Both the position numbers and the translations under genes were made by a program. DNA of 64,000 nucleotides from Eledone cirrhosa (lineage: Eukaryota): the NCBI GenBank assembly GCA_964016885.1, contig OZ024746.1:10292001-10356000 (forward strand), read 5' to 3'. The notes beneath the pieces are model-generated. The model searched no databases. It worked only from the letters and a program-made list of their open reading frames with translations, and was not told where the DNA came from. Positions 1-64,000 of the stretch are shown here, piece after piece. The first letter of the stretch is position 1. Each line of letters starts with the position of its first letter.

Positions 1-1029
1 TCAAATTCCACTGTGGCCTGTTTGTGTGATAAACTTAATCTGTTGCCAAGTTTAACGCTATTGCTTGGCCCTTGGGTACCTTTAGTAGAGAGACCAATCT
101 GTTGGAAGCAGATCATGTCTCCAGTTTGAGGATACATCCCTATATCTGTCTCACCAGTCTTAAAGAAAATAATAGGTCGTGATTATTGTTCTTTCTCCAG
201 ATCAAATGATACACAAAAAGAAATGGTACCATACTTCTGGGTGTGTACATATAACCATGATGGCTTCGAATTGGGGGATCTATATTTATAAACTGATAAT
301 AATAATTAATAATGTTCACTATCAATTTTATTAACTCATCACAGACATTTAATCATCCATTTCATATCTACTTTGGTAAATTCTGGTTAACTCCAAAAAC
401 TTTTCAAGGCATGTCTGTTTTTTATCTAGAACTACATTGAACAATGTCATTCTCAGTTGAGGGAGATTTGGCTGTTATTTTCAGTCTGTCAAGTGACCAC
501 GTAGAGTTCTTTCATTTACTGGTGCCAAATTTTTTTTCATATGACCCTCAAATGAACTATGAGTAAAAAGAGGAGGGTTACTTCCAATGGCTTTTACAAA
601 TCTTCTAAAATTTGTAAATTTGGTGTAGTTGATTTTCGGCTGGAACCTATGTATAAAAATGTGAACATGGAGGGTAATTTGGTTTTAGTGCAGGGTCTGG
701 ATAAGAAGCCATGAAGATAGCAGCAGTGATAGAAGTGTGATTAAATCTTTGCTAATCAATTAGATGGTCTATTTTGATGATGTGTAAGGGAGTTTCTGCA
801 GTAATGTCTGGTAATTTAGCAATAGAGGTGGATATCATTGGCTTTAAGGCTACGCCCCAGTATGGTCACAGACAGACTGAAATCAGTGATAAATACCAAC
901 CAGACTGGTTTTTGATGTGTTACAATTGAGTTTGTCCTTTTTGACAGAAACTTCTTTCTTATCTGAATTGGATGTCAACACAAATTTAGAAGTTTGATTT
1001 TAGTTGAATTTTCATTTAATGTCTGTTTT

Positions 1030-1270
1030 CTCTGATAGTAAGGGTTAGATGGGTTGTCAAAGACCAAGTCAGTACCCAGCCACATCACACATACCTCCCC
1101 AATCTGCAAAGTGTATCTGGTGCGTTTTATCATGGTTCCGGCACTAGGGAGGTTGTCATGTCCTTGACATAACTGACAAGTACTTTGTTTGGCAAGTTTT
1201 TTTTCTGTGTGGATATCCAACCATTTTACAGTGTACTGGGTCGACATATTGTATATGTATGGCTTCATGT
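1030..1270 (-). mobile_element. Degenerate piggyBac-like C-terminal Cys-rich fragment
   Basis: ORF 975-1268 contains CQLC...KRTRY, resembling the piggyBac CRD pattern; the fragment is decayed. Confidence 0.3.
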
Positions 1271-1650
1271 GTCAAAGATAGACCCACTATATTAGGCTAA
1301 TAGTCTGATCTATGCATACTACAAGCAATAACAACTCCTTTTTTCAGAAATACAGACCTTTTGATTATATTTATCATTTCTTGCAAGTAGTGTGCATGAA
1401 TAAGCCTTGTCAATGAAGGGAAATCGTGGACACATTACCATATTCCTAATGGGGGACACTGCCTATCATTTTGAAAAGAATCCAGAATTTGCAAGGATTT
1501 AGTAATATATCTAACTTTCATGTTATTAAGCTGGTATTTGGAACATAATTTAAAAGTTCTTAGATAAATATAAACTGAGCATCACTACATCTGTAGATGG
1601 CTGAATGGAATAAAATTCTAAAATACCAACAAACTATTTTTTTCTTTCAG

Positions 1651-1736
1651 CTTGTAACAATCAAATGTTTGGGGGAGCTGGGCCATACTGTCATATTAGG
1701 TGCCTGCAAGGGTGCTGTGAGAGTTGGCTAGCCTAA
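1651..1736 (+). CDS. Possible terminal coding exon of an unidentified upstream gene (Cys-rich peptide)
   Basis: Strong acceptor tttttttctttcag ends at 1650. The phase-1 frame reads CNNQMFGGAGPYCHIRCLQGCCESWLA* and is GC-richer than the flanks. I do not recognise a homolog. Confidence 0.25.
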
Positions 1737-4559
1737 AAAATTATTTGAAGGAAATTCAAGTGCTCCTTATTGCAACATGTAATTGAATGAGCATATTTTT
1801 TCCTCTCTCTCATATATATATATAGCACTTACTGTATTCTCCCGTGCATTCATTTATAACCCACACTCCTCTTTTGGCTGGAAAAGCTTAGTTTTGGTGT
1901 ATCCCATACAACCCTAGAAAAATACAGAAGTGTAAAACCATGGACAGTTTCAGGCAGGTTGGTATCAAAAGAGTGAGACCAGATAACAGAAATCCATGTC
2001 CTACACTCGTACTAAACACATTCAGCAGAATATTTGACACAGAAAACAAATCTTTTTTTTTTTTTTTCCCCTATGCTTGCATGGGGCTAGATGAATGCCG
2101 GGTGACTGGGTTTCTATGGCTGGATGCTCTTCTTAACGCTAACCATTTTATTCTAACTCCGACATTACAGGGTAAACTGGGTGTTTTGTACTTAGAATTA
2201 AACTCATTGCGATGCTATGCAACTTAACCAATTATTTGAAATGATAATACACTGAGTATATATATATTTTTTTTAACTTACTTTAAGTGCAGCAGTAATT
2301 ACCAGTGAACAGAGTTTGACACATTTTCAGTTCCTAGTTAAATAACTTTATTTCCTTGAGAAATGTATGATCACATGAAAACCATTTTTTTTTTAGGCTT
2401 CAGTATAGTTAACATTTTTATATTTCAAGTTTAGATGTAGATATAGAATATACAAAGTGAGTACATATATCCTTTAAATCTGCACACACACAATTGGGTT
2501 TATCTATTCTTGCAATCAACTAAGGACACCCCAAAATGCTAGGAATTAATATTTCCAACCAGATTGAATTGTATTACTACAGATGCATTATCTATATATT
2601 TCCCTAGCCTAAGTGAAGAAAAAGACATATTTACAGTGGAGAGAAATGGCTAAGTTATGTAATTCAACACTACCAATCAACCTAATATATATAACATTTG
2701 CCTCATCCTCAAATTGTAACTTATTTAAAGCCAACTGGAGATTAAAAAAATAATCATTGCTTTTTGGATAATTGTCTCAATCTTCTTCAAATAAAATGTT
2801 TCCGCCATCATCAATTCATAGCACTTTTTCATTCATTATGTATTTATCCATTCACATATTTCCATATTAAACAATTATATCCGTCGAGTTTATTGGGAAA
2901 GAATTTTGCTCAGTGAATGACACTAAGAATATTTTCGAATCAAATTCAAACTACCTCTCTCAAAATGCTATAGAATGTATAATTAATTTAGATTCTACAC
3001 TCCTTGCAGCAATTAATGCCTTCATTAGCATATTTCTTATGAAGAACACTGCCTATGACTTTTGAAAATAATAAATTTGGAGGGATTTAGTAAATTGTTT
3101 CTACTTTTGGCACAAGGCCAGTAATTACCCATACTTTATTTTATTGACCCCGTAAGGGATTTAGTAAATAATATAACTAATTAAGATAAAATTATGATAG
3201 GGTTTTTATATTGTAAAAACAAGCTATGTTTGGTATCAAAAGGGTTAAACTGACTATTAATTACAAAGAAAAAAAAAAAAACAATATAAATATTGTTATT
3301 TTTTTACAAAATTAACTTTATATCAAAGACATTTTACAAATTGGATATTTTTTTAAATCATCATTTTAATGATTTAGATGAAGTATAAAATTATAAATGA
3401 AGCTTGTAGTTTGAGTATTTGCAGAATTTTATTAACAAAACAAAAAATATGCATTTTTTTTTTTTTTTTTAAATTCAATTTGTCTTTTTAAACCATATCT
3501 GACTATTCACATACAACAGTAACACTTGTATGTTAACATTTAAACATCAGATATTTACAAATGATCAGCAAAAAAGAAAGAAATTTTGAATTGTTTCATT
3601 TTGAGAAATTAACAAATGTAGGACAGTGGATTAAATGTCATGTCCAATATATTGTATTTTGAGGTAGTAAGTTTTCATTTTTTCTGTTATACTTGAGTAA
3701 ATGTATGTATTACATTCCACTGAACATGTAAAGAAATGTCTTTTACATTGCCAACATCCTACAATTGTGCCTTTTTAACATATCAAAATGGAAATAAACT
3801 GAAATGTAATATATTACAAGCGTTGTTATAATTTTAAATATGTATTTGAATTACAAAAAGAATTTAGGATTAGTGCTTAAAGCCCTGATTACTATATCTT
3901 TTTCTAGGGGCAGGAACAAAAAAATTTCCACCTGGATAAATAGTTAATCACAACCAGCTTTGCCAGTAAAACCTGGCATCAGTTCCATACAACTTAGTGA
4001 ACAGAAGCAATGTAGAATTTGATAGAAATAAAAAAACATTACACAAAAAAAAAAAAAAAAAAAAAGACTATAGTGTTCAATATCTTATCTGCTTGACAAT
4101 TTCACTTATTTACCAAAATATAGGATACATGATATTTTTAACATAGATTAACCAATTAACTCCAGGCTTTATTTTAGCAAACTCACCAACACAACAATTG
4201 CTACTGCCTTATCTGTAAAATCCCAATACTAGTTTGCATCTGTGATAAAATCATTAGCATCAACAAAATAGTTAATGGTTTCCAAGAAGTGTATTTATTG
4301 TTTATAAAAAAAATAAATGTGAATATATCAATTATACATTGAACGGTGATTGTTCAATTTTATATTGCAAATTTAGCCCTTGCATATGCCTATATTTCTA
4401 TATATACACGTATGTATTAGCTGAAGTACCCAGCTTCACCCAGGTAAATAGATAAGGGAAGACAGGTAGAAAAGAAAACAACTGTATTGGATGCATTGTC
4501 TGGTTTAGAGTATGATGTGTGAGAGAGAAAAGTAAAGAAACACTGTCCTCTGTAACAAA

Positions 4560-5130
4560 GAACCTGATATAGATCAAGCTTTCATCCATCAGTGGCTGGA
4601 GAGTTTTGAGCTAAAAGCAGAGAGTGAGGGCTTCATTTTGGCTGCACAAGATCAGTGTCTTTCAACGTGCAACTTTCAAGCCAATGCGATCAGAAATGGA
4701 ACTGACTCAAGGTGTCAATTTTGCAATGAGCAGGTTGAAACAACTGACCACCTGGTTATATAGGCGACAAGGTATTAGCTGCCCAGGAGCTTGAATAGGA
4801 CAATATTTGCACTCAGTAATATGCAGGTTTTACAGCATAAAGTCAGATAAAATATTACAAGCACCACCCTGATTCTGTAACAAAGTGAGAATGTGACAAT
4901 CCTATTGGATTTTCCTATTAACACTGACAGAACGATCAAGGCCAATAGACCTGTGAAGGATCATAAAAAAAAAACATGCGTCTTAATTGATATGAGCATG
5001 CCATTAGACTGTAACATCTCTTCAAAAGAGTTCCGAAAGCTCAGTAAATATAAAACTCTGACACTTGAAATTGAGAAAATATGCATCTTAAGACCTGTAC
5101 AATACCAGTAATAGTTGGTGCACTGGAATT
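4560..5130 (+). mobile_element. R4/Dong-clade non-LTR retrotransposon 3' fragment (CCHC knuckle plus restriction-like endonuclease)
   Basis: Translates LKAESEGFILAAQDQ...CQFC...ETTDHL and ILLDFPINTDRTIKANRP...CVLIDMS...KLSKYK, with stops and frameshifts. Confidence 0.75.
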
Positions 5131-5357
5131 AAATTGGACAGCTTAATTTAAACTGTTAGAATTTTCTCAGAGGGTATAAAGTGGAATTTGGATTGATAAA
5201 ATGTTCCATATTGATCATGAAAAAGGGAAAATTCAATGAAAAAGAGAAAATTCAAAAGATGCCAAATGGAGAACATATCACTGTACAAGAAGAATTTGGA
5301 ACATCTTTGAATTTTCCGAAACACTACCAAACCTAATAACGCCAGTCTCTGGTTATA

Positions 5358-6943
5358 CAGTGGCGGACATGGAAGTAAGAACACTTTTTATTTTGCATGT
5401 AACTTTTTAGTTATTTTGTTTCTGTAACTTTGCAATATGCCAAAAGAAAGAGAAATAATTTCTCTATTGCTATCTCTGTTATTAAGCCAATTAGTAAAGC
5501 GAACCAGTTTTTATGGCTCATTAACGCAATTATAGCAAGATTTTGGCGGACGTGGAAGTAAGAACACTTTGCATTTCCTATGTTTACTTTCTTCATAGCT
5601 ACTCTAGCAAATTTTAGATTTGTATAATAAAATATGATGTTATATATGACATTTTTCTTTTTTCCAGCATTTTATTATTATGGGGAGAAAAAGAGATTTG
5701 AGTCCTACTAAACGGGCACGGATCGTCGAGTTGAGAAAGTTGAATTTTTCCTTCCGCGTGATTTCTAAGATGACAACATGCAGCTCCACTGCTTGTATTC
5801 AAGCCTGGCGCACTTGGGAACGTACAGGATCATACAAATTGAAGCCAAAACCAGGTCGAAAAACGGACGATCGCCAGGATAGAGCGATTGGCCGGTCATC
5901 AGAAAATGACCGAAAAAAGACTGCTGTCGAGATCTGCTCCGAAGTGAACACTTCCCACAACTCGGATATCTCAGTCAGAACTGTCCGTCGTCGTCTGCGC
6001 GAAATCGGACTCAATGGTCGCATCGCCAGACGTGTTCCGCTCATCTCACTCGCCAACCGTCGCAAACGACTTGCATTCACATACAAATATCTCGCATGGA
6101 CACCCGCTGATTGGCGCAAAGTCCTATTTTCAGATGAAAGTCTATTCACCATGGTCGGATCAGATGGCAAGACTTATGTCAGAAGGAGAACACACGAGGA
6201 ATTCGATGATCGGTGTTCTCAAAAAACGGTGAAACATGGTGGAAAATCGATCATGTTCTGGGGTGCATTTTCGGCTATGGGCACCGGTCCCCTTGTTCCC
6301 ATTTCCGGCAGTATGAACCAGAACACTTATGTCAAGATCCTGGAAGACCATTTGGAGCCCTATGTTGATGAAAATATGCCTTTAAATTGGCAATTTGTGC
6401 AAAACAATGCCCCGTGTCATTCTGCAAAGTCGGTTAAGCAATTTTTTCATGAGAAAAAATGGAAGGTCATCGATTGGCCTCCTCAATCGCCAGACTTAAA
6501 TTGTATAGAAAACCTGTGGCATTTAATAAAGCGCGAAATTCGACATCAAAACCCAAAAAACTTTCACGATCTGATGGCCACCATCAACCTGACATGGAAC
6601 AACTTCAGTTTGGACCAATGCATGAAATTAGTGGAAAGTATACCTAGATGTACTGCCGTGATCAAACAGAAAGGATATGCCACCAAATATTGATTTCGAC
6701 CATAATTCGAGCATTAAATGAAATAAAATAAAAGTGTTCTTACTTCCATGTCCGCCAAAATGTGGCTATAATTGCGTTAACGAGTCATAAGAACTGGCCT
6801 ATTTGACTAATTGGCTTAATAACAGAGATAGCGATAGAGAAATTATTTCTCTTTCTTTAGGTATATTGCAAAGTTGCAGAAACGAAATATCAAAAAAGTT
6901 ACATGCAAAATAAAAAGTGTTCTTACTTCCATGTCCGCCACTG
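5358..6943 (+). mobile_element. Full-length Tc1-family DNA transposon with IR/DR-type long TIRs
   Basis: TA TSDs at 5356-57 and 6944-45. ~215-bp TIRs start CAGTGGCGGACATGGAAGTAAGAACAC, and the terminal motif recurs at the inner ends (~5541-5570 and ~6732-6760). Confidence 0.95.
5680..6693 (+). CDS. Tc1-like DD34E transposase (second catalytic Asp replaced by Asn)
   Basis: 337-aa open ORF with an HTH region, VLFSDES, QNNAPCH (normally QDNAPCH), 34 aa spacing to SPDLNCIE, and a C-terminal GYATKY. Confidence 0.92.
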   Translation: MGRKRDLSPTKRARIVELRKLNFSFRVISKMTTCSSTACIQAWRTWERTGSYKLKPKPGRKTDDRQDRAIGRSSENDRKKTAVEICSEVNTSHNSDISVRTVRRRLREIGLNGRIARRVPLISLANRRKRLAFTYKYLAWTPADWRKVLFSDESLFTMVGSDGKTYVRRRTHEEFDDRCSQKTVKHGGKSIMFWGAFSAMGTGPLVPISGSMNQNTYVKILEDHLEPYVDENMPLNWQFVQNNAPCHSAKSVKQFFHEKKWKVIDWPPQSPDLNCIENLWHLIKREIRHQNPKNFHDLMATINLTWNNFSLDQCMKLVESIPRCTAVIKQKGYATKY

Positions 6944-6945
6944 TA

Positions 6946-8030
6946 GACTGATGTTACCACTACCATGTCGATCACAAGAAGAAACGCCTAAAACGGAAAT
7001 TCCTTTTTAAGTGCTAAACACCACTACAACAACAGCTCTTCGCACTACACCAACACAGACAGGACAACCTCACCACTGAGCCTATCAATACACTGACCAA
7101 TACCAGCCCATTACCCAAAACACGACCTCTCGTCATAAACTTAACAGAACTTCAACTCCTCAGTCTCAACTCGAAATCCATATCAATACAACTGGACGAC
7201 AAAGTAAAACTTGACCTTGAAACCAACTGCCTATCACCTCAAATGGTTATCTTTTATCAACACCACCACTACTGTGACAAACACCTCCACTAAATTTCCC
7301 ACATACCACCTTGACCACCTACTCAATCCACTCCCAGCCAACTGTGACCTCGGTCTCAAACAACAGACTCAAGCAGTCTATTTTTACCATCTTACAGAAA
7401 CAAATGAGGATTTCTCCAAACCTCTCCAGGATACACCACATTTTAAAAAACTAGAGAGAGAAGGACCTTGTATACCTTGCTTCCAATAAAGGGAAAGTGT
7501 TTTGAGCTATCACTCGTGACACCTAGCATTTGGACACTTCAGCAATGTTGGATTATATTCCAAAATAACATAACATCAACCCAGATTGAAGACTGCATTA
7601 ACACTGCCTGGGCTGATATCTGCAGATGAAGACAACTTCCTAACAAACAAAAAACTACAGACTACCAAAGTTCTACCACTCACAAAATCAGATCCTCAAA
7701 CCTATACTCTCTGCTTTTCATGGACATGTCAGCAACTCTGATATGGTTATCCAAAGACACTGTCAACTTCAGCCAGGTCAAATCAAACTTAATAGATTCA
7801 CATTTAACATGTGCTTCTTGAAGTTAATGCACTTCAGCAAAAAAAATAACCACGGTAATCTGCAGGGAAGGACCCTTCACTGCAAGGACACCTATTAAAA
7901 ATGCAGCCAAAGGACACCACCACCAATGCACACTGGCAAACTGCCCCATTTGAGACATACAAGCCAGTAGGTATATGTGGTTACACTGTGCCAAATGCAG
8001 AGATTTATATATTGGTAGTACTGTAGACCT
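6946..8030 (+). mobile_element. Decayed Penelope-like element (GIY-YIG endonuclease remnant) that hosts the Tc1 and Gypsy insertions
   Basis: Near 7985-8030 it reads CAKCRDLYIGST (GIY-YIG second motif) and is cut at the LTR start. The AC-rich sequence appears to continue left of the Tc1 TSD. Confidence 0.55.
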
Positions 8031-8422
8031 TGTAGCGACCCCTAGGGCTGGAACTCAGAACTTATAAGAGTTGCGTCCCTTTGTGACGGTCGTAACCCCT
8101 AGTGTCACATCCATGAGCTAAACAGAGTTACATGGGGACTATATATGTGAGAGCGTGAGACCATACGCTCTCTCACTTTCCATTCACTGCAGCTGAAGAG
8201 ATGACTTCTGCCTTCTCTCTCTTCTTTACACGCTCCAGTCTTGGAGTAGTCGAGATGCAGCTCACCAACAGCCTACAGCCTACTCACTACTCGTGCTAAA
8301 ATATATGTATTGTTCCATTATTGACTTTTATGAAGTAAAACTTTGTACAAACACGCACAACCATTCTTATTCTTTCTAAAAAATATTACAAGTAATTTGT
8401 TTATTAATACCAACCTTCTAAA
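8031..8422 (+). repeat. 5' LTR of a Gypsy element
   Basis: Starts TGTAGCGAC and is followed directly by a PBS-like TGGTGACCCGA (8424-8434, resembling tRNA-Trp PBSs). I saw no partner 3' LTR in the window. Confidence 0.65.
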
Positions 8423-8829
8423 GTGGTGACCCGAAAAGAAGTGGTATTAGATAAACAAAAAAAAAAAAACAATTACTATAAAAAGAGAAAAAAAAACTCT
8501 TATTGATTCAGATATGGCTGCATTCACTAACATCAACAACTTTTTTCCTAAACTTTCTTGCTAAAATTTTTGATGTTGTCAAGATGGCGGCTTTCGTCTT
8601 CAAAAATTTTTTTGGCACGAAACATCTTGGTTTTTGTTTTAGGCTCGCAGAAAATGTATTATTAATGCCATTGTTTGATTAATCACTCTATTGCACATTA
8701 TTTCGGAGGCATTCTTTTTCCTGTCCAGTTGTTTGACAGAGAAAAACAAGTGGATTTATTTTCTTTTTTCCCCTCGGGTCCGAAATATTTTTTATACGGA
8801 CACGTTTTGGCATCTCATACTTCTAAGGT

Positions 8830-11623
8830 CCTTGCCGCTGTTTCTCAGGCAGCCCAGGCCACACCTGGCCATGCCACCTGCGCGGCAACTCCAACAGACA
8901 GCTCAGCGATTATGGCCATACAGAAAGCCATTCTCGAACTCACCCTAGAGCTACAGAAACTGAAGGATTCTAGCAGTTCGCGCTCGCGCAGCCGCAGTAG
9001 AGCTTACTCTTTTAGACACCGCCCCAGGTCACCAGCTTCATCTTTATGTTGGTACCACGAGCCTTTTGCCGAGAACGCGAACCATTGTGTTCAACCTTGT
9101 TCGTTTCTGAAGTCGGGGAACGCCAGAGAGGTGCGTTGACGGCGGCGGCTAACCTCAGTATAAAGCCACCAAACCGCCATTTCTTCATCAAGGACCTTAT
9201 GTCAGGGAGAGGCTTCCTTGTGGATACAGGAGCCTCCTGTAGTATTTGGCTGGTCCATTGCCTAAAAGATACACCTGTGGAGTCATCCGTTACTCTGCAG
9301 GCCGTTAACCACTCGCCTATAAAAACGTACGGACAAATCTCGCTTCCTCTCAAATTCCTAAATCTTTGTAGGGATTTTAAATGGATTTTACGGTCGCTGA
9401 CTTGCCATAGGAGCGGATTTCCTCCACAATTTCTTTTACTGTGGACGTCAGTGGCCAACGCCTGGTGGATGACATACTGGTTTTTTAATTCGTGGCTGGA
9501 AAGCCAATGCTCCAACGGTCAGCCCCATATTCTTCATCGCTGCCGCTGGCGACACCTACCATTCGTTGTTAGGTTCTTTCCCGGAGCCCACCGATGGAAA
9601 TTTTCGAGTCACTCAGCCAACTCAATCAACCGAACATTTCATTTCCGCCACCGGTGCTCCAGTGTTTTCACGTCCACGCCGTTTACCAGCAGACAAATTA
9701 AAGGCAGCACGGTCCGAGTTCAATCATATGCTGCAGCTGGGCATTATTCGCCCATCTACGAGTCTTTGGGCTTCACCATTACATATGGTGCCCAAGTCTT
9801 CTGGCGACTGGAGACCCACTGGGGATTATAGGAGGTTAAACGCTATGACCGTCACGGATAGATATCCAATCCCCCATCTCCAGGATTTCGCATCTTCATT
9901 GCAGGGTTGTAAGATTTTCTCTAAACTAGATTTAGTGTGAGCTTACACCAAATTCCGGTCAGGAAGAAAGATATTCCGAAAACAGCAATTACAACTCCTT
10001 TCGGATCCTTCGAATTTTTTACCATGCCTTTCGGACTCAGGAATGCCGCTACCACTTTTCAGCGGTTCATAGACGAGGTCACTCGTGGTTTGGACTTCAT
10101 TTATGCATATATAGACGATCTTCTTGTCGCTAGTTCCTCTCCAGAAGAGCATATGCGTCACCTGGACCTTTTATTTAGCCAACTCCAGGATTACCGTGTT
10201 CGAGTGAATCCTGCAAAGTGTGTTTTTGGTTCCGCTTCACTGAATTTTTTAGGTCACATCATCGACGCAGAGGGTATTTGACCCCTTCCTCAGCGAGTTA
10301 AAGCTATACAGGATCTACCTCTGCCTACTACACTTCACCAGTTACGTAACTTCTTAGGCCTAATCAATTTTTATAGACGTTTCGTTCCTCATTGTGCATC
10401 CCTTACCGAGATTTTGAAAAAAATCGTCGTAAGAAGAATGAGGATATTTCCTTGACACAAAGACAGCTCAAAGGTTTCCAGACTGCCAAGACAACACTTG
10501 CTAGTTCATCTTTGCTAGCCCACCCAGTACCAGAAGCCAAGCTTTCGCTTTGTGTTGATGCATCTGATACCGCTGTGGGAGCAGTTTTACAACAGTATAA
10601 CGCTGGAAAACAACAACTTTTGGCATTTTTCTCCAGCCAGGAAGCTGAAACCAGCAGAAACTCGTTACAGCACGTTTAGTCAGGAGTTGTTAGCCATATA
10701 TCTGTCGTTGAAACATTTTTCTCATATTCTTGAGGGAAGAACTTTTACGGTTTTCACTGACCACAAACCTCTTACCTTCGCTTTGAGGGCTAAAGCCGAC
10801 AAATATTCACCCAGAGAGAGACAAGGCACCTTGATTACATTTTGCAATTTACTAATGATATACAGCACATTGCTGGCTCACTTAACACAGCTGCAGACGC
10901 ATTGTCACGTTTAACAATCAGCTCGATTTCGTCATCCCAGGAGATCGATTTAAGTCAAACGACCAACCTGCACTCGAATCGTTGGACACTTCATCACCCG
11001 AGTTTGCGACTTGCAACTTGAAATATCTGCCCTTGTCGACCACCAACAGGCAGATCCTATGCGACGTATCAACGGATTCACCACGACCTTGTGTTCCTGA
11101 GACTCACCGTCAAATTGTGTTCCTTGCTTTGCACAGCATTTCTCACCCAGGAATTTCAGCCACAGTAAAGCTCATAACAACTAGATTTTTCTGGCCCAAT
11201 ATGAGGCATGAAATTACTGTCTGGTGCTGTTCCTGCACACAGTGTCAAAAGTCTAAAGTCCACAGACACATCCGGACTCCACTTGGTACTTCCAGTACAC
11301 CAGATGCTTGTTTTCAACACATCCACATCGATATCGTTGGACCTTGCCCATTCAGTAGTGGATATTCTTACCTTTTGACCTGCATTGATCATTTTTCGTG
11401 ATGGCCTGAAGCCAACCCCTTAAAAAACATTACCACTGAGACTATAGCGTGTGCCCTGGTATCAGGGTGGATTACCCGCTTTGGCGTACCAACAACAATC
11501 ACCACAGACCGTGGTAGACAATTTGAATCTCATCTCTTCTCAGAGCTGATAAAAATCATTGGTGCTCAACGAATCCGGACCACAGTTTATCATCCTGCTT
11601 CGAACGGAATGGTGGAACGTTTG
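8830..11623 (+). mobile_element. Ty3/Gypsy gag-pol remnant (frameshifted, 3'-truncated in integrase)
   Basis: Gag CWYH...C...PC knuckle, protease [32 protein letters not shown], RNase H VDASD/FTDHKPL, and integrase H-HPG-C-C, HIDIVGP, TTDRG, ASNGMVER. Domain order is PR-RT-RH-IN. Confidence 0.95.
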
Positions 11624-11735
11624 TGGATTTTGGAGAGGAAGTAGATGGCGGGGGTGAGGGGTGTGCAGATAAAGTTGGAGGTGGTGGGAGGTAAGAGGAA
11701 CGAGTGACAAGGTGTTGGATGCCCAATCCACACCA
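11620..11735 (-). mobile_element. Short Penelope-like RT fragment, inverted
   Basis: The reverse strand reads TPAIYFLSKIHK, homologous to TPTIYFLPKLPK at ~13013 on the + strand. Confidence 0.6.
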
Positions 11736-11741
11736 TAAAGC

Positions 11742-12777
11742 GACCATCCTGGAGCCACAACAATAAGAGACCATCCTAGAGCCACAACAATAAGAGACCA
11801 TCCTGGAGCCACAACAATAAGAGACCATCCTAGAGCCACAACAATAAGAGACCATCCTAGAGCCACAACAATAAGAGACCATCCTAGAGCCACAACAATA
11901 AGAGACCATCCTAGAGCCACAACAATAAGAGACCATCCTAGAGCCACAACAATAAGAGACCATCCTAGAGCCACAACAATAAGAGACCATCCTAGAGCCA
12001 CAACAATAAGAGACCATCCTAGAGCCACAACAATAAGAGACCATCCTAGAGCCACAACAATAAGAGACCATCCTAGAGCCACAACAATAAGAGACCATCC
12101 TAGAGCCACAACAATAAGAGACCATCCTAGAGCCACAACAATAAGAGACCATCCTAGAGCCACAACAATAAGAGACCATCCTAGAGCCACAACAATAAGA
12201 GACCATCCTGGAGCCACGACAATAAGAGACCATCCTGGAGCCACCGACAATAAGAGACCATCCTGGAGCCACAACAATAAGAGACCATCCTGGAGCCACA
12301 ACAATAAGAGACCATCCTGGAGTCCCCGACAATAAGAGACCATCCTGGAGCCACAACAATAAGAGACCATCCTGGAGCCACAACAATAAGAGACCATCCT
12401 GGAGCCACAACAATAAGAGACCATCCTGGAGCCACAACAATAAGAGACCATCCTGGAGCCACAACAATAAGAGACCATACTGGAGTCCCCGACAATAAGA
12501 GACCATCCTGGAGTCCCCGACAATAAGAGACCATCCTGGAGCCACAACAATAAGAGACCATCCTGGAGCCACAACAATAAGAGACCATCCTGGAGCCACA
12601 ACAATAAGAGACCATCCTGGAGCCACAACAATAAGAGACCATCCTGGAGCCACAACAATAAGAGACCATCCTGGAGCCACAACAATAAGAGACCATCCTG
12701 GAGCCACAACAATAAGAGACCATCCTGGAGTCCCCGACAATAAGAGACCATCCTGGAGCCACAACAATAAGAGACCA
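11742..12777. repeat. 27-bp minisatellite, ~38 copies
   Basis: Unit GAGACCATCCT(A/G)GAGCCACAACAATAA is repeated head-to-tail without spacers. Confidence 0.98.
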
Positions 12778-12779
12778 AG

Positions 12780-12992
12780 CCACACTGTAATAATGTGGTC
12801 GTGTACGTGTCAACAAAAAGCACCCAGCACACTCTGTAAAGTGGTTGGCATTAGGAAGGGCATCCAGCCATAGAAACCAAGCTAAAATCAGTTGTGTGTG
12901 TGCAAAACATGATCCTCCGCCCTGTCTCACAATGGGATAACTCATCTAACCCATAGTACCACAGAAAATGGACATTAAACGATGATGATGAT
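12780..12992 (+). repeat. RTE-type 3' tail / SINE-like repeat
   Basis: GGTTGGCATTAGGAAGGGCATCCAGCC...TGGACATTAAAC(GAT)n, shared with 44385-45050 and 55772-56345. Confidence 0.8.
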
Positions 12993-13004
12993 ACACCCTG
13001 AAGA

Positions 13005-13870
13005 AAAGCACCACCCCTACTATCTACTTCCTCCCCAAACTCCCCAAACCCGACAACCCCGGCCGCCCAATTGTCTCCGCTTGCAACTGCCGAATTCATC
13101 TCCGCCTTTCTTGACTCCATCCTTGCCCCCCCCCCTCGTCATCACCCTCCCCTCCCACATCTCCGACACCAACCACGCCCTTCGCCTATTCAACTCCTTC
13201 ACCTTCCACCCGGCCCACAGCCCTTCCTCTTCACCCTAGATATCAAGTCGCTTTATACTGTCATCCCCCACGCCGACGGCCTACGTACCCTCAAGCACTA
13301 CCTTCGCACTCTCCCATCAACTCCACCCCCACCCTCCTTCGCCTTGCCGAGCTGGTCCTCACCCTCAACTGCTTCTCTTTCTCAGGTGAGTTTTACCAAC
13401 AGGTCACGAGGGTAGCCATAGGCACAAATTATGCCAACCTTTTCGTTGGCCATGTTGAGGCCCAAATCTTTGCCCAGTACACCAGCCCCACGCCCGAACT
13501 GTACGGTCGTTACATCGACGACTGTATTGGAGCCACGACCCTCACCCGAGAACAGCTCGAATCCTTTCTCTCCTCCTTCTGCTCCTTCCACCCCTCCCTC
13601 CACCTCTATCTCCATTACCCACGCCCACTTAGACATCTCCGTCGCCATCGACCCCTCCCTCGTCACCTCCGCCTTCTTCAAACCCACCGACTCCCACTCC
13701 TACCTCGACTTCACCTCCCACCCTACACACACTAAACACTATTCCCCACTCCCAACTCTTCAGGATCCGCCGTCTCTGCAGCCAAGATGCTGACTTTGAG
13801 TCCCAGGCCCTTTCCCTAGTCAGCCATTTCATACGCAGAGGTCCCCACCCCTATTCCTTTAGCCTTCAAC
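13005..13870 (+). mobile_element. Penelope-like element reverse transcriptase remnant
   Basis: YFLPKLPKPDNPGRPIVS, FTLDIKSLYT, YANLFVG, YGRYIDDC and FKPTDSHSYLDF across frameshifts. Confidence 0.85.
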
Positions 13871-14659
13871 CGCCCTGTTCCTCCCCCACACACATGCACA
13901 CACATATCTCCCACTAACACCACTAACACACTCCAAACGCGCACACACACACTAGTACACTACGCTCCCTCCACCGTACCCCCACCTTTTCACTCCCCGC
14001 TCCACCATCACCCCTTCACACACACACATGCCACTAACACCTCTACTAATGCACACACCCTCCCCACTCCACCTTTCACACCTACCCATCCTCTTCCCTG
14101 TCCACCGCACCTCTGCACACACTGACTTTCTCCACCTGCCATTCTCCTCTACTGCTGCTATGCCTTGACCCTCTGACCACTTCTCTGCACACACAGACAC
14201 ACAGTCCTCTCCACCTGTCATTCTCCTCTACCCTCATCCTGCCTTGACCCTCTGACCACTTCCTGTTGTGCACGCACCCCACATCTCCCGACTACCACAA
14301 CCATGGATTAAACACCATTGGCCATCGTTCCCACTATCTACTCCACCACATGGAAAATATCCAGCATCCCACCACACCCTCTACGGAACTACCTTAGGAA
14401 CTTACCCATGGACATACACTCACAAAAATTTTTTTAGAACCAAGCCACCTACATCCACACACACGTGCGTACCCCCACATATATACACTCAGCCTCCGGA
14501 ATCCTCTGACCCCTCCCCATCCACACGCACACCTTTTCCTGAACATGGAACCTAGTTCTTCCCCCAACTCTCACATTCACACACACCACCTTCAGCCCTC
14601 TCCCCACTCCACTTCTGCATCCGGCCACCACATTTGAGATTGTAGGTGCGCGTAGGTAT

Positions 14660-16880
14660 ATGAGTTTCCATTTGGCTCCATGTCTCGATGGAATTACGTC
14701 CGCGCAATTGACCCTGTGAATCTCATGAACCTCTTTTACTGTATGTTGCTGGCCAGGAAGGTACACGATATCTTGAAACTTGGCAGGTCAATCCTGATTC
14801 GCAAAAAGATGGACAATCCGCTCGGCCTGTCCAATTGGAGACCTCTAACGATATGTTCAGCCGTATATCGTTTATACACCAGGCTTCTTTCCAAAAGAAT
14901 GTATCAGGTAACCCTCCTGAACCCTGCCCAAAGAGGGTTCATCGATGCTGACGGCTCCAGTGAGAATTTATTCTTGCTACGACAGCTTCTTGGGCACAGA
15001 ATAGGAGGACCAGCGCGATAGAGGATTCAGCGGTTGGATGTTACCTTCTTAGATCTGGCTAAGGCTTTTGACACTGTTCCACATTAACTTGTGATTGCGA
15101 GCATGAGGAGGCTTGGCTTTCACAACCATTTGGTCGATGTCGTGAAGGGTCTGTGTGAAGGGTGCATCACAAAATTCTCGGTCGGAGCGGAAACGAGCAG
15201 AGCCATTGAAATCAATCGAGGTGTCCGGCAAGGAGACGCTCTCTCGCCCCTGCTCTTCAACATTGCCACAGATTCACTGATGGACGCCCAGTCTATCAGC
15301 TGTGGCATACAGGTTGGAGATGTAGGGTTCTCGAGCTTGGAGTACGCGGATGATAATGCCCTAGTAGCTGGCTCTCCGGTGGAGATGCAGCGTCTAGTTA
15401 CAGATGTGTGTCGTTCTACCAGGAGGTAGGGCTAGCAGTGAATATCTCCAAATGCGCGGGGTAAGTCTCCTCCAAAGATCGATGGAAACTAGCTCTTGAG
15501 GATCAAACCTGCAAAGAAATGTTCCTATTTAGGGGTCAAAGTCGTCCGTGGTCAAACTCACAGGATGAATGTTTCGGTGGAGCAGGTGTCGCAGTGTATC
15601 GATAAGATATGCAGAGCTCCACTGAAACCCCGGCAGAAATTCCATCTTATGCAGCAATTTTACCTGCCTAGATTGTTTTACACTCTATCGCAGGTTCTAC
15701 CTGCCCAGAGTAATCTTGAAGTGCTGGACACGGCTATTCGCACAGGGGCCCGTAGGATGCTAAATCTGCTTGATTCGACCACGGTTTCCTTCCTCCATTG
15801 TAGTAGACGTGATGGTGGATTAAATCTTTACCAACTGGCGAAGATGATACCTGCCATCGTGATTCGAAAGAATCTCCGTCTGCTGGACCCTAGATATGAC
15901 ACTATCTCGCTACACGGAATAGTGAGATAGCTTTACGCTACAGTCTTCCGCCAATTCTGCCGGGTGCAACCACATACACGCCTGGATTCCGCCGGGAACA
16001 CACCGAGACGTGGGCCTCTCAGCCCTTCCAGGGTGCGTGTGCAAGGTCGTTTAGGGACGACCAGATCGGCAACAATTGGCTGTTCCGCCCAGGTGCGATT
16101 TCTGAGGGAAGTTACTCGAGTTGTCTTAAATTACGAACCAATACGTTCCCCACCCAGGAATGCCTGCAGACACTGTAAGACAGCTGCGGAGACAATTGCC
16201 CACATCAGTGACCAGTGCCCTCTTTTGAAAAGAAAGCGTCTGGCCATGCATGACCAGCTATGTAAACTGATTGCGGCCGAGAGCATACGCTACGGATGGA
16301 GGGTGGGCTGGTAGCCTTCCTACCGTGTGGATGATACGAGGCTCATACCGGATCTGGTATTGAGGAGATCGGGGACTACGGTGATACTGGATGTCACGGT
16401 GAGATACGAGCAAGGCAGCGCCTTGAGTGACGCTGCGGCGGAAAAGGTGCGTAAGTACCGTCCATTGACTGCCCTACTAGCGAATGAAACATGTGGGAGA
16501 GTCGAGGTTCATGGCTGCCCCATCTAGACGCATGGGGCCTGGTCAAAAGCAGCTGAGTTTGTCTGTTCTTGTTACCGTGAAAAAATGCCTTTAAGAGGCT
16601 TGTGCCATGATAGCGACGTTAGACGTGCTGGATTGACGGACGAGATCCCGAGAATCCATTGGGGTCGGATGGACTGGTTTCATGTCAATGCGACTGGAAA
16701 GGGCTCCGGACGGACTCGTGGCTTGAGTCAAAGATCAATCCGGTTGATGCCGGCATGTCGGCACGTACGTGGGATGGGAGTCTCTGGGTACGATTGCGAG
16801 TCCCTCCACCGTGGCAGCCTGTCATCTGGTTCCCCGATGGTCCTATGGAACCCCTACCAGATCCGGGGAGTGATTGCCTC
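14660..16880 (+). mobile_element. R2-group (RLE-type) non-LTR retrotransposon, 5'-truncated and decayed
   Basis: RT motifs NWRPLTI, AQRGF, LDLAKAFD, GVRQGDALSP, YADD and YLG; knuckle CRHC...ETIAHISDQC; endonuclease IPDLVL...LDVTVRYE...KVRKY. Confidence 0.9.
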
Positions 16881-17184
16881 ATTTTTTTTTTGGGGGGGGG
16901 GGGGGGGGGGTTACACGACAGCCTCCAACTGAAAACTGCAGTGGGCCGCAAATCTCCGTTGCTGCCAACACCGATGCCAGGACAAAAGACAACACCAGCA
17001 CCAAAAGCAGCAACAGCAGAGCAAACAGCACCACCAACAGAGACCATTAAAACCACCCAGGGAGTCATCCAAACAAACTCACCCTCTCTTTCAAACACAC
17101 ACAGAACAACACTATCTGATGTAGAGTACAGAACTCTCCAAAGAAGGCGTAGAGTACGAAAACGACAACACAATGACGGCAGTG

Positions 17185-17745
17185 CAAATAAAGCTTTGGA
17201 TGAAATTCCTCCAAGAGATAAGTTTAGGATACATTCATTTACCCATGTAATTGATGCTCTTCACTCCAATCTAGACAGAAGAGCTATTGTGTATAGGAGT
17301 GGTGCTGACAATTTCTCGTTTTTAACTGATCTGCAAGCAATGAGGAAACAAATTCTCCATGGTGTCAAGAAACTAGAACAAGAATATCCAAAGGATGTTG
17401 ATCTCAGACTTGTTAAACTTTCCACTTATCAAACAGGCTCATGCAGAAAAAAGGTTTCAGCCACCAAGACATGTACCAGATAATAAAACAGAAGAAAATT
17501 CAGGCTGTTTTCTTAAATGTGGAAATAATTTTCACATTGTTCCTGTATTTGATGGTCATTAACTGTTCTGGAGAGAGAGAATTTTCTAGGCTGAAGAGGA
17601 GCAAAAGTGACCTTCGTTCAACAATGTCACAAAAGCGGCTGTCTGATCCGAGTATTCTCAGTATAGAAAATGATAAACTGCAGCATTGATTTTGATATCA
17701 TTGATGAGTTTACAGTCAGAAAAGCCCGAAGGAAGACGATCTGAC
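17185..17745 (+). mobile_element. hAT transposase C-terminal fragment (hATC dimerisation domain)
   Basis: NCSGEREFSRLKRSKSDLRSTMSQKRLS...SIEN. Confidence 0.8.
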
Positions 17746-18649
17746 ATTAAATAAACTACTGTAAATGTGTAAACAGGCCTTAACAGGGTAATATAAATAC
17801 ATGGCAATTAGACTGTTTTGTAAGCAGTCAACTTCTTCATCAATCATCATTGTATTATTTAAGATTGTTATTTTCAAATAAAGTTTAAGAATAAAAATGT
17901 TATCAATCTTCAAAGATTAAAACGTTACATGTTTAGATTTAATTACATGATGTTGACAGTAATGACTGTCCTGTCTGTTCTATTTTTAACATTTTGACTA
18001 TTTCATCATGTGACTTGTGTAAGACAGTGCTGGACGGGTTGGGGCTATGGTTAATATATAATAGCTTTGAGTTTGTTGCAGTGTACATATCTGACCTACA
18101 GCCCAAACAGTAAAATCCTGAATTTAACCATAAAACTCCCAAAAAACATTCCAGAACCCTGATAATTCAAACATTTGCCAAAAACTTGTTTTAAAAACTA
18201 ATGATTGATCAGGTAACACGTAATATTTTTACATCTAAATTTCCTGAGCATGTATGCCTGACTGCCTGTGTAAGCCTACCGGGCATACCTCCTTCAGCCC
18301 CCAAGTAAGAGGCCTCATAACTTAAATAGCACAGGGTCTCATTTGTCCTAAATCTAGCACCCACACCTTCAACAACACAGACACGACCAGAAATCATGCC
18401 TAACAAAAGAAACACATACAGACACCAACGACATATATACCCAGCTTTGTGCGACTAAAAAGGGCCAACAAATAACTTAAGGCCCTTGTAACACACAATC
18501 AAGACATTGGGAAAGAAGGAGAGATTTTAGGAGCCTGCACCTTCAAAATGCCCAAAACACTGCTGATAGTGCAGATGCTAATAAAAACTTACAAACTTAC
18601 AAAAACATTAGGGAGAGCTTTCCCGGCAACATGGGGGGGGGGGGGGGGG

Positions 18650-18920
18650 GGGGCTGTGAAAACCTCGAGTAGGCTTTTAAAGGAGTTCCTAATGGAAACC
18701 CCACCAATCATAGAGGTCGAACCACCCGACCTCCACAAGCCCCCGAGAGGTAAGTAAACCGTTCCTCTCTTCCCTTAACCCTGCCAACATGGCAATCCTA
18801 AGAGGAGGATGCATAAACATTCATAAAACTGGGGTTGTCCTGGAAGCAGAGTCACCTGCTAAACAAACTCAGGTCTCTAGATATGGATGTGATTGCCGTC
18901 AGCAAAACCATGATTTCAGC
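18650..18920 (+). mobile_element. Tx1/L1-like LINE fragment (ORF1 end and start of ORF2 APE domain)
   Basis: ATG at 18789, then GCINI...SWKQSHLLNKLRSLDMDVIAVSKT, paralogous to the copy at 19809. Confidence 0.65.
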
Positions 18921-19639
18921 TGAGGAGATATACAATGTCAGATTTGATGATCTTGGATGGCAACAGGCTAGCTTACCTGTTAGAAATGGTAGCCTTGGCT
19001 TCCAGTCTCGCTGGCTTTGATAGCTTTGCAGTTGCCTCACCGTAATCATTGAGAGTATAAGGCCAAGGTGTCACGTATGTAGCAATAAAACCCACCTAAA
19101 GGCCTTCTGCCCTCAGGGGTTGGCCAAAAAATTAAGGCCATCTCTCCTGCCTACGCCATTGGCTCTAACAAAGCAGCAGCAACAGTAGCAAGAGCACCAC
19201 CACCACCCACCACGCTGGAAGTAACGCTGGCACCACCACAAACAACACCAATGTCTATGGAGAACATTCCACTCCCGACCTCTCACAATTGGAGACGGAT
19301 TGTGATGAGGAGGGGTGGAAAACCACAAAAAATCCAGAAAAAAAGAGGGCAAAACAAATAAACAAAAAATCAGGGCAACGCCACCACCACCTACATTAGC
19401 CCCACTAACACCATCCTCAACTCCAACACCACAAAAACACCAATAACAATCCAAACAGAACCAAACCAAAATGTGCAACCACAACAGAATGACAAAACTG
19501 AAACTCACTACATAGCTTTAAACACAAACAATAAATGACTATTGCACTACATCCAACACCAGCATCGCAGAGAAAAAATTCACACCACCCACACATATAC
19601 AAATAACACTCATCTCACAAAAGACATACACAACTCTAA

Positions 19640-20535
19640 AAGAAAAATTCCCCAATGACATTGGATATTTCCCTGAAACTCTCTCTAGAAGATATACAGA
19701 CATCCTTCTGGAGAGGGCCACAACCAGTCAGAAGGATGGAGCAACCGTCCTTCCTTCAAAAGAACTGAGGTAAGTGGTCTTTCCCACCTTTTCTTACTCT
19801 TTTTCAACATGGCTTCTCTTGGGATAGGCAGTGTAAATGCACGGGGTCTGGGTTCGTCTTGGAAGCAGGGTCACTTGCTCAACGATTTCAGGTCGCTGAA
19901 TATAGATTTGGTGGCCATCAGAGAGACCAGAATCGCAGAGGCACATGCATTCACACCCATTTTCGTCGGCTATGATGTGTACCTATCCCAAGCCATCCGA
20001 GATCAGGGGGCAGAGTGGCAGTGTTGTTCAGGAGATGTCTGAATCTTGAGATACGGACCGTCATCAATGACACAAAAACTAAGTTGGAGGTACTGGACCT
20101 GACTAGTAGAGAAGTGCATGCTTTCAGGCAAGTGCCTGCCTACGCCCTGACAGGGACAGCACGGCCCACTTTAGTGTTAGTGGGTAACTGGAATGGAATC
20201 TTGGATGCACGCTGGGACTGTGTGAGATTAGCAGATAGGGGAGGAAGGTGCAAAAACCTTGCAAACCTGCTGAGACGTCTTCAACTGTCTGACAGGTACC
20301 TTCTGGATTTCCCGAATGTGGACATGGACAAACCACATTGGGTCATCCACATTGTATCTAGATAGGGTATTTTGTAGAGAAATAGATAGGTCTAGCATAG
20401 GCTGTCCCTAATTCAAGATAGTTGACTACACTGACCATAAATTTGTGATCTGTGTTATTGACTTAGATTGGCTTCATAGACAGGGACCTGAATACTGGAA
20501 GCTAAACGCCTCACTACTGGCACAGAAAGCCTGAC
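19640..20535 (+). mobile_element. Tx1/L1-like LINE fragment (ORF2 AP endonuclease)
   Basis: SVNARGL, AIRETR, LVGNWN, YLDR, TDHK and GPEYWKLNASLL motifs across frameshifts. Confidence 0.85.
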
Positions 20536-20599
20536 TGGATTAACAAATTAGTTAACATCTGTCCATTGTTCAACTGTGTCCTTGTGAAGTTCAAGCACT

Positions 20600-20860
20600 A
20601 TTACAAAACCTAATTGTAACCTATCATTGGATGAAGATATGATTCCGACAAAAAATAAACTTTCCTTTATACAATACATATAGGAAAAGCCCATCAAATG
20701 GGGAACACAGTCATTTTTGGTATGTGATAGTGACAAAATGTGATAGTAATGCCGAAATTTATACTGGCAGACGAGATGACCGTCTTGCCATACCGGAGTC
20801 GCAAGAAATTTGTCTCACGCAAGAGTTTGGTGGACAAAATCACAGCCTGCATACTGTTTT
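20600..20860 (+). mobile_element. piggyBac transposase internal fragment
   Basis: LSLDEDMIP...IQYI..KPIKWG...LVCDS...NAEIYTG. Confidence 0.75.
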
Positions 20861-20924
20861 TATACCACAACCATGTTGGCACAGATTAGTAAGGGAAGAG
20901 GATGCTCAGAGGCCATAGTATCTA

Positions 20925-21440
20925 TAATAAGGACAGGATGAAAGAAGTTTAGGGAGCTGCTTCCTCTGTTGACAACGAAGGGTTTCTCCCTGTGAACGAA
21001 AGGTCGGTTGTATGATGCCTGTGTGAGATGCACGATGCTGCATGGTAGTGAGACATGGACAGCAAATGCGGAGGATATGCGACAGCTGGAGTGAAATGAA
21101 GCAAGAATGCTCCAATGGATGTGCAATGTCAATGTGCGTGAACAACCAAGCATAGACGAGTTGAGAGTGAAACTGTATAAGAGGGATAAACTGTGTGCGG
21201 GAGACAAGACTACGTTAGTATGGACATGTGATGCACATGGAAGATGACCGCTGGGTGATGAAGTGCCAAAACATCCCAGTGGAAGGAAGACCACAAAAAA
21301 CATGGCCGGAGGTGGTGAGAGCTGACCTCAAATCGCTGAAGCTCACAGAGGAGATGACGAGGGACCGTAACGAATGGAGAGATGCTGTGCTGAAGAGGAC
21401 CCGTCCCACCCTTGCAAGGAGGGAAAAGTGGGCGTAAAAT
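20925..21440 (+). mobile_element. RTE-clade LINE 3' ORF fragment
   Basis: KKFRELLPLL...KGRLYDACVR..MLHGSETW...GHVMHM...GRPQKTW...DRNEWR. Confidence 0.85.
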
Positions 21441-21669
21441 GATAGTTTTGTTTTGAACTGTTTCAGCTTCACAATAGGAAGGTCTCCACAACCTGAGAAA
21501 ACAGTAATTAGCAACTCAGGAGACTTTTCCAATCAAGGAAAAACCCACCACACAACATACACCTGGTGGCATTCAAAGACAGGACCATTACCATGATCCG
21601 GAATATTAAATTCAAGAGACCAGCACAAGGAGGTGACAGGTGCATACCTATGAAAATTAGCTTCTGCAA

Positions 21670-21900
21670 TCAAGGAAATAATTACTTTTGAAAACAATAA
21701 GATTTTCAAAATCAACTAAAGTATGAATTGCAAATCAAGAAACAATCTGTTGTGTTAGCAGTCAACAATGTAGAGAGTGCTACATTGGAGAAACAGGAAC
21801 AGGCCTATATGATAGAATTCATACACAACAAATTAGACATCCCTCTATAGAAATGTAAAAGATATTTTGGAAATATTTTCTCACAATTCTCATGATGAGG
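21670..21900 (+). mobile_element. Penelope-like GIY-YIG endonuclease remnant
   Basis: Reads MNCKSRN...QQCRECYIGETG. Confidence 0.6.
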
Positions 21901-22459
21901 ATTATAATATTGAATTAGATAGTGATTTTACTATATATATACACACACGTACACACACACCCACACACAATTATGACATTCTCACATGACACTCATGTAG
22001 ACACGTTAGTAAAGAGAATTGTATGCCTACATATAAACAAATCTTGTTTATTCTGCCACTTGACATTGATTTTACAGAGCCTTGATTTTTTTGGAATGCA
22101 AGGACATAGCAAAAAAAACTAACAAAATTCTATGCCTAATCACGTGATCATCATCAACCAATCAATTTGTATGTTAAACAGATACCAATTTGAACTATGT
22201 TCTCTCAATAAAACTCCACTCAGACGCAAGACAGTTACAACATAGCTTCATATCTTTCCTTTTCACTTAACTTTTGAAAATGGTGAAACTGGTAAAGTTA
22301 CTATAAATAAATCTTCTTAAAGATTCCAAACGCATCTATATATATATGGCTGGTGTTAGGAAGGGCATCCAACCAGTATATATAGTACTGCCAAAAACTA
22401 TGAGCACAACAATTAAAATGATGATGATGGCCACTGACACTCGAGGTGCTTAGTAATCA

Positions 22460-22775
22460 ACATGTCTTCAGAATATAATCATCTAGCTGCTGTTGTGGAG
22501 AGACTTTGTGCCGGCCACAAAGCCAAGGAAATCATAGAATGGTTTAAATACCCTAAAATCATGGTCTACTTGCAAAAGGCATATGGGACCTCAGACCACA
22601 ACACAAGACTCATAAGAAGCGCTCTGGTGTGACCAGGACACCTGAGTTTGTCACTGACGTTGTCAAGGAGAACCCTAGAAAAAGCATGAGGAAAAATCGC
22701 CATGGGTATGGGCACCAGCAGGTGAACAGTCGGACATAGTGTCAAGAACTTGAATTATAAATCTTGTGCTTAAGA
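22460..22775 (+). mobile_element. Tc1/mariner (maT/DD37D-like) N-terminal remnant
   Basis: AAVVERLCAGHKAKEIIEWFKYPK.MVY...TPEFV...ENPRKSMRK. Confidence 0.45.
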
Positions 22776-22978
22776 AGCACAGAAGGAAGGAAAGGATTGG
22801 ATTTAAGCTGAACCCCTCACCCCTATTTTATGTCTGAGAAATGGGCAAAAAACATAAGCCAAGGCCGCTAATCAACACAATAGGGAGGTTTTGAAATTCT
22901 CATGAATAGAGAAAATAATTACAAAGTTTTAATATTTTGATATTTAAAATGTTTTAAGTGTTGTTTAGAGGTTAGTTT

Positions 22979-24839
22979 GGCGATCCTTGGTTTTAGTGTC
23001 GTAAATTATCATCATCGCCATTCAATTATTAGCTATACCCACTACACGATACATCACGATACGCTGCTGCTGCTGCTGCTTGATTTTTACATATTCATTT
23101 TCTTACATGCTTCATTTTTACACGAAAAAACATTAAATTTTTTAACAGAATAAATATTTATTAAAATATGCTTCATTTTTACATGAATATTTATTTACGT
23201 TCATAATAGAAAATATATTAACAGAGAAAATTAGATTTTTGATTGATTTTTTGAACAAAATAAATATTTATTTACAGTTTTTAACAGAAAAAATATTGCT
23301 GCGAAATACATTTTTTTTTTTTAACAGATTTAGTTTTTAACAGAAAAAAAATTTCTTTAAACAATATATTGTTGCGATATACAGTTTTAAATCTTTTCAA
23401 AACATTTACCTTCACCAGTTGGATACGTGGCATTGCGCCATCGCCACTCAAACTCCCTTAAATACAAGCAGGTGTTGGATGACAATTCAGTTCAGCGCTG
23501 TCTCTCATTCGCTAAATTGTCACGCATCGCAATAGTTATTCGAAAGAAACATGGCTGGAAGACCGCATGCGGCACAATTTATTGTTGAGAATATTAATTC
23601 ACCAGAAGAAACTTTAAATTTGAATTTAACACACCGTGAAATGCATTTAATTACCGCAAATAATCGCTCTACTCTGGAATTTCTGGCTAGCAACCGGTTA
23701 ATTTCAAATACTGTTAATTGTGCTGCCTGCAATATTTTATGTTCGTTTGTGACTTTCAAAGACGGGATTGATGGCTTTAGATGGAAATGTAAGGCATGCA
23801 ACTTTACGCAATCGATTCGTTGTGGATCATTTTTTACTAGAAGTCATTTGAATCTACAACAAATTCTCGATTTCATCTACTATTGCCGTTTTGACACCGA
23901 AAATGTTGTTATTCCAAATCAAATTCGCTGTAACAATACAACTACCATTACCGACTGGTGCAATTTTATGCGTGATGTATGTAGTGAATGGGTTGAGCAA
24001 AATCCGGTGATATTCGGTGGTCTTGATTCTAACGGAATACCAATAACTGTACAAATTGATGAGAGCAAATATTTTCATCGTAAATATGCTCATGGGCTCT
24101 GGCATGAAGGACATTGGGTCATTGGCGTAATTGATACTAATAATCCCCACAATATTTTTCTCCAAGAAATCCTTGATCGTGCTGCTGAGACTCTGCTGCC
24201 TATCATTGAAAGGCACTGTGCAAATGGATCTACGATCCATACAGATGAGTGGCGGGCATACCATCAAATACCAAATTTGCCTGGTCGTTATACACATCTG
24301 TCAATCATTCAAAGCATTTCGTTGATCCCATATCAAGTACACACATGCAAAATATTGAGGGGATGTGGTCTCATGCCAAAAAGAAACTAAAACGCATCAA
24401 TGGTACCAGCCGACCACTATTTCAGTCGTATTTAAGGGAGTTTGAGTGGCGATGGCGCAATGCCACGTATCCAACTGGTGAAGGTAAATGTTTTGAAAAG
24501 ATTTTCAACTGTATATCGCAACAATATATTGTTTAAAGACATTTTTTTTCTGTTAAAAAACTGTAAATCTGTTTTAAAAAAATGTATTTCGCAGCAATAT
24601 TTTTTCTGTTAAAAACTGTAAATAAATATTCATGTAAAAATGAAACAGTGTTTCTGTTAAAAAACTTAAAAACTAAATAAATATTCATGTAAAAATGATG
24701 AAACATGTAAGAAAATGAACATAAGAAAATGAACATGTAAAAATCAAGCAGCAGCGTATCGTGACGTATCGTGTAGTGGGTGGAGCTAATAATTGAATGG
24801 CGATGATGATAATTTAGGACACTAAAACCAAGGATCGCC
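22979..24839 (+). mobile_element. Merlin (IS1595/ISXO2-like) DNA transposon, full length
   Basis: 8-bp TSD GTTAGTTT at 22971-78 and 24840-47; termini GGCGATCC...GGATCGCC; long TIRs at 22979-23465 and 24428-24839. Confidence 0.95.
23551..24536 (+). pseudogene. Merlin DDE transposase with a single frameshift near 24300
   Basis: Zn ribbon CAAC...CKAC, VQIDESKY and IHTDEWRAY in the first frame; VNHSKHFVDP...QNIEGMWSHAK...YLREFEWR in the second frame. Confidence 0.9.
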
Positions 24840-25180
24840 GTTAGTTTTACAAATCCTAGGGGATAGTAGAAAGAGATCAGCTAGAACACTGTATAAGGAT
24901 TCAGAAAGTCAAGTTTTACACACATTCCTATAAATGATTTCATAATTAGGAAATTAAAATAAGATGGAAATTTACAGTTTATACCTATACAGAGTTAGCT
25001 GGCCTCTTACAGGGTTTTATCTTAAAGTTTTTTCTTGTTTTAATGATAGTCCTATCATGAAAGTCAATGTGAAATGATGAGCCTTGCTCAAGAATATAAT
25101 GAACCACATAGTTCAATAATCAAATTCATGGATGGGTCCAACACACTAAGCATTAGACAAAACGAAATGTGTTTGTAACA

Positions 25181-26354
25181 TTAAGTTGTTCAGAATATTA
25201 ATGCAAGTTTTATATTTGTAATTGTTTCAACATGTTTTACGTGTGATAAATCTATTTTAAGCTTCTTTAGGGCTTTTACTACGTAATCTGTTTTTAATAT
25301 AAATTACATTTTTGTCAATTTTCAGATCAGTCAAGATGTCAAAACGAGATTTTTGCCAAATTTATTTCTGTAAGTTTAAGCTCGTCCACAGTGCAGCAAA
25401 GCACAAACTTCTAGAAACATCAATGAAGTTTGGGAAGTGCTAAAGAGTGCACAGTGCAATGTGGGTGTCAAAAATTCTATCGTAGTCAATGCCTTATTGA
25501 AGATAAGGAAGGCAGCAGAGGTCATTCTGCCTTTGGCAATTATGAATTCAAGGCTTTGCTGGAAGCAAATCTTCATAACTCTTCGAGAGCTTGCAGGAGA
25601 GCTAGATGTATGCTTTGGAACAATTTCTGAATATTTGAACCAAATTATAAGATCAAAAAACCTTAAAAAATGGGTGCCACACAAACTGATCGATAACTAG
25701 AAAAATTACCATAATGAAGACTGTTCTTCCCTTTTTTATGCAACAAAAGCATTTCTTGATTGCATTGTAACGTTCAGCACAGTGGTTGGACTGAGATAAA
25801 GCTTCTAAACATTTCCCAAAGACAGTTGCACCAAAAAGGTTCATAGTTACTGTTTGATGGAGTACAACCAGATTAATCCACTACAGCTTTCTGAGTATCA
25901 CAGCAGTGAATATTGTCACAAAATTGATGAGATGCATCAAACATTGCAGCATATGGGCCCAGCATTGGTCAATAAAAAAGGTGCAATCCTCTTGCATAAG
26001 AATGCTTGATCACACATCACATAATCAATACTCCTGAAGATGAATAAATTGTGCTACAAAACTGTCTTATCCAACAGACTCACTGGAGTCTTTACCAATG
26101 ACTTTATCCAACATTACAATAACTTCTTGCAGGGAAAAGTCTTCAACAATACAGCTACAAAAAATGCCTTTGAAGAATTCATTGACTCCAGAACTTCAGA
26201 ATTCTATATTACCGAAATAAATATACTTGTTTCTTTTGGCAAAATGTGTAAATTCTAATCGTTTTTATTTCGATCAATAAATTTTTTTCTGGGCTGAGAG
26301 ATGTAATTTTAAAGTTAATGTTTAAAAAAACTGCATTAATATCTGAACAACTAT
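25181..26354 (+). mobile_element. Decayed mariner element
   Basis: Imperfect ~30-bp TIRs (AGTTGTTCAGAATATTAATGCA / TGCATTAATATCTGAACAACT), WVPHKL motif, IHYSFL and ILLHKNA remnants; many stops. Confidence 0.8.
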
Positions 26355-26407
26355 ATATTATATATATCAAACACCTTGTCTTAACACAATAAAAAAAAAA
26401 AAGTATG

Positions 26408-26615
26408 CTATGAGGTATACCAATGCAAGCAACCTCCTTTTTGACTTGTTATAAGCCATAATTGATCAACTGAGTGGAAAATTGTAACACTAGAAATATT
26501 AGAACAATAAACAGATGCCATTAAATAACCTGAGAACAGATCCCAAAGTCCAAGGATGTTTTCATCAAATGATACAAAGGTCTTATCAAATACTTGAGCC
26601 GATGGTGTTTTCAAG
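26408..26615 (-). CDS. PALB2: PALB2-like gene, exon 9 (last coding exon, WD40 end)
   Basis: Acceptor AG at 26617-16. Reads ...LGLWDLFSG...LITSQKGGCLHWYTS*, resembling human IAIWDLLLG...LLAGQKDGNIFVYHYS*. An alternative donor is possible at 26420. Confidence 0.78.
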
Positions 26616-27218
26616 CTAAGAAAGCAAGAGAAAAAGAGTTAAATAACTATGAAAAACACAAATTTATAAAATATCAAATACATACAAACATCATCATCTT
26701 CATCACCTCCACCATTTTACATCTATTTTCCATGCTTGCATGGACAGCTTATCTTATTCTGTGACTAACTAAACCAGTCAAATGGCCAAATACATTCTAT
26801 TTTGGCATAGTTTCTTCAACTGGAAACTCTAACACCAACCATTTTACAGAAGTTATATGACTGATAAGAAAATACACATTTATCTACCAAAATATACATA
26901 TCAGTGGTGATGAAGTATTGGCCAAGTCAGTAGAACATAAAACTACTTTGCAGTATTTGTTTTAGCACACTGCAGTTGTGTCAAAGATATGACAACCACA
27001 CCTAGTGCTGATGCCACAATAAAACACACCCAGTATACTTTGTAGAGTATTAGAATGCATGTAAGCAAGATGCAGTCCCTAGTCCATCTGAGAGGTCAGG
27101 GGCTCTGGCTAAGTACTAAGTCTGATGACCCATCTTACCCTTGCTGATAAGGAAAGCAGGCATATGATGATGATGATGCTGCTGCAATATAGTTAAAATA
27201 AAATTATAGCATACACAC

Positions 27219-27346
27219 CTTGCATTAAAGTGTGGAATGTTTTCATATGAAAGTAGTTTGTTGACTGTCAATGTAGTTGGATTAAAAGCAACAAAGCACC
27301 CTACTTCAAAGTCTTCTTGGAATAACACTGGAAATATTACATGACC
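27219..27346 (-). CDS. PALB2: PALB2-like gene, exon 8
   Basis: AG/GT bounded, phase 0->2. GHVIFPVL...FVAFNPTTLTVNKLLSY resembles human GLLFIVL...LIVINPKTTLSVGVMLY. Confidence 0.82.
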
Positions 27347-28444
27347 CTAGAAAAATACACAAGAATTGTGGTCATATATTTTATATATATATTTCTCTAT
27401 GTAAATATGTATAACTGCATGAATATTTTGATGTAGATTTACTGTTAGTGTGTTTTATGCTCTTCCTAACATATGCCTTATCATAGGCATGGCTGTGTGG
27501 TGAAGAATTCTGCTTTGCCACCACATGGTTTAGGGTTTGAATCCACTACACAGCACCTTCAACATGATCTACTGTAGTCTCAGGTTAACCAATAATTTCT
27601 GGATGGAATTTAGTCAACTAAGTCCAAATTTACCTTCCCTCATTTCCAAGTCAATAAAATAAAGCATCAATCCATGGTAGTGGATTGATGACGTGAGAGC
27701 ATCAAATGAGATGTCTTGAATCTGTTCCAGCACTTTGCTTTCTGAGTACAAATTACACCGTAGGATTCTCACCATTAGCCAAAGCTAATCACCTACTCCA
27801 GACTCACAATGGTTTATGAAAATTGCCAAAGGTGGAAGATTGTGATCAACTAATACTGCTAGAGTCAAATGTAGGCTCCTCATCTTCTCAAATTAAGTTT
27901 GTTTTTGTTTTAAAATACTTACCACATATATTCCAGTTTTTAGAATAGGAAAACCATATTCCTGCTTGTCATAAGAGGTGACTAAAAAGGTTGGCATCAA
28001 GAAGGGTATCTGGGCGTAAAACACACAAAACATACATGCATGTAAATTCTGATAGTAGCCGCAATAGAAGTGAGCAAGTTTATCTTGCTTAGAGCCAAAT
28101 ACTAGCTATTCCTCTGCAGTTATCCCTATATACTAATGAAGTGATCACAGCTATACCAGTAATCTAATACCTTAACAACTAAGCCACCATGAAAAAGAAA
28201 ATAATGGTTTCTAATTTAGGCACAAGACCTATAATTTGAGAGCAGTAGGGAGTCAATTAAATTGACCCCAATACTTGATTGGTACTTGACTGTCTTTTAT
28301 CCTTCCAGGGTCAATAAAATGGCCCCCAGCAGGATTTGAACTCGGTAAAACATTTTGTCTGACACAAAGATTCTGCCAATTCACCACCCATGTAATAATA
28401 TATTTTAAATGTTCAATGGAAATTATATCAATACATTTACTTAC

Positions 28445-28535
28445 TTCCAGAGACATAGCTGTGGGTACATAACAACAATGTTCATTGATATCAGCCAAAG
28501 GTACTTTTATCAACAACAGGTTTGTATTATGGTTC
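28445..28535 (-). CDS. PALB2: PALB2-like gene, exon 7
   Basis: tttag|...|gtaagt, phase 2->0. (W)NHNTNLLLIKVPL resembles human WNLKTGQLLKKMHI. Confidence 0.85.
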
Positions 28536-29063
28536 CTAAAAATAAAAACAAAAATTCTGACAATATAGGTTACTGTATAAGTTAGAATTTTCAAAATTAC
28601 TATATTTAATGTATGTATGTGTTGATGTTCTCACTTATGCTGTACAGTTGAAGTCATAACTACTACACAAAGACTGAATGTGCCTTAACTGAGTAGTGAA
28701 AACACCTCTGGCCCTCAGCAGTCAGCAATCTGTTAATGTTGCCAGTTTTAAGACTCAATCTACTTCTGAGATTAGTAAACAGCAAGAGACACTAATATTT
28801 CTATATTAAGCCAATATGATCACCATAACACTAAAACTACTTAATAACAATCATCATCATTTAATGCCCATTTTCCCTGCTAGCAAAGGTTGGATGGGTC
28901 ATCACAAATCAAGTCAGTCCCTACTCGAGGCTACTGACCTCTAAAATTATCATGGCACCAGTATGAGCAAAGTGGCATGCCTTTTACACAAGTTTTCTAC
29001 GGTTGGATGCCCTTCTTATAATAATAATAAGAAGAAGAATGTTAATTCAAGTGCTAAACTTAC

Positions 29064-29285
29064 CATATTAATAAAACATTGGTAACTGTTAATCCAATAA
29101 GACCTGCAGGCAACCTTTGGATAGTAGCTAATGAGAGAAGTTTTTCAGAAGTAAATTCTAAACTACTCTCTTCTTTTACAGCAGTAAAATCTTCTAATAG
29201 ATGTATTTTAGAGATTTTCATATCCTCATTCTTTGATGTAGAAGCTACAGCAAGTTCAAAGCTGTTTAATGAGCAGTAGATTATT
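29064..29285 (-). CDS. PALB2: PALB2-like gene, exon 6
   Basis: tacag|...|gtaag, phase 2->2. LLSLATIQRLPAGLIGLTVTNVLLIW resembles human [26 protein letters not shown]. Confidence 0.85.
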
Positions 29286-30586
29286 CTGTAGAGAACAAAG
29301 ATTATTTTCATTATTAGCCACAAGGGGGACAAATGAGAGGAAATTATAACAAAGTACAGAATCACTGGGGTTTACTTAGAATCAATTATAAAAATAAAAA
29401 AAAATAGGTATAGAAAAGTACAGTTCACAAAAGAAATGAAATGAGACAAAAGGAGAACAATCACCTGGGATTAATCAAGGACCCTAACAGATCCAGACTA
29501 CTAAGGGTAAGTGCCCTCTCCTGATTGAGTTCTTCAGTCTATAGTCACATGCTAAGAGGAGGCCCATTCACCTGGGCCATTTTCACCCAACCACCCTTCT
29601 GCAAATTTACTGGAGGAGAGTATCTCACTTTTATCTCCAAGTTGAACTTTGAAGTTGATAAAGGTCTTGATCAAAGAAAAATGTGTTTTTTCTCAGTTTT
29701 TTCAATCTCATCTATCACAGCTCTTTCACCAAACCCCAAACAGCCTGTATCTTTCTGGTCAAAGGAAGGTGACAATCTTCACAATGGACTTGGTACACAT
29801 GACAACAGCTCTTATACATAACCCCACATATCAACAATGCTCAGATACTGAATGGTTTCATCACTACTTACATCTCAGACAAGCTTGACAGTCAGAACTA
29901 CAATGCTTATAGCCTGTTTTGTTTTTCTTTCAGTACATATTCCATTTTGTACAAACACAATTTATATAATATATATAATAGAAATATTTAAAATAAACAA
30001 ATCAATAGAAATCAAAGAAAAAGAAAGTAGCATTGCAAAAGACTATGAGAGGAAGAGGAGGAAAAGAGTCAGGATTATTAAGCAAAGAAAGGAGGAAAGG
30101 GAGAGGGTGAAAGGTAATTCTTACATCAGGGGTGTTTCAGCTGCACCTTGCAGACAAAATGTGATTCTTTGGAACTTCTTTCACTCAATCATCATCAGCC
30201 ATATACATCCCATGTCCATACCAACAGTCTTCCCTCCTTCATACTACATTTAATTTCTTCTTATACCTTCTTTTTTAGTTCTTTTGCTCCCTGTGGAACA
30301 CTGGGCAAACCCTATCACAGGCCTACTCCCAGGCTAAACCCATGTTTTCATCCATAGCCCTCAAGGCCTGGTTTACAGCTATGAGCTGTATGTGAAATTA
30401 TTACAAACATCTAATTGCTTTTATTTTATTTTAAATATTAAGTCTAAGAGGTCAGTAACCAAGCTTGAGTGAAAATCCATCTAAACCTTGCTAGCAGGGA
30501 AAACAGATGTTAAATAATGATATCAAAATACTACCAGGATATAAAAGAAAATTGATAATCGAATTAAAAAGAAAATATCAACATAC

Positions 30587-30759
30587 TGATCATGTGAAAG
30601 AGAGACCACTGATGTAACTGTCACAGATATGTTTCTTTTACTAAGGCCTTGGAATGTATAAAGTATTAGACTGTGGTTCCTTTCAGCCTTTAACCCTACA
30701 ACTGCAACACACACAGCACTGTCATAAGGATGAAGAGTTGCAGTGGAACATTCCTCAAG
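30587..30759 (-). CDS. PALB2: PALB2-like gene, exon 5
   Basis: ctttcag|LEECSTATLHPYDSAVCVAVVG...|gtatgt, phase 0->2, compatible with both neighbouring exons. Confidence 0.78.
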
Positions 30760-30899
30760 CTGAAAGCAGAAGAGGAGTCTCAGTAATAGCTAAATGAATA
30801 GTAAAGCAAATGTGTGTGTCTGTGTGTGTGTATCTATTAGAAAGTGAGGTTTTTTTTTATAAAATAAAAAATAAGCGAGGTGTCCTACACGAGTGAAAG

Positions 30900-31173
30900 T
30901 ATAAGGAAAAAAGATGAAATCGAAAATGCAACTGGAGTCTTATTTTTTTTAAATATATATTTATTTGGTTCCTTTACCGGTTTCGCAGTTCTTCTGCTTT
31001 TCAAAAGTAGAATCGAGATATGAGAAAAACCACAGACCCTCCATCTCAATTCTACTTTTGAAAAGCAGAAGAACTGCGAAACCGGTAAAGGAACCAAATA
31101 AATATATATTTAAAAAAAAAAATTAAAAAAAAAGACTCCAGTTGCATTTTCGATTTCATCTTTTTTCCTTATA
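30900..31173. repeat. Fold-back element (~120-bp arms) with a hammerhead-like fold in each arm
   Basis: Near-perfect inverted repeat with a ~20-bp loop. Each arm contains TTGAAAA-gcag(aagaa)ctgc-GAAA-ccgg-TA. Confidence 0.85.
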
Positions 31174-31499
31174 TATATATATATGGGCATCTGTGACTGC
31201 ATGTCTTTAGGTGTATCTATGTATGCACAAATATCTGTGTGCATGCATGTCTATGCGTGTGTAAGAGCATGCATCTATGCATGTGCGTATCTGCATGTGT
31301 GCTTTTTTAATGACATTTGGAATAAGAGAGATGAGTTGCTTCACAGGATGTTTACAATACCCATCACCTCAGCAGGTAAATTAAAAGCTGAGACAATGTT
31401 GACAGTATTATCAGCCTCAGAACTTATAACCTAATTGTTGTTCTAATATTAATACATCTGATCTCTACAATCAGTAATGGTGGTAACTCAATGACAAAC

Positions 31500-31850
31500 T
31501 AGATGACAGGATGAGCAAGACTAGCTCAGCAGATGGAAAGTTGAAAGAGCAACTGTAGAACAACAAGTATATGTTAGTGGAACGAAGTGCAAAGTATACC
31601 AAGCAATACTATTATCCACTCCGTCATATGGATTGGAAGCATACGATATACCAGAAGTAGGCAAAATAAAATTTTTTTTTAAATGCAAGTATTCTTGATG
31701 AAACACCCAAGGCAGACCATGAACATTACATAAAAGATGTAGTCAAGAACACTCATCTAGAGAGAGCCAAGCTCCTTAACATTGTTTAAGGTTCAAAGAC
31801 ATATTGGTGCAACATCTTTGAATATGCCTGGATATATTGAAAGACGGGAG
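31500..31850 (+). mobile_element. Old RTE-like LINE fragment (intronic)
   Basis: TKCKVYQAILLSTPSYGLEAY resembles the RTE motif TK.KVY.A.VL.TLLYG.ETW. Confidence 0.5.
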
Positions 31851-32597
31851 GTAAGTTTGTGGCTAAGACAAATACTTTACTCACTGTTGAGTGGTAGGAC
31901 AGGGGAAAAAAAAAAAAAAAAAATCAGAGTAACTCCTGACTGAGTTAAAAGTAACATGAGAGTATTAAACTTTCATTGCTAAAATTGGATCAGAGCAGTT
32001 GAAAACAAACCATTATGGACAGGGGGACATTTCACTTCTGATACTTGGAATGGGACTGTCAGTTTCAATGATGAGTGCTTCTGTTGTTAGAGTCACAAAA
32101 TAGTTTGCTCATGAAATTGACATGTAAGTGGCTGAGCATTCCACAGACACGTATATCCTTAACATAATTTTGAGGGAGATTCAACACGATACAATATGTG
32201 ACAGGGCTAGACCTTAGAATTACAGATACAGTTGATCCAAATAGCTTCCATTTACCTGATTTCTCTCACTAGGTATGGGTCAACCTAAGGCTTTGATAAA
32301 TGGCCAAGATGCAAATAATTTGCTTAAACTTTTATCCAGTGTTAATAAATATTTGCTCTACAGCTTTTATATATATATATATAAACGTCCATCTTCCACG
32401 CTAATATATATATATATATATTAGTGTGGAAGATGGACGTTAAACGATGATGATATATACAACCTTTACCAAGTCCTTTCTGGATTTTGGTCTTTCTATT
32501 TATTACTACCACACAATTTTAAAAGCATTCCTGTATAAACTGACAAACTTCTCTTCCAGTATTTCAAACTTCATGAAAATTAAAAAATAAAGCTTAC

Positions 32598-32774
32598 ATG
32601 TTGAGAAACTTTCCACTGGTAGATTATGTGCCAGTCGTTCTCAGTATATGTCCAGAATAGAATTTTCGATTTGGTGACACCTACTAAATAATTCTCACAT
32701 GCGGTAATGTCTCTATGAATTGAAACACTACAACTTGTATTCAAAAGACTGACAACTTCATTAAGATCAGGAAT
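32598..32774 (-). CDS. PALB2: PALB2-like gene, exon 4 (start of WD40)
   Basis: ttcacag|IPDLNE...KILFWTYTENDWHIIYQWKVSQH|gtaag, 177 bp, phase 0->0. Resembles human [22 protein letters not shown]. Confidence 0.82.
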
Positions 32775-34285
32775 CTGTGAAAGAAAAACAAAAGAAAAAT
32801 TTAAATATACATTTTGCTTTATATGAAATGAAATTTATATTCATTGAATTTTTTTTTTTTTAATTCTAAGTTTATAACCCATTGTTTTACAGACAGAAAA
32901 AGTAATATTCAGTTACTTTAAAACTGTTTAGAGATTACACACACACAAAGAGAGAGGTGATACACAACACTGCTCAGAAAATGCTGATTTCTGGTATGAA
33001 AGTATTTTAGAATATTTTTTCGATTTACATTGGTATTCCATGAATTCTAAAAACAAAACTATAACTTTTTTGACAGATCAAAGTGTTCATGTGACAGACG
33101 GACAAAAGGTTGTATAGTTATAATATAGATTGTCGTAGGTCAGTCGATCTGAGAAAAACACATATTTCCAGTTATTCAAGCTTCAAGCACTTATCTGACT
33201 AGTTTAATAATGAATAATGAAAAGAAAATGGTTTGCTACTTAGGTGAATACGCTGGGCAATGGTTTTGTGCAAGAAAACCAAGTAAACCACAACCAAAAG
33301 TAAATCTTTGTTCTATAAAGGCTTTGCATCCTGTCTTGATGAGTTAGAGGAAAAGATGGAAAGGTCCCTTAATTCCTGATAGTCAAAGGGGAATCATCCC
33401 AACACAACCCGTTTTAGTCATTTTAAACTTGGCAGTGCCCATCCCTCTCAAAGTCTCAACACAGCCAATTTCTTTTAGAAATCAATAGAAGAAATCAACC
33501 CTGGTATTTTATTTATTGATCACAAAAGGATGAAAGACTAAGTTTAAGATGACCTTGGCAGGAATTGAAATCGGAGTGCACCGAACTGGAACAAATACAG
33601 ACGACCTAAAAACTTAATTCGACCTAAAAACTGTTAATTCAACTCCTTTTGACAGGATAAAATAAGTAAAATATACTACTGAATCACTAGAAGCTATCCA
33701 TACAATGACTGCTAAAATATTTTGTCAACAAATGAACTGAGTAAACATTCTATTAAAATGAAAAAAAAAAAAAATGTCTTCTATTATAACCTATATTTCC
33801 ATGAGCCAATGAAGAAGTTTCTACAATAGTTTCACAATATCTTTTTGGTACTACCATCTCGTTTTAGAGAATGTATTTCTGCTGGAATAAGTGGGCAAAG
33901 GCCTTTAATGGATAGTGAGATTTAATTATATAAACACTTAATACATCAATAAATAACCTGATAGTGGAAAAGATACAAATGGGGCCTGAAGACAGCTACG
34001 AATGAGGCATGAAAACAGGTTTTTTTTTTTAAAACGTTTTTCAAGGAAGGACCTGCCAAAATTGAGGTGTTTCATAAACCAGTGCATCTTACAAGCTATC
34101 AATTAAGTTTGGAGATGTTAACAGATTGAAAGCAAAACATCTTGAGATTTTTTTTTGGGGGGGGGGGGGGGGGGGGGGGGGGGACCAATTTTGGGGTATA
34201 TTTAAAATTCATCAAAATACACTTTATTAAAAATATAATTAAAATATTAAATTACATTACATGCAATAGAAAATAAGTTATTTAC

Positions 34286-35491
34286 CATTTCAGTTTTAGT
34301 TAATTTCAAATCACAGAATGTTTGGCAATCACATAATGAAAAAGTATTTTTTTTTAACTGTTTTACAACAAGTTTGTCAGGTATGACAGATGTATGATGC
34401 AATTGGTTTACTTTAGACTCGGTTTTAGCATGATCTGAAGATAAACTTCCCATTTCAATAGACTCGTTCTCAGTTTCTATTGTTTGCTCAACATTTGGAT
34501 TTAAACAAAAACATTGTGAAGCCTGGGAAGATATTTTCTCATCTGAGTTGCACACCCGATCTGAGCTGAAGATAGAAGCTGAAGAGTTAATTATCTGGTG
34601 GGAATCGGTACTACTAGTTACCTCTTTCCTAAACAATGAAGCTGAAGCTGTCTGATTCTTCATGCAGTTATCATTACTGTCCAAATTACTACTTACTTCA
34701 TGACATTTCTGTGGAATATTATTGACTTTTTTTCCACAACACAATACTTCATTTGAAACTAATTCCTCATCAGGTTTGGAAATATGGTTAGAGTCAAAAT
34801 GGGTTTTGTTAGTACTTGTTAAATCATTACCACTATCAGTTCTAAATTGATTACATTCAAATTCACTTTGTTCTTCAGTATGTGGTGATCCTTGTAATCG
34901 AGGAACTGCCAATGTTTTTCCTTCATTAACTTGTTTTATGGAGGATATTAAATCAGAATTTTCTGTGACATTTGTAGAAATGGTTACTTTTGTTAATGTC
35001 TCACTAGTTTCATCAGGGATTATTTTCTTTGGAGAATCACCAGCAGTAACTGAATTAGATAAACACATTGTTTCCAATTCGTGCTGACTGAGATTTTCAT
35101 TCCTTGTTTTTAATGAGGTTTTTAATGTATTTGTAGATACAGATGAACACACAGAATCTTGAGATGATTCAAGATCACTGTCAGCTGTTTTCAGTAGCTG
35201 TGAGGGTAAAGGAGAGTTTGTTTTAGAAACAACAACTTCTGTTTCAGTGAGATTAGTTTTTGGATGCAAAGAATTGGAAGAAATGTCCTCTAAGTTTTCA
35301 GTTTGATAGGTATCAATAGAAGAAAAATTTATTTCATTTGTTATCGTTTTAACCCAGGAACTATTAATTTCAGCTTTATTATCACAGAGTTCTTTATTCT
35401 TCACTTCCCATTGAGCAGAGTATGTACGTAATTGCTTTGTGATTTTTTTCTTGCACGATGCTTCTTGAGAATTCTTGGCTTGGATTGCAAG
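34286..35491 (-). CDS. PALB2: PALB2-like gene, exon 3 (large Ser/Thr/Asn-rich disordered region)
   Basis: 1206-bp stop-free exon, tttgtag|LAIQAKNS...LKLTKTEM|gtaaat; it overlaps the 385-aa ORF in the track. Confidence 0.85.
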
Positions 35492-35944
35492 CTACAAATG
35501 AAAATATAAAAAGAAAATTTTTTAATCATCAATATGAAAAGTTTCTATATTACTAAATCTAGGATTTTCAATAATTACAGAAACCTCCCTACTTTAATTT
35601 CTCCCATGTTAATTTATTATTATTGTTGTGCTAATAGGAAGTAGATAGGTAGAGTTGTTAGAGAACTGAAGAAAATGCCTCACAATATTTGTTCTGGCAT
35701 TTTATGTTCAAATCACATCAAAATCATGACTGTCTTTCATCTTTCTGTGGTTGTAGTTGATTAAATGTATCACAGATTTCCCTTTTTCTAATGATCTAAC
35801 ATTAAGAAATATTAAAATATCACTACAAACACTCCAGTACTATCATACAAATAGGAAAGCTGATAGGGAGAAACTGAAATGGAGTAAAATCGAAATTCTG
35901 TTGATTACCAATCAATTGAAAATAAAATGTTCCAGATTACTTAC

Positions 35945-36004
35945 TTCAAGTTTCTTTTTTTTCCGTGCATACTCTCTTTTCATAAGTAGCAGTTGTTTAT
36001 AAAG
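35945..36004 (-). CDS. PALB2: PALB2-like gene, exon 2 (coiled coil)
   Basis: 60-bp phase-0 exon LYKQLLLMKREYARKKKKLE versus human [20 protein letters not shown]; ttgcag and gtaagt splice sites. Confidence 0.85.
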
Positions 36005-36299
36005 CTGCAACAAGAAAAGTAAAAACTTTGTAAGGTTTTGAGACAGAAATTCATTGAGATGTCTGAGGAAATATATTCAACCCTTTCATGATCATGTTTC
36101 TAATGAAATACACTGTCCATGCGTTTCAGTTAATTTTTAGAATAAATCAGGAATTGAAAAGAATTTATTAAAATAACTGTCTTCCATTATCAAGTTGCTG
36201 CTTTTACACATAATTTGGAGAGCAGATTTAAATTTGAATAAAATACTTTAAAATGGACAGTTTTATATCATAAAACTGGAGGTGGTTTCAAGCAGGTTG

Positions 36300-36570
36300 G
36301 TATCAAACTCTTCTGATTGCCGAATGCTGAAGCTGGCACATTACTGCACCAGCTCCTGCAATTCTTGCACTTAATTTAGCCTCCTCCCTTCCATCACTTG
36401 TAAACACAGCCCCAAGACACTCAAACTTCTCTACCTGCTTCAGTGGATCTCCATTCACATGTAGAGTGCACTGCACAGACAAGTGTCTCAGTTTTCCATG
36501 CACCGATTTTCATTCCAGCCCTGCAACACTCGACATCAAATCTATCAAGCGCAAATCGGAGATCACCTTG
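36300..36570 (-). mobile_element. RTE-like LINE RT fragment in PALB2 intron 1
   Basis: LHVNGDPLKQVEKFECLGAVFTSDGR...ARIAGA. Confidence 0.75.
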
Positions 36571-37963
36571 TCAAGTTAAGTAACACCATGTTGAGAGGCT
36601 TAATAATGAGATCCTTCTGTAATTGGAACAATCTTTCTTGCCTTTTATTACCAGATTTCTAATAAAAGCTATTGCCCATGATTTTCAAATAATTTTGAAA
36701 TTAATCAAGAATTTGGTATGATTTAATAATACAACAAACTTTCTCTGGAACATATTGGTTCTTAAATGAAATTATGATTATAAATATACAACCAGAGACA
36801 ATTTCAGATGGTTTCGTATTAAGAGGGTAATTGAATAACTCGTGAGTTTTATGAAGAACTAATTTGTATTCTTTGCCCCTGTCCTCAACACTCTTTACCT
36901 TTTAACAAGCCTCATAGCATCCCCTTGCCTTCCAGTGTCCTTGAAACTCCTGGTGACACCAAGGGGGTGCTGACGCCCACTATAAGATTCATTGCTTTAG
37001 ACAAATTACAGATGCGTTCCATTAACGAAAAGAAACTCAGTAAGAATCAACATTTAAAAACAAATCCAATATATATGTGAACTTCACAAAAGAGACGACA
37101 TAGAACTGAGGTGATTGGCGATATGCCATAATACAACAGACACATTCACCTCTACAAACACTAGGACAGAAAAAGTAAATAGTTAGTGACCAGATGCTAC
37201 AGTGTTAGTCATCAGGATTTGAGAGGACCTCTCTTACTAGTCCAACCATATCTGCTTCCAATACCATATTTATGTCATTCCACTGTCCTTATCATTCATC
37301 TGAATATCAACAATAAAGACTTCCAGTTACTCTAGCTTTAAGTCTCCCTCTCTTATTAGTCGAAACATAGCTTCTGATACCACTCTACACTCCATTGAAT
37401 AACTCTTTAACTATGTCTTTTCCTGTATTGAGGACAGCTAGCCCGCTTCACTCCTCCAAAGTCATCATCCTCATTGCCTTCATTGAACATTGACGACATA
37501 TGTCTCAGAAGGCCAAAAGAACAGCCCTTTCATACAGACCGAGCCAATTCAAAATAAAACTTTAAAAAACATGACCCACTAACACAAAGGATTAGTTGAT
37601 AAATAAAACTGTATTCGTGAATGAATAATAATATTAATATTCGGTTTGTTTACAAGCAAACAGCCCCATTACATCATGTGTGTTTTGTAGCTGACCACTC
37701 ATGAGTACATTTAAGTATCCACCATGTTAGAACAAAAACAAATTTTGTTTTTAAAACATTGGGTGTTCGTTCTTTTACTTGTATTTTTTTTTTAACTCCA
37801 CCCACTATCTAATTCTTCTTTTAACCTATTTTTATTTTAAATTATAAATGGACAAAATACCGACAGCTCTGATAGGTTTCTTGTCAAACTCATAGCAGTA
37901 GAAACATTTGGCGACATGGTCCACAGAGTAACATGCCAAATAACTTTGGTCGAGGTGGAGCTG

Positions 37964-38006
<43 letters not shown>

Positions 38007-38778
38007 GAGTCCAATATAACTTTGGTCGAGGTGGAGCTGACCATACATATATGAACGAATCCAATGGGATTGAGCGGCTCTTTCTGTTCATCTCTTGCAA
38101 TCCTTCCGAGTGGTTTTCATTATTAAAACATAATTTTAAATATTTTCTTTTACTATTCAAAATTTTGCAAATACCCGTCTTTTTGCGATATTTCCTTTTT
38201 TTGTATGCATGTTACAATATATATTTTATTTATTTATTATTTTGGCAAACAAATTATTTTGAATTTACATATATACAAAATTCCTGCAGGTACATAGAAA
38301 AGAGATAAAATGACGTCCACTATGTTACGATTTATTTTTTCTTCGTACATAATGCAATATTTCCTTTTATTTTACTAATAAATATAACGGAAAAGGTTAT
38401 TAACAAAATACAAGTCTAGCAAACCCATTAAAAACTTTATTAAACAAGTATTTGCATTCGTTTATTTTATGTTATGTTCAAGTTTTCTTTAATATATATA
38501 TATGTATATTGAAAATTATTTTGTGCAGTACTCAGGTGCACTACAACTTTTATTGTTTTTGTGTGTTCAAAAACAAGATGGTGTGGGACAGATCAAAGGA
38601 GAGACACAAAATAAAAACCTGGTCACTGAAGAGGTCACAGAATGTATGACGAAAGACCTTTGACAATATATAAACATTCTGGTTATTGAACCAACCAGCC
38701 GGAAAATTTATAATAAATTGAAGTGAAAACCAACAGGTGCATGTGTTTTTATTGGCAACATGGCCCTCCCAAAATATA

Positions 38779-38883
38779 ACATATATATATATATATATAT
38801 GCATGCAAGTACAACGTAGATAGAACATTAACATATATATATATATATATATATGCATGCAAGTACAACGTAGATAGAACATT

Positions 38884-38920
<37 letters not shown>

Positions 38921-38945
38921 TGCAAGTACAACGTGGATAGAACAT
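38779..38945. repeat. Three tandem copies of a ~30-bp unit separated by (TA)n
   Basis: ATGCATGCAAGTACAACGTAGATAGAACAT occurs three times with variable TA tracts between copies. Confidence 0.9.
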
Positions 38946-39406
38946 GAATCTATCAGGTTGTTTTAAAAAGATGGCATTGTGTTGTTTTGCTTGTTTGCAA
39001 AATAAGTCAATTCATGTAAAAAAAATAAAATAAAACAAACTCCACATTAAAACAAAATTTCTTTGGAATATAAATGTTAAATTTTCTAAAATATTTCTTC
39101 TCTTTAAATTTTTTTCTTGTTTCTTTTTGTTGTTGTTTTGTCAAAAGCTTAAAATTCATTGAAACTTTTTTTACATTTAGACATATATGAATAAACTTTT
39201 TGACTAAATGTTATAGTTTCTTTCTCGTTGACCAACACCTACATATTTGTTTCAATGACACCAGTTTTTACTAAGTCAACATTATGACAGCGTGCGTAAA
39301 GAAGAAATAAATTTGGGAAAAAAAAAACTTTTTTTTTATAACAAACGAAGAAAAATTTGAAATTTTAATAAAATATGAAACATTAAAGTCATTTTGAGTC
39401 ACGTAC

Positions 39407-39421
39407 CTCTTCTTTCTCCAT
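39407..39421 (-). CDS. PALB2: PALB2-like gene, exon 1 (start codon)
   Basis: ATG GAG AAA GAA GAG|gtacgt (MEKEE), phase 0, resembling the end of human exon 1 (EEKEK). Confidence 0.6.
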
Positions 39422-40015
39422 AATCACACATATATTTAAACAATTTTTATGATTCAATATAGTTTAGCCATTTTCAAATGCCGCCAAACAGACAGGAAGC
39501 GTTCGTGTGCGACAATATGTCAACGCTATATAAACTGTATGTATGTATGTCGGAGGTGAGGGAAATATTATGGATGGACATACTTGAAACCTCGCCAACG
39601 ATATATTCATTAGCTCTTATTATATTTTGGCTAGTTGAATGCCAATTTGGCTTCTGATAGAACACTGCATTCGACCTCATTTGTATGTATGATGAATTTA
39701 AAAAATCTGGGATTAGATCTAGGTTGGAGATTTTATTCAGGTGAAACCTTTGACGTAGTTTCTTGGATTAAAGTAACTTATCGAAGACTTCTTTTAAATA
39801 AAATATATCTTAAATTAAATTCATTGTTGATTAACCAAGGATGGGATGGCGAATAGGATGGAAATATATTTTTTTTACATATACGTATATGAGAGAGTAC
39901 AAAATTAAAAGTTACTAAATCTGGTAGGACACGAACTTCCAATTTGTACCTGCCACGGGTGGTATCATTGAAAATAGGGTATTATTATAGAACACCTCCA
40001 TCGATTTTAGTAGGA

Positions 40016-40696
40016 AATAATTGTTTCTACGTTTGGCACAGCAATTACTCAGTGCATTACTGGTACTTTATTTTATCGACCCCGTAAGGATGAAAGGCAA
40101 AGTTAACCTCGGCGGGATTTGAATGCAGAATGGCAAGGGCCGTAACTCTATACGTCAAAGCATGGCGTCCGACCCTCTACCGATACTGCCAAATCCACCG
40201 CCCGATTTTAGTATTAAATAATTGTTTCTACTTTTGGCACAAGGCCAGTAATTATGCCAGTGCATTACTGGTACTTTATTTTATCGACCCCGTAAGGATG
40301 AAAGGCAAAGTTAACCTCGGCGGGATTTGAACTCAGATCATAAAGGGGCGTAACTCTATACGTGAAAGCATGGCGTCCGACCCTCTACCGATACTGCCAA
40401 TCCACCGCCCGATTTTAGTAGGAAATAATTGTTTCTACTTTTTGGCACAAGGCCAGCAATTATCTCAGTACATTACTGGTGCTTTATTTTATCGACCCCG
40501 TAAGGATGAAAGGCAAAGTTAACCTCGGCGGGAATTGAACTCAGAAATAATGGTTTCTAATTTAGGCACAAGACCGACAATTTTTGGGGAAAGGGAAAGT
40601 CAATTAAATCGACCTCAGTGTGTTACTGGTACTTTATTTTATTTACTCCCGTAAGGAAGAAAGGCAAAGCTAACCTCGGTCGGGTTTGAACTCAGA
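40016..40696 (-). repeat. Four head-to-tail copies of a tRNA-derived SINE
   Basis: On the minus strand: A box TGGCAGTATCGG, B box GAGTTCAAATC and central GCCTTTCATCCTTACGGGGTCGATAAAATAAAGTACCAG. Two copies are full length and two are 5'-truncated. Confidence 0.88.
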
Positions 40697-40724
40697 AGCA
40701 ATAAGTAGGAGATAATACTGTAAA

Positions 40725-40755
40725 GGGCGTTTTTCCGCGGAAAACGGAAGTGGAA
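40725..40755. promoter_or_regulatory. Candidate E2F-like palindrome plus ETS site
   Basis: TTTTCCGCGGAAAA (40731-44) abuts CGGAAGT (40745-51) in a rare CpG-containing patch 1.3 kb upstream of the PALB2 ATG. Confidence 0.35.
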
Positions 40756-43597
40756 AGGGGGACGCTCGGAACTCAAATTCTAAAATTTTATACTGAATTT
40801 CACCCATTATAGACAATTGGATTTTTGCCTGGTCAGAATGTTTGCTATTTTATCAGAAACTGAATAGTTTATTTTGATTCCTATTTCTATTAAAGTCAAA
40901 TCTGAAGAAATTGTAACGAAGATCGAAGTTATCCATATTTTATTATCTGCATATCATTTTGTATTTATTTGGTCTGGGAGAAGAGGGTTGTACTCATAAC
41001 CGTCACAGAACCTCTGGAACTCACGAGATCAACATGGCTAATTAATATTCCTCTTGTAAGTTGATGGCTGCAGGAAAAAAACATGGGAAGTGTGGTAATT
41101 ACAGAGGACTGATTCTCTAGGAAGGAAGTACTGGGTGAAGGAGTTGTATGGGATATTGGGCGGAGGACATGATATAAATGATGAGAAAGAGAAGAGATGA
41201 GTAAGTGAAGAGTACCTGACCAACCAGTCGTGTGAAGCAGAAGCCACTATAGTAGCAATAGAGAAAGTAGTGTGAGGAAACAGCATTTGTACACCAGAGG
41301 TTGGAGCATATTTGTAAGTTCATGCTAATAAGTTAGATTACCATTTTTTGTTATTGCTTCTTTTTTTACTGTCCCAGATGTATAAGCATTGCTCTGCTGT
41401 TGATCTCTTAAAGTTTATTTTCACCACTTGGTAAGCCACAATAGCTGGAATCTTTAAAATGTAAATATAGCCTTTTAGATTTGTTTGGCTTTTTTCTTTT
41501 TTTACAACCAACTGTGACGGTGAACAATAAATTTTCAGGATTAAAAATTATTTAAAAACAAAAAAAAAAACATAATAACAAAGAAACATTATGAGTTAAA
41601 TCTGATTGAGTTGTTTTATATTAACAGATATTTAATATTAATCACTGCTATAAATAAACATTTCCAGTAACATAAACAAATTTACTCATGCTAAATGTCA
41701 AAAATATATTCCTCCGAAGAGATCAATTTTGAGTGAATGTTTCATTAGCATTGTTTGATTCGTAAGGTTTTTTTGTCTCATTACATCAATACTTATGATT
41801 TAGTGGTTGGAAGAAAGGGGAATGGAGTGATGGACACTGCTTTTTCATCCCTAATAAACCATAAACACAGTAAACAAAAACAACAACAACCCAAAACAAG
41901 TAGATAAAAGGTCATGTTTTTCAGCAGCATATGCAGAAACTTGTAACATAAGAAGAGACCCTTTTAAAAGAAATACTACAAACCTTGCAATGTTGTGATA
42001 GGCTAGACTACACTTAGACAAGTTGTTTAGATAAGATTTTAGAAAGTTAAACATCAAAATCAAAAATTATATGAAATAAGATATAGACATGGGAAAATAT
42101 TGTTTTAAAAACTTGCCCTACTCATTCCAGTGAATGAAAATATATTTAGCAATTAATAATAAAGATGATTCAGTCTTCCTATTTTACTGCTTGATGAAAT
42201 TTTCATAAGAAATACTAATTAGTTTACATTAAAGTTATATTACTTCCTGCATACTATCTGCATTCAATTAACAAGGAGCTTACATCTCTACTAGTTTTCC
42301 TGTATTATCTTTCCTTTCATATATTAGCTGACATTCGTTCAGTTAGTCAATATTCGTATATTTATAAAATATGATATCATTCATTCATTTGTAATCTCCG
42401 TTCAAGACAGAACTCAACTCCTCGCTAAAGCACATAATCCTACATTAACACACCAAAGTCTCACACTTCACATTTCACTGAAGGTAGATGAGTTCCAAAG
42501 TGAGATGAGATGTGATGTGGCAGAGCTGAATCAAATACCACACTTCTACTATTGGATATAATGGTTCCCTAAAGGCATTTCAACTTCAATGTAATTAATT
42601 ATGAAGTCTCACCATCACCATTTAATGCTTATTTTTCTTCTTGCATTGGTTAGGTAAGTTGTCATGTGCTGAGGTCAGACTGGTCAGGTGACCATGTCCT
42701 GTTTGTATGCTCCATTTTGGCTTGGTTTCTATGACTGGATGCCTTTCCTAACATCAACCACTTTACAGCCTGTGCTGGAAGCATTTAATCATAACTCCTT
42801 ACAGAGTAGACCGGGTGCTTTTTCATTGTGGAACTGACATTATCACCTGATAATGTGGACAGGGTGGTTTTTATTGTTGCATCAGTACTACCACTTTACA
42901 GAGTGTACTGGGTGTATAAAAGAAGTACTGGTGTTGGGGATTGACTAAACCACTCACCTTCATATTTCTAACGTTGTTCTTATGTAATAAATAATTTTTT
43001 AAAATAAATTAATTCCAAGTCTCCATCAAAAATGTGGTATAAGGTTCACTACCAACCAACTTTCATTCAGACATCATCTCTAAGAGATTGGCAACCAAAG
43101 CTAAAGAGCTTATCACCTGCTCATGAAACATAACTCACTCCCACCAGATATCAACTGGATATTTCAATGTCTTTTGTTAAGGATCTGTAACACAGGTGGT
43201 GAAATGGGTCCCCATCAATGTCAGTTATGAGTGTTTCATTTGTTTGATCAATGATAAAGCCTGCTCATGAAAATAACATGTGATACATGTACCTTGAATG
43301 TAATTCTCAGGGAGATTCTACATGACATAGTGAGTCAATGACAAAGCTGGCCTCTCAGTTACAGGTACAATCCATCTGACAGGCTTTCAAACAGTTTCTG
43401 TCTACCCAATTTCATTTATCAGCTATAGGTGCCATATTAATCATATATATTTCATTTTATCAATGTTAATGTTCCATTGTGGATTTTACCCAGAATTCCA
43501 TACAGACTGACAGTATTAAAATCACATAACAAAAATCTTTTTATAATCCGTGGCAATTTTTTAAAATATTTCTTCCTCTTCATTTGAAAAGAAGTCC

Positions 43598-43740
43598 TGC
43601 AAATCAATTATTTATAGCTCCATAAGTTATTGTAAAGAATGCAAGTGTCTTTTGTTATCCTTCCTCTTCCATTTTCATAACCACAAAAGACACTTGCATT
43701 TTTTACAATAACTTATGGAACTATAAATAAATGATTTGCA
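43598..43740. repeat. Fold-back (~60-bp arms)
   Basis: TGCAAATCA...CATAAGTTATTGTAAAGAATGCAAGTGTCTTTTG and its reverse complement flank a ~27-bp loop. Confidence 0.85.
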
Positions 43741-44252
43741 TGAGGCTATGGAAATGAAAATAACACTTGTCCAAGATGTCATACATTGTGATTGAACCCA
43801 GGACCTAATGATAGCAAAGCAAAATTCTTAACCATTTGGCCATGCTGTGTTCATAAGCCTGGTAGTGCATAAAGGTAAAATGCCTTCAGTTATAAATCTC
43901 ATTCCTCTATATTTAGTTTAACATCTAACCAGGATCAACTATGTTTTTCACCCAGAATTAATAAAAGAACTGTTTGTGTTGGTAATTGACTAAACCACTC
44001 ACCTTCACATTTCTGACCTTGTTCTGATGTAAGAAATCATTATGATAGAATGCTATTCCATAGAAAACAGTATTAAATTCCTCTCAGAATAGAGGCTAAT
44101 GATAATAATGATATAGTTGGTAGAGAGCCAGACTGGATGCTCTATTGAATCTAAAGAAAGAAAAACAAAAAAGAGCCAGTTAGATTCTTGTGTATATTGA
44201 ACATATGTGTATGTATATATATATATACACACACACACACATATATATATAT

Positions 44253-44374
<122 letters not shown>

Positions 44375-44384
44375 GTAGTAATAT

Positions 44385-45050
44385 ACGTGAACAGCAAAGC
44401 ATAAACGAACTAAGGGAGAAATTAGGAATAAGAGGGATCAGATGTTGTTTACTCGAGAGAAGACTACGTTGGTAAAGTCACGTGATGTGCATGAAAGACG
44501 ACAGCAGGGCGATAAAAATAGACGGTAGCCACGGAGTAGGCAGACCCAGAAAAACCTGGGACGACTTGATAAATTCCGACCTCACACACTTACACCTCTC
44601 CAAGACAATGTCACTGGACCGAGATCTTTGGCGCTACACAGAAACACAGAAGACCCGCCTTGCCTAAGTACAAAGTGAAACCTACAGTCAGTAGGCACCT
44701 CTAACAAAAATACACCCCCGTCCCACTACCCCCACCCCATCCACACCACCCCTTTCAATGTAAAGTTATGTTGGTACCACAACATCCAGTCCGAAATGAA
44801 TGAGGTTGTGTATGTGTCACAACAAAAAAACACACAGTCCACGCTGTAATGTGGCCGTGTAGGTAACCCGGTAAAAACCTCCCAGTCCACACTGTAAACG
44901 GGGTTGGTGTTAGGAAGGGCATCCAGCCGTAGAAAACCCGCCAAACAGTCCTATACGAGCAAGACAACCAATCTTGCCTCAAGTGGGAAAATTCCCGTCC
45001 AAACCCATGCAAGCGTGGAAGATGGACGTTAAACGATGATGATGATGATA
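44385..45050 (+). mobile_element. RTE LINE 3' end with 3' UTR and (GAT)n tail
   Basis: VREQQSINELREKLG...RRLRW..HVM...GRPRKTW...DRDLWR, then UTR and TGGACGTTAAAC(GAT)n; it lies next to a TA/CA microsatellite. Confidence 0.88.
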
Positions 45051-46257
45051 TATATAAATACATAAATGGAGAGAGCTATTAGTGATACTCCGACCAATTT
45101 CCAACTCACTCAACAAACATTAGGAAATATCGGAGTATATTCCCAATTAAACGTTTGGGGTGCTAACTATATTGTATTGTGTGGATAATCTGCTGTATTA
45201 TTTTATATGAGATATATTAAAATCTCATTCCCGATACGATTGTTTCATTATAAGATTTCTACATGGTGGGTGAAATTTTACCAAGTTATGTAGAAGCTTG
45301 CATAAGATCAATGGATTCCCATGCAAGTGGGCTCTTATAAAACTTCAGTGGGTGCCCAATAATATTAATATTAATAACTAAATCAACATTAATATATATA
45401 TATATATATATATCATCATCATCATCATTTTATGTCCGCTTTTCCCTGCTTGCAAGGGTGGGACGGGAACTGATTCTGGCTTAATTTCTACAGCTGGATG
45501 CCCTTCCTAACACCAACCTCACTTACAGTGAGTGTTGGGTTCTTTTTTTATTGTGGCGCCTACACGTCCACTTTACAGTGTGGGCTGGGTGCTTTTTTGC
45601 CATGGCACCTCCACGACCACTTTGCAGTGGAATGATAGGGACCCCAGTCCCTATCATCTCATTGCTACAGCTGAGTAAACTGGAGCAATGTGAAATAAAG
45701 TGTCTTGCTCAAGGAAACAACGCATCACCCGGTATATATACACATATATATATATACACACACATATATATATATATATACACACACATATATATATATA
45801 TACACACACATATATATATACACACATATATATATACACACATACATATATATAATATTAAGGATACTATTTATAGTTATGTATACACTATATACAACTA
45901 TAAACAGGTAAGGACAGTAATGTATTACTACCTTATTACCAGTAAGATAAATAGCTCAATGTAAGAACATCATTTGTTATACAGAGCAGTAATATAGAAT
46001 ACACAAGAATCAAAGCTATATTAGAACATTTAATTGCTGACAATTGTTTCTTCCAAGCCTAGGCTTGAAGTCTTTGGAGTATTATTAATAATGTTTTTAT
46101 TTATGTACTAGTCGCTCTTGTATTATCTGTCACATGCTCCATCAAAAGCTTTTAATTGTAATTTTGAATCTTACCCATCACACACTGTTGTCAACAATAT
46201 GTATCTGTATGACTCTTCAGCAGAATAGGAGGCTGATTAGATGTAAAAACATTATTA

Positions 46258-46422
46258 ATAATTGTTTCTACTTTAGGCACAAGGCCAGCAATTACCCAGT
46301 GCATTACTGGTACTTTATTTTATCGACCCCGTAAGGATGAAAGGCAAAGTCAAGCTCGGCGGGATTTGAACTCAGATCGTAAAGGGACGTAACTATGCTG
46401 GAAAGCATGGCGTCCGACCCTA
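46258..46422 (-). repeat. tRNA-derived SINE (same family as the 40 kb array)
   Basis: Same B box and central domain. Further copies lie at ~53815-54060, ~61580-62110 and ~28200-28390. Confidence 0.85.
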
Positions 46423-46612
46423 ATGCTCCAAGCCTAGGCTTGGAAGAAACAATTGTCAGCAATTAAATGTTCTAACATAGCTTTCATTCTTGTGTATTCT
46501 ATATATATATATATATACACATATATATATATATATATATACACACACATATATATACACACACACACACATATATATATATATACACACATATATATAT
46601 ATATGTATACAC

Positions 46613-46643
<31 letters not shown>

Positions 46644-48046
46644 CATATATATACACACACATATATATATATATATACACACATATATATATATATACAC
46701 ACACACACATATATATATATACACATATATATATATATACATATATATACACATATACACTATATTAACAAATGGAAACTATATTTATAAAACCATATTT
46801 ATTTTATTATACATATTTTTAATACATTATAGTATTACCTTTAATAGTCCTTCGTAAACATAAAGATTTTTTTTTTACGTTAGATTTTTCTTCCTTAAAT
46901 TCCTTATCTCTTCCTTTCATGCTCGTTTGACTTTTACATATTACAATACATAAAAACAAACTTAAACCATAACTAATTTCTTTTAATATATTATATTATT
47001 ACCATTAGAAAATATTTCGTAAACATATATTTTTTGATGTTAGATATTTTCTTCCTTAAACATTCTTCTTCTTTGCTTTCTGCGCTCATTTTTAAACAAA
47101 CTATTTACGTACATATATTACGCACACATATTACATTACATAAAAACAAACTTAAACACTAACTAATTCCTCTAAATTCATAACTCATCCATTCTTCTAC
47201 TTCTTTTCACATTATATCGTTAATAACATTAATATTTTTATTTTAATAATACATATTAATAATTTCTTTTCCTCGCACATATTATTAAACCCTTCAATAT
47301 ACAAACCTTAATTTAATATTATTCTTAACCCCTTTTTCTCTTCATCAATTTTTAATTTCAAATTCTTTTAAATTATCTATTATCTTCCAACGGCTTTTTA
47401 ACTTCTCTCTGTGAGACAATATATATTTTTTCTCAGTTGTAAAGGCTATCTCTCTCTTTCTATCAGCCATCTCACCTCCTCTGTCATCCTTCCTTCTTAT
47501 ACTCCTCCCCCACCATTCTTTACTCTCATCTCCTCCTCTTCCTTACCTTTCCCAACCCCCCTCACTTTTTCCCAATCTCATACATCAATCTTAAATTATT
47601 TTTCATATGTTGATTTAAAACTTCACTATTCACAAGTGTTTTTTAAGCTTCATATCATGTATCCCTATTTTATCTGATGAAAACGCAGATATCATCCCAT
47701 GATATATATATATATATATATATATACTCACAATCTTACCAAATCTTCCCTTTTTTCTCTCTTTTCTCCTCTCTAACAGGCATAACATTATCTTTCTTTT
47801 ATATTCTCCTGCTTTCATTTCTATTTAAAAATGAATGTTTTTTTCATTATATTTATTTTCTGTACTAGTTATATGGGCAACCAATAAGAATATTCATCCT
47901 TATAATGTTATCCAATCAAAACTCACCAATTTATTCAACCATTTCCACTCCATCTCTTTCAAACATCTGGCTTATGTTACCTTTTTTCATTATCGTCTGA
48001 AGATTGGAACCGATAAACTTGAAGTAAACATTTGTAAAGTTTCAGC

Positions 48047-49157
48047 GAGAGAGAATTTGGTGGTTTAGTGAGAGAGTGGGGTGTGTAGTGGTATAGAGTG
48101 AGGGGGAGAGAATTTGGTGGTTTAGTGAGAGAGGGGGAATTGTGAGAGAGTGAGGTGGAGAGAGTTTGTTGGTTTAGTGAGAGAGGAGGAGAGAATTTGG
48201 TAGTCTAGTGAGTGAGGGCTAATTGTGAGAGAGAGTGAGGTATGTAGTGGGAGAGAATTTGGTTGCCTAGTGAGAGAGGGGGAATTGTGAGAGAGAGTGA
48301 AGTATGTAGTGGGTTATCGAGAGTGAGAAAAGGTATGTTAAGAGAGTGTTGGTGGTCTAGTGAGTGTGTTGTATATAGTGAGATATAGAGAGCAGGAGAG
48401 AATTTGGTGATCTAGTGAGAGGGGGAGAGAGTTTGTTGGTTTAGTGAGAGAGGTGGAATTATGAGAGAGAGAGTGAGGTATATAGTGAGATATAGAGAGG
48501 GGGAGATAATTTGGTGGTCTAGTGAGAGAGGAACAATTGTGAGAGTGAGTGAGGTATGTAGTGGGATATAGCGAGGGGGAGAAAATTTGGTGGCCTAGTG
48601 AGACAGGGAGAACTGTGAGATAGAGTGAGGTATATAGTGGGATATAGAGAGCTGGAGAGAATTTCTTGGTTTAGAGAGAGAGGGGGAATTAAGTGCATGG
48701 AAGAGAGTGAGAGGGGGAGAGAATTTGTTGGTTTAGTGAGAGAAGGGGTATTGTGAGAATGAGAGAGAGAGTGAGATATGTAGTGGATTATAGAGAGAGG
48801 GAGACAATTTGGTGGTATAGTGAGGTATGTAGTGGGATATAGAGAGCAGGAGAGAATTTGTTGGTTTAGTGAGAGGGTATTGTGAGATATGTAGTGGAAT
48901 ATAGAGAGGGGAAGAAAATTTGGTGATCTAGGAAAGAGGGGGAATTGTGAGAGAGAGAGGTATGTAGTGGTTAATAGAGAGGGGTGAGAGTTTATTGGTC
49001 TAGTGGGAGGGGGGATTAAGAGAGGGAAAGTGAGTGAGGTATGTAATGGAATATAGAGAGAGGAAGAGAATTTGGTGGTCTAGAGAGAGAGGGGGAATTG
49101 TGAGAGAGTGAGATATGTAGTGGGATATAGAACGCGGGAGAGAGTTTAATGGTTTAG
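48047..49157. repeat. Degenerate G/A/T-rich satellite (~70-80-bp units)
   Basis: Recurrent GAGAGAATTTGGTGGTYTAGTGAGAGAGGGGGAATTGTGAGAGAGTGAGGTATGTAGTGGGATATAGA; the strand is almost devoid of C. Confidence 0.88.
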
Positions 49158-50789
49158 AAACCCTTCCTATGTAGCAGCAAATATTCACTACACATATCCT
49201 GTCCTCACACAAGTTATGACTTAATATTCAGTCACCAAATTCGAGTTAGATACAGTAATGCTATATTCAATTTTTTGAAGTCACCTGTTATGATTTTATT
49301 CAATAACGCCATTAGCTCTCTCTCCCTCTCTCTTCCATTTTCCTGAATCATGTATTAAGCACAGATTAAAACAAAAAGATCCCCTTGGTTATAAATGACC
49401 ATGGGTTTTGCACCTAGAAAGTTTCTCACTGGAGCACAAGTCTGGGTAAGGTGTATTTGTAGAAGGCCAGCTGTTGTCTATACATACCAGCCTCCTCTCT
49501 CCATGCCACCAATATTGTCCAAGGGAAAAGCAAAGGTCAATACAACTTGGCACCAGTGGCTTTGCAACTCATTTCTCTACTTGAGTGAACTGGAACAATA
49601 GGAAATAAAGTGTCTTGTTCAAGACACAACACACCACCTGGTCCAGGAATCAAACTTATACCCTCACGATTGTGGTCCCAATGCTTTAACCACTAAGCAA
49701 GCTGAACGAGCAATTTGGAATAGGCCCTATAGTTCAGTGTCAAATACTTGGATCGATTTTTCTTTTTCTTCTCTCTGAACTGGACAAATTGTACCATAAG
49801 AATGTTTTTTTGAAGGGCGGGGAGTATACTTACAGGACCCTTTTCTCCCAAAATGGAGACGAGTTGAGCAAGAAGCTAGCAACAGGAAGCGTGTAAGAGT
49901 TGACAGATGTCTAATACAGCATGAAACAGAAATAAAGATAAATCTATCAATGTTTATCAGAAGGTACCCGAAACCTTTGACCTATTGGACTGTAACCGCA
50001 CGTGGAAAGAAGAGCTTAAAATATAAGACACGAGCATGGTGATGTACAGCACTTACAGTAGAGGTGAGATTGCATGGGTTTGTAGCTCGATCCAACACAA
50101 CAGTTCAATGACTGAAACCAGTAAAAGAATATATATATTATATTTTTCTCAAACAGATTTCAATTTTTAATGATACTTAGAATGAAAACAAAGTCTAAAT
50201 ACAGCTTCTTCTTGCAGAATGATATAAATGTTTCGTACAAAGCGACTAAATTCAGAAATACGAAAATCTTTGATCTAGATAGAAAATAGTAAAAGTTTCT
50301 TTCCCGAATGCTATTCCGTAGATATCCAGCAGTATTACAGCAGTAAAGCTTGTAAATGTATGTCGTGACTTCCGTCATGCGCTGTTCTTAGTGAGTTCTT
50401 GCTAAGCATTAATTCGTTGTGATTTACTGATTTGTTATTGTCTTTAACATCATTACCGTTATTTACATGCAACCTATCGAGATCTTGAATTATTCTACAA
50501 ATTTTCCTTACACTCTATTATCTACAATTCGCATTTTGATTATTTTGCGTACATATATATCCATCTTTTATAGTCGTCCTCTGCTTTCACGTCGTTTATT
50601 TTGTCATCATTTGTCAGATTGTCCAGCACCTTTTACTTTTTATTATCGCCCATGGATAGTCGGCCGAATTTCTGGCAAAATACTTGATGTGGGATAAGAC
50701 TTAATAAGCAGTCGTGCGTTTACCAACGGGCGACTTGGCTCACATATAGGAGTTAAATAAATAATTTATAAAAAATACAACAAGGAGAA

Positions 50790-50949
50790 ATGTGCGCTGC
50801 CAATTCACCTCGGATTTTGGCTACCAAACCCTATGATTATCTGTTGAAATTCTTGCTAGTTGGAGACAGCGATGTCGGTAAGGAAGAATTACTCAACGGG
50901 ATGGATGATGGTGCCTCAGAGTCTCCTTATTATGGATTCTCGAGCTGTG
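50790..50949 (+). CDS. RAB40: Rab40 small GTPase, first coding exon
   Basis: [23 protein letters not shown]...DDGASESPY is Rab40-typical (GDSDVGK P-loop). Phase-1 donor G|gtaagt at 50950. I found no exon 2 in the window. Confidence 0.9.
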
Positions 50950-51577
50950 GTAAGTTTCTAAAGTTACTAATTCTTTATTTGTTTATATATACCTATTACC
51001 TATGTACCCATCTCATTTCTGCTATGTCACTCACATCTCAACTCAATTCACCTTTTTTATTTTATTTAAATATTCCAAAGCAAGAAAATTTTAAAATGCG
51101 TATTTCACAATTTATTACATATCAATAAAAAAAGTTTCTAAAACCTTATCTCTACAATATTAATTTCCTTCTGAACACTCTTCGAATAAATTCAAAACTA
51201 ACTGTATTTTACTTGTACATTTATGTTTCAAACAAACGAAGAGCCATCATTATTTGCCTAAAACGATGTGTATGGTTTAAATTATCGAGAGATATTTTCT
51301 GCTTACAGTAGCATTGATTTCGATTTTCCTATATTTTAGCTTCGAATCCTCTTTGTAGAGTTATAAGTATTCTAAATAGTAATATATTTGTTGTTCGATC
51401 TTTTTCTTACACGATTTATCAATTTTCTTTCCTATTCTACAGCGATAAACAATTCTTACGCGCATGTGACAATGTAGTTGTTCCTGTAGGGGACGGTAAT
51501 TTGCAGATACACACACACTAGAATATATATATACAATGATATTAAATAAATGGAAACTATATTTATAAAACCATATT

Positions 51578-51639
51578 TATTCTATTATATATATTTCAAG
51601 GGTACCAAAACCTTTGGTACGCTTTCATCAGATAAAATA
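51578..51639 (-). ncRNA. Type-I hammerhead ribozyme motif (Penelope/retrozyme type)
   Basis: Minus strand reads TATTTTAT-CTGATGA-AAGCGTACCAAA(GGT)TTTGGTACCCTT-GAAA-TATATA-TA-ATAGAATA. The core is intact, with 8-bp stem I, 12-bp stem II (one mismatch), palindromic short stem III and an AUA cleavage triplet. Confidence 0.75.
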
Positions 51640-51857
51640 CAAAGTGTGTTTTATAAATTTTGACATAGCCAAGGAAAACATACCTTATCAGTTGAATATT
51701 CCTTGGGTAGAATAAAGAATAAATATGGTTTTATAAATATAGTTTCCATTTATTTAATATCATTAAATATCCCTTCCAGTTATATATATGTGTGTGTGTG
51801 TGTGTGAATCCCGGGTTCAATCACCTCACTACATTAGTAGAGTACATACAAATATTT

Positions 51858-51976
51858 AATATAGAAATGGCTTCTACAGCACTAGAACTGTTTCATTCGA
51901 AGGAAATCATCAGGAAAGCCCTGATGATTTCCTTTGAATGAAACAGTTCTAGTCGTGTAGAAGCCATTTCTATATT
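51858..51976. repeat. Near-perfect palindrome of a CTGATGA...GAAAC motif
   Basis: ~56-bp arms with a ~6-nt loop. Each strand reads CTGATGA-TTTCCTTYGAAT-GAAA-CAGTTCTAG. Confidence 0.85.
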
Positions 51977-54690
51977 TTATATATATATATATATAAATAT
52001 ATACGTGTGTGTTTGTGAGAGAGAAATGCATATTTAATTTTATTAGTAAATATGATTTTAAAAATTGCATAATATTCCATTGTTCGCCTTCATGCATATT
52101 TTTGCACTTTTGTTATAAAACACTCACTTGGCATTTCTTGTTTTCGTTGCTCACTTTACGTGTTTATTCTTAGTTAATTTTACATGTTCAGTATATACAT
52201 ACACGCGCGCGTCTACATTCACATATACACTCATGTACACACACACACATATATATATTCACACATACACGCTTATTTACATGATCACACGCACATATAT
52301 ACTCGCATACACACATACAAGCTTATATACACTCATTTATACGACCACACGCGCGTACACATTTACTCACACACGCTTATACACACTCATATATACGACC
52401 ACATAAACACACATATATATACCTGCACACACACACACACAACACTGTTAATCGTTTTTGTAAAAAGAAAAGAAAAAAAAAACCCAACTATTTGTTTAGT
52501 TTCAATTTCCATAATATGATCACAAGTATGATTAAACTATCGATTGTTTACATTGACTGAAGGTGTCTCTTCGTAATACAATCTATGTCGCATTCGATTC
52601 TCACGCAAGCTTCTTCACAGCGATATCTTCCGTTTCACCCTTATTTCCTTCCCAATAAAGGCTTCAAATACTTGCCCGATCTTAACCGAAACCATATTAC
52701 CCCTTATTTAATTAGGGTTGGTCTGATACTAAATAATAAACGATTGAGTAGACCTACGATAAAAACCCTTCGTTTTAATCATCATCTTGGACTACATTAT
52801 TCCAATGTGTTTTTTTTTTTTTAATGAAATCATATTTCCCGATGTTTACTTGGGGCTGATTGAATAGACCTATGATCAAAACCGCCCGTTCCAATCACGA
52901 CCACTCCGTCCACTCTAGGGACATTTGTGGATTTACATTTCTTAAACTACATTATTCCAATGTGTTTCTCCCCTTTGAAGACGGTAGAGTGTAATTTAAG
53001 TGGGATTAAGCTGTTATTTCCTGCAAGTCGAGCGACTACATAGTGGCTTTATCGACTCGTCATAATATTTTTAAATTTAGCATTTGTAAATTTATTTATC
53101 TTGCACTACATTATTTCTATTTGTCTCTCTCCTCTGAAGAGAGGAGAGAAAAGGGTGAAATTTGAGGGAGATTAAGCTGCTGTTTCGTGCAAGTCGAGCG
53201 ACTGCGTAGAGGCTCTGTCGTTGATCATGTTTTAATATTTAGCATTAGTAAATTTTCCCAATGAAAAAAATAAAACGCCCAATAAGGATTTGTTTTCACG
53301 ATAGTCAAGATAAGTTGAGGAAGGGAGAATCGATCCAGTATCTATGTTATTGACAGTAATTATTTGTTGTCCCCTGGAAAGCAGGCAAGAAAGTCAGTCT
53401 GACCAGGATTGGAAATTCAAGACTAAAGACGACGAACTAGATAACACAGAAACACTGCTTAGATGATTTATTTTGGTCAAATATTTGTAGGGCACTGTCG
53501 ACTGGAATTGACTTTATAGCAGTGAAATACTCTCAAATATCACCTTACCGTCTAAAAAAAAATGGAAGGACGCATTGGATATGCATTGTCTGAAAATAGG
53601 ATAGAAGGTGGTGGTTATTGTTGGAGCGCTTTCATCACAGATTTTGTTTTTACCCTGTAAAATGTCGAAATTAAATATTTGGTTAATACAAAAAAAAAAA
53701 AAAATTATTATTATTTTCCATCTCTGTTTTTGAAACCCATTTTTTTTTTTGTAATATTCTTCCCCACATGCGTCGCTACCTTTGTCAAAATAAAAGCCTG
53801 TTATTATTATTAGACTGGGATAACTGCTGGCCTTGTGCCTATTGTGGAAACAATTATTAGTAGTAGTACCAGTAAGGCAGTGGGGTAGATTTAATCGACT
53901 TTCCCCATCGCGTCAAATTGCTGGCCTTGTGCCTATAGTAGAAATGATTATTATTATAGAAATGATTATTATTATTATGGGGTCGATAAAATAAAGTACC
54001 AAGTACCAGTAATGCACTGGGTAATTGCTGGCCTTGTGCCAAAAAAGTAGAAACAATTATTATTATTATTCATCGTTCTTTTTACTCCTGTGAAATGCGT
54101 ATCACGACTCCCACTATATTTCCCTCTAAATCAAGCATTATGTTTATGTAATAGATTTATATTATTATAATTTCAAAGCAAATAGAAAAACTAAAATTAA
54201 AGGAAAATCTTTATGTATTTGCATTAGAGTTAGTAGTATTGGGTTGTCGATAAAAAAAAACTGGCTATATGATCGTTGAAATGTCTGTGCCCATAATTTT
54301 CAACTTTCTCCCCCTCCCCCTGTCTCCTTTCCTTTTAAGGAACCGATTGATTGGTGAACGACTCACTGATTCTTAAAATATATTTTCTGCTACTATTCCG
54401 TAGTTAACTAACCTGAAAATATTTGACGTTGATCTTTGTAGCTTAAACACGGTCCTGCCTATTTTCACACCCTTTTCTAATTATCTAAAACACTAATTAC
54501 CGTATATAAATCTTAACTTGTTTGTGTGTACTCTATCGATGTCTGTTGAAATATCAAATTCTTGTGGTGAGATCAAATTCTTGTGGTGAGCATCGCTTTC
54601 CCCAAGAACTAAGAATTGTGTTAAATCAACTGCGTAGTCTTAAAATAGTTTTTGTTTTCATAATGTATCGGATATTTAAGTCAGTGTGTG

Positions 54691-54727
<37 letters not shown>

Positions 54728-55771
54728 CACACACAACATTCTTCGTGTCTACTGAATAACGTAAATTTGTAAATATATCATTCACGCGTGTGTAAATAAA
54801 TTCGGTCAGTATTTTAAGCACATTAATCTCGCGTATTACTGACTAAGCATTTTTGTCAATAAATCACGAAGATAAGCTAATTAAATGCTTATATTAATAA
54901 ACTAGTCTGAGTTTACTCACTAACACATAACCAGTCACGTAACAGTTTTACAATGGTGTTTTTTAAATAGTTTTTTTTTTTAGTCATGAGTTGTCTGATG
55001 CTGTGAGGATTTACCGGTAATGTATGTATGCGTGTGTATATATAGATAGATATAGATATTTATATACAATATATACACTCTACTTTCCCAAATATCGAGT
55101 ATTTACTGAATACGATCTTACTTGTCTAAACTGGTAACTCGCAATCTATATATATATGTGTGTGTGTATATATATATATATACACACACGCCGCGCGCGC
55201 GCGCGCACACACACACACACACACATTCCTTCTTCTATCACTTGTGGTTGCACACGAGGGATACATTTTGGCTATTTATACTCCATACATCCTACCATCA
55301 ACCTCTCTCTGCCACCGGGCCATCCCCTTCTCTCCTCATTGAGATTCATGTAGATACCAATACTCTCTCCAGTACTATCTCTTCCATATACTCTTACACT
55401 CTTCTTTCAATACTGTTGCTCCTCTGTTACTTACTCCAACAGTCTCTCTGCCACCCCCTCCATAGCTTTCTGCCCTAGTACTTCTGTCATGCTCTCTACT
55501 ATTCACCTTCCTAATCATGTGCTTTGAACGGGCAGAGACAACGTTGAATAATAAGTACCCCTTTCTTACAAGGTTGAAGAAAAACTCACTAGTGTTGGCA
55601 CCACTACACTGAAGGTGTTTGGCATCCATGTGTAGAAACAATGCCAAAATGGACTGCATAAGCAAAATGAGATTCTCTGATTCATCTGGTCTCAGACAGT
55701 GATAGATTGTCCAATCCATGCCAGCATGGAAAACAGACTTAATATGATTATATATATATACATACTGGACA

Positions 55772-56345
55772 AATGTCACTGGACCGAGACCTTTGGCGGT
55801 ACTCAGTAATAGAGAAGACCCGCCTTACCTAAATACAAAGTAAAAACCTACTACAGTCAGTAGGCATCTCTATCAAAACACCCCCCCCCCCCCGTCCCAC
55901 CACGTCCACCCCATCCACACCGCCCCTTTCAATGTACAGTTATGTTGGTCCCACAACATCCAGGCCGAAACAAATGAGATCGTGTAGGTGTCACGACAAA
56001 AAAACACAGTCCACGCTGTAAATGTGGCCGTGTAGGCAACACGGTAAAAACCTCCCAGCCCCACACTGTAAATGTGGTTGGTGTTAGGAAGGGCATCCAG
56101 CTGTAGAAAACCCGCCAGACAGTCCACGCTGTAATGTGGCCGTGTAGGCAACACGGTAAAAACCTCCCAGCCCCACACTGTAAATGTGGTTGGTGTTAGG
56201 AAGGGCATCCAACTGTAGAAAACCCGCCAGACAGTCCTATGCGAGCAAGACAACCACTCTTGCCTCAAGTGGGAAAACCCCCGTCCAAACCCATGCAAGC
56301 GTGGAACACGGACGCTAAACCTGATGATGATGATGATGATGATGA
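55772..56345 (+). mobile_element. RTE LINE 3' end with an internal ~113-bp tandem duplication
   Basis: Colinear with 44607-45050. The segment 56006-56118 repeats at 56119-56230, and a (GAT)n tail follows. Confidence 0.88.
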
Positions 56346-56689
56346 CATACATACAAAACACACACACACACACAAAGCATTTTAAGGCCATCGTCCTTGC
56401 AGGGTTGATGTGTGCATCATTTTGGTATCATCACTGTGTATGGTTAAATGCAGGCGTTTATCTAGTGTATTTGATGTTGTTGAGAATTGAAGATTTTGTG
56501 AATTAGCCCTCCTCTTCTTTCCACCTTTAATGACTGCAATCCAAACTTGCTCTGCAACTGCAGGTGTTTGATACTTACTCAACCAAAACCAACTCTGGTT
56601 CTATGAAACAACACCAACCATTTTAAAGGGTTCCTATGTAAATTAAACTCTTAGAACATAGTCTTATATAAGAAGCGTATATTAAGTTG

Positions 56690-58340
56690 CTATCTTAGTA
56701 TAATGAAAAAATTAATAATTTTAGTAATTCTCTCCCAATTCTTCATTAATTAATTGAAATAGAGTGCATTCTGTTAGAAATGCAGTCACAAAAATGTTAA
56801 GCCTTCTAAGAGTGAGATTGACAGAATTAGTAAGTGTATTCTTGACATTAATGCTGAAATCCAACAGGCAATTGTCCTAGTCTGAGACTACAAGATTGAG
56901 AACAAGTCAGTCTGCTGATTTACCCAGTTTGATATTGGGGACTTTTACCCTACCATATTCAAGCCTTGCTTATTGAAAGCTCTAAACCTTAAAATTTGGG
57001 AAACAATTTACTAAAATCAGTGACCTCAATATCAGAATATTTCTGAACACCAGAAAGTCACTGCTGTTAACTCTGTTCGATGTATCCATATGGTCCTACA
57101 TGAACAAGCTCAAGAAAGATCTACTAAGAATTTTCAAAGATTCTGACTTAAACATCACAGTTAATCATGGGTTTATCTAAAGTTGACTTCCTGGATATTA
57201 TTGTGGACCTCAAAACAGGCAAGCACTACCCCTTTAGGAAGCCTAATAAAGAAACAGTAAACATACACAAAAACTTCAACCACTTTTCAGCTATAGTTAG
57301 AAACCTAATGAAAGGAATCGGTAAATGAATCTCCAGTTTATCATGTGAGATATCTCCAGCAGGGCTGCATCCCATTACAACAAAGCACTGTTGAGAAGTA
57401 TCTGTAAGAAAACGCTAGTATGCATGAAGGATCTCCCACCCACCCAAGGAGAGTTAGAAAGAGATATATAAATTGGTTTGATCCCACATTCAATCCAGAC
57501 ATATGGAAACATAGCTAAGAACTTGCTGTCTTTTATTAGATGACACTTCTCAAATAATCACAAATACAAGTTCTTTACCATCTATTACATTATGGTTAGC
57601 ATGGTTTCTAACATCACTGAACCCCCCCCCCCAAAAAAAAAACAACACCCATCCACATAGACCTCACCACATCTAACTACCAAAACCTTATAAATAGTCT
57701 TCTGTGGTCTATTGAGTCACCCTTACACCATCAGATTATATCTAGCGGAACTATATGGGCCTAACAGTCAATGGTTCTAAGGGTAGATTTACTCAACATG
57801 TAGACTCTCATGGGCATGTTTCAGGGAAAATTCCACCTCTTTGTCTCATTTCATTTGGAGGCTTTGAGACCAAGGAACAACATCCTCAGTATTAAATGGA
57901 TCATCCTGGATAAGACAACCCTTTACTGATCGGGATGGGAGGTGCACAATCAGCAATTTTGCCTCCATAAATGTTGTACATATTGCAGCAACCTGTGACA
58001 TCTATCAGCAGGAAAAACCAATTTAACATTTTGCTGCCAATTTCAAGCCTCTGGATATCCATCAAAGACTAGCTTAGCTCCATCATTGTGTATTTACAGG
58101 ACAGCCACCTATTTATCTTTGGACCAGCATGTATACCAAACGAAAACTTTCATCTATTCCCAGCAACATCAAATACACCAGATGAATGCCTACATTTAAA
58201 CTCACACCTGCAGTGTGTGAAAGAGACAACCATTAACAATAACAACCTTCACCAACACCTTGTATCTTTTGTTATTTACCAGTGGGTTTGTACCCATGAC
58301 AAATTTGGTGAAAGCAGTGTTGTGGCCCTTAAAATCAGAA
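56690..58340 (+). mobile_element. Decayed Penelope-like element (RT plus GIY-YIG) in Rab40 intron 1
   Basis: VDFLDI...HYPFRKPN, WFDP.FN and STSLSHFIWRL...IKWIIL motifs. The 3' segment 58151-58199 has an inverted copy upstream at 56444-56492. Confidence 0.75.
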
Positions 58341-58939
58341 AAGCTTTAAATTGTCAGGCAGGTTAATCTCCTATGAAAAGTGCCTATGGCCTCTATCTCT
58401 CTTCTGTCTCTTGGATTGGTGGCTCTGTCAGAGTGAACTATTATAGTGTGTGTTGATGGAGCTCTTTCTCTAACCTGTTCCCTATCAACTGTAGTGTGCC
58501 CCTGAGTTTGGTCTTGTTCTTCGTCCTATATGTCAACCTACTTACTGTCACCAACAACAATACCATCCTTTATTCCTCCCTAATCTTGTTCACTTAAGCA
58601 TCATCCACATGCAACTTAATTATCTTCAACCAAATCTGTACCAATTTCCAACTGGAAATTGGTAAAAAAAAAAAATCATTACATAAAGGAGTTATGAAAC
58701 AAAAACTATACTCTTAATGACACTTAAAACATTTTAAATATCAAAATATTAAAACCTTATAAATATGTATTCCACATATGAAAATTTAAAAAGCATACCA
58801 TCTAAACATAATGTGTTGATTAGCTGCCTTGGGTTATTAACGGGGTTTGGATGTTTGCCCATTCCTTAAACATAAAATAAGGGGTCAGCTTATATTTGAG
58901 TATATACAGTAAGTTTAAATTAGAAATACCTGAATTGGT

Positions 58940-58972
<33 letters not shown>

Positions 58973-61061
58973 CTTGAGGATGTTAACTACACTACAGAAG
59001 CAGTTTTGTTAATTGGTATTATCTCATTGTGTTAAGTATTTTCCAACCAAGTAAATCTGAACAAGTGTGTACAGCTGTTGGTTAGAAATAGACTAGAAGC
59101 GAAAATAAGCTTTTCTAATTTACCTTTTTTTTTTAGACAAATTAATTTCAGTTTTGTAAAAAAAAGAAGTGGGTGATAATGGTGGTGGTTACAGAAAAAA
59201 ATCATAATTGCTTATCATATATAATGAATAAATATGAGTATTTTTGAAAGATATTTTCGGAGAACCACAAGATTGCTAATTTCTCCAGACTTATCAAATA
59301 GTGAAAATCAGCTTTGATTCACCTGTTATTATTAACACTATATTATATAAATAATCTTGCTATGAAAATCACAACTTCGTCCCAAACACCAGATTAATAA
59401 CAAGAAAGTTATTTTAGTAAATATGTCCAAATTCTTGATTATTTTCAAAAATATTTGCAAATCATAAGCAGTGTCTTTCATTAGAAATAATAAAAGGGCT
59501 AAACACTGAAAGTATCTTATTAACCCTTTTGATATCAAACTGCCTGAAACTACCCCTAAAACTGTTTGAAAATGTTTATATTTATCTAAAAAATGTCCAT
59601 CATAATTTTATGTAAGATACTTTATTAATCTATGTTCCAAATGATAATTTAATAAGAAAGTTGGTTTAGTTACATTACTAAATCCTAAATTTTTTATAAT
59701 TTTTAAAATTATTATAGACAGTGTTTTTCATTAGAAATATGGTAATGAAAGGGCTAATGATAATGTTAATTATTCACATCTAAGGATGAAAAATGAAGAT
59801 TACTTGAGTGACATATATTATTTGAAGTCAATTTTTTTAAATATAGGAGATCAGGTTTATTGACTGTTATTTGACCCAAGCTTAACTCTTAACATCTTGT
59901 ATGACGTGAAACTACATTAGTAAAACATTTTTGTGGTGTTCAAAACTGCATTAAAATCTTTATATTAACACTGCAAATTTTCACAAAGTTCTGTCCACTA
60001 GTAAAGATACTATAAACATTTGAATTAACAAACTCGTTTTTAGACATTTTTGCTAAATCATTACAGGATGCTAAGAGTGAACTTTCCAATGTTTCCCCCA
60101 CTGAACTCAATGTCATCTTCAATTAGATTTCTTAAATTCTTTATCAGAACCAGATGCAAAAATGTGGACATTAGCAACACAACCAGATACACACATTATT
60201 TTGAGGTATTTTCTTCAAGAAAATTTGTTGAATTGCATTAGAACAAAACTCTTGTATCATCAACATGGAAGATGAAATGGGTGGTGGTAGGGAATTTTAT
60301 TGAGTAGAACTAGTACAAATAATTAGTCTTTTTATAAAGTTGGTACAAATGCCAAATTTCACAATCTCTGATCTTTTGGAGTACCTTCATCATTATAATT
60401 TTATGTTTATTGTTCAAACATTCCATATTTTGACATGGTTTTTTTATGGCTGAATACCCATTCAAACAGTAACCACTTTACAGAGTGGACTATGTGCATT
60501 TTATATATAAATTTTCCAAATTTGGATGCATTCCCCCAAACTAGGCTTCTTCTTTAGTACTGGCCATGTCAGGAAGTACTGTTCACATATCTACGATGGT
60601 GCTGCTGCTACAGACACACATGCATATTTACCCACATGGACACTCAGTGTTTCCAAGAGTACTTACCAGATTTTCTCATTATTTATAATGATTGTCTTTT
60701 ATAGACAGTCACTATAAATAATAGAGAAAATGGACAGAGGCACCTGTGAGGAATTGAACCCTGCATCTCTTCTCTTGAAGAAATTGGCTAGAGAGGGATG
60801 GCTTCTGTCTTGTTTAAAATACACTCCTTGGTCTGTTACGAGTCAAGACAGTTATACAAGTACAGCACTAACCCTTATCCTGTTCTTTTGAGTATTATTA
60901 GTACAGAGTAATTGGATAGTCTAACTTTTGTTTGAATTTGTCATGTTACAATGCTTCTTATACCCGACCCACTATCTGTGTGTGTGTATATATGATGGGT
61001 TTTGTATTGGGTAGTACACAGAATTGGGATAGCTTATAAACCACACACACACACACACATA

Positions 61062-61112
<51 letters not shown>

Positions 61113-64000
61113 TTGATATAGATTAATAGATAATTGAAAAGGGAAGTAGGAAAATATAGGTTCATAGTTTTTCCTTTTCAAATATGTATTCAAGTTGTGT
61201 TAATGAAAATTTAATGCTCTTACTATCCTAGTAATGAAATAATTAACAATTTTAGTAAATCCTTTAAAGTGCTTAATTAATTAATTGAAATATAGTCGTG
61301 AAAGGGTTAAGTTAGATGTATTGATTTGTCTTTTTTTTTATCTGTATTTATTTATTTTTTAAATTCTTTTTTGCATATTTGAAATTTAAAAAAATGTATT
61401 ATTTTGGATAAAATAAAGCACCAGTTAAGTATGGCAGTCAATTTAGTCAGTTTACTCCACCTGCCAATGAACAAAACAAAAAAAACACAATTGCTGGCCT
61501 TGTGCAAAATTAGATATCTTCATTTATCAACATGTCCTTGTTGCTAAACACATTCTAACTTTTGAACATTTTGTACTCTTATGGCCAAGTTTGCTTTTCA
61601 GCCTTCCAAGGTCGATAAGATAAAGTACCAGCAAGCACCGGTGGAGTGTGTGGGGGATGATGTGATCGATTTATCCTTCCCATTAATATTTTTGGCTTTG
61701 TGCCTATATTAGATTAGCAGTACCAGTAGAATGTTGGACAACATGCTTTATCACATATAGTCCAGCCCTTTGTTTTGAGTTCAAATCCTGTTGAGGTTAG
61801 CTTTGTCTCTCATCCTTACGGGGGTCAATAAAATAAAGTACCAGTAACATTGTACTGGGGTTGATTTAATCCACTTTTCCCTCCCCCAAAATTGCTGGCC
61901 TTGGGCCTAAATCAGAAACCATTATTATATGAGTGGTGGATTGGCAAAGCCATAAGAGCATTGGATAATTGCTTATCTGTTCTGGTTCTTTGTTGAGTTC
62001 AAATCCCTCTGAAGTCAACTTTGCCTTTCATCTTTTCGTGGTAGGTAAGATAAAGTACCTGTCAGGTACTAGGGTCAATATAATCCACTTTCCCCTTTCT
62101 TCAAATTGCTGGCCTTGTACCAATGTTAGAAAAAAATTATTATTATTATTGTTGTTGTTAACTTTAAAAAAAAAATTTTCTGCAATGTCAAAGAAGTGGG
62201 ACTGATGCCACAGACTCTCTTCAGATGCACTTACCTAAGAATTAATAGAATCGTATGGGATATATCAAATTTATTTAGTGCACTATGTAATTGAACTTAT
62301 TTCTTTTACGCATGAAACGTAATATGTTTCTTGGTTATATGAATCTCTTTTTCCTGTTTAGTTGACAGAAAGCTTAATGGACCTCGCATAAGATAGTTGA
62401 GGGAGAGTCTCAATATCAGCTAATTAATCTAAGCCATTGAAAAGTAATGGAAGCAAGTCAAATTGCACATTTATAAACAATGTTTTATCAATACATTAAG
62501 TTCCAGTTAAAAACAAGTTCAGTTAGTACAGTGATATTGATCTCTTTCTGCCTTGGCAATAAGACCTTAGTTATTGGAGCCAACCAGGGAGTCTTTATAT
62601 GGTCGTTCAACCTGCTAGAAAAAGCATCCAAGTCTCCTGCAAATCACACACTACCATTTAAAAAAAAAAAAATGGTTGCATTGAATAAAGTAATCCAAGG
62701 TACACTGTTTCTGGGAAAATTACTAAATGGTCATGTCTTGAATACCTTGAATCATAGATCAACTTGATCAAGACTTATCTGGAGCTAATCAACAGAAATA
62801 ATGTTAATCGTTTATTTAGAAGAGTGTATAGTAGTTCAGATCTTTCTAAACTGTTGTCTCAACACTTTAGTATGCCACTGATATTCTCTGGGTGTCTCTT
62901 AAAATTAACCTTTCCGATACCAAACTGTTTAAAACTGCCCCTGGTTCTACATAATTAAACTTTTTATTTTAAAGAGTTTAGGTTTATCTAACTGCCTTCC
63001 AGCATAATTCTGTGTGAGAACCTTTAGTAAGATGATGAGAATCTTAGATTACTAAATCCTTCCAAATTCTTATTTTTTAAATTACTTGAAAATTAAAGGC
63101 AGTGTCTTTAATTAGATATACTGGTATGGCAATGAAAGTGTTAAGTTAAATCTGACATCCCAGGTAATTATTTCCTTTATATGTACTCTGCATTATTTGG
63201 CATCACTATCAAAATTAACATGTGAAAAATTTATTTTCAAGAAGTGTGTTGCCTATGTGAACATTTGGAAAGCTCTGGTATAGTAAATTAAATTGAATCC
63301 AAAATATTTAATGTATATTTTTTATCAATCAGTATCAATCACTCCGAGATTATGAAGCAAAAGTCAATTTCAGCAACATTTGAACTTTGGACATTTATTT
63401 AAAAAACTAGATACTAGTCTGGTATAGTAAGTTGAATTAAATCCAGAATGTTATAGGTACTTGTTTTTTATCCATCCCAGAAGTTCATTATCATCGTCGT
63501 TTTACATTTGCTTTCCATGCTTGCATGGGTTAGACTATGAATTATAAAAGCAAAAGTGAATCATGGCAAAATTTGAACTTTGAGCATTTACTAAACAAAC
63601 TAGATACCTTAAAGTCTTGTTTGACTATTATTGTTAGTACTATAATGATATTCTAATATGATGTTACCTGAATCCTGTATAATAAACCTGATGATGGTGC
63701 CGATCAATAATATCCACTTTACTAAAGTTTCTTACCTAATTAAAGAATCATTTTTTTTTAGTCTTGTAATGAGTACATCACATCAGATAACATGTTAACA
63801 TATAGTATTGATTTCTGATAAAGGTTTTGTTATACAACTATAAATAATCCCTTATCTCTATCTCATTGAAGTTATGCTAACATATATTGATTGCTACTAG
63901 AATTGGCCTGATCCTGCAAAAGTTTTTCAAATGAAAATAAAGTTATCTTTCTGATTTCTTCTTAATTTGTGAATATATTTTTCATGCTAGTCTGTGCAAT

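Follow-up and report, generated by a model that had tools for sequence, protein, structure and literature searches.

A one-strand transposon nest behind PALB2 in Eledone cirrhosa, a candidate read-through piRNA cluster

The PALB2 gene end and the elements behind it

The window analysed here is a 64,000-nucleotide stretch of Eledone cirrhosa contig OZ024746.1 (positions 10,292,001-10,356,000, forward strand), in which a 22-kb block of transposable element (TE) remnants at 4560..26354 lies between two convergent genes, ABCC1 (+) and PALB2 (-). By tblastn, the last PALB2 exon aligns at 87% with the final 69 aa of the PALB2 proteins of O. bimaculoides and O. vulgaris, and Pfam recognises PALB2_WD40 in the Octopus query protein. 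A gap of 54 bp separates its TAG stop (26410-26408) from the outer end of a mariner element, where the block starts, in agreement with the ~50 bp given in a preliminary description of the window. All eight PALB2 coding exons are free of stops and align to the Octopus orthologs, with coding sequence and splicing of the host gene intact, and a search of 100 kb to each side revealed no further PALB2 coding exon, the protein ending at 26411. The preliminary description had offered a long intron as an alternative reading of the block; as a coding intron this is excluded, because PALB2 is complete before the block begins, and a possible GT donor at 26520 was rejected, as the exon continues to the true C-terminus. 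ABCC1 ends at about window position -900, about 5.4 kb left of the block, and points into it. At the far left of the window, a protein-like stretch at 3-1271 (minus) gave short repeat matches only; it had no match in Pfam or among representative proteins, and none in the PDB better than E 0.5.

The transposons of the block belong to about 13 lineages, differ in age and inserted separately, and nearly all are antisense to PALB2 (Table 1); their separate insertion follows from the target duplications that Tc1 and Merlin each carry. The Tc1 is one of only 11 near-full copies genome-wide at 97-100% (block copy counted in), and the chance that a given 22 kb would catch one of these is 8e-5. At the other extreme, the RTE LINE 3' end reaches a summed contig depth of about 60,000, against about 10 in unique bins. 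An Rfam scan of the window returned no RNA family, in keeping with an R2 copy outside rDNA. No parvovirus-like insert was found in the block.

Table 1. PALB2 exons and block elements, in window positions.
Feature	Position	Strand	Evidence
R4/Dong LINE 3' fragment	4563..5340	+	Pfam zf-RVT; blastp E 6e-42 to R4 library protein; beyond about 5130 by eye only
Tc1, young, full-length	5358..6943	+	Pfam DDE_3, HTH_Tnp_Tc3_2; 215-bp inverted repeats, TA duplication, 347-aa ORF
Penelope fragment, old	6960..8030	+	long matches to other copies reach about 70%
Gypsy LTR element, 5' LTR to truncated integrase	8031..11620	+	Pfam RVT_1, RT_RNaseH, Integrase_H2C2, rve; 84-90% to other copies
Penelope scrap, sole confirmed minus-strand element	about 11619..11720	-	blastn; blastx frame -1
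27-bp minisatellite (38 copies), then RTE-type SINE tail	11738..12990	+	sequence repeat and motif count
Penelope RT fragment	12990..13860	+	84-89% to many copies
R2, 5'-truncated, outside rDNA	14609..16890	+	relatives adjoin 28S rRNA at model position about 1888-1891
Tx1 ORF1 scrap	16930..17050	+	blastn/blastx to library ORF1 L050
hAT transposase C-terminal fragment (weak call)	17140..17750	+	Pfam Dimer_Tnp_hAT, E 0.004
Tx1-type LINE pieces (ORF1, endonuclease)	18300..20540	+	library comparison
CRE-like scrap within Tx1 stretch	about 18900-19020	+	78% to + strand CRE piece in C2 nest
piggyBac transposase fragment	20551..20880	+	Pfam DDE_Tnp_1_7, E 2e-7
RTE LINE 3' end, very high-copy family	20882..21450	+	tblastn
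Penelope 3' (GIY-YIG side) fragment	21515..21900, right edge by eye	+	library match E 4e-10
RTE-type SINE/LINE 3' tail	22345..22430	+	motif count
maT/Tc1-like transposase 5' fragment (weak call)	22430..22790	+	blast to library protein, E 3e-4 to 7e-4
Merlin, full-length	22979..24839	+	Pfam IS1595; long inverted repeats; 8-bp target duplication GTTAGTTT; best other copy 91% aa
mariner with inverted ends, old	25184..26354	+	Pfam Transposase_1; about 70% to its best other copies along most of its length
PALB2 last coding exon	26408..26617 incl. stop (coding 26617-26411)	-	tblastn vs Octopus PALB2
PALB2 upstream exons	about 27221-27346, 28445-28540, 29063-29287, 30580-30756, 32595-32777, 34250-35497, 35939-35983	-	tblastn, Octopus orthologs

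Strand bias against the genome background

Every TE domain that Pfam found in 180 stop-free ORFs from both strands (182 in the block, minus two crossing the minisatellite) lies on the plus strand: zf-RVT, DDE_3, RVT_1, RT_RNaseH, Integrase_H2C2, rve, IS1595 and, weakly, the hAT dimer domain. The piggyBac and mariner domains came from X-read-through of plus-strand frames only. With a tblastn library built from the E. cirrhosa genome itself, 11 of 11 elements in 10 classes were called on plus, one mirror match in the Merlin inverted repeat being dropped, and weaker routes added seven more plus-strand pieces (the first Penelope, hAT, the CRE scrap, maT, the Tx1 ORF1 scrap and two RTE-tail SINEs). 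Library calls and hand-checked pieces together place 18 of 19 elements on plus (binomial p=7.6e-5), which bears out the dense, multi-lineage, one-strand nest of the preliminary description, as well as its claim that DNA transposons share the bias. Of the two minus-strand exceptions that it listed, the Penelope piece was confirmed and a doubtful piggyBac tail was not recovered.

The bias exceeds the genome background. We compared the block with 56 control windows, each 20-22 kb long (20 random, 10 Gypsy-anchored, 16 R2-anchored and 10 flanking), keeping out the R2-anchored region on C18 because it is itself a one-strand nest. The majority strand carries 10 classes in the block and at most five in each control; none of the five controls with at least eight elements reaches 90% on one strand; and adjacent elements of different class share a strand in 64 of 121 cases (flanking windows not counted), as against 10 of 10 in the block. 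Small one-sided controls do occur (gyp4, 7+/1-; R2_C386, 0/7), with few classes each. R2 copies were tried as general markers of such nests and rejected, most of the 17 R2 regions being mixed or few-class; rRNA pieces were present in four of the six R2-bearing tiles scanned for them. SINE-tail motifs were too few for a test of bias, and several lie on the minority strand in the nests described below.

Sister nests at other gene ends

Four larger one-strand nests that carry parvovirus-like inserts lie elsewhere in the genome. On C18 a nest of 24+/2- sits behind minus-strand FAN1; on C12 one of 4+/44- begins about 2.4 kb past the end of plus-strand NAF1; and on C25 one of 1+/21- follows an FKBP-type TPR gene on plus. 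Each of these three is antisense to its gene. The nest on C2 (31+/0-) lacks an edge gene, and its orientation flips at about 345,423 kb. Three of the four nests other than PALB2 whose upstream edge was reached thus begin behind a gene end in antisense, a count to which the nests on C27 and C3, with upstream edges not reached, do not contribute, and which is drawn from comparison nests chosen for co-oriented neighbours already visible in match lists. A further comparison nest, on C23, is mixed (6+/5-). The sister nests extend 80 to 125 kb or more, and some hold tandem duplications that inflate their element counts. Their parvovirus-like inserts are co-oriented with the nest; parvovirus NS1 gave 29 matches genome-wide, of which 11 were inspected in context.

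The host gene on C25 could be assigned from atlas and PDB comparison as FKBP-type TPR only; a homolog search with it came back empty, and it was the only Pfam match among 150 ORFs at nest edges. We presume that it resembles the piRNA co-chaperone FKBP6/Shutdown, and it may be the same gene.

A read-through cluster and its alternatives

We think the block probably works as a read-through uni-strand piRNA cluster, antisense to PALB2, and the FAN1, NAF1 and FKBP-type TPR nests lend this idea independent support because they also begin behind gene 3' ends in antisense. Under such a model, some PALB2 transcripts in the germline, and perhaps in the soma, would skip nearby poly(A) signals and continue across the block. 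Read-through would have to bypass AATAAA signals: from the PALB2 stop to position 3000 the minus strand has 18 such hexamers, the first at 26269. PIWI machinery would then process this long minus-strand transcript, yielding primary piRNAs in antisense to R4, Tc1, Penelope, Gypsy, R2, hAT, Tx1, piggyBac, RTE, maT, Merlin and mariner. A new insertion in antisense would be retained for the silencing guides it supplies; one in sense would be lost, since it offers no useful guides and could terminate the transcript. Exons with a Piwi domain (AGO or PIWI, unsorted) are present at four loci in the genome, and Piwil1 and Piwil2 are conserved in molluscs, as far as PMC6128900 describes them.

A possible but unlikely reading gives the block no piRNA role: it would be a read-through zone, a UTR intron or a long 3' UTR of PALB2 from which sense insertions were purged, their poly(A) and splice signals being harmful to the gene. 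Antisense TE bias in introns is already known (PMC3517506, in part), and ABCC1 is mildly alike, with 4 plus and 8 minus TE-coding matches (8 antisense, 4 sense). But the bias in the block is 18:1, not 2:1, and purging explains direction without explaining density and variety: TE-coding matches cover 10.6 kb of the 22-kb block, as against none in the 13.1 kb of PALB2, introns included, and only 4.3 kb in the 44 kb of ABCC1. Nor does purging account for the concentration of rare elements (an R2 outside rDNA, the 11-copy Tc1, viral inserts in the sister nests) or for the length of those nests.

Somewhat more doubtful still is a piRNA source not driven by PALB2, with either its own promoter or two-sided transcription that includes ABCC1. 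The end of ABCC1 is directed into the block from nearby, and the C2 nest, without an edge gene, flips orientation as a divergent promoter would give. However, the gap between the PALB2 stop and the first element is only 54 bp, and the junction has no CpG-rich stretch, being CpG-poor like a gene body and unlike a promoter; read-through from ABCC1 would yield no silencing guides, because the elements are sense to ABCC1.

Chance, same-direction nested insertion, duplication or mis-assembly is very improbable: the ~3-Gb genome offers about 136,000 windows of this size, LINE-rich controls are sometimes one-sided and some sister nests are tandemly duplicated, but neighbours of different class agree in the block far beyond the controls, DNA searches with block pieces returned, among the best candidates scored, other copies of single elements only and none across junctions, and short-read contigs of one sample (probably the same as the assembly), covering 14300-31500, span 16408-18272, 21444-22146 and 25299-26336.

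The preliminary description had likened the block to flamenco. That proposal is partly supported: its uni-strand architecture and bias stand, but a closer model than flamenco, which has its own promoter, is piC-DoG, the read-through pre-pachytene clusters of mouse, human and hamster (as outlined in PMC11615739). Like the block, piC-DoG clusters are dense TE fragments directly downstream of a coding gene, antisense to it, with host coding sequence intact; the block differs in its cephalopod host and in being dominated not by L1 and ERV but by DNA transposons along with many non-LTR clades, and as a candidate cluster it is known from genome sequence alone. Drosophila flamenco and flamenco-like clusters share a one-strand antisense TE archive that is predictable from sequence, but flamenco is also Gypsy-rich and hundreds of kb long (PMC11400887 and bioRxiv 2022.08.22.504762, in part), whereas the block is 22 kb, of mixed class and adjoins a gene end, and its one Gypsy takes up 3.6 kb among about 13 lineages. 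Read-through core clusters of Aedes, Culex and Anopheles likewise begin directly after a gene and run in one direction, and those of Aedes trap antisense viral inserts, much as the sister nests carry co-oriented parvovirus-like ones; the mosquito inserts are non-retroviral and of several families and the host genes are others, whereas here parvovirus-like inserts alone were sought (bioRxiv 10.1101/2022.08.22.504762, in part). Within the phylum, clusters of Arion, Deroceras, Lymnaea and Crassostrea are TE-rich and, in slugs, mostly uni-strand, and those of oyster and snail show an enrichment of R2 and of DNA transposons; the parts of these sources drawn on here describe no host-gene read-through and give no cephalopod cluster (PMC11615739, PMC12506671, PMC6128900). 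In class 1 clusters of the oyster the enrichment of R2 is 149-fold (PMC6128900, in part), and a top slug cluster has minus-strand piRNAs across dense plus-strand TE fragments (PMC11615739, in part).

We speculate, tentatively, that the TE and virus archive of octopods may sit in read-through clusters behind the 3' ends of genes that serve housekeeping and genome maintenance (PALB2, FAN1, NAF1, FKBP-type TPR), and that the PALB2 cluster may have been seeded by the mariner in the 3' UTR and still be catching invaders such as the 11-copy Tc1. Two reports, each in the part cited, count against the reading of the block as a read-through piRNA cluster: downstream TE content is not generally tied to read-through in mouse gonocytes (PMC11615739), and for Drosophila the trap model in its simple form is disputed (PMC10588112).

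Host-gene read-through clusters have been shown in mammals (PMC11615739) and mosquitoes (bioRxiv 2022.08.22.504762), according to the portions used here. We found no open-access report of a mollusc read-through piRNA cluster or of endogenous parvoviral elements in octopus, and no title on cephalopod piRNA clusters among the open-access matches listed. The PALB2 block bears on how piRNA clusters originate: together with its sister nests it supplies exact coordinates, strands and host genes, and its young low-copy Tc1 makes a clean test case of the trap model in a 3-Gb genome. If the gene-end archive of octopods proves true, read-through piRNA clusters would occur in all three bilaterian branches and be readable from genome sequence alone.

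Octopus methylation falls on gene bodies and not on TEs, in the account excerpted from PMC9476566. CpG decay, a conceivable indirect sign of transcription, forms no part of the case made here: by raw pairwise counts, CpG loss is higher in the block copies than in other copies; corrected for non-CpG change, the block copy ranks 6 of 27 for R2, 3 of 10 for Tx1, 6 of 9 for RTE and 1 of 10 for Merlin.

Strand bias of the block and its setting

In the 3.0-Gb Eledone genome, with the window at C6:10,292,001-10,356,000, PALB2 is a minus-strand gene with eight aligned exons, of which the long exon is 50-51% and the WD40 exons are 71-89% identical to the O. bimaculoides and O. vulgaris proteins, and ends at a TAG stop (26410-26408). 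Left of the block, a plus-strand ABC transporter (Pfam ABC_membrane), which by its motifs we take to be of ABCC type (ABCC1), stops at about window position -900. The block thus occupies the gap between convergent 3' ends: the stop codon of ABCC1 lies about 5.4 kb from it and that of PALB2 54 bp, close to the 50 bp of the preliminary description. The possibility that the block is a PALB2 intron is rejected, since a search over 264 kb turned up no additional exon of this gene. At a distance of about 11-15 kb, a small-GTPase gene (RAB40-like) is arranged head to head with PALB2; its first exon (50772-50950, +) had no Pfam match. A tRNA-like SINE in tandem (40002-40700, 208-bp period) sits near the presumed PALB2 promoter, and minus-strand protein-like frames at 3-1271 matched nothing in Pfam, PDB or the representative proteins and gave short repeat matches only.

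Among 180 stop-free ORFs from both strands of the block, transposon Pfam domains fall on the plus strand only. A TE protein library, built from ORFs in fetched sequence and seeded with Pfam-labelled ORFs and ORFs classed by eye from their motifs, placed 11/11 block elements on the plus strand once a mirror match inside the Merlin inverted repeat was dropped; they represent 10 classes, with names such as R4, Tx1, CRE, maT and Sola partly based on this classing by eye. A slightly earlier library lacking window-derived proteins gave 12 plus-strand calls, the Merlin mirror match being its sole minus call. Weaker tests added seven plus-strand pieces and one minus-strand Penelope scrap, bringing the total to 18/19 (p=7.6e-5). 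The element list drawn up earlier from the sequence is correct, with hAT and maT as weak calls; the doubtful minus-strand piggyBac tail it included was not seen.

That description had asked for the bias to be set against genome background, and there it stands out: adjacent elements of different class agree in strand in 10/10 cases in the block vs 64/121 in the non-flanking controls. The controls amount to no more than about 1.1 Mb (20 random 20-kb windows from seeded picks, 10 Gypsy-anchored, 16 R2-anchored and 10 flanking; a 17th R2-anchored region, on C18, was left out as itself a nest), and DNA transposons are sparsely represented in the library. No control window has more than five classes on its majority strand, and none of the five with at least eight elements reaches 90% on one strand; one-sided controls with few classes do exist (gyp4, 7+/1-; C386, 0/7). 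TE-coding matches cover 10.6 kb of the block, 0/13.1 kb of PALB2 and 4.3/44 kb of ABCC1 (4 plus, 8 minus). The block is a real feature, well above background.

Build-up of the block

Tc1 and Merlin carry target duplications and inverted repeats and therefore arrived one by one. Element ages are mixed: identity to other copies is 97-99% for Tc1 (siblings), 84-90% for Gypsy, 84-89% for Penelope, up to 81% over long matches for R2, and about 70% for mariner and the first Penelope, with the old mariner adjoining the PALB2 stop. Several junctions between 16408 and 26336 are bridged by short-read contigs, probably from the same sample.

The Tc1 family looks young, with near-identical copies in the block and at 10 other sites and few older relatives detected. 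Of 15 candidates scored, only 11 are near-full copies, counting the one in the block, and the probability that a particular 22-kb stretch contains a copy is 8e-5. It is possible that the family arrived recently by horizontal transfer. Short derivatives of Merlin with internal deletions occur at high contig depth, which suggests MITE amplification. Elsewhere in the genome, members of the block's R2 family adjoin 28S rRNA at the usual insertion point, whereas no rRNA was found in the window. R2 copies also lie in dispersed fragments of rDNA on several chromosomes (L057, L063, L072, L075; insertion at LSU model ~1888-1891).

Sister nests elsewhere in the genome

Sister loci were chosen from co-oriented neighbours in the R2, Merlin, mariner and parvovirus NS1 match lists, host gene being no criterion; tandem duplications raise some of the counts tabulated here.

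Elements with target duplications in the block (window positions) and one-strand nests on other sequences of the genome
Feature	Position	Strand	Description
Tc1	5358-6943	+	215-bp inverted repeats, TA duplication
Merlin	22979-24839	+	long inverted repeats, 8-bp duplication
C18 nest	15,010,001-15,091,000	24+/2-	10 classes, at least 79 kb; Helitron, piggyBac, R2, Gypsy, R4, Tx1, maT, parvovirus-like inserts (L212, L213, L045-L050, L064, L214)
C12 nest	8,970,001-9,098,500	4+/44-	13 classes, 125 kb (L222-L220, L175-L184)
C25 nest	562,000-720,000	1+/21-, 0/7, 1/13	three sampled parts (L223, L186-L194)
C2 nest	345,363,000-345,431,000	31+/0-	13 classes, 60 kb (L196-L200, L217-L219)
C27 nest	17.59-17.65 Mb	minus, 0/10
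C3 nest	332.06-332.10 Mb	minus, 0/9

About 2 kb separate the end of the C18 nest from the VRR-NUC exon of minus-strand FAN1 above it, the C12 nest starts about 2.4 kb past the stop of plus-strand NAF1, and the C25 nest starts about 1 kb past what, judged by eye, looks like the last exon of an FKBP-type TPR gene on the plus strand, which may resemble FKBP6/Shutdown. Elements are antisense to the neighbouring gene at all three, so three of the four sister nests with a resolved edge (C18, C12, C25 and C2) repeat the PALB2 layout. No gene was found at the C2 nest, where orientation flips at ~345,423 kb; the adjacent sequence is AT-rich yet contains many CpGs and is possibly a divergent promoter. 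C23, with a mixed 6+/5-, was rejected as a nest.

Within the C25 nest, a unit of about 10.4 kb is repeated in tandem and bears the end of the Tc1 family seen in the block. Parvovirus sequences in the C12 nest comprise four NS1 matches as well as capsid ORFs with a PLA2-like domain. In a selected sample (11 of 29 matches), 10/11 NS1 matches lie in one-strand nests. At a nesting junction in C18 (L049:7044-9998), a Gypsy pol frame runs stop-free into a parvovirus-like NS1 N-terminal part, in what looks like a chance in-frame join.

A putative read-through piRNA cluster

We demonstrate the layout of the block, its strand bias, the separate insertions and the recurrence at other loci. Judging from its DNA, the block appears to function as a uni-strand piRNA cluster fed by read-through, and probably is one. 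Past PALB2 there are minus-strand poly(A) signals at 26269 (AATAAA) and 25044 (ATTAAA); PALB2 transcripts may sometimes bypass them and copy the block in antisense, and PIWI processing would turn this RNA into guides against the block's families, among them a very high-copy RTE and a Merlin with many short derivatives. Selection would then retain antisense insertions and remove sense ones. Purging of sense insertions could also proceed with no piRNA role, which we consider unlikely, and transcription from a promoter other than PALB2's seems more doubtful still; chance or artefact is very improbable.

In PMC11615739, mammalian piC-DoGs (read-through clusters downstream of genes) have dense antisense TE fragments directly behind the host gene, and a top slug cluster has minus-strand piRNAs over plus-strand TE fragments; TE content behind genes is there not generally associated with read-through. 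bioRxiv 2022.08.22.504762 describes mosquito core clusters that begin directly behind an upstream gene and capture viral inserts in antisense, whereas flamenco has its own promoter. At the sequence level the block shows what characterises a read-through cluster and lacks the Gypsy dominance of flamenco. It is probably a further case of an already known cluster type, in a lineage for which the literature searched held no earlier report of read-through clusters. Further sources for comparison are PMC12506671, PMC9476566, PMC11400887, PMC10588112 and PMC3517506; in oyster clusters, R2 is 149-fold enriched according to PMC6128900.
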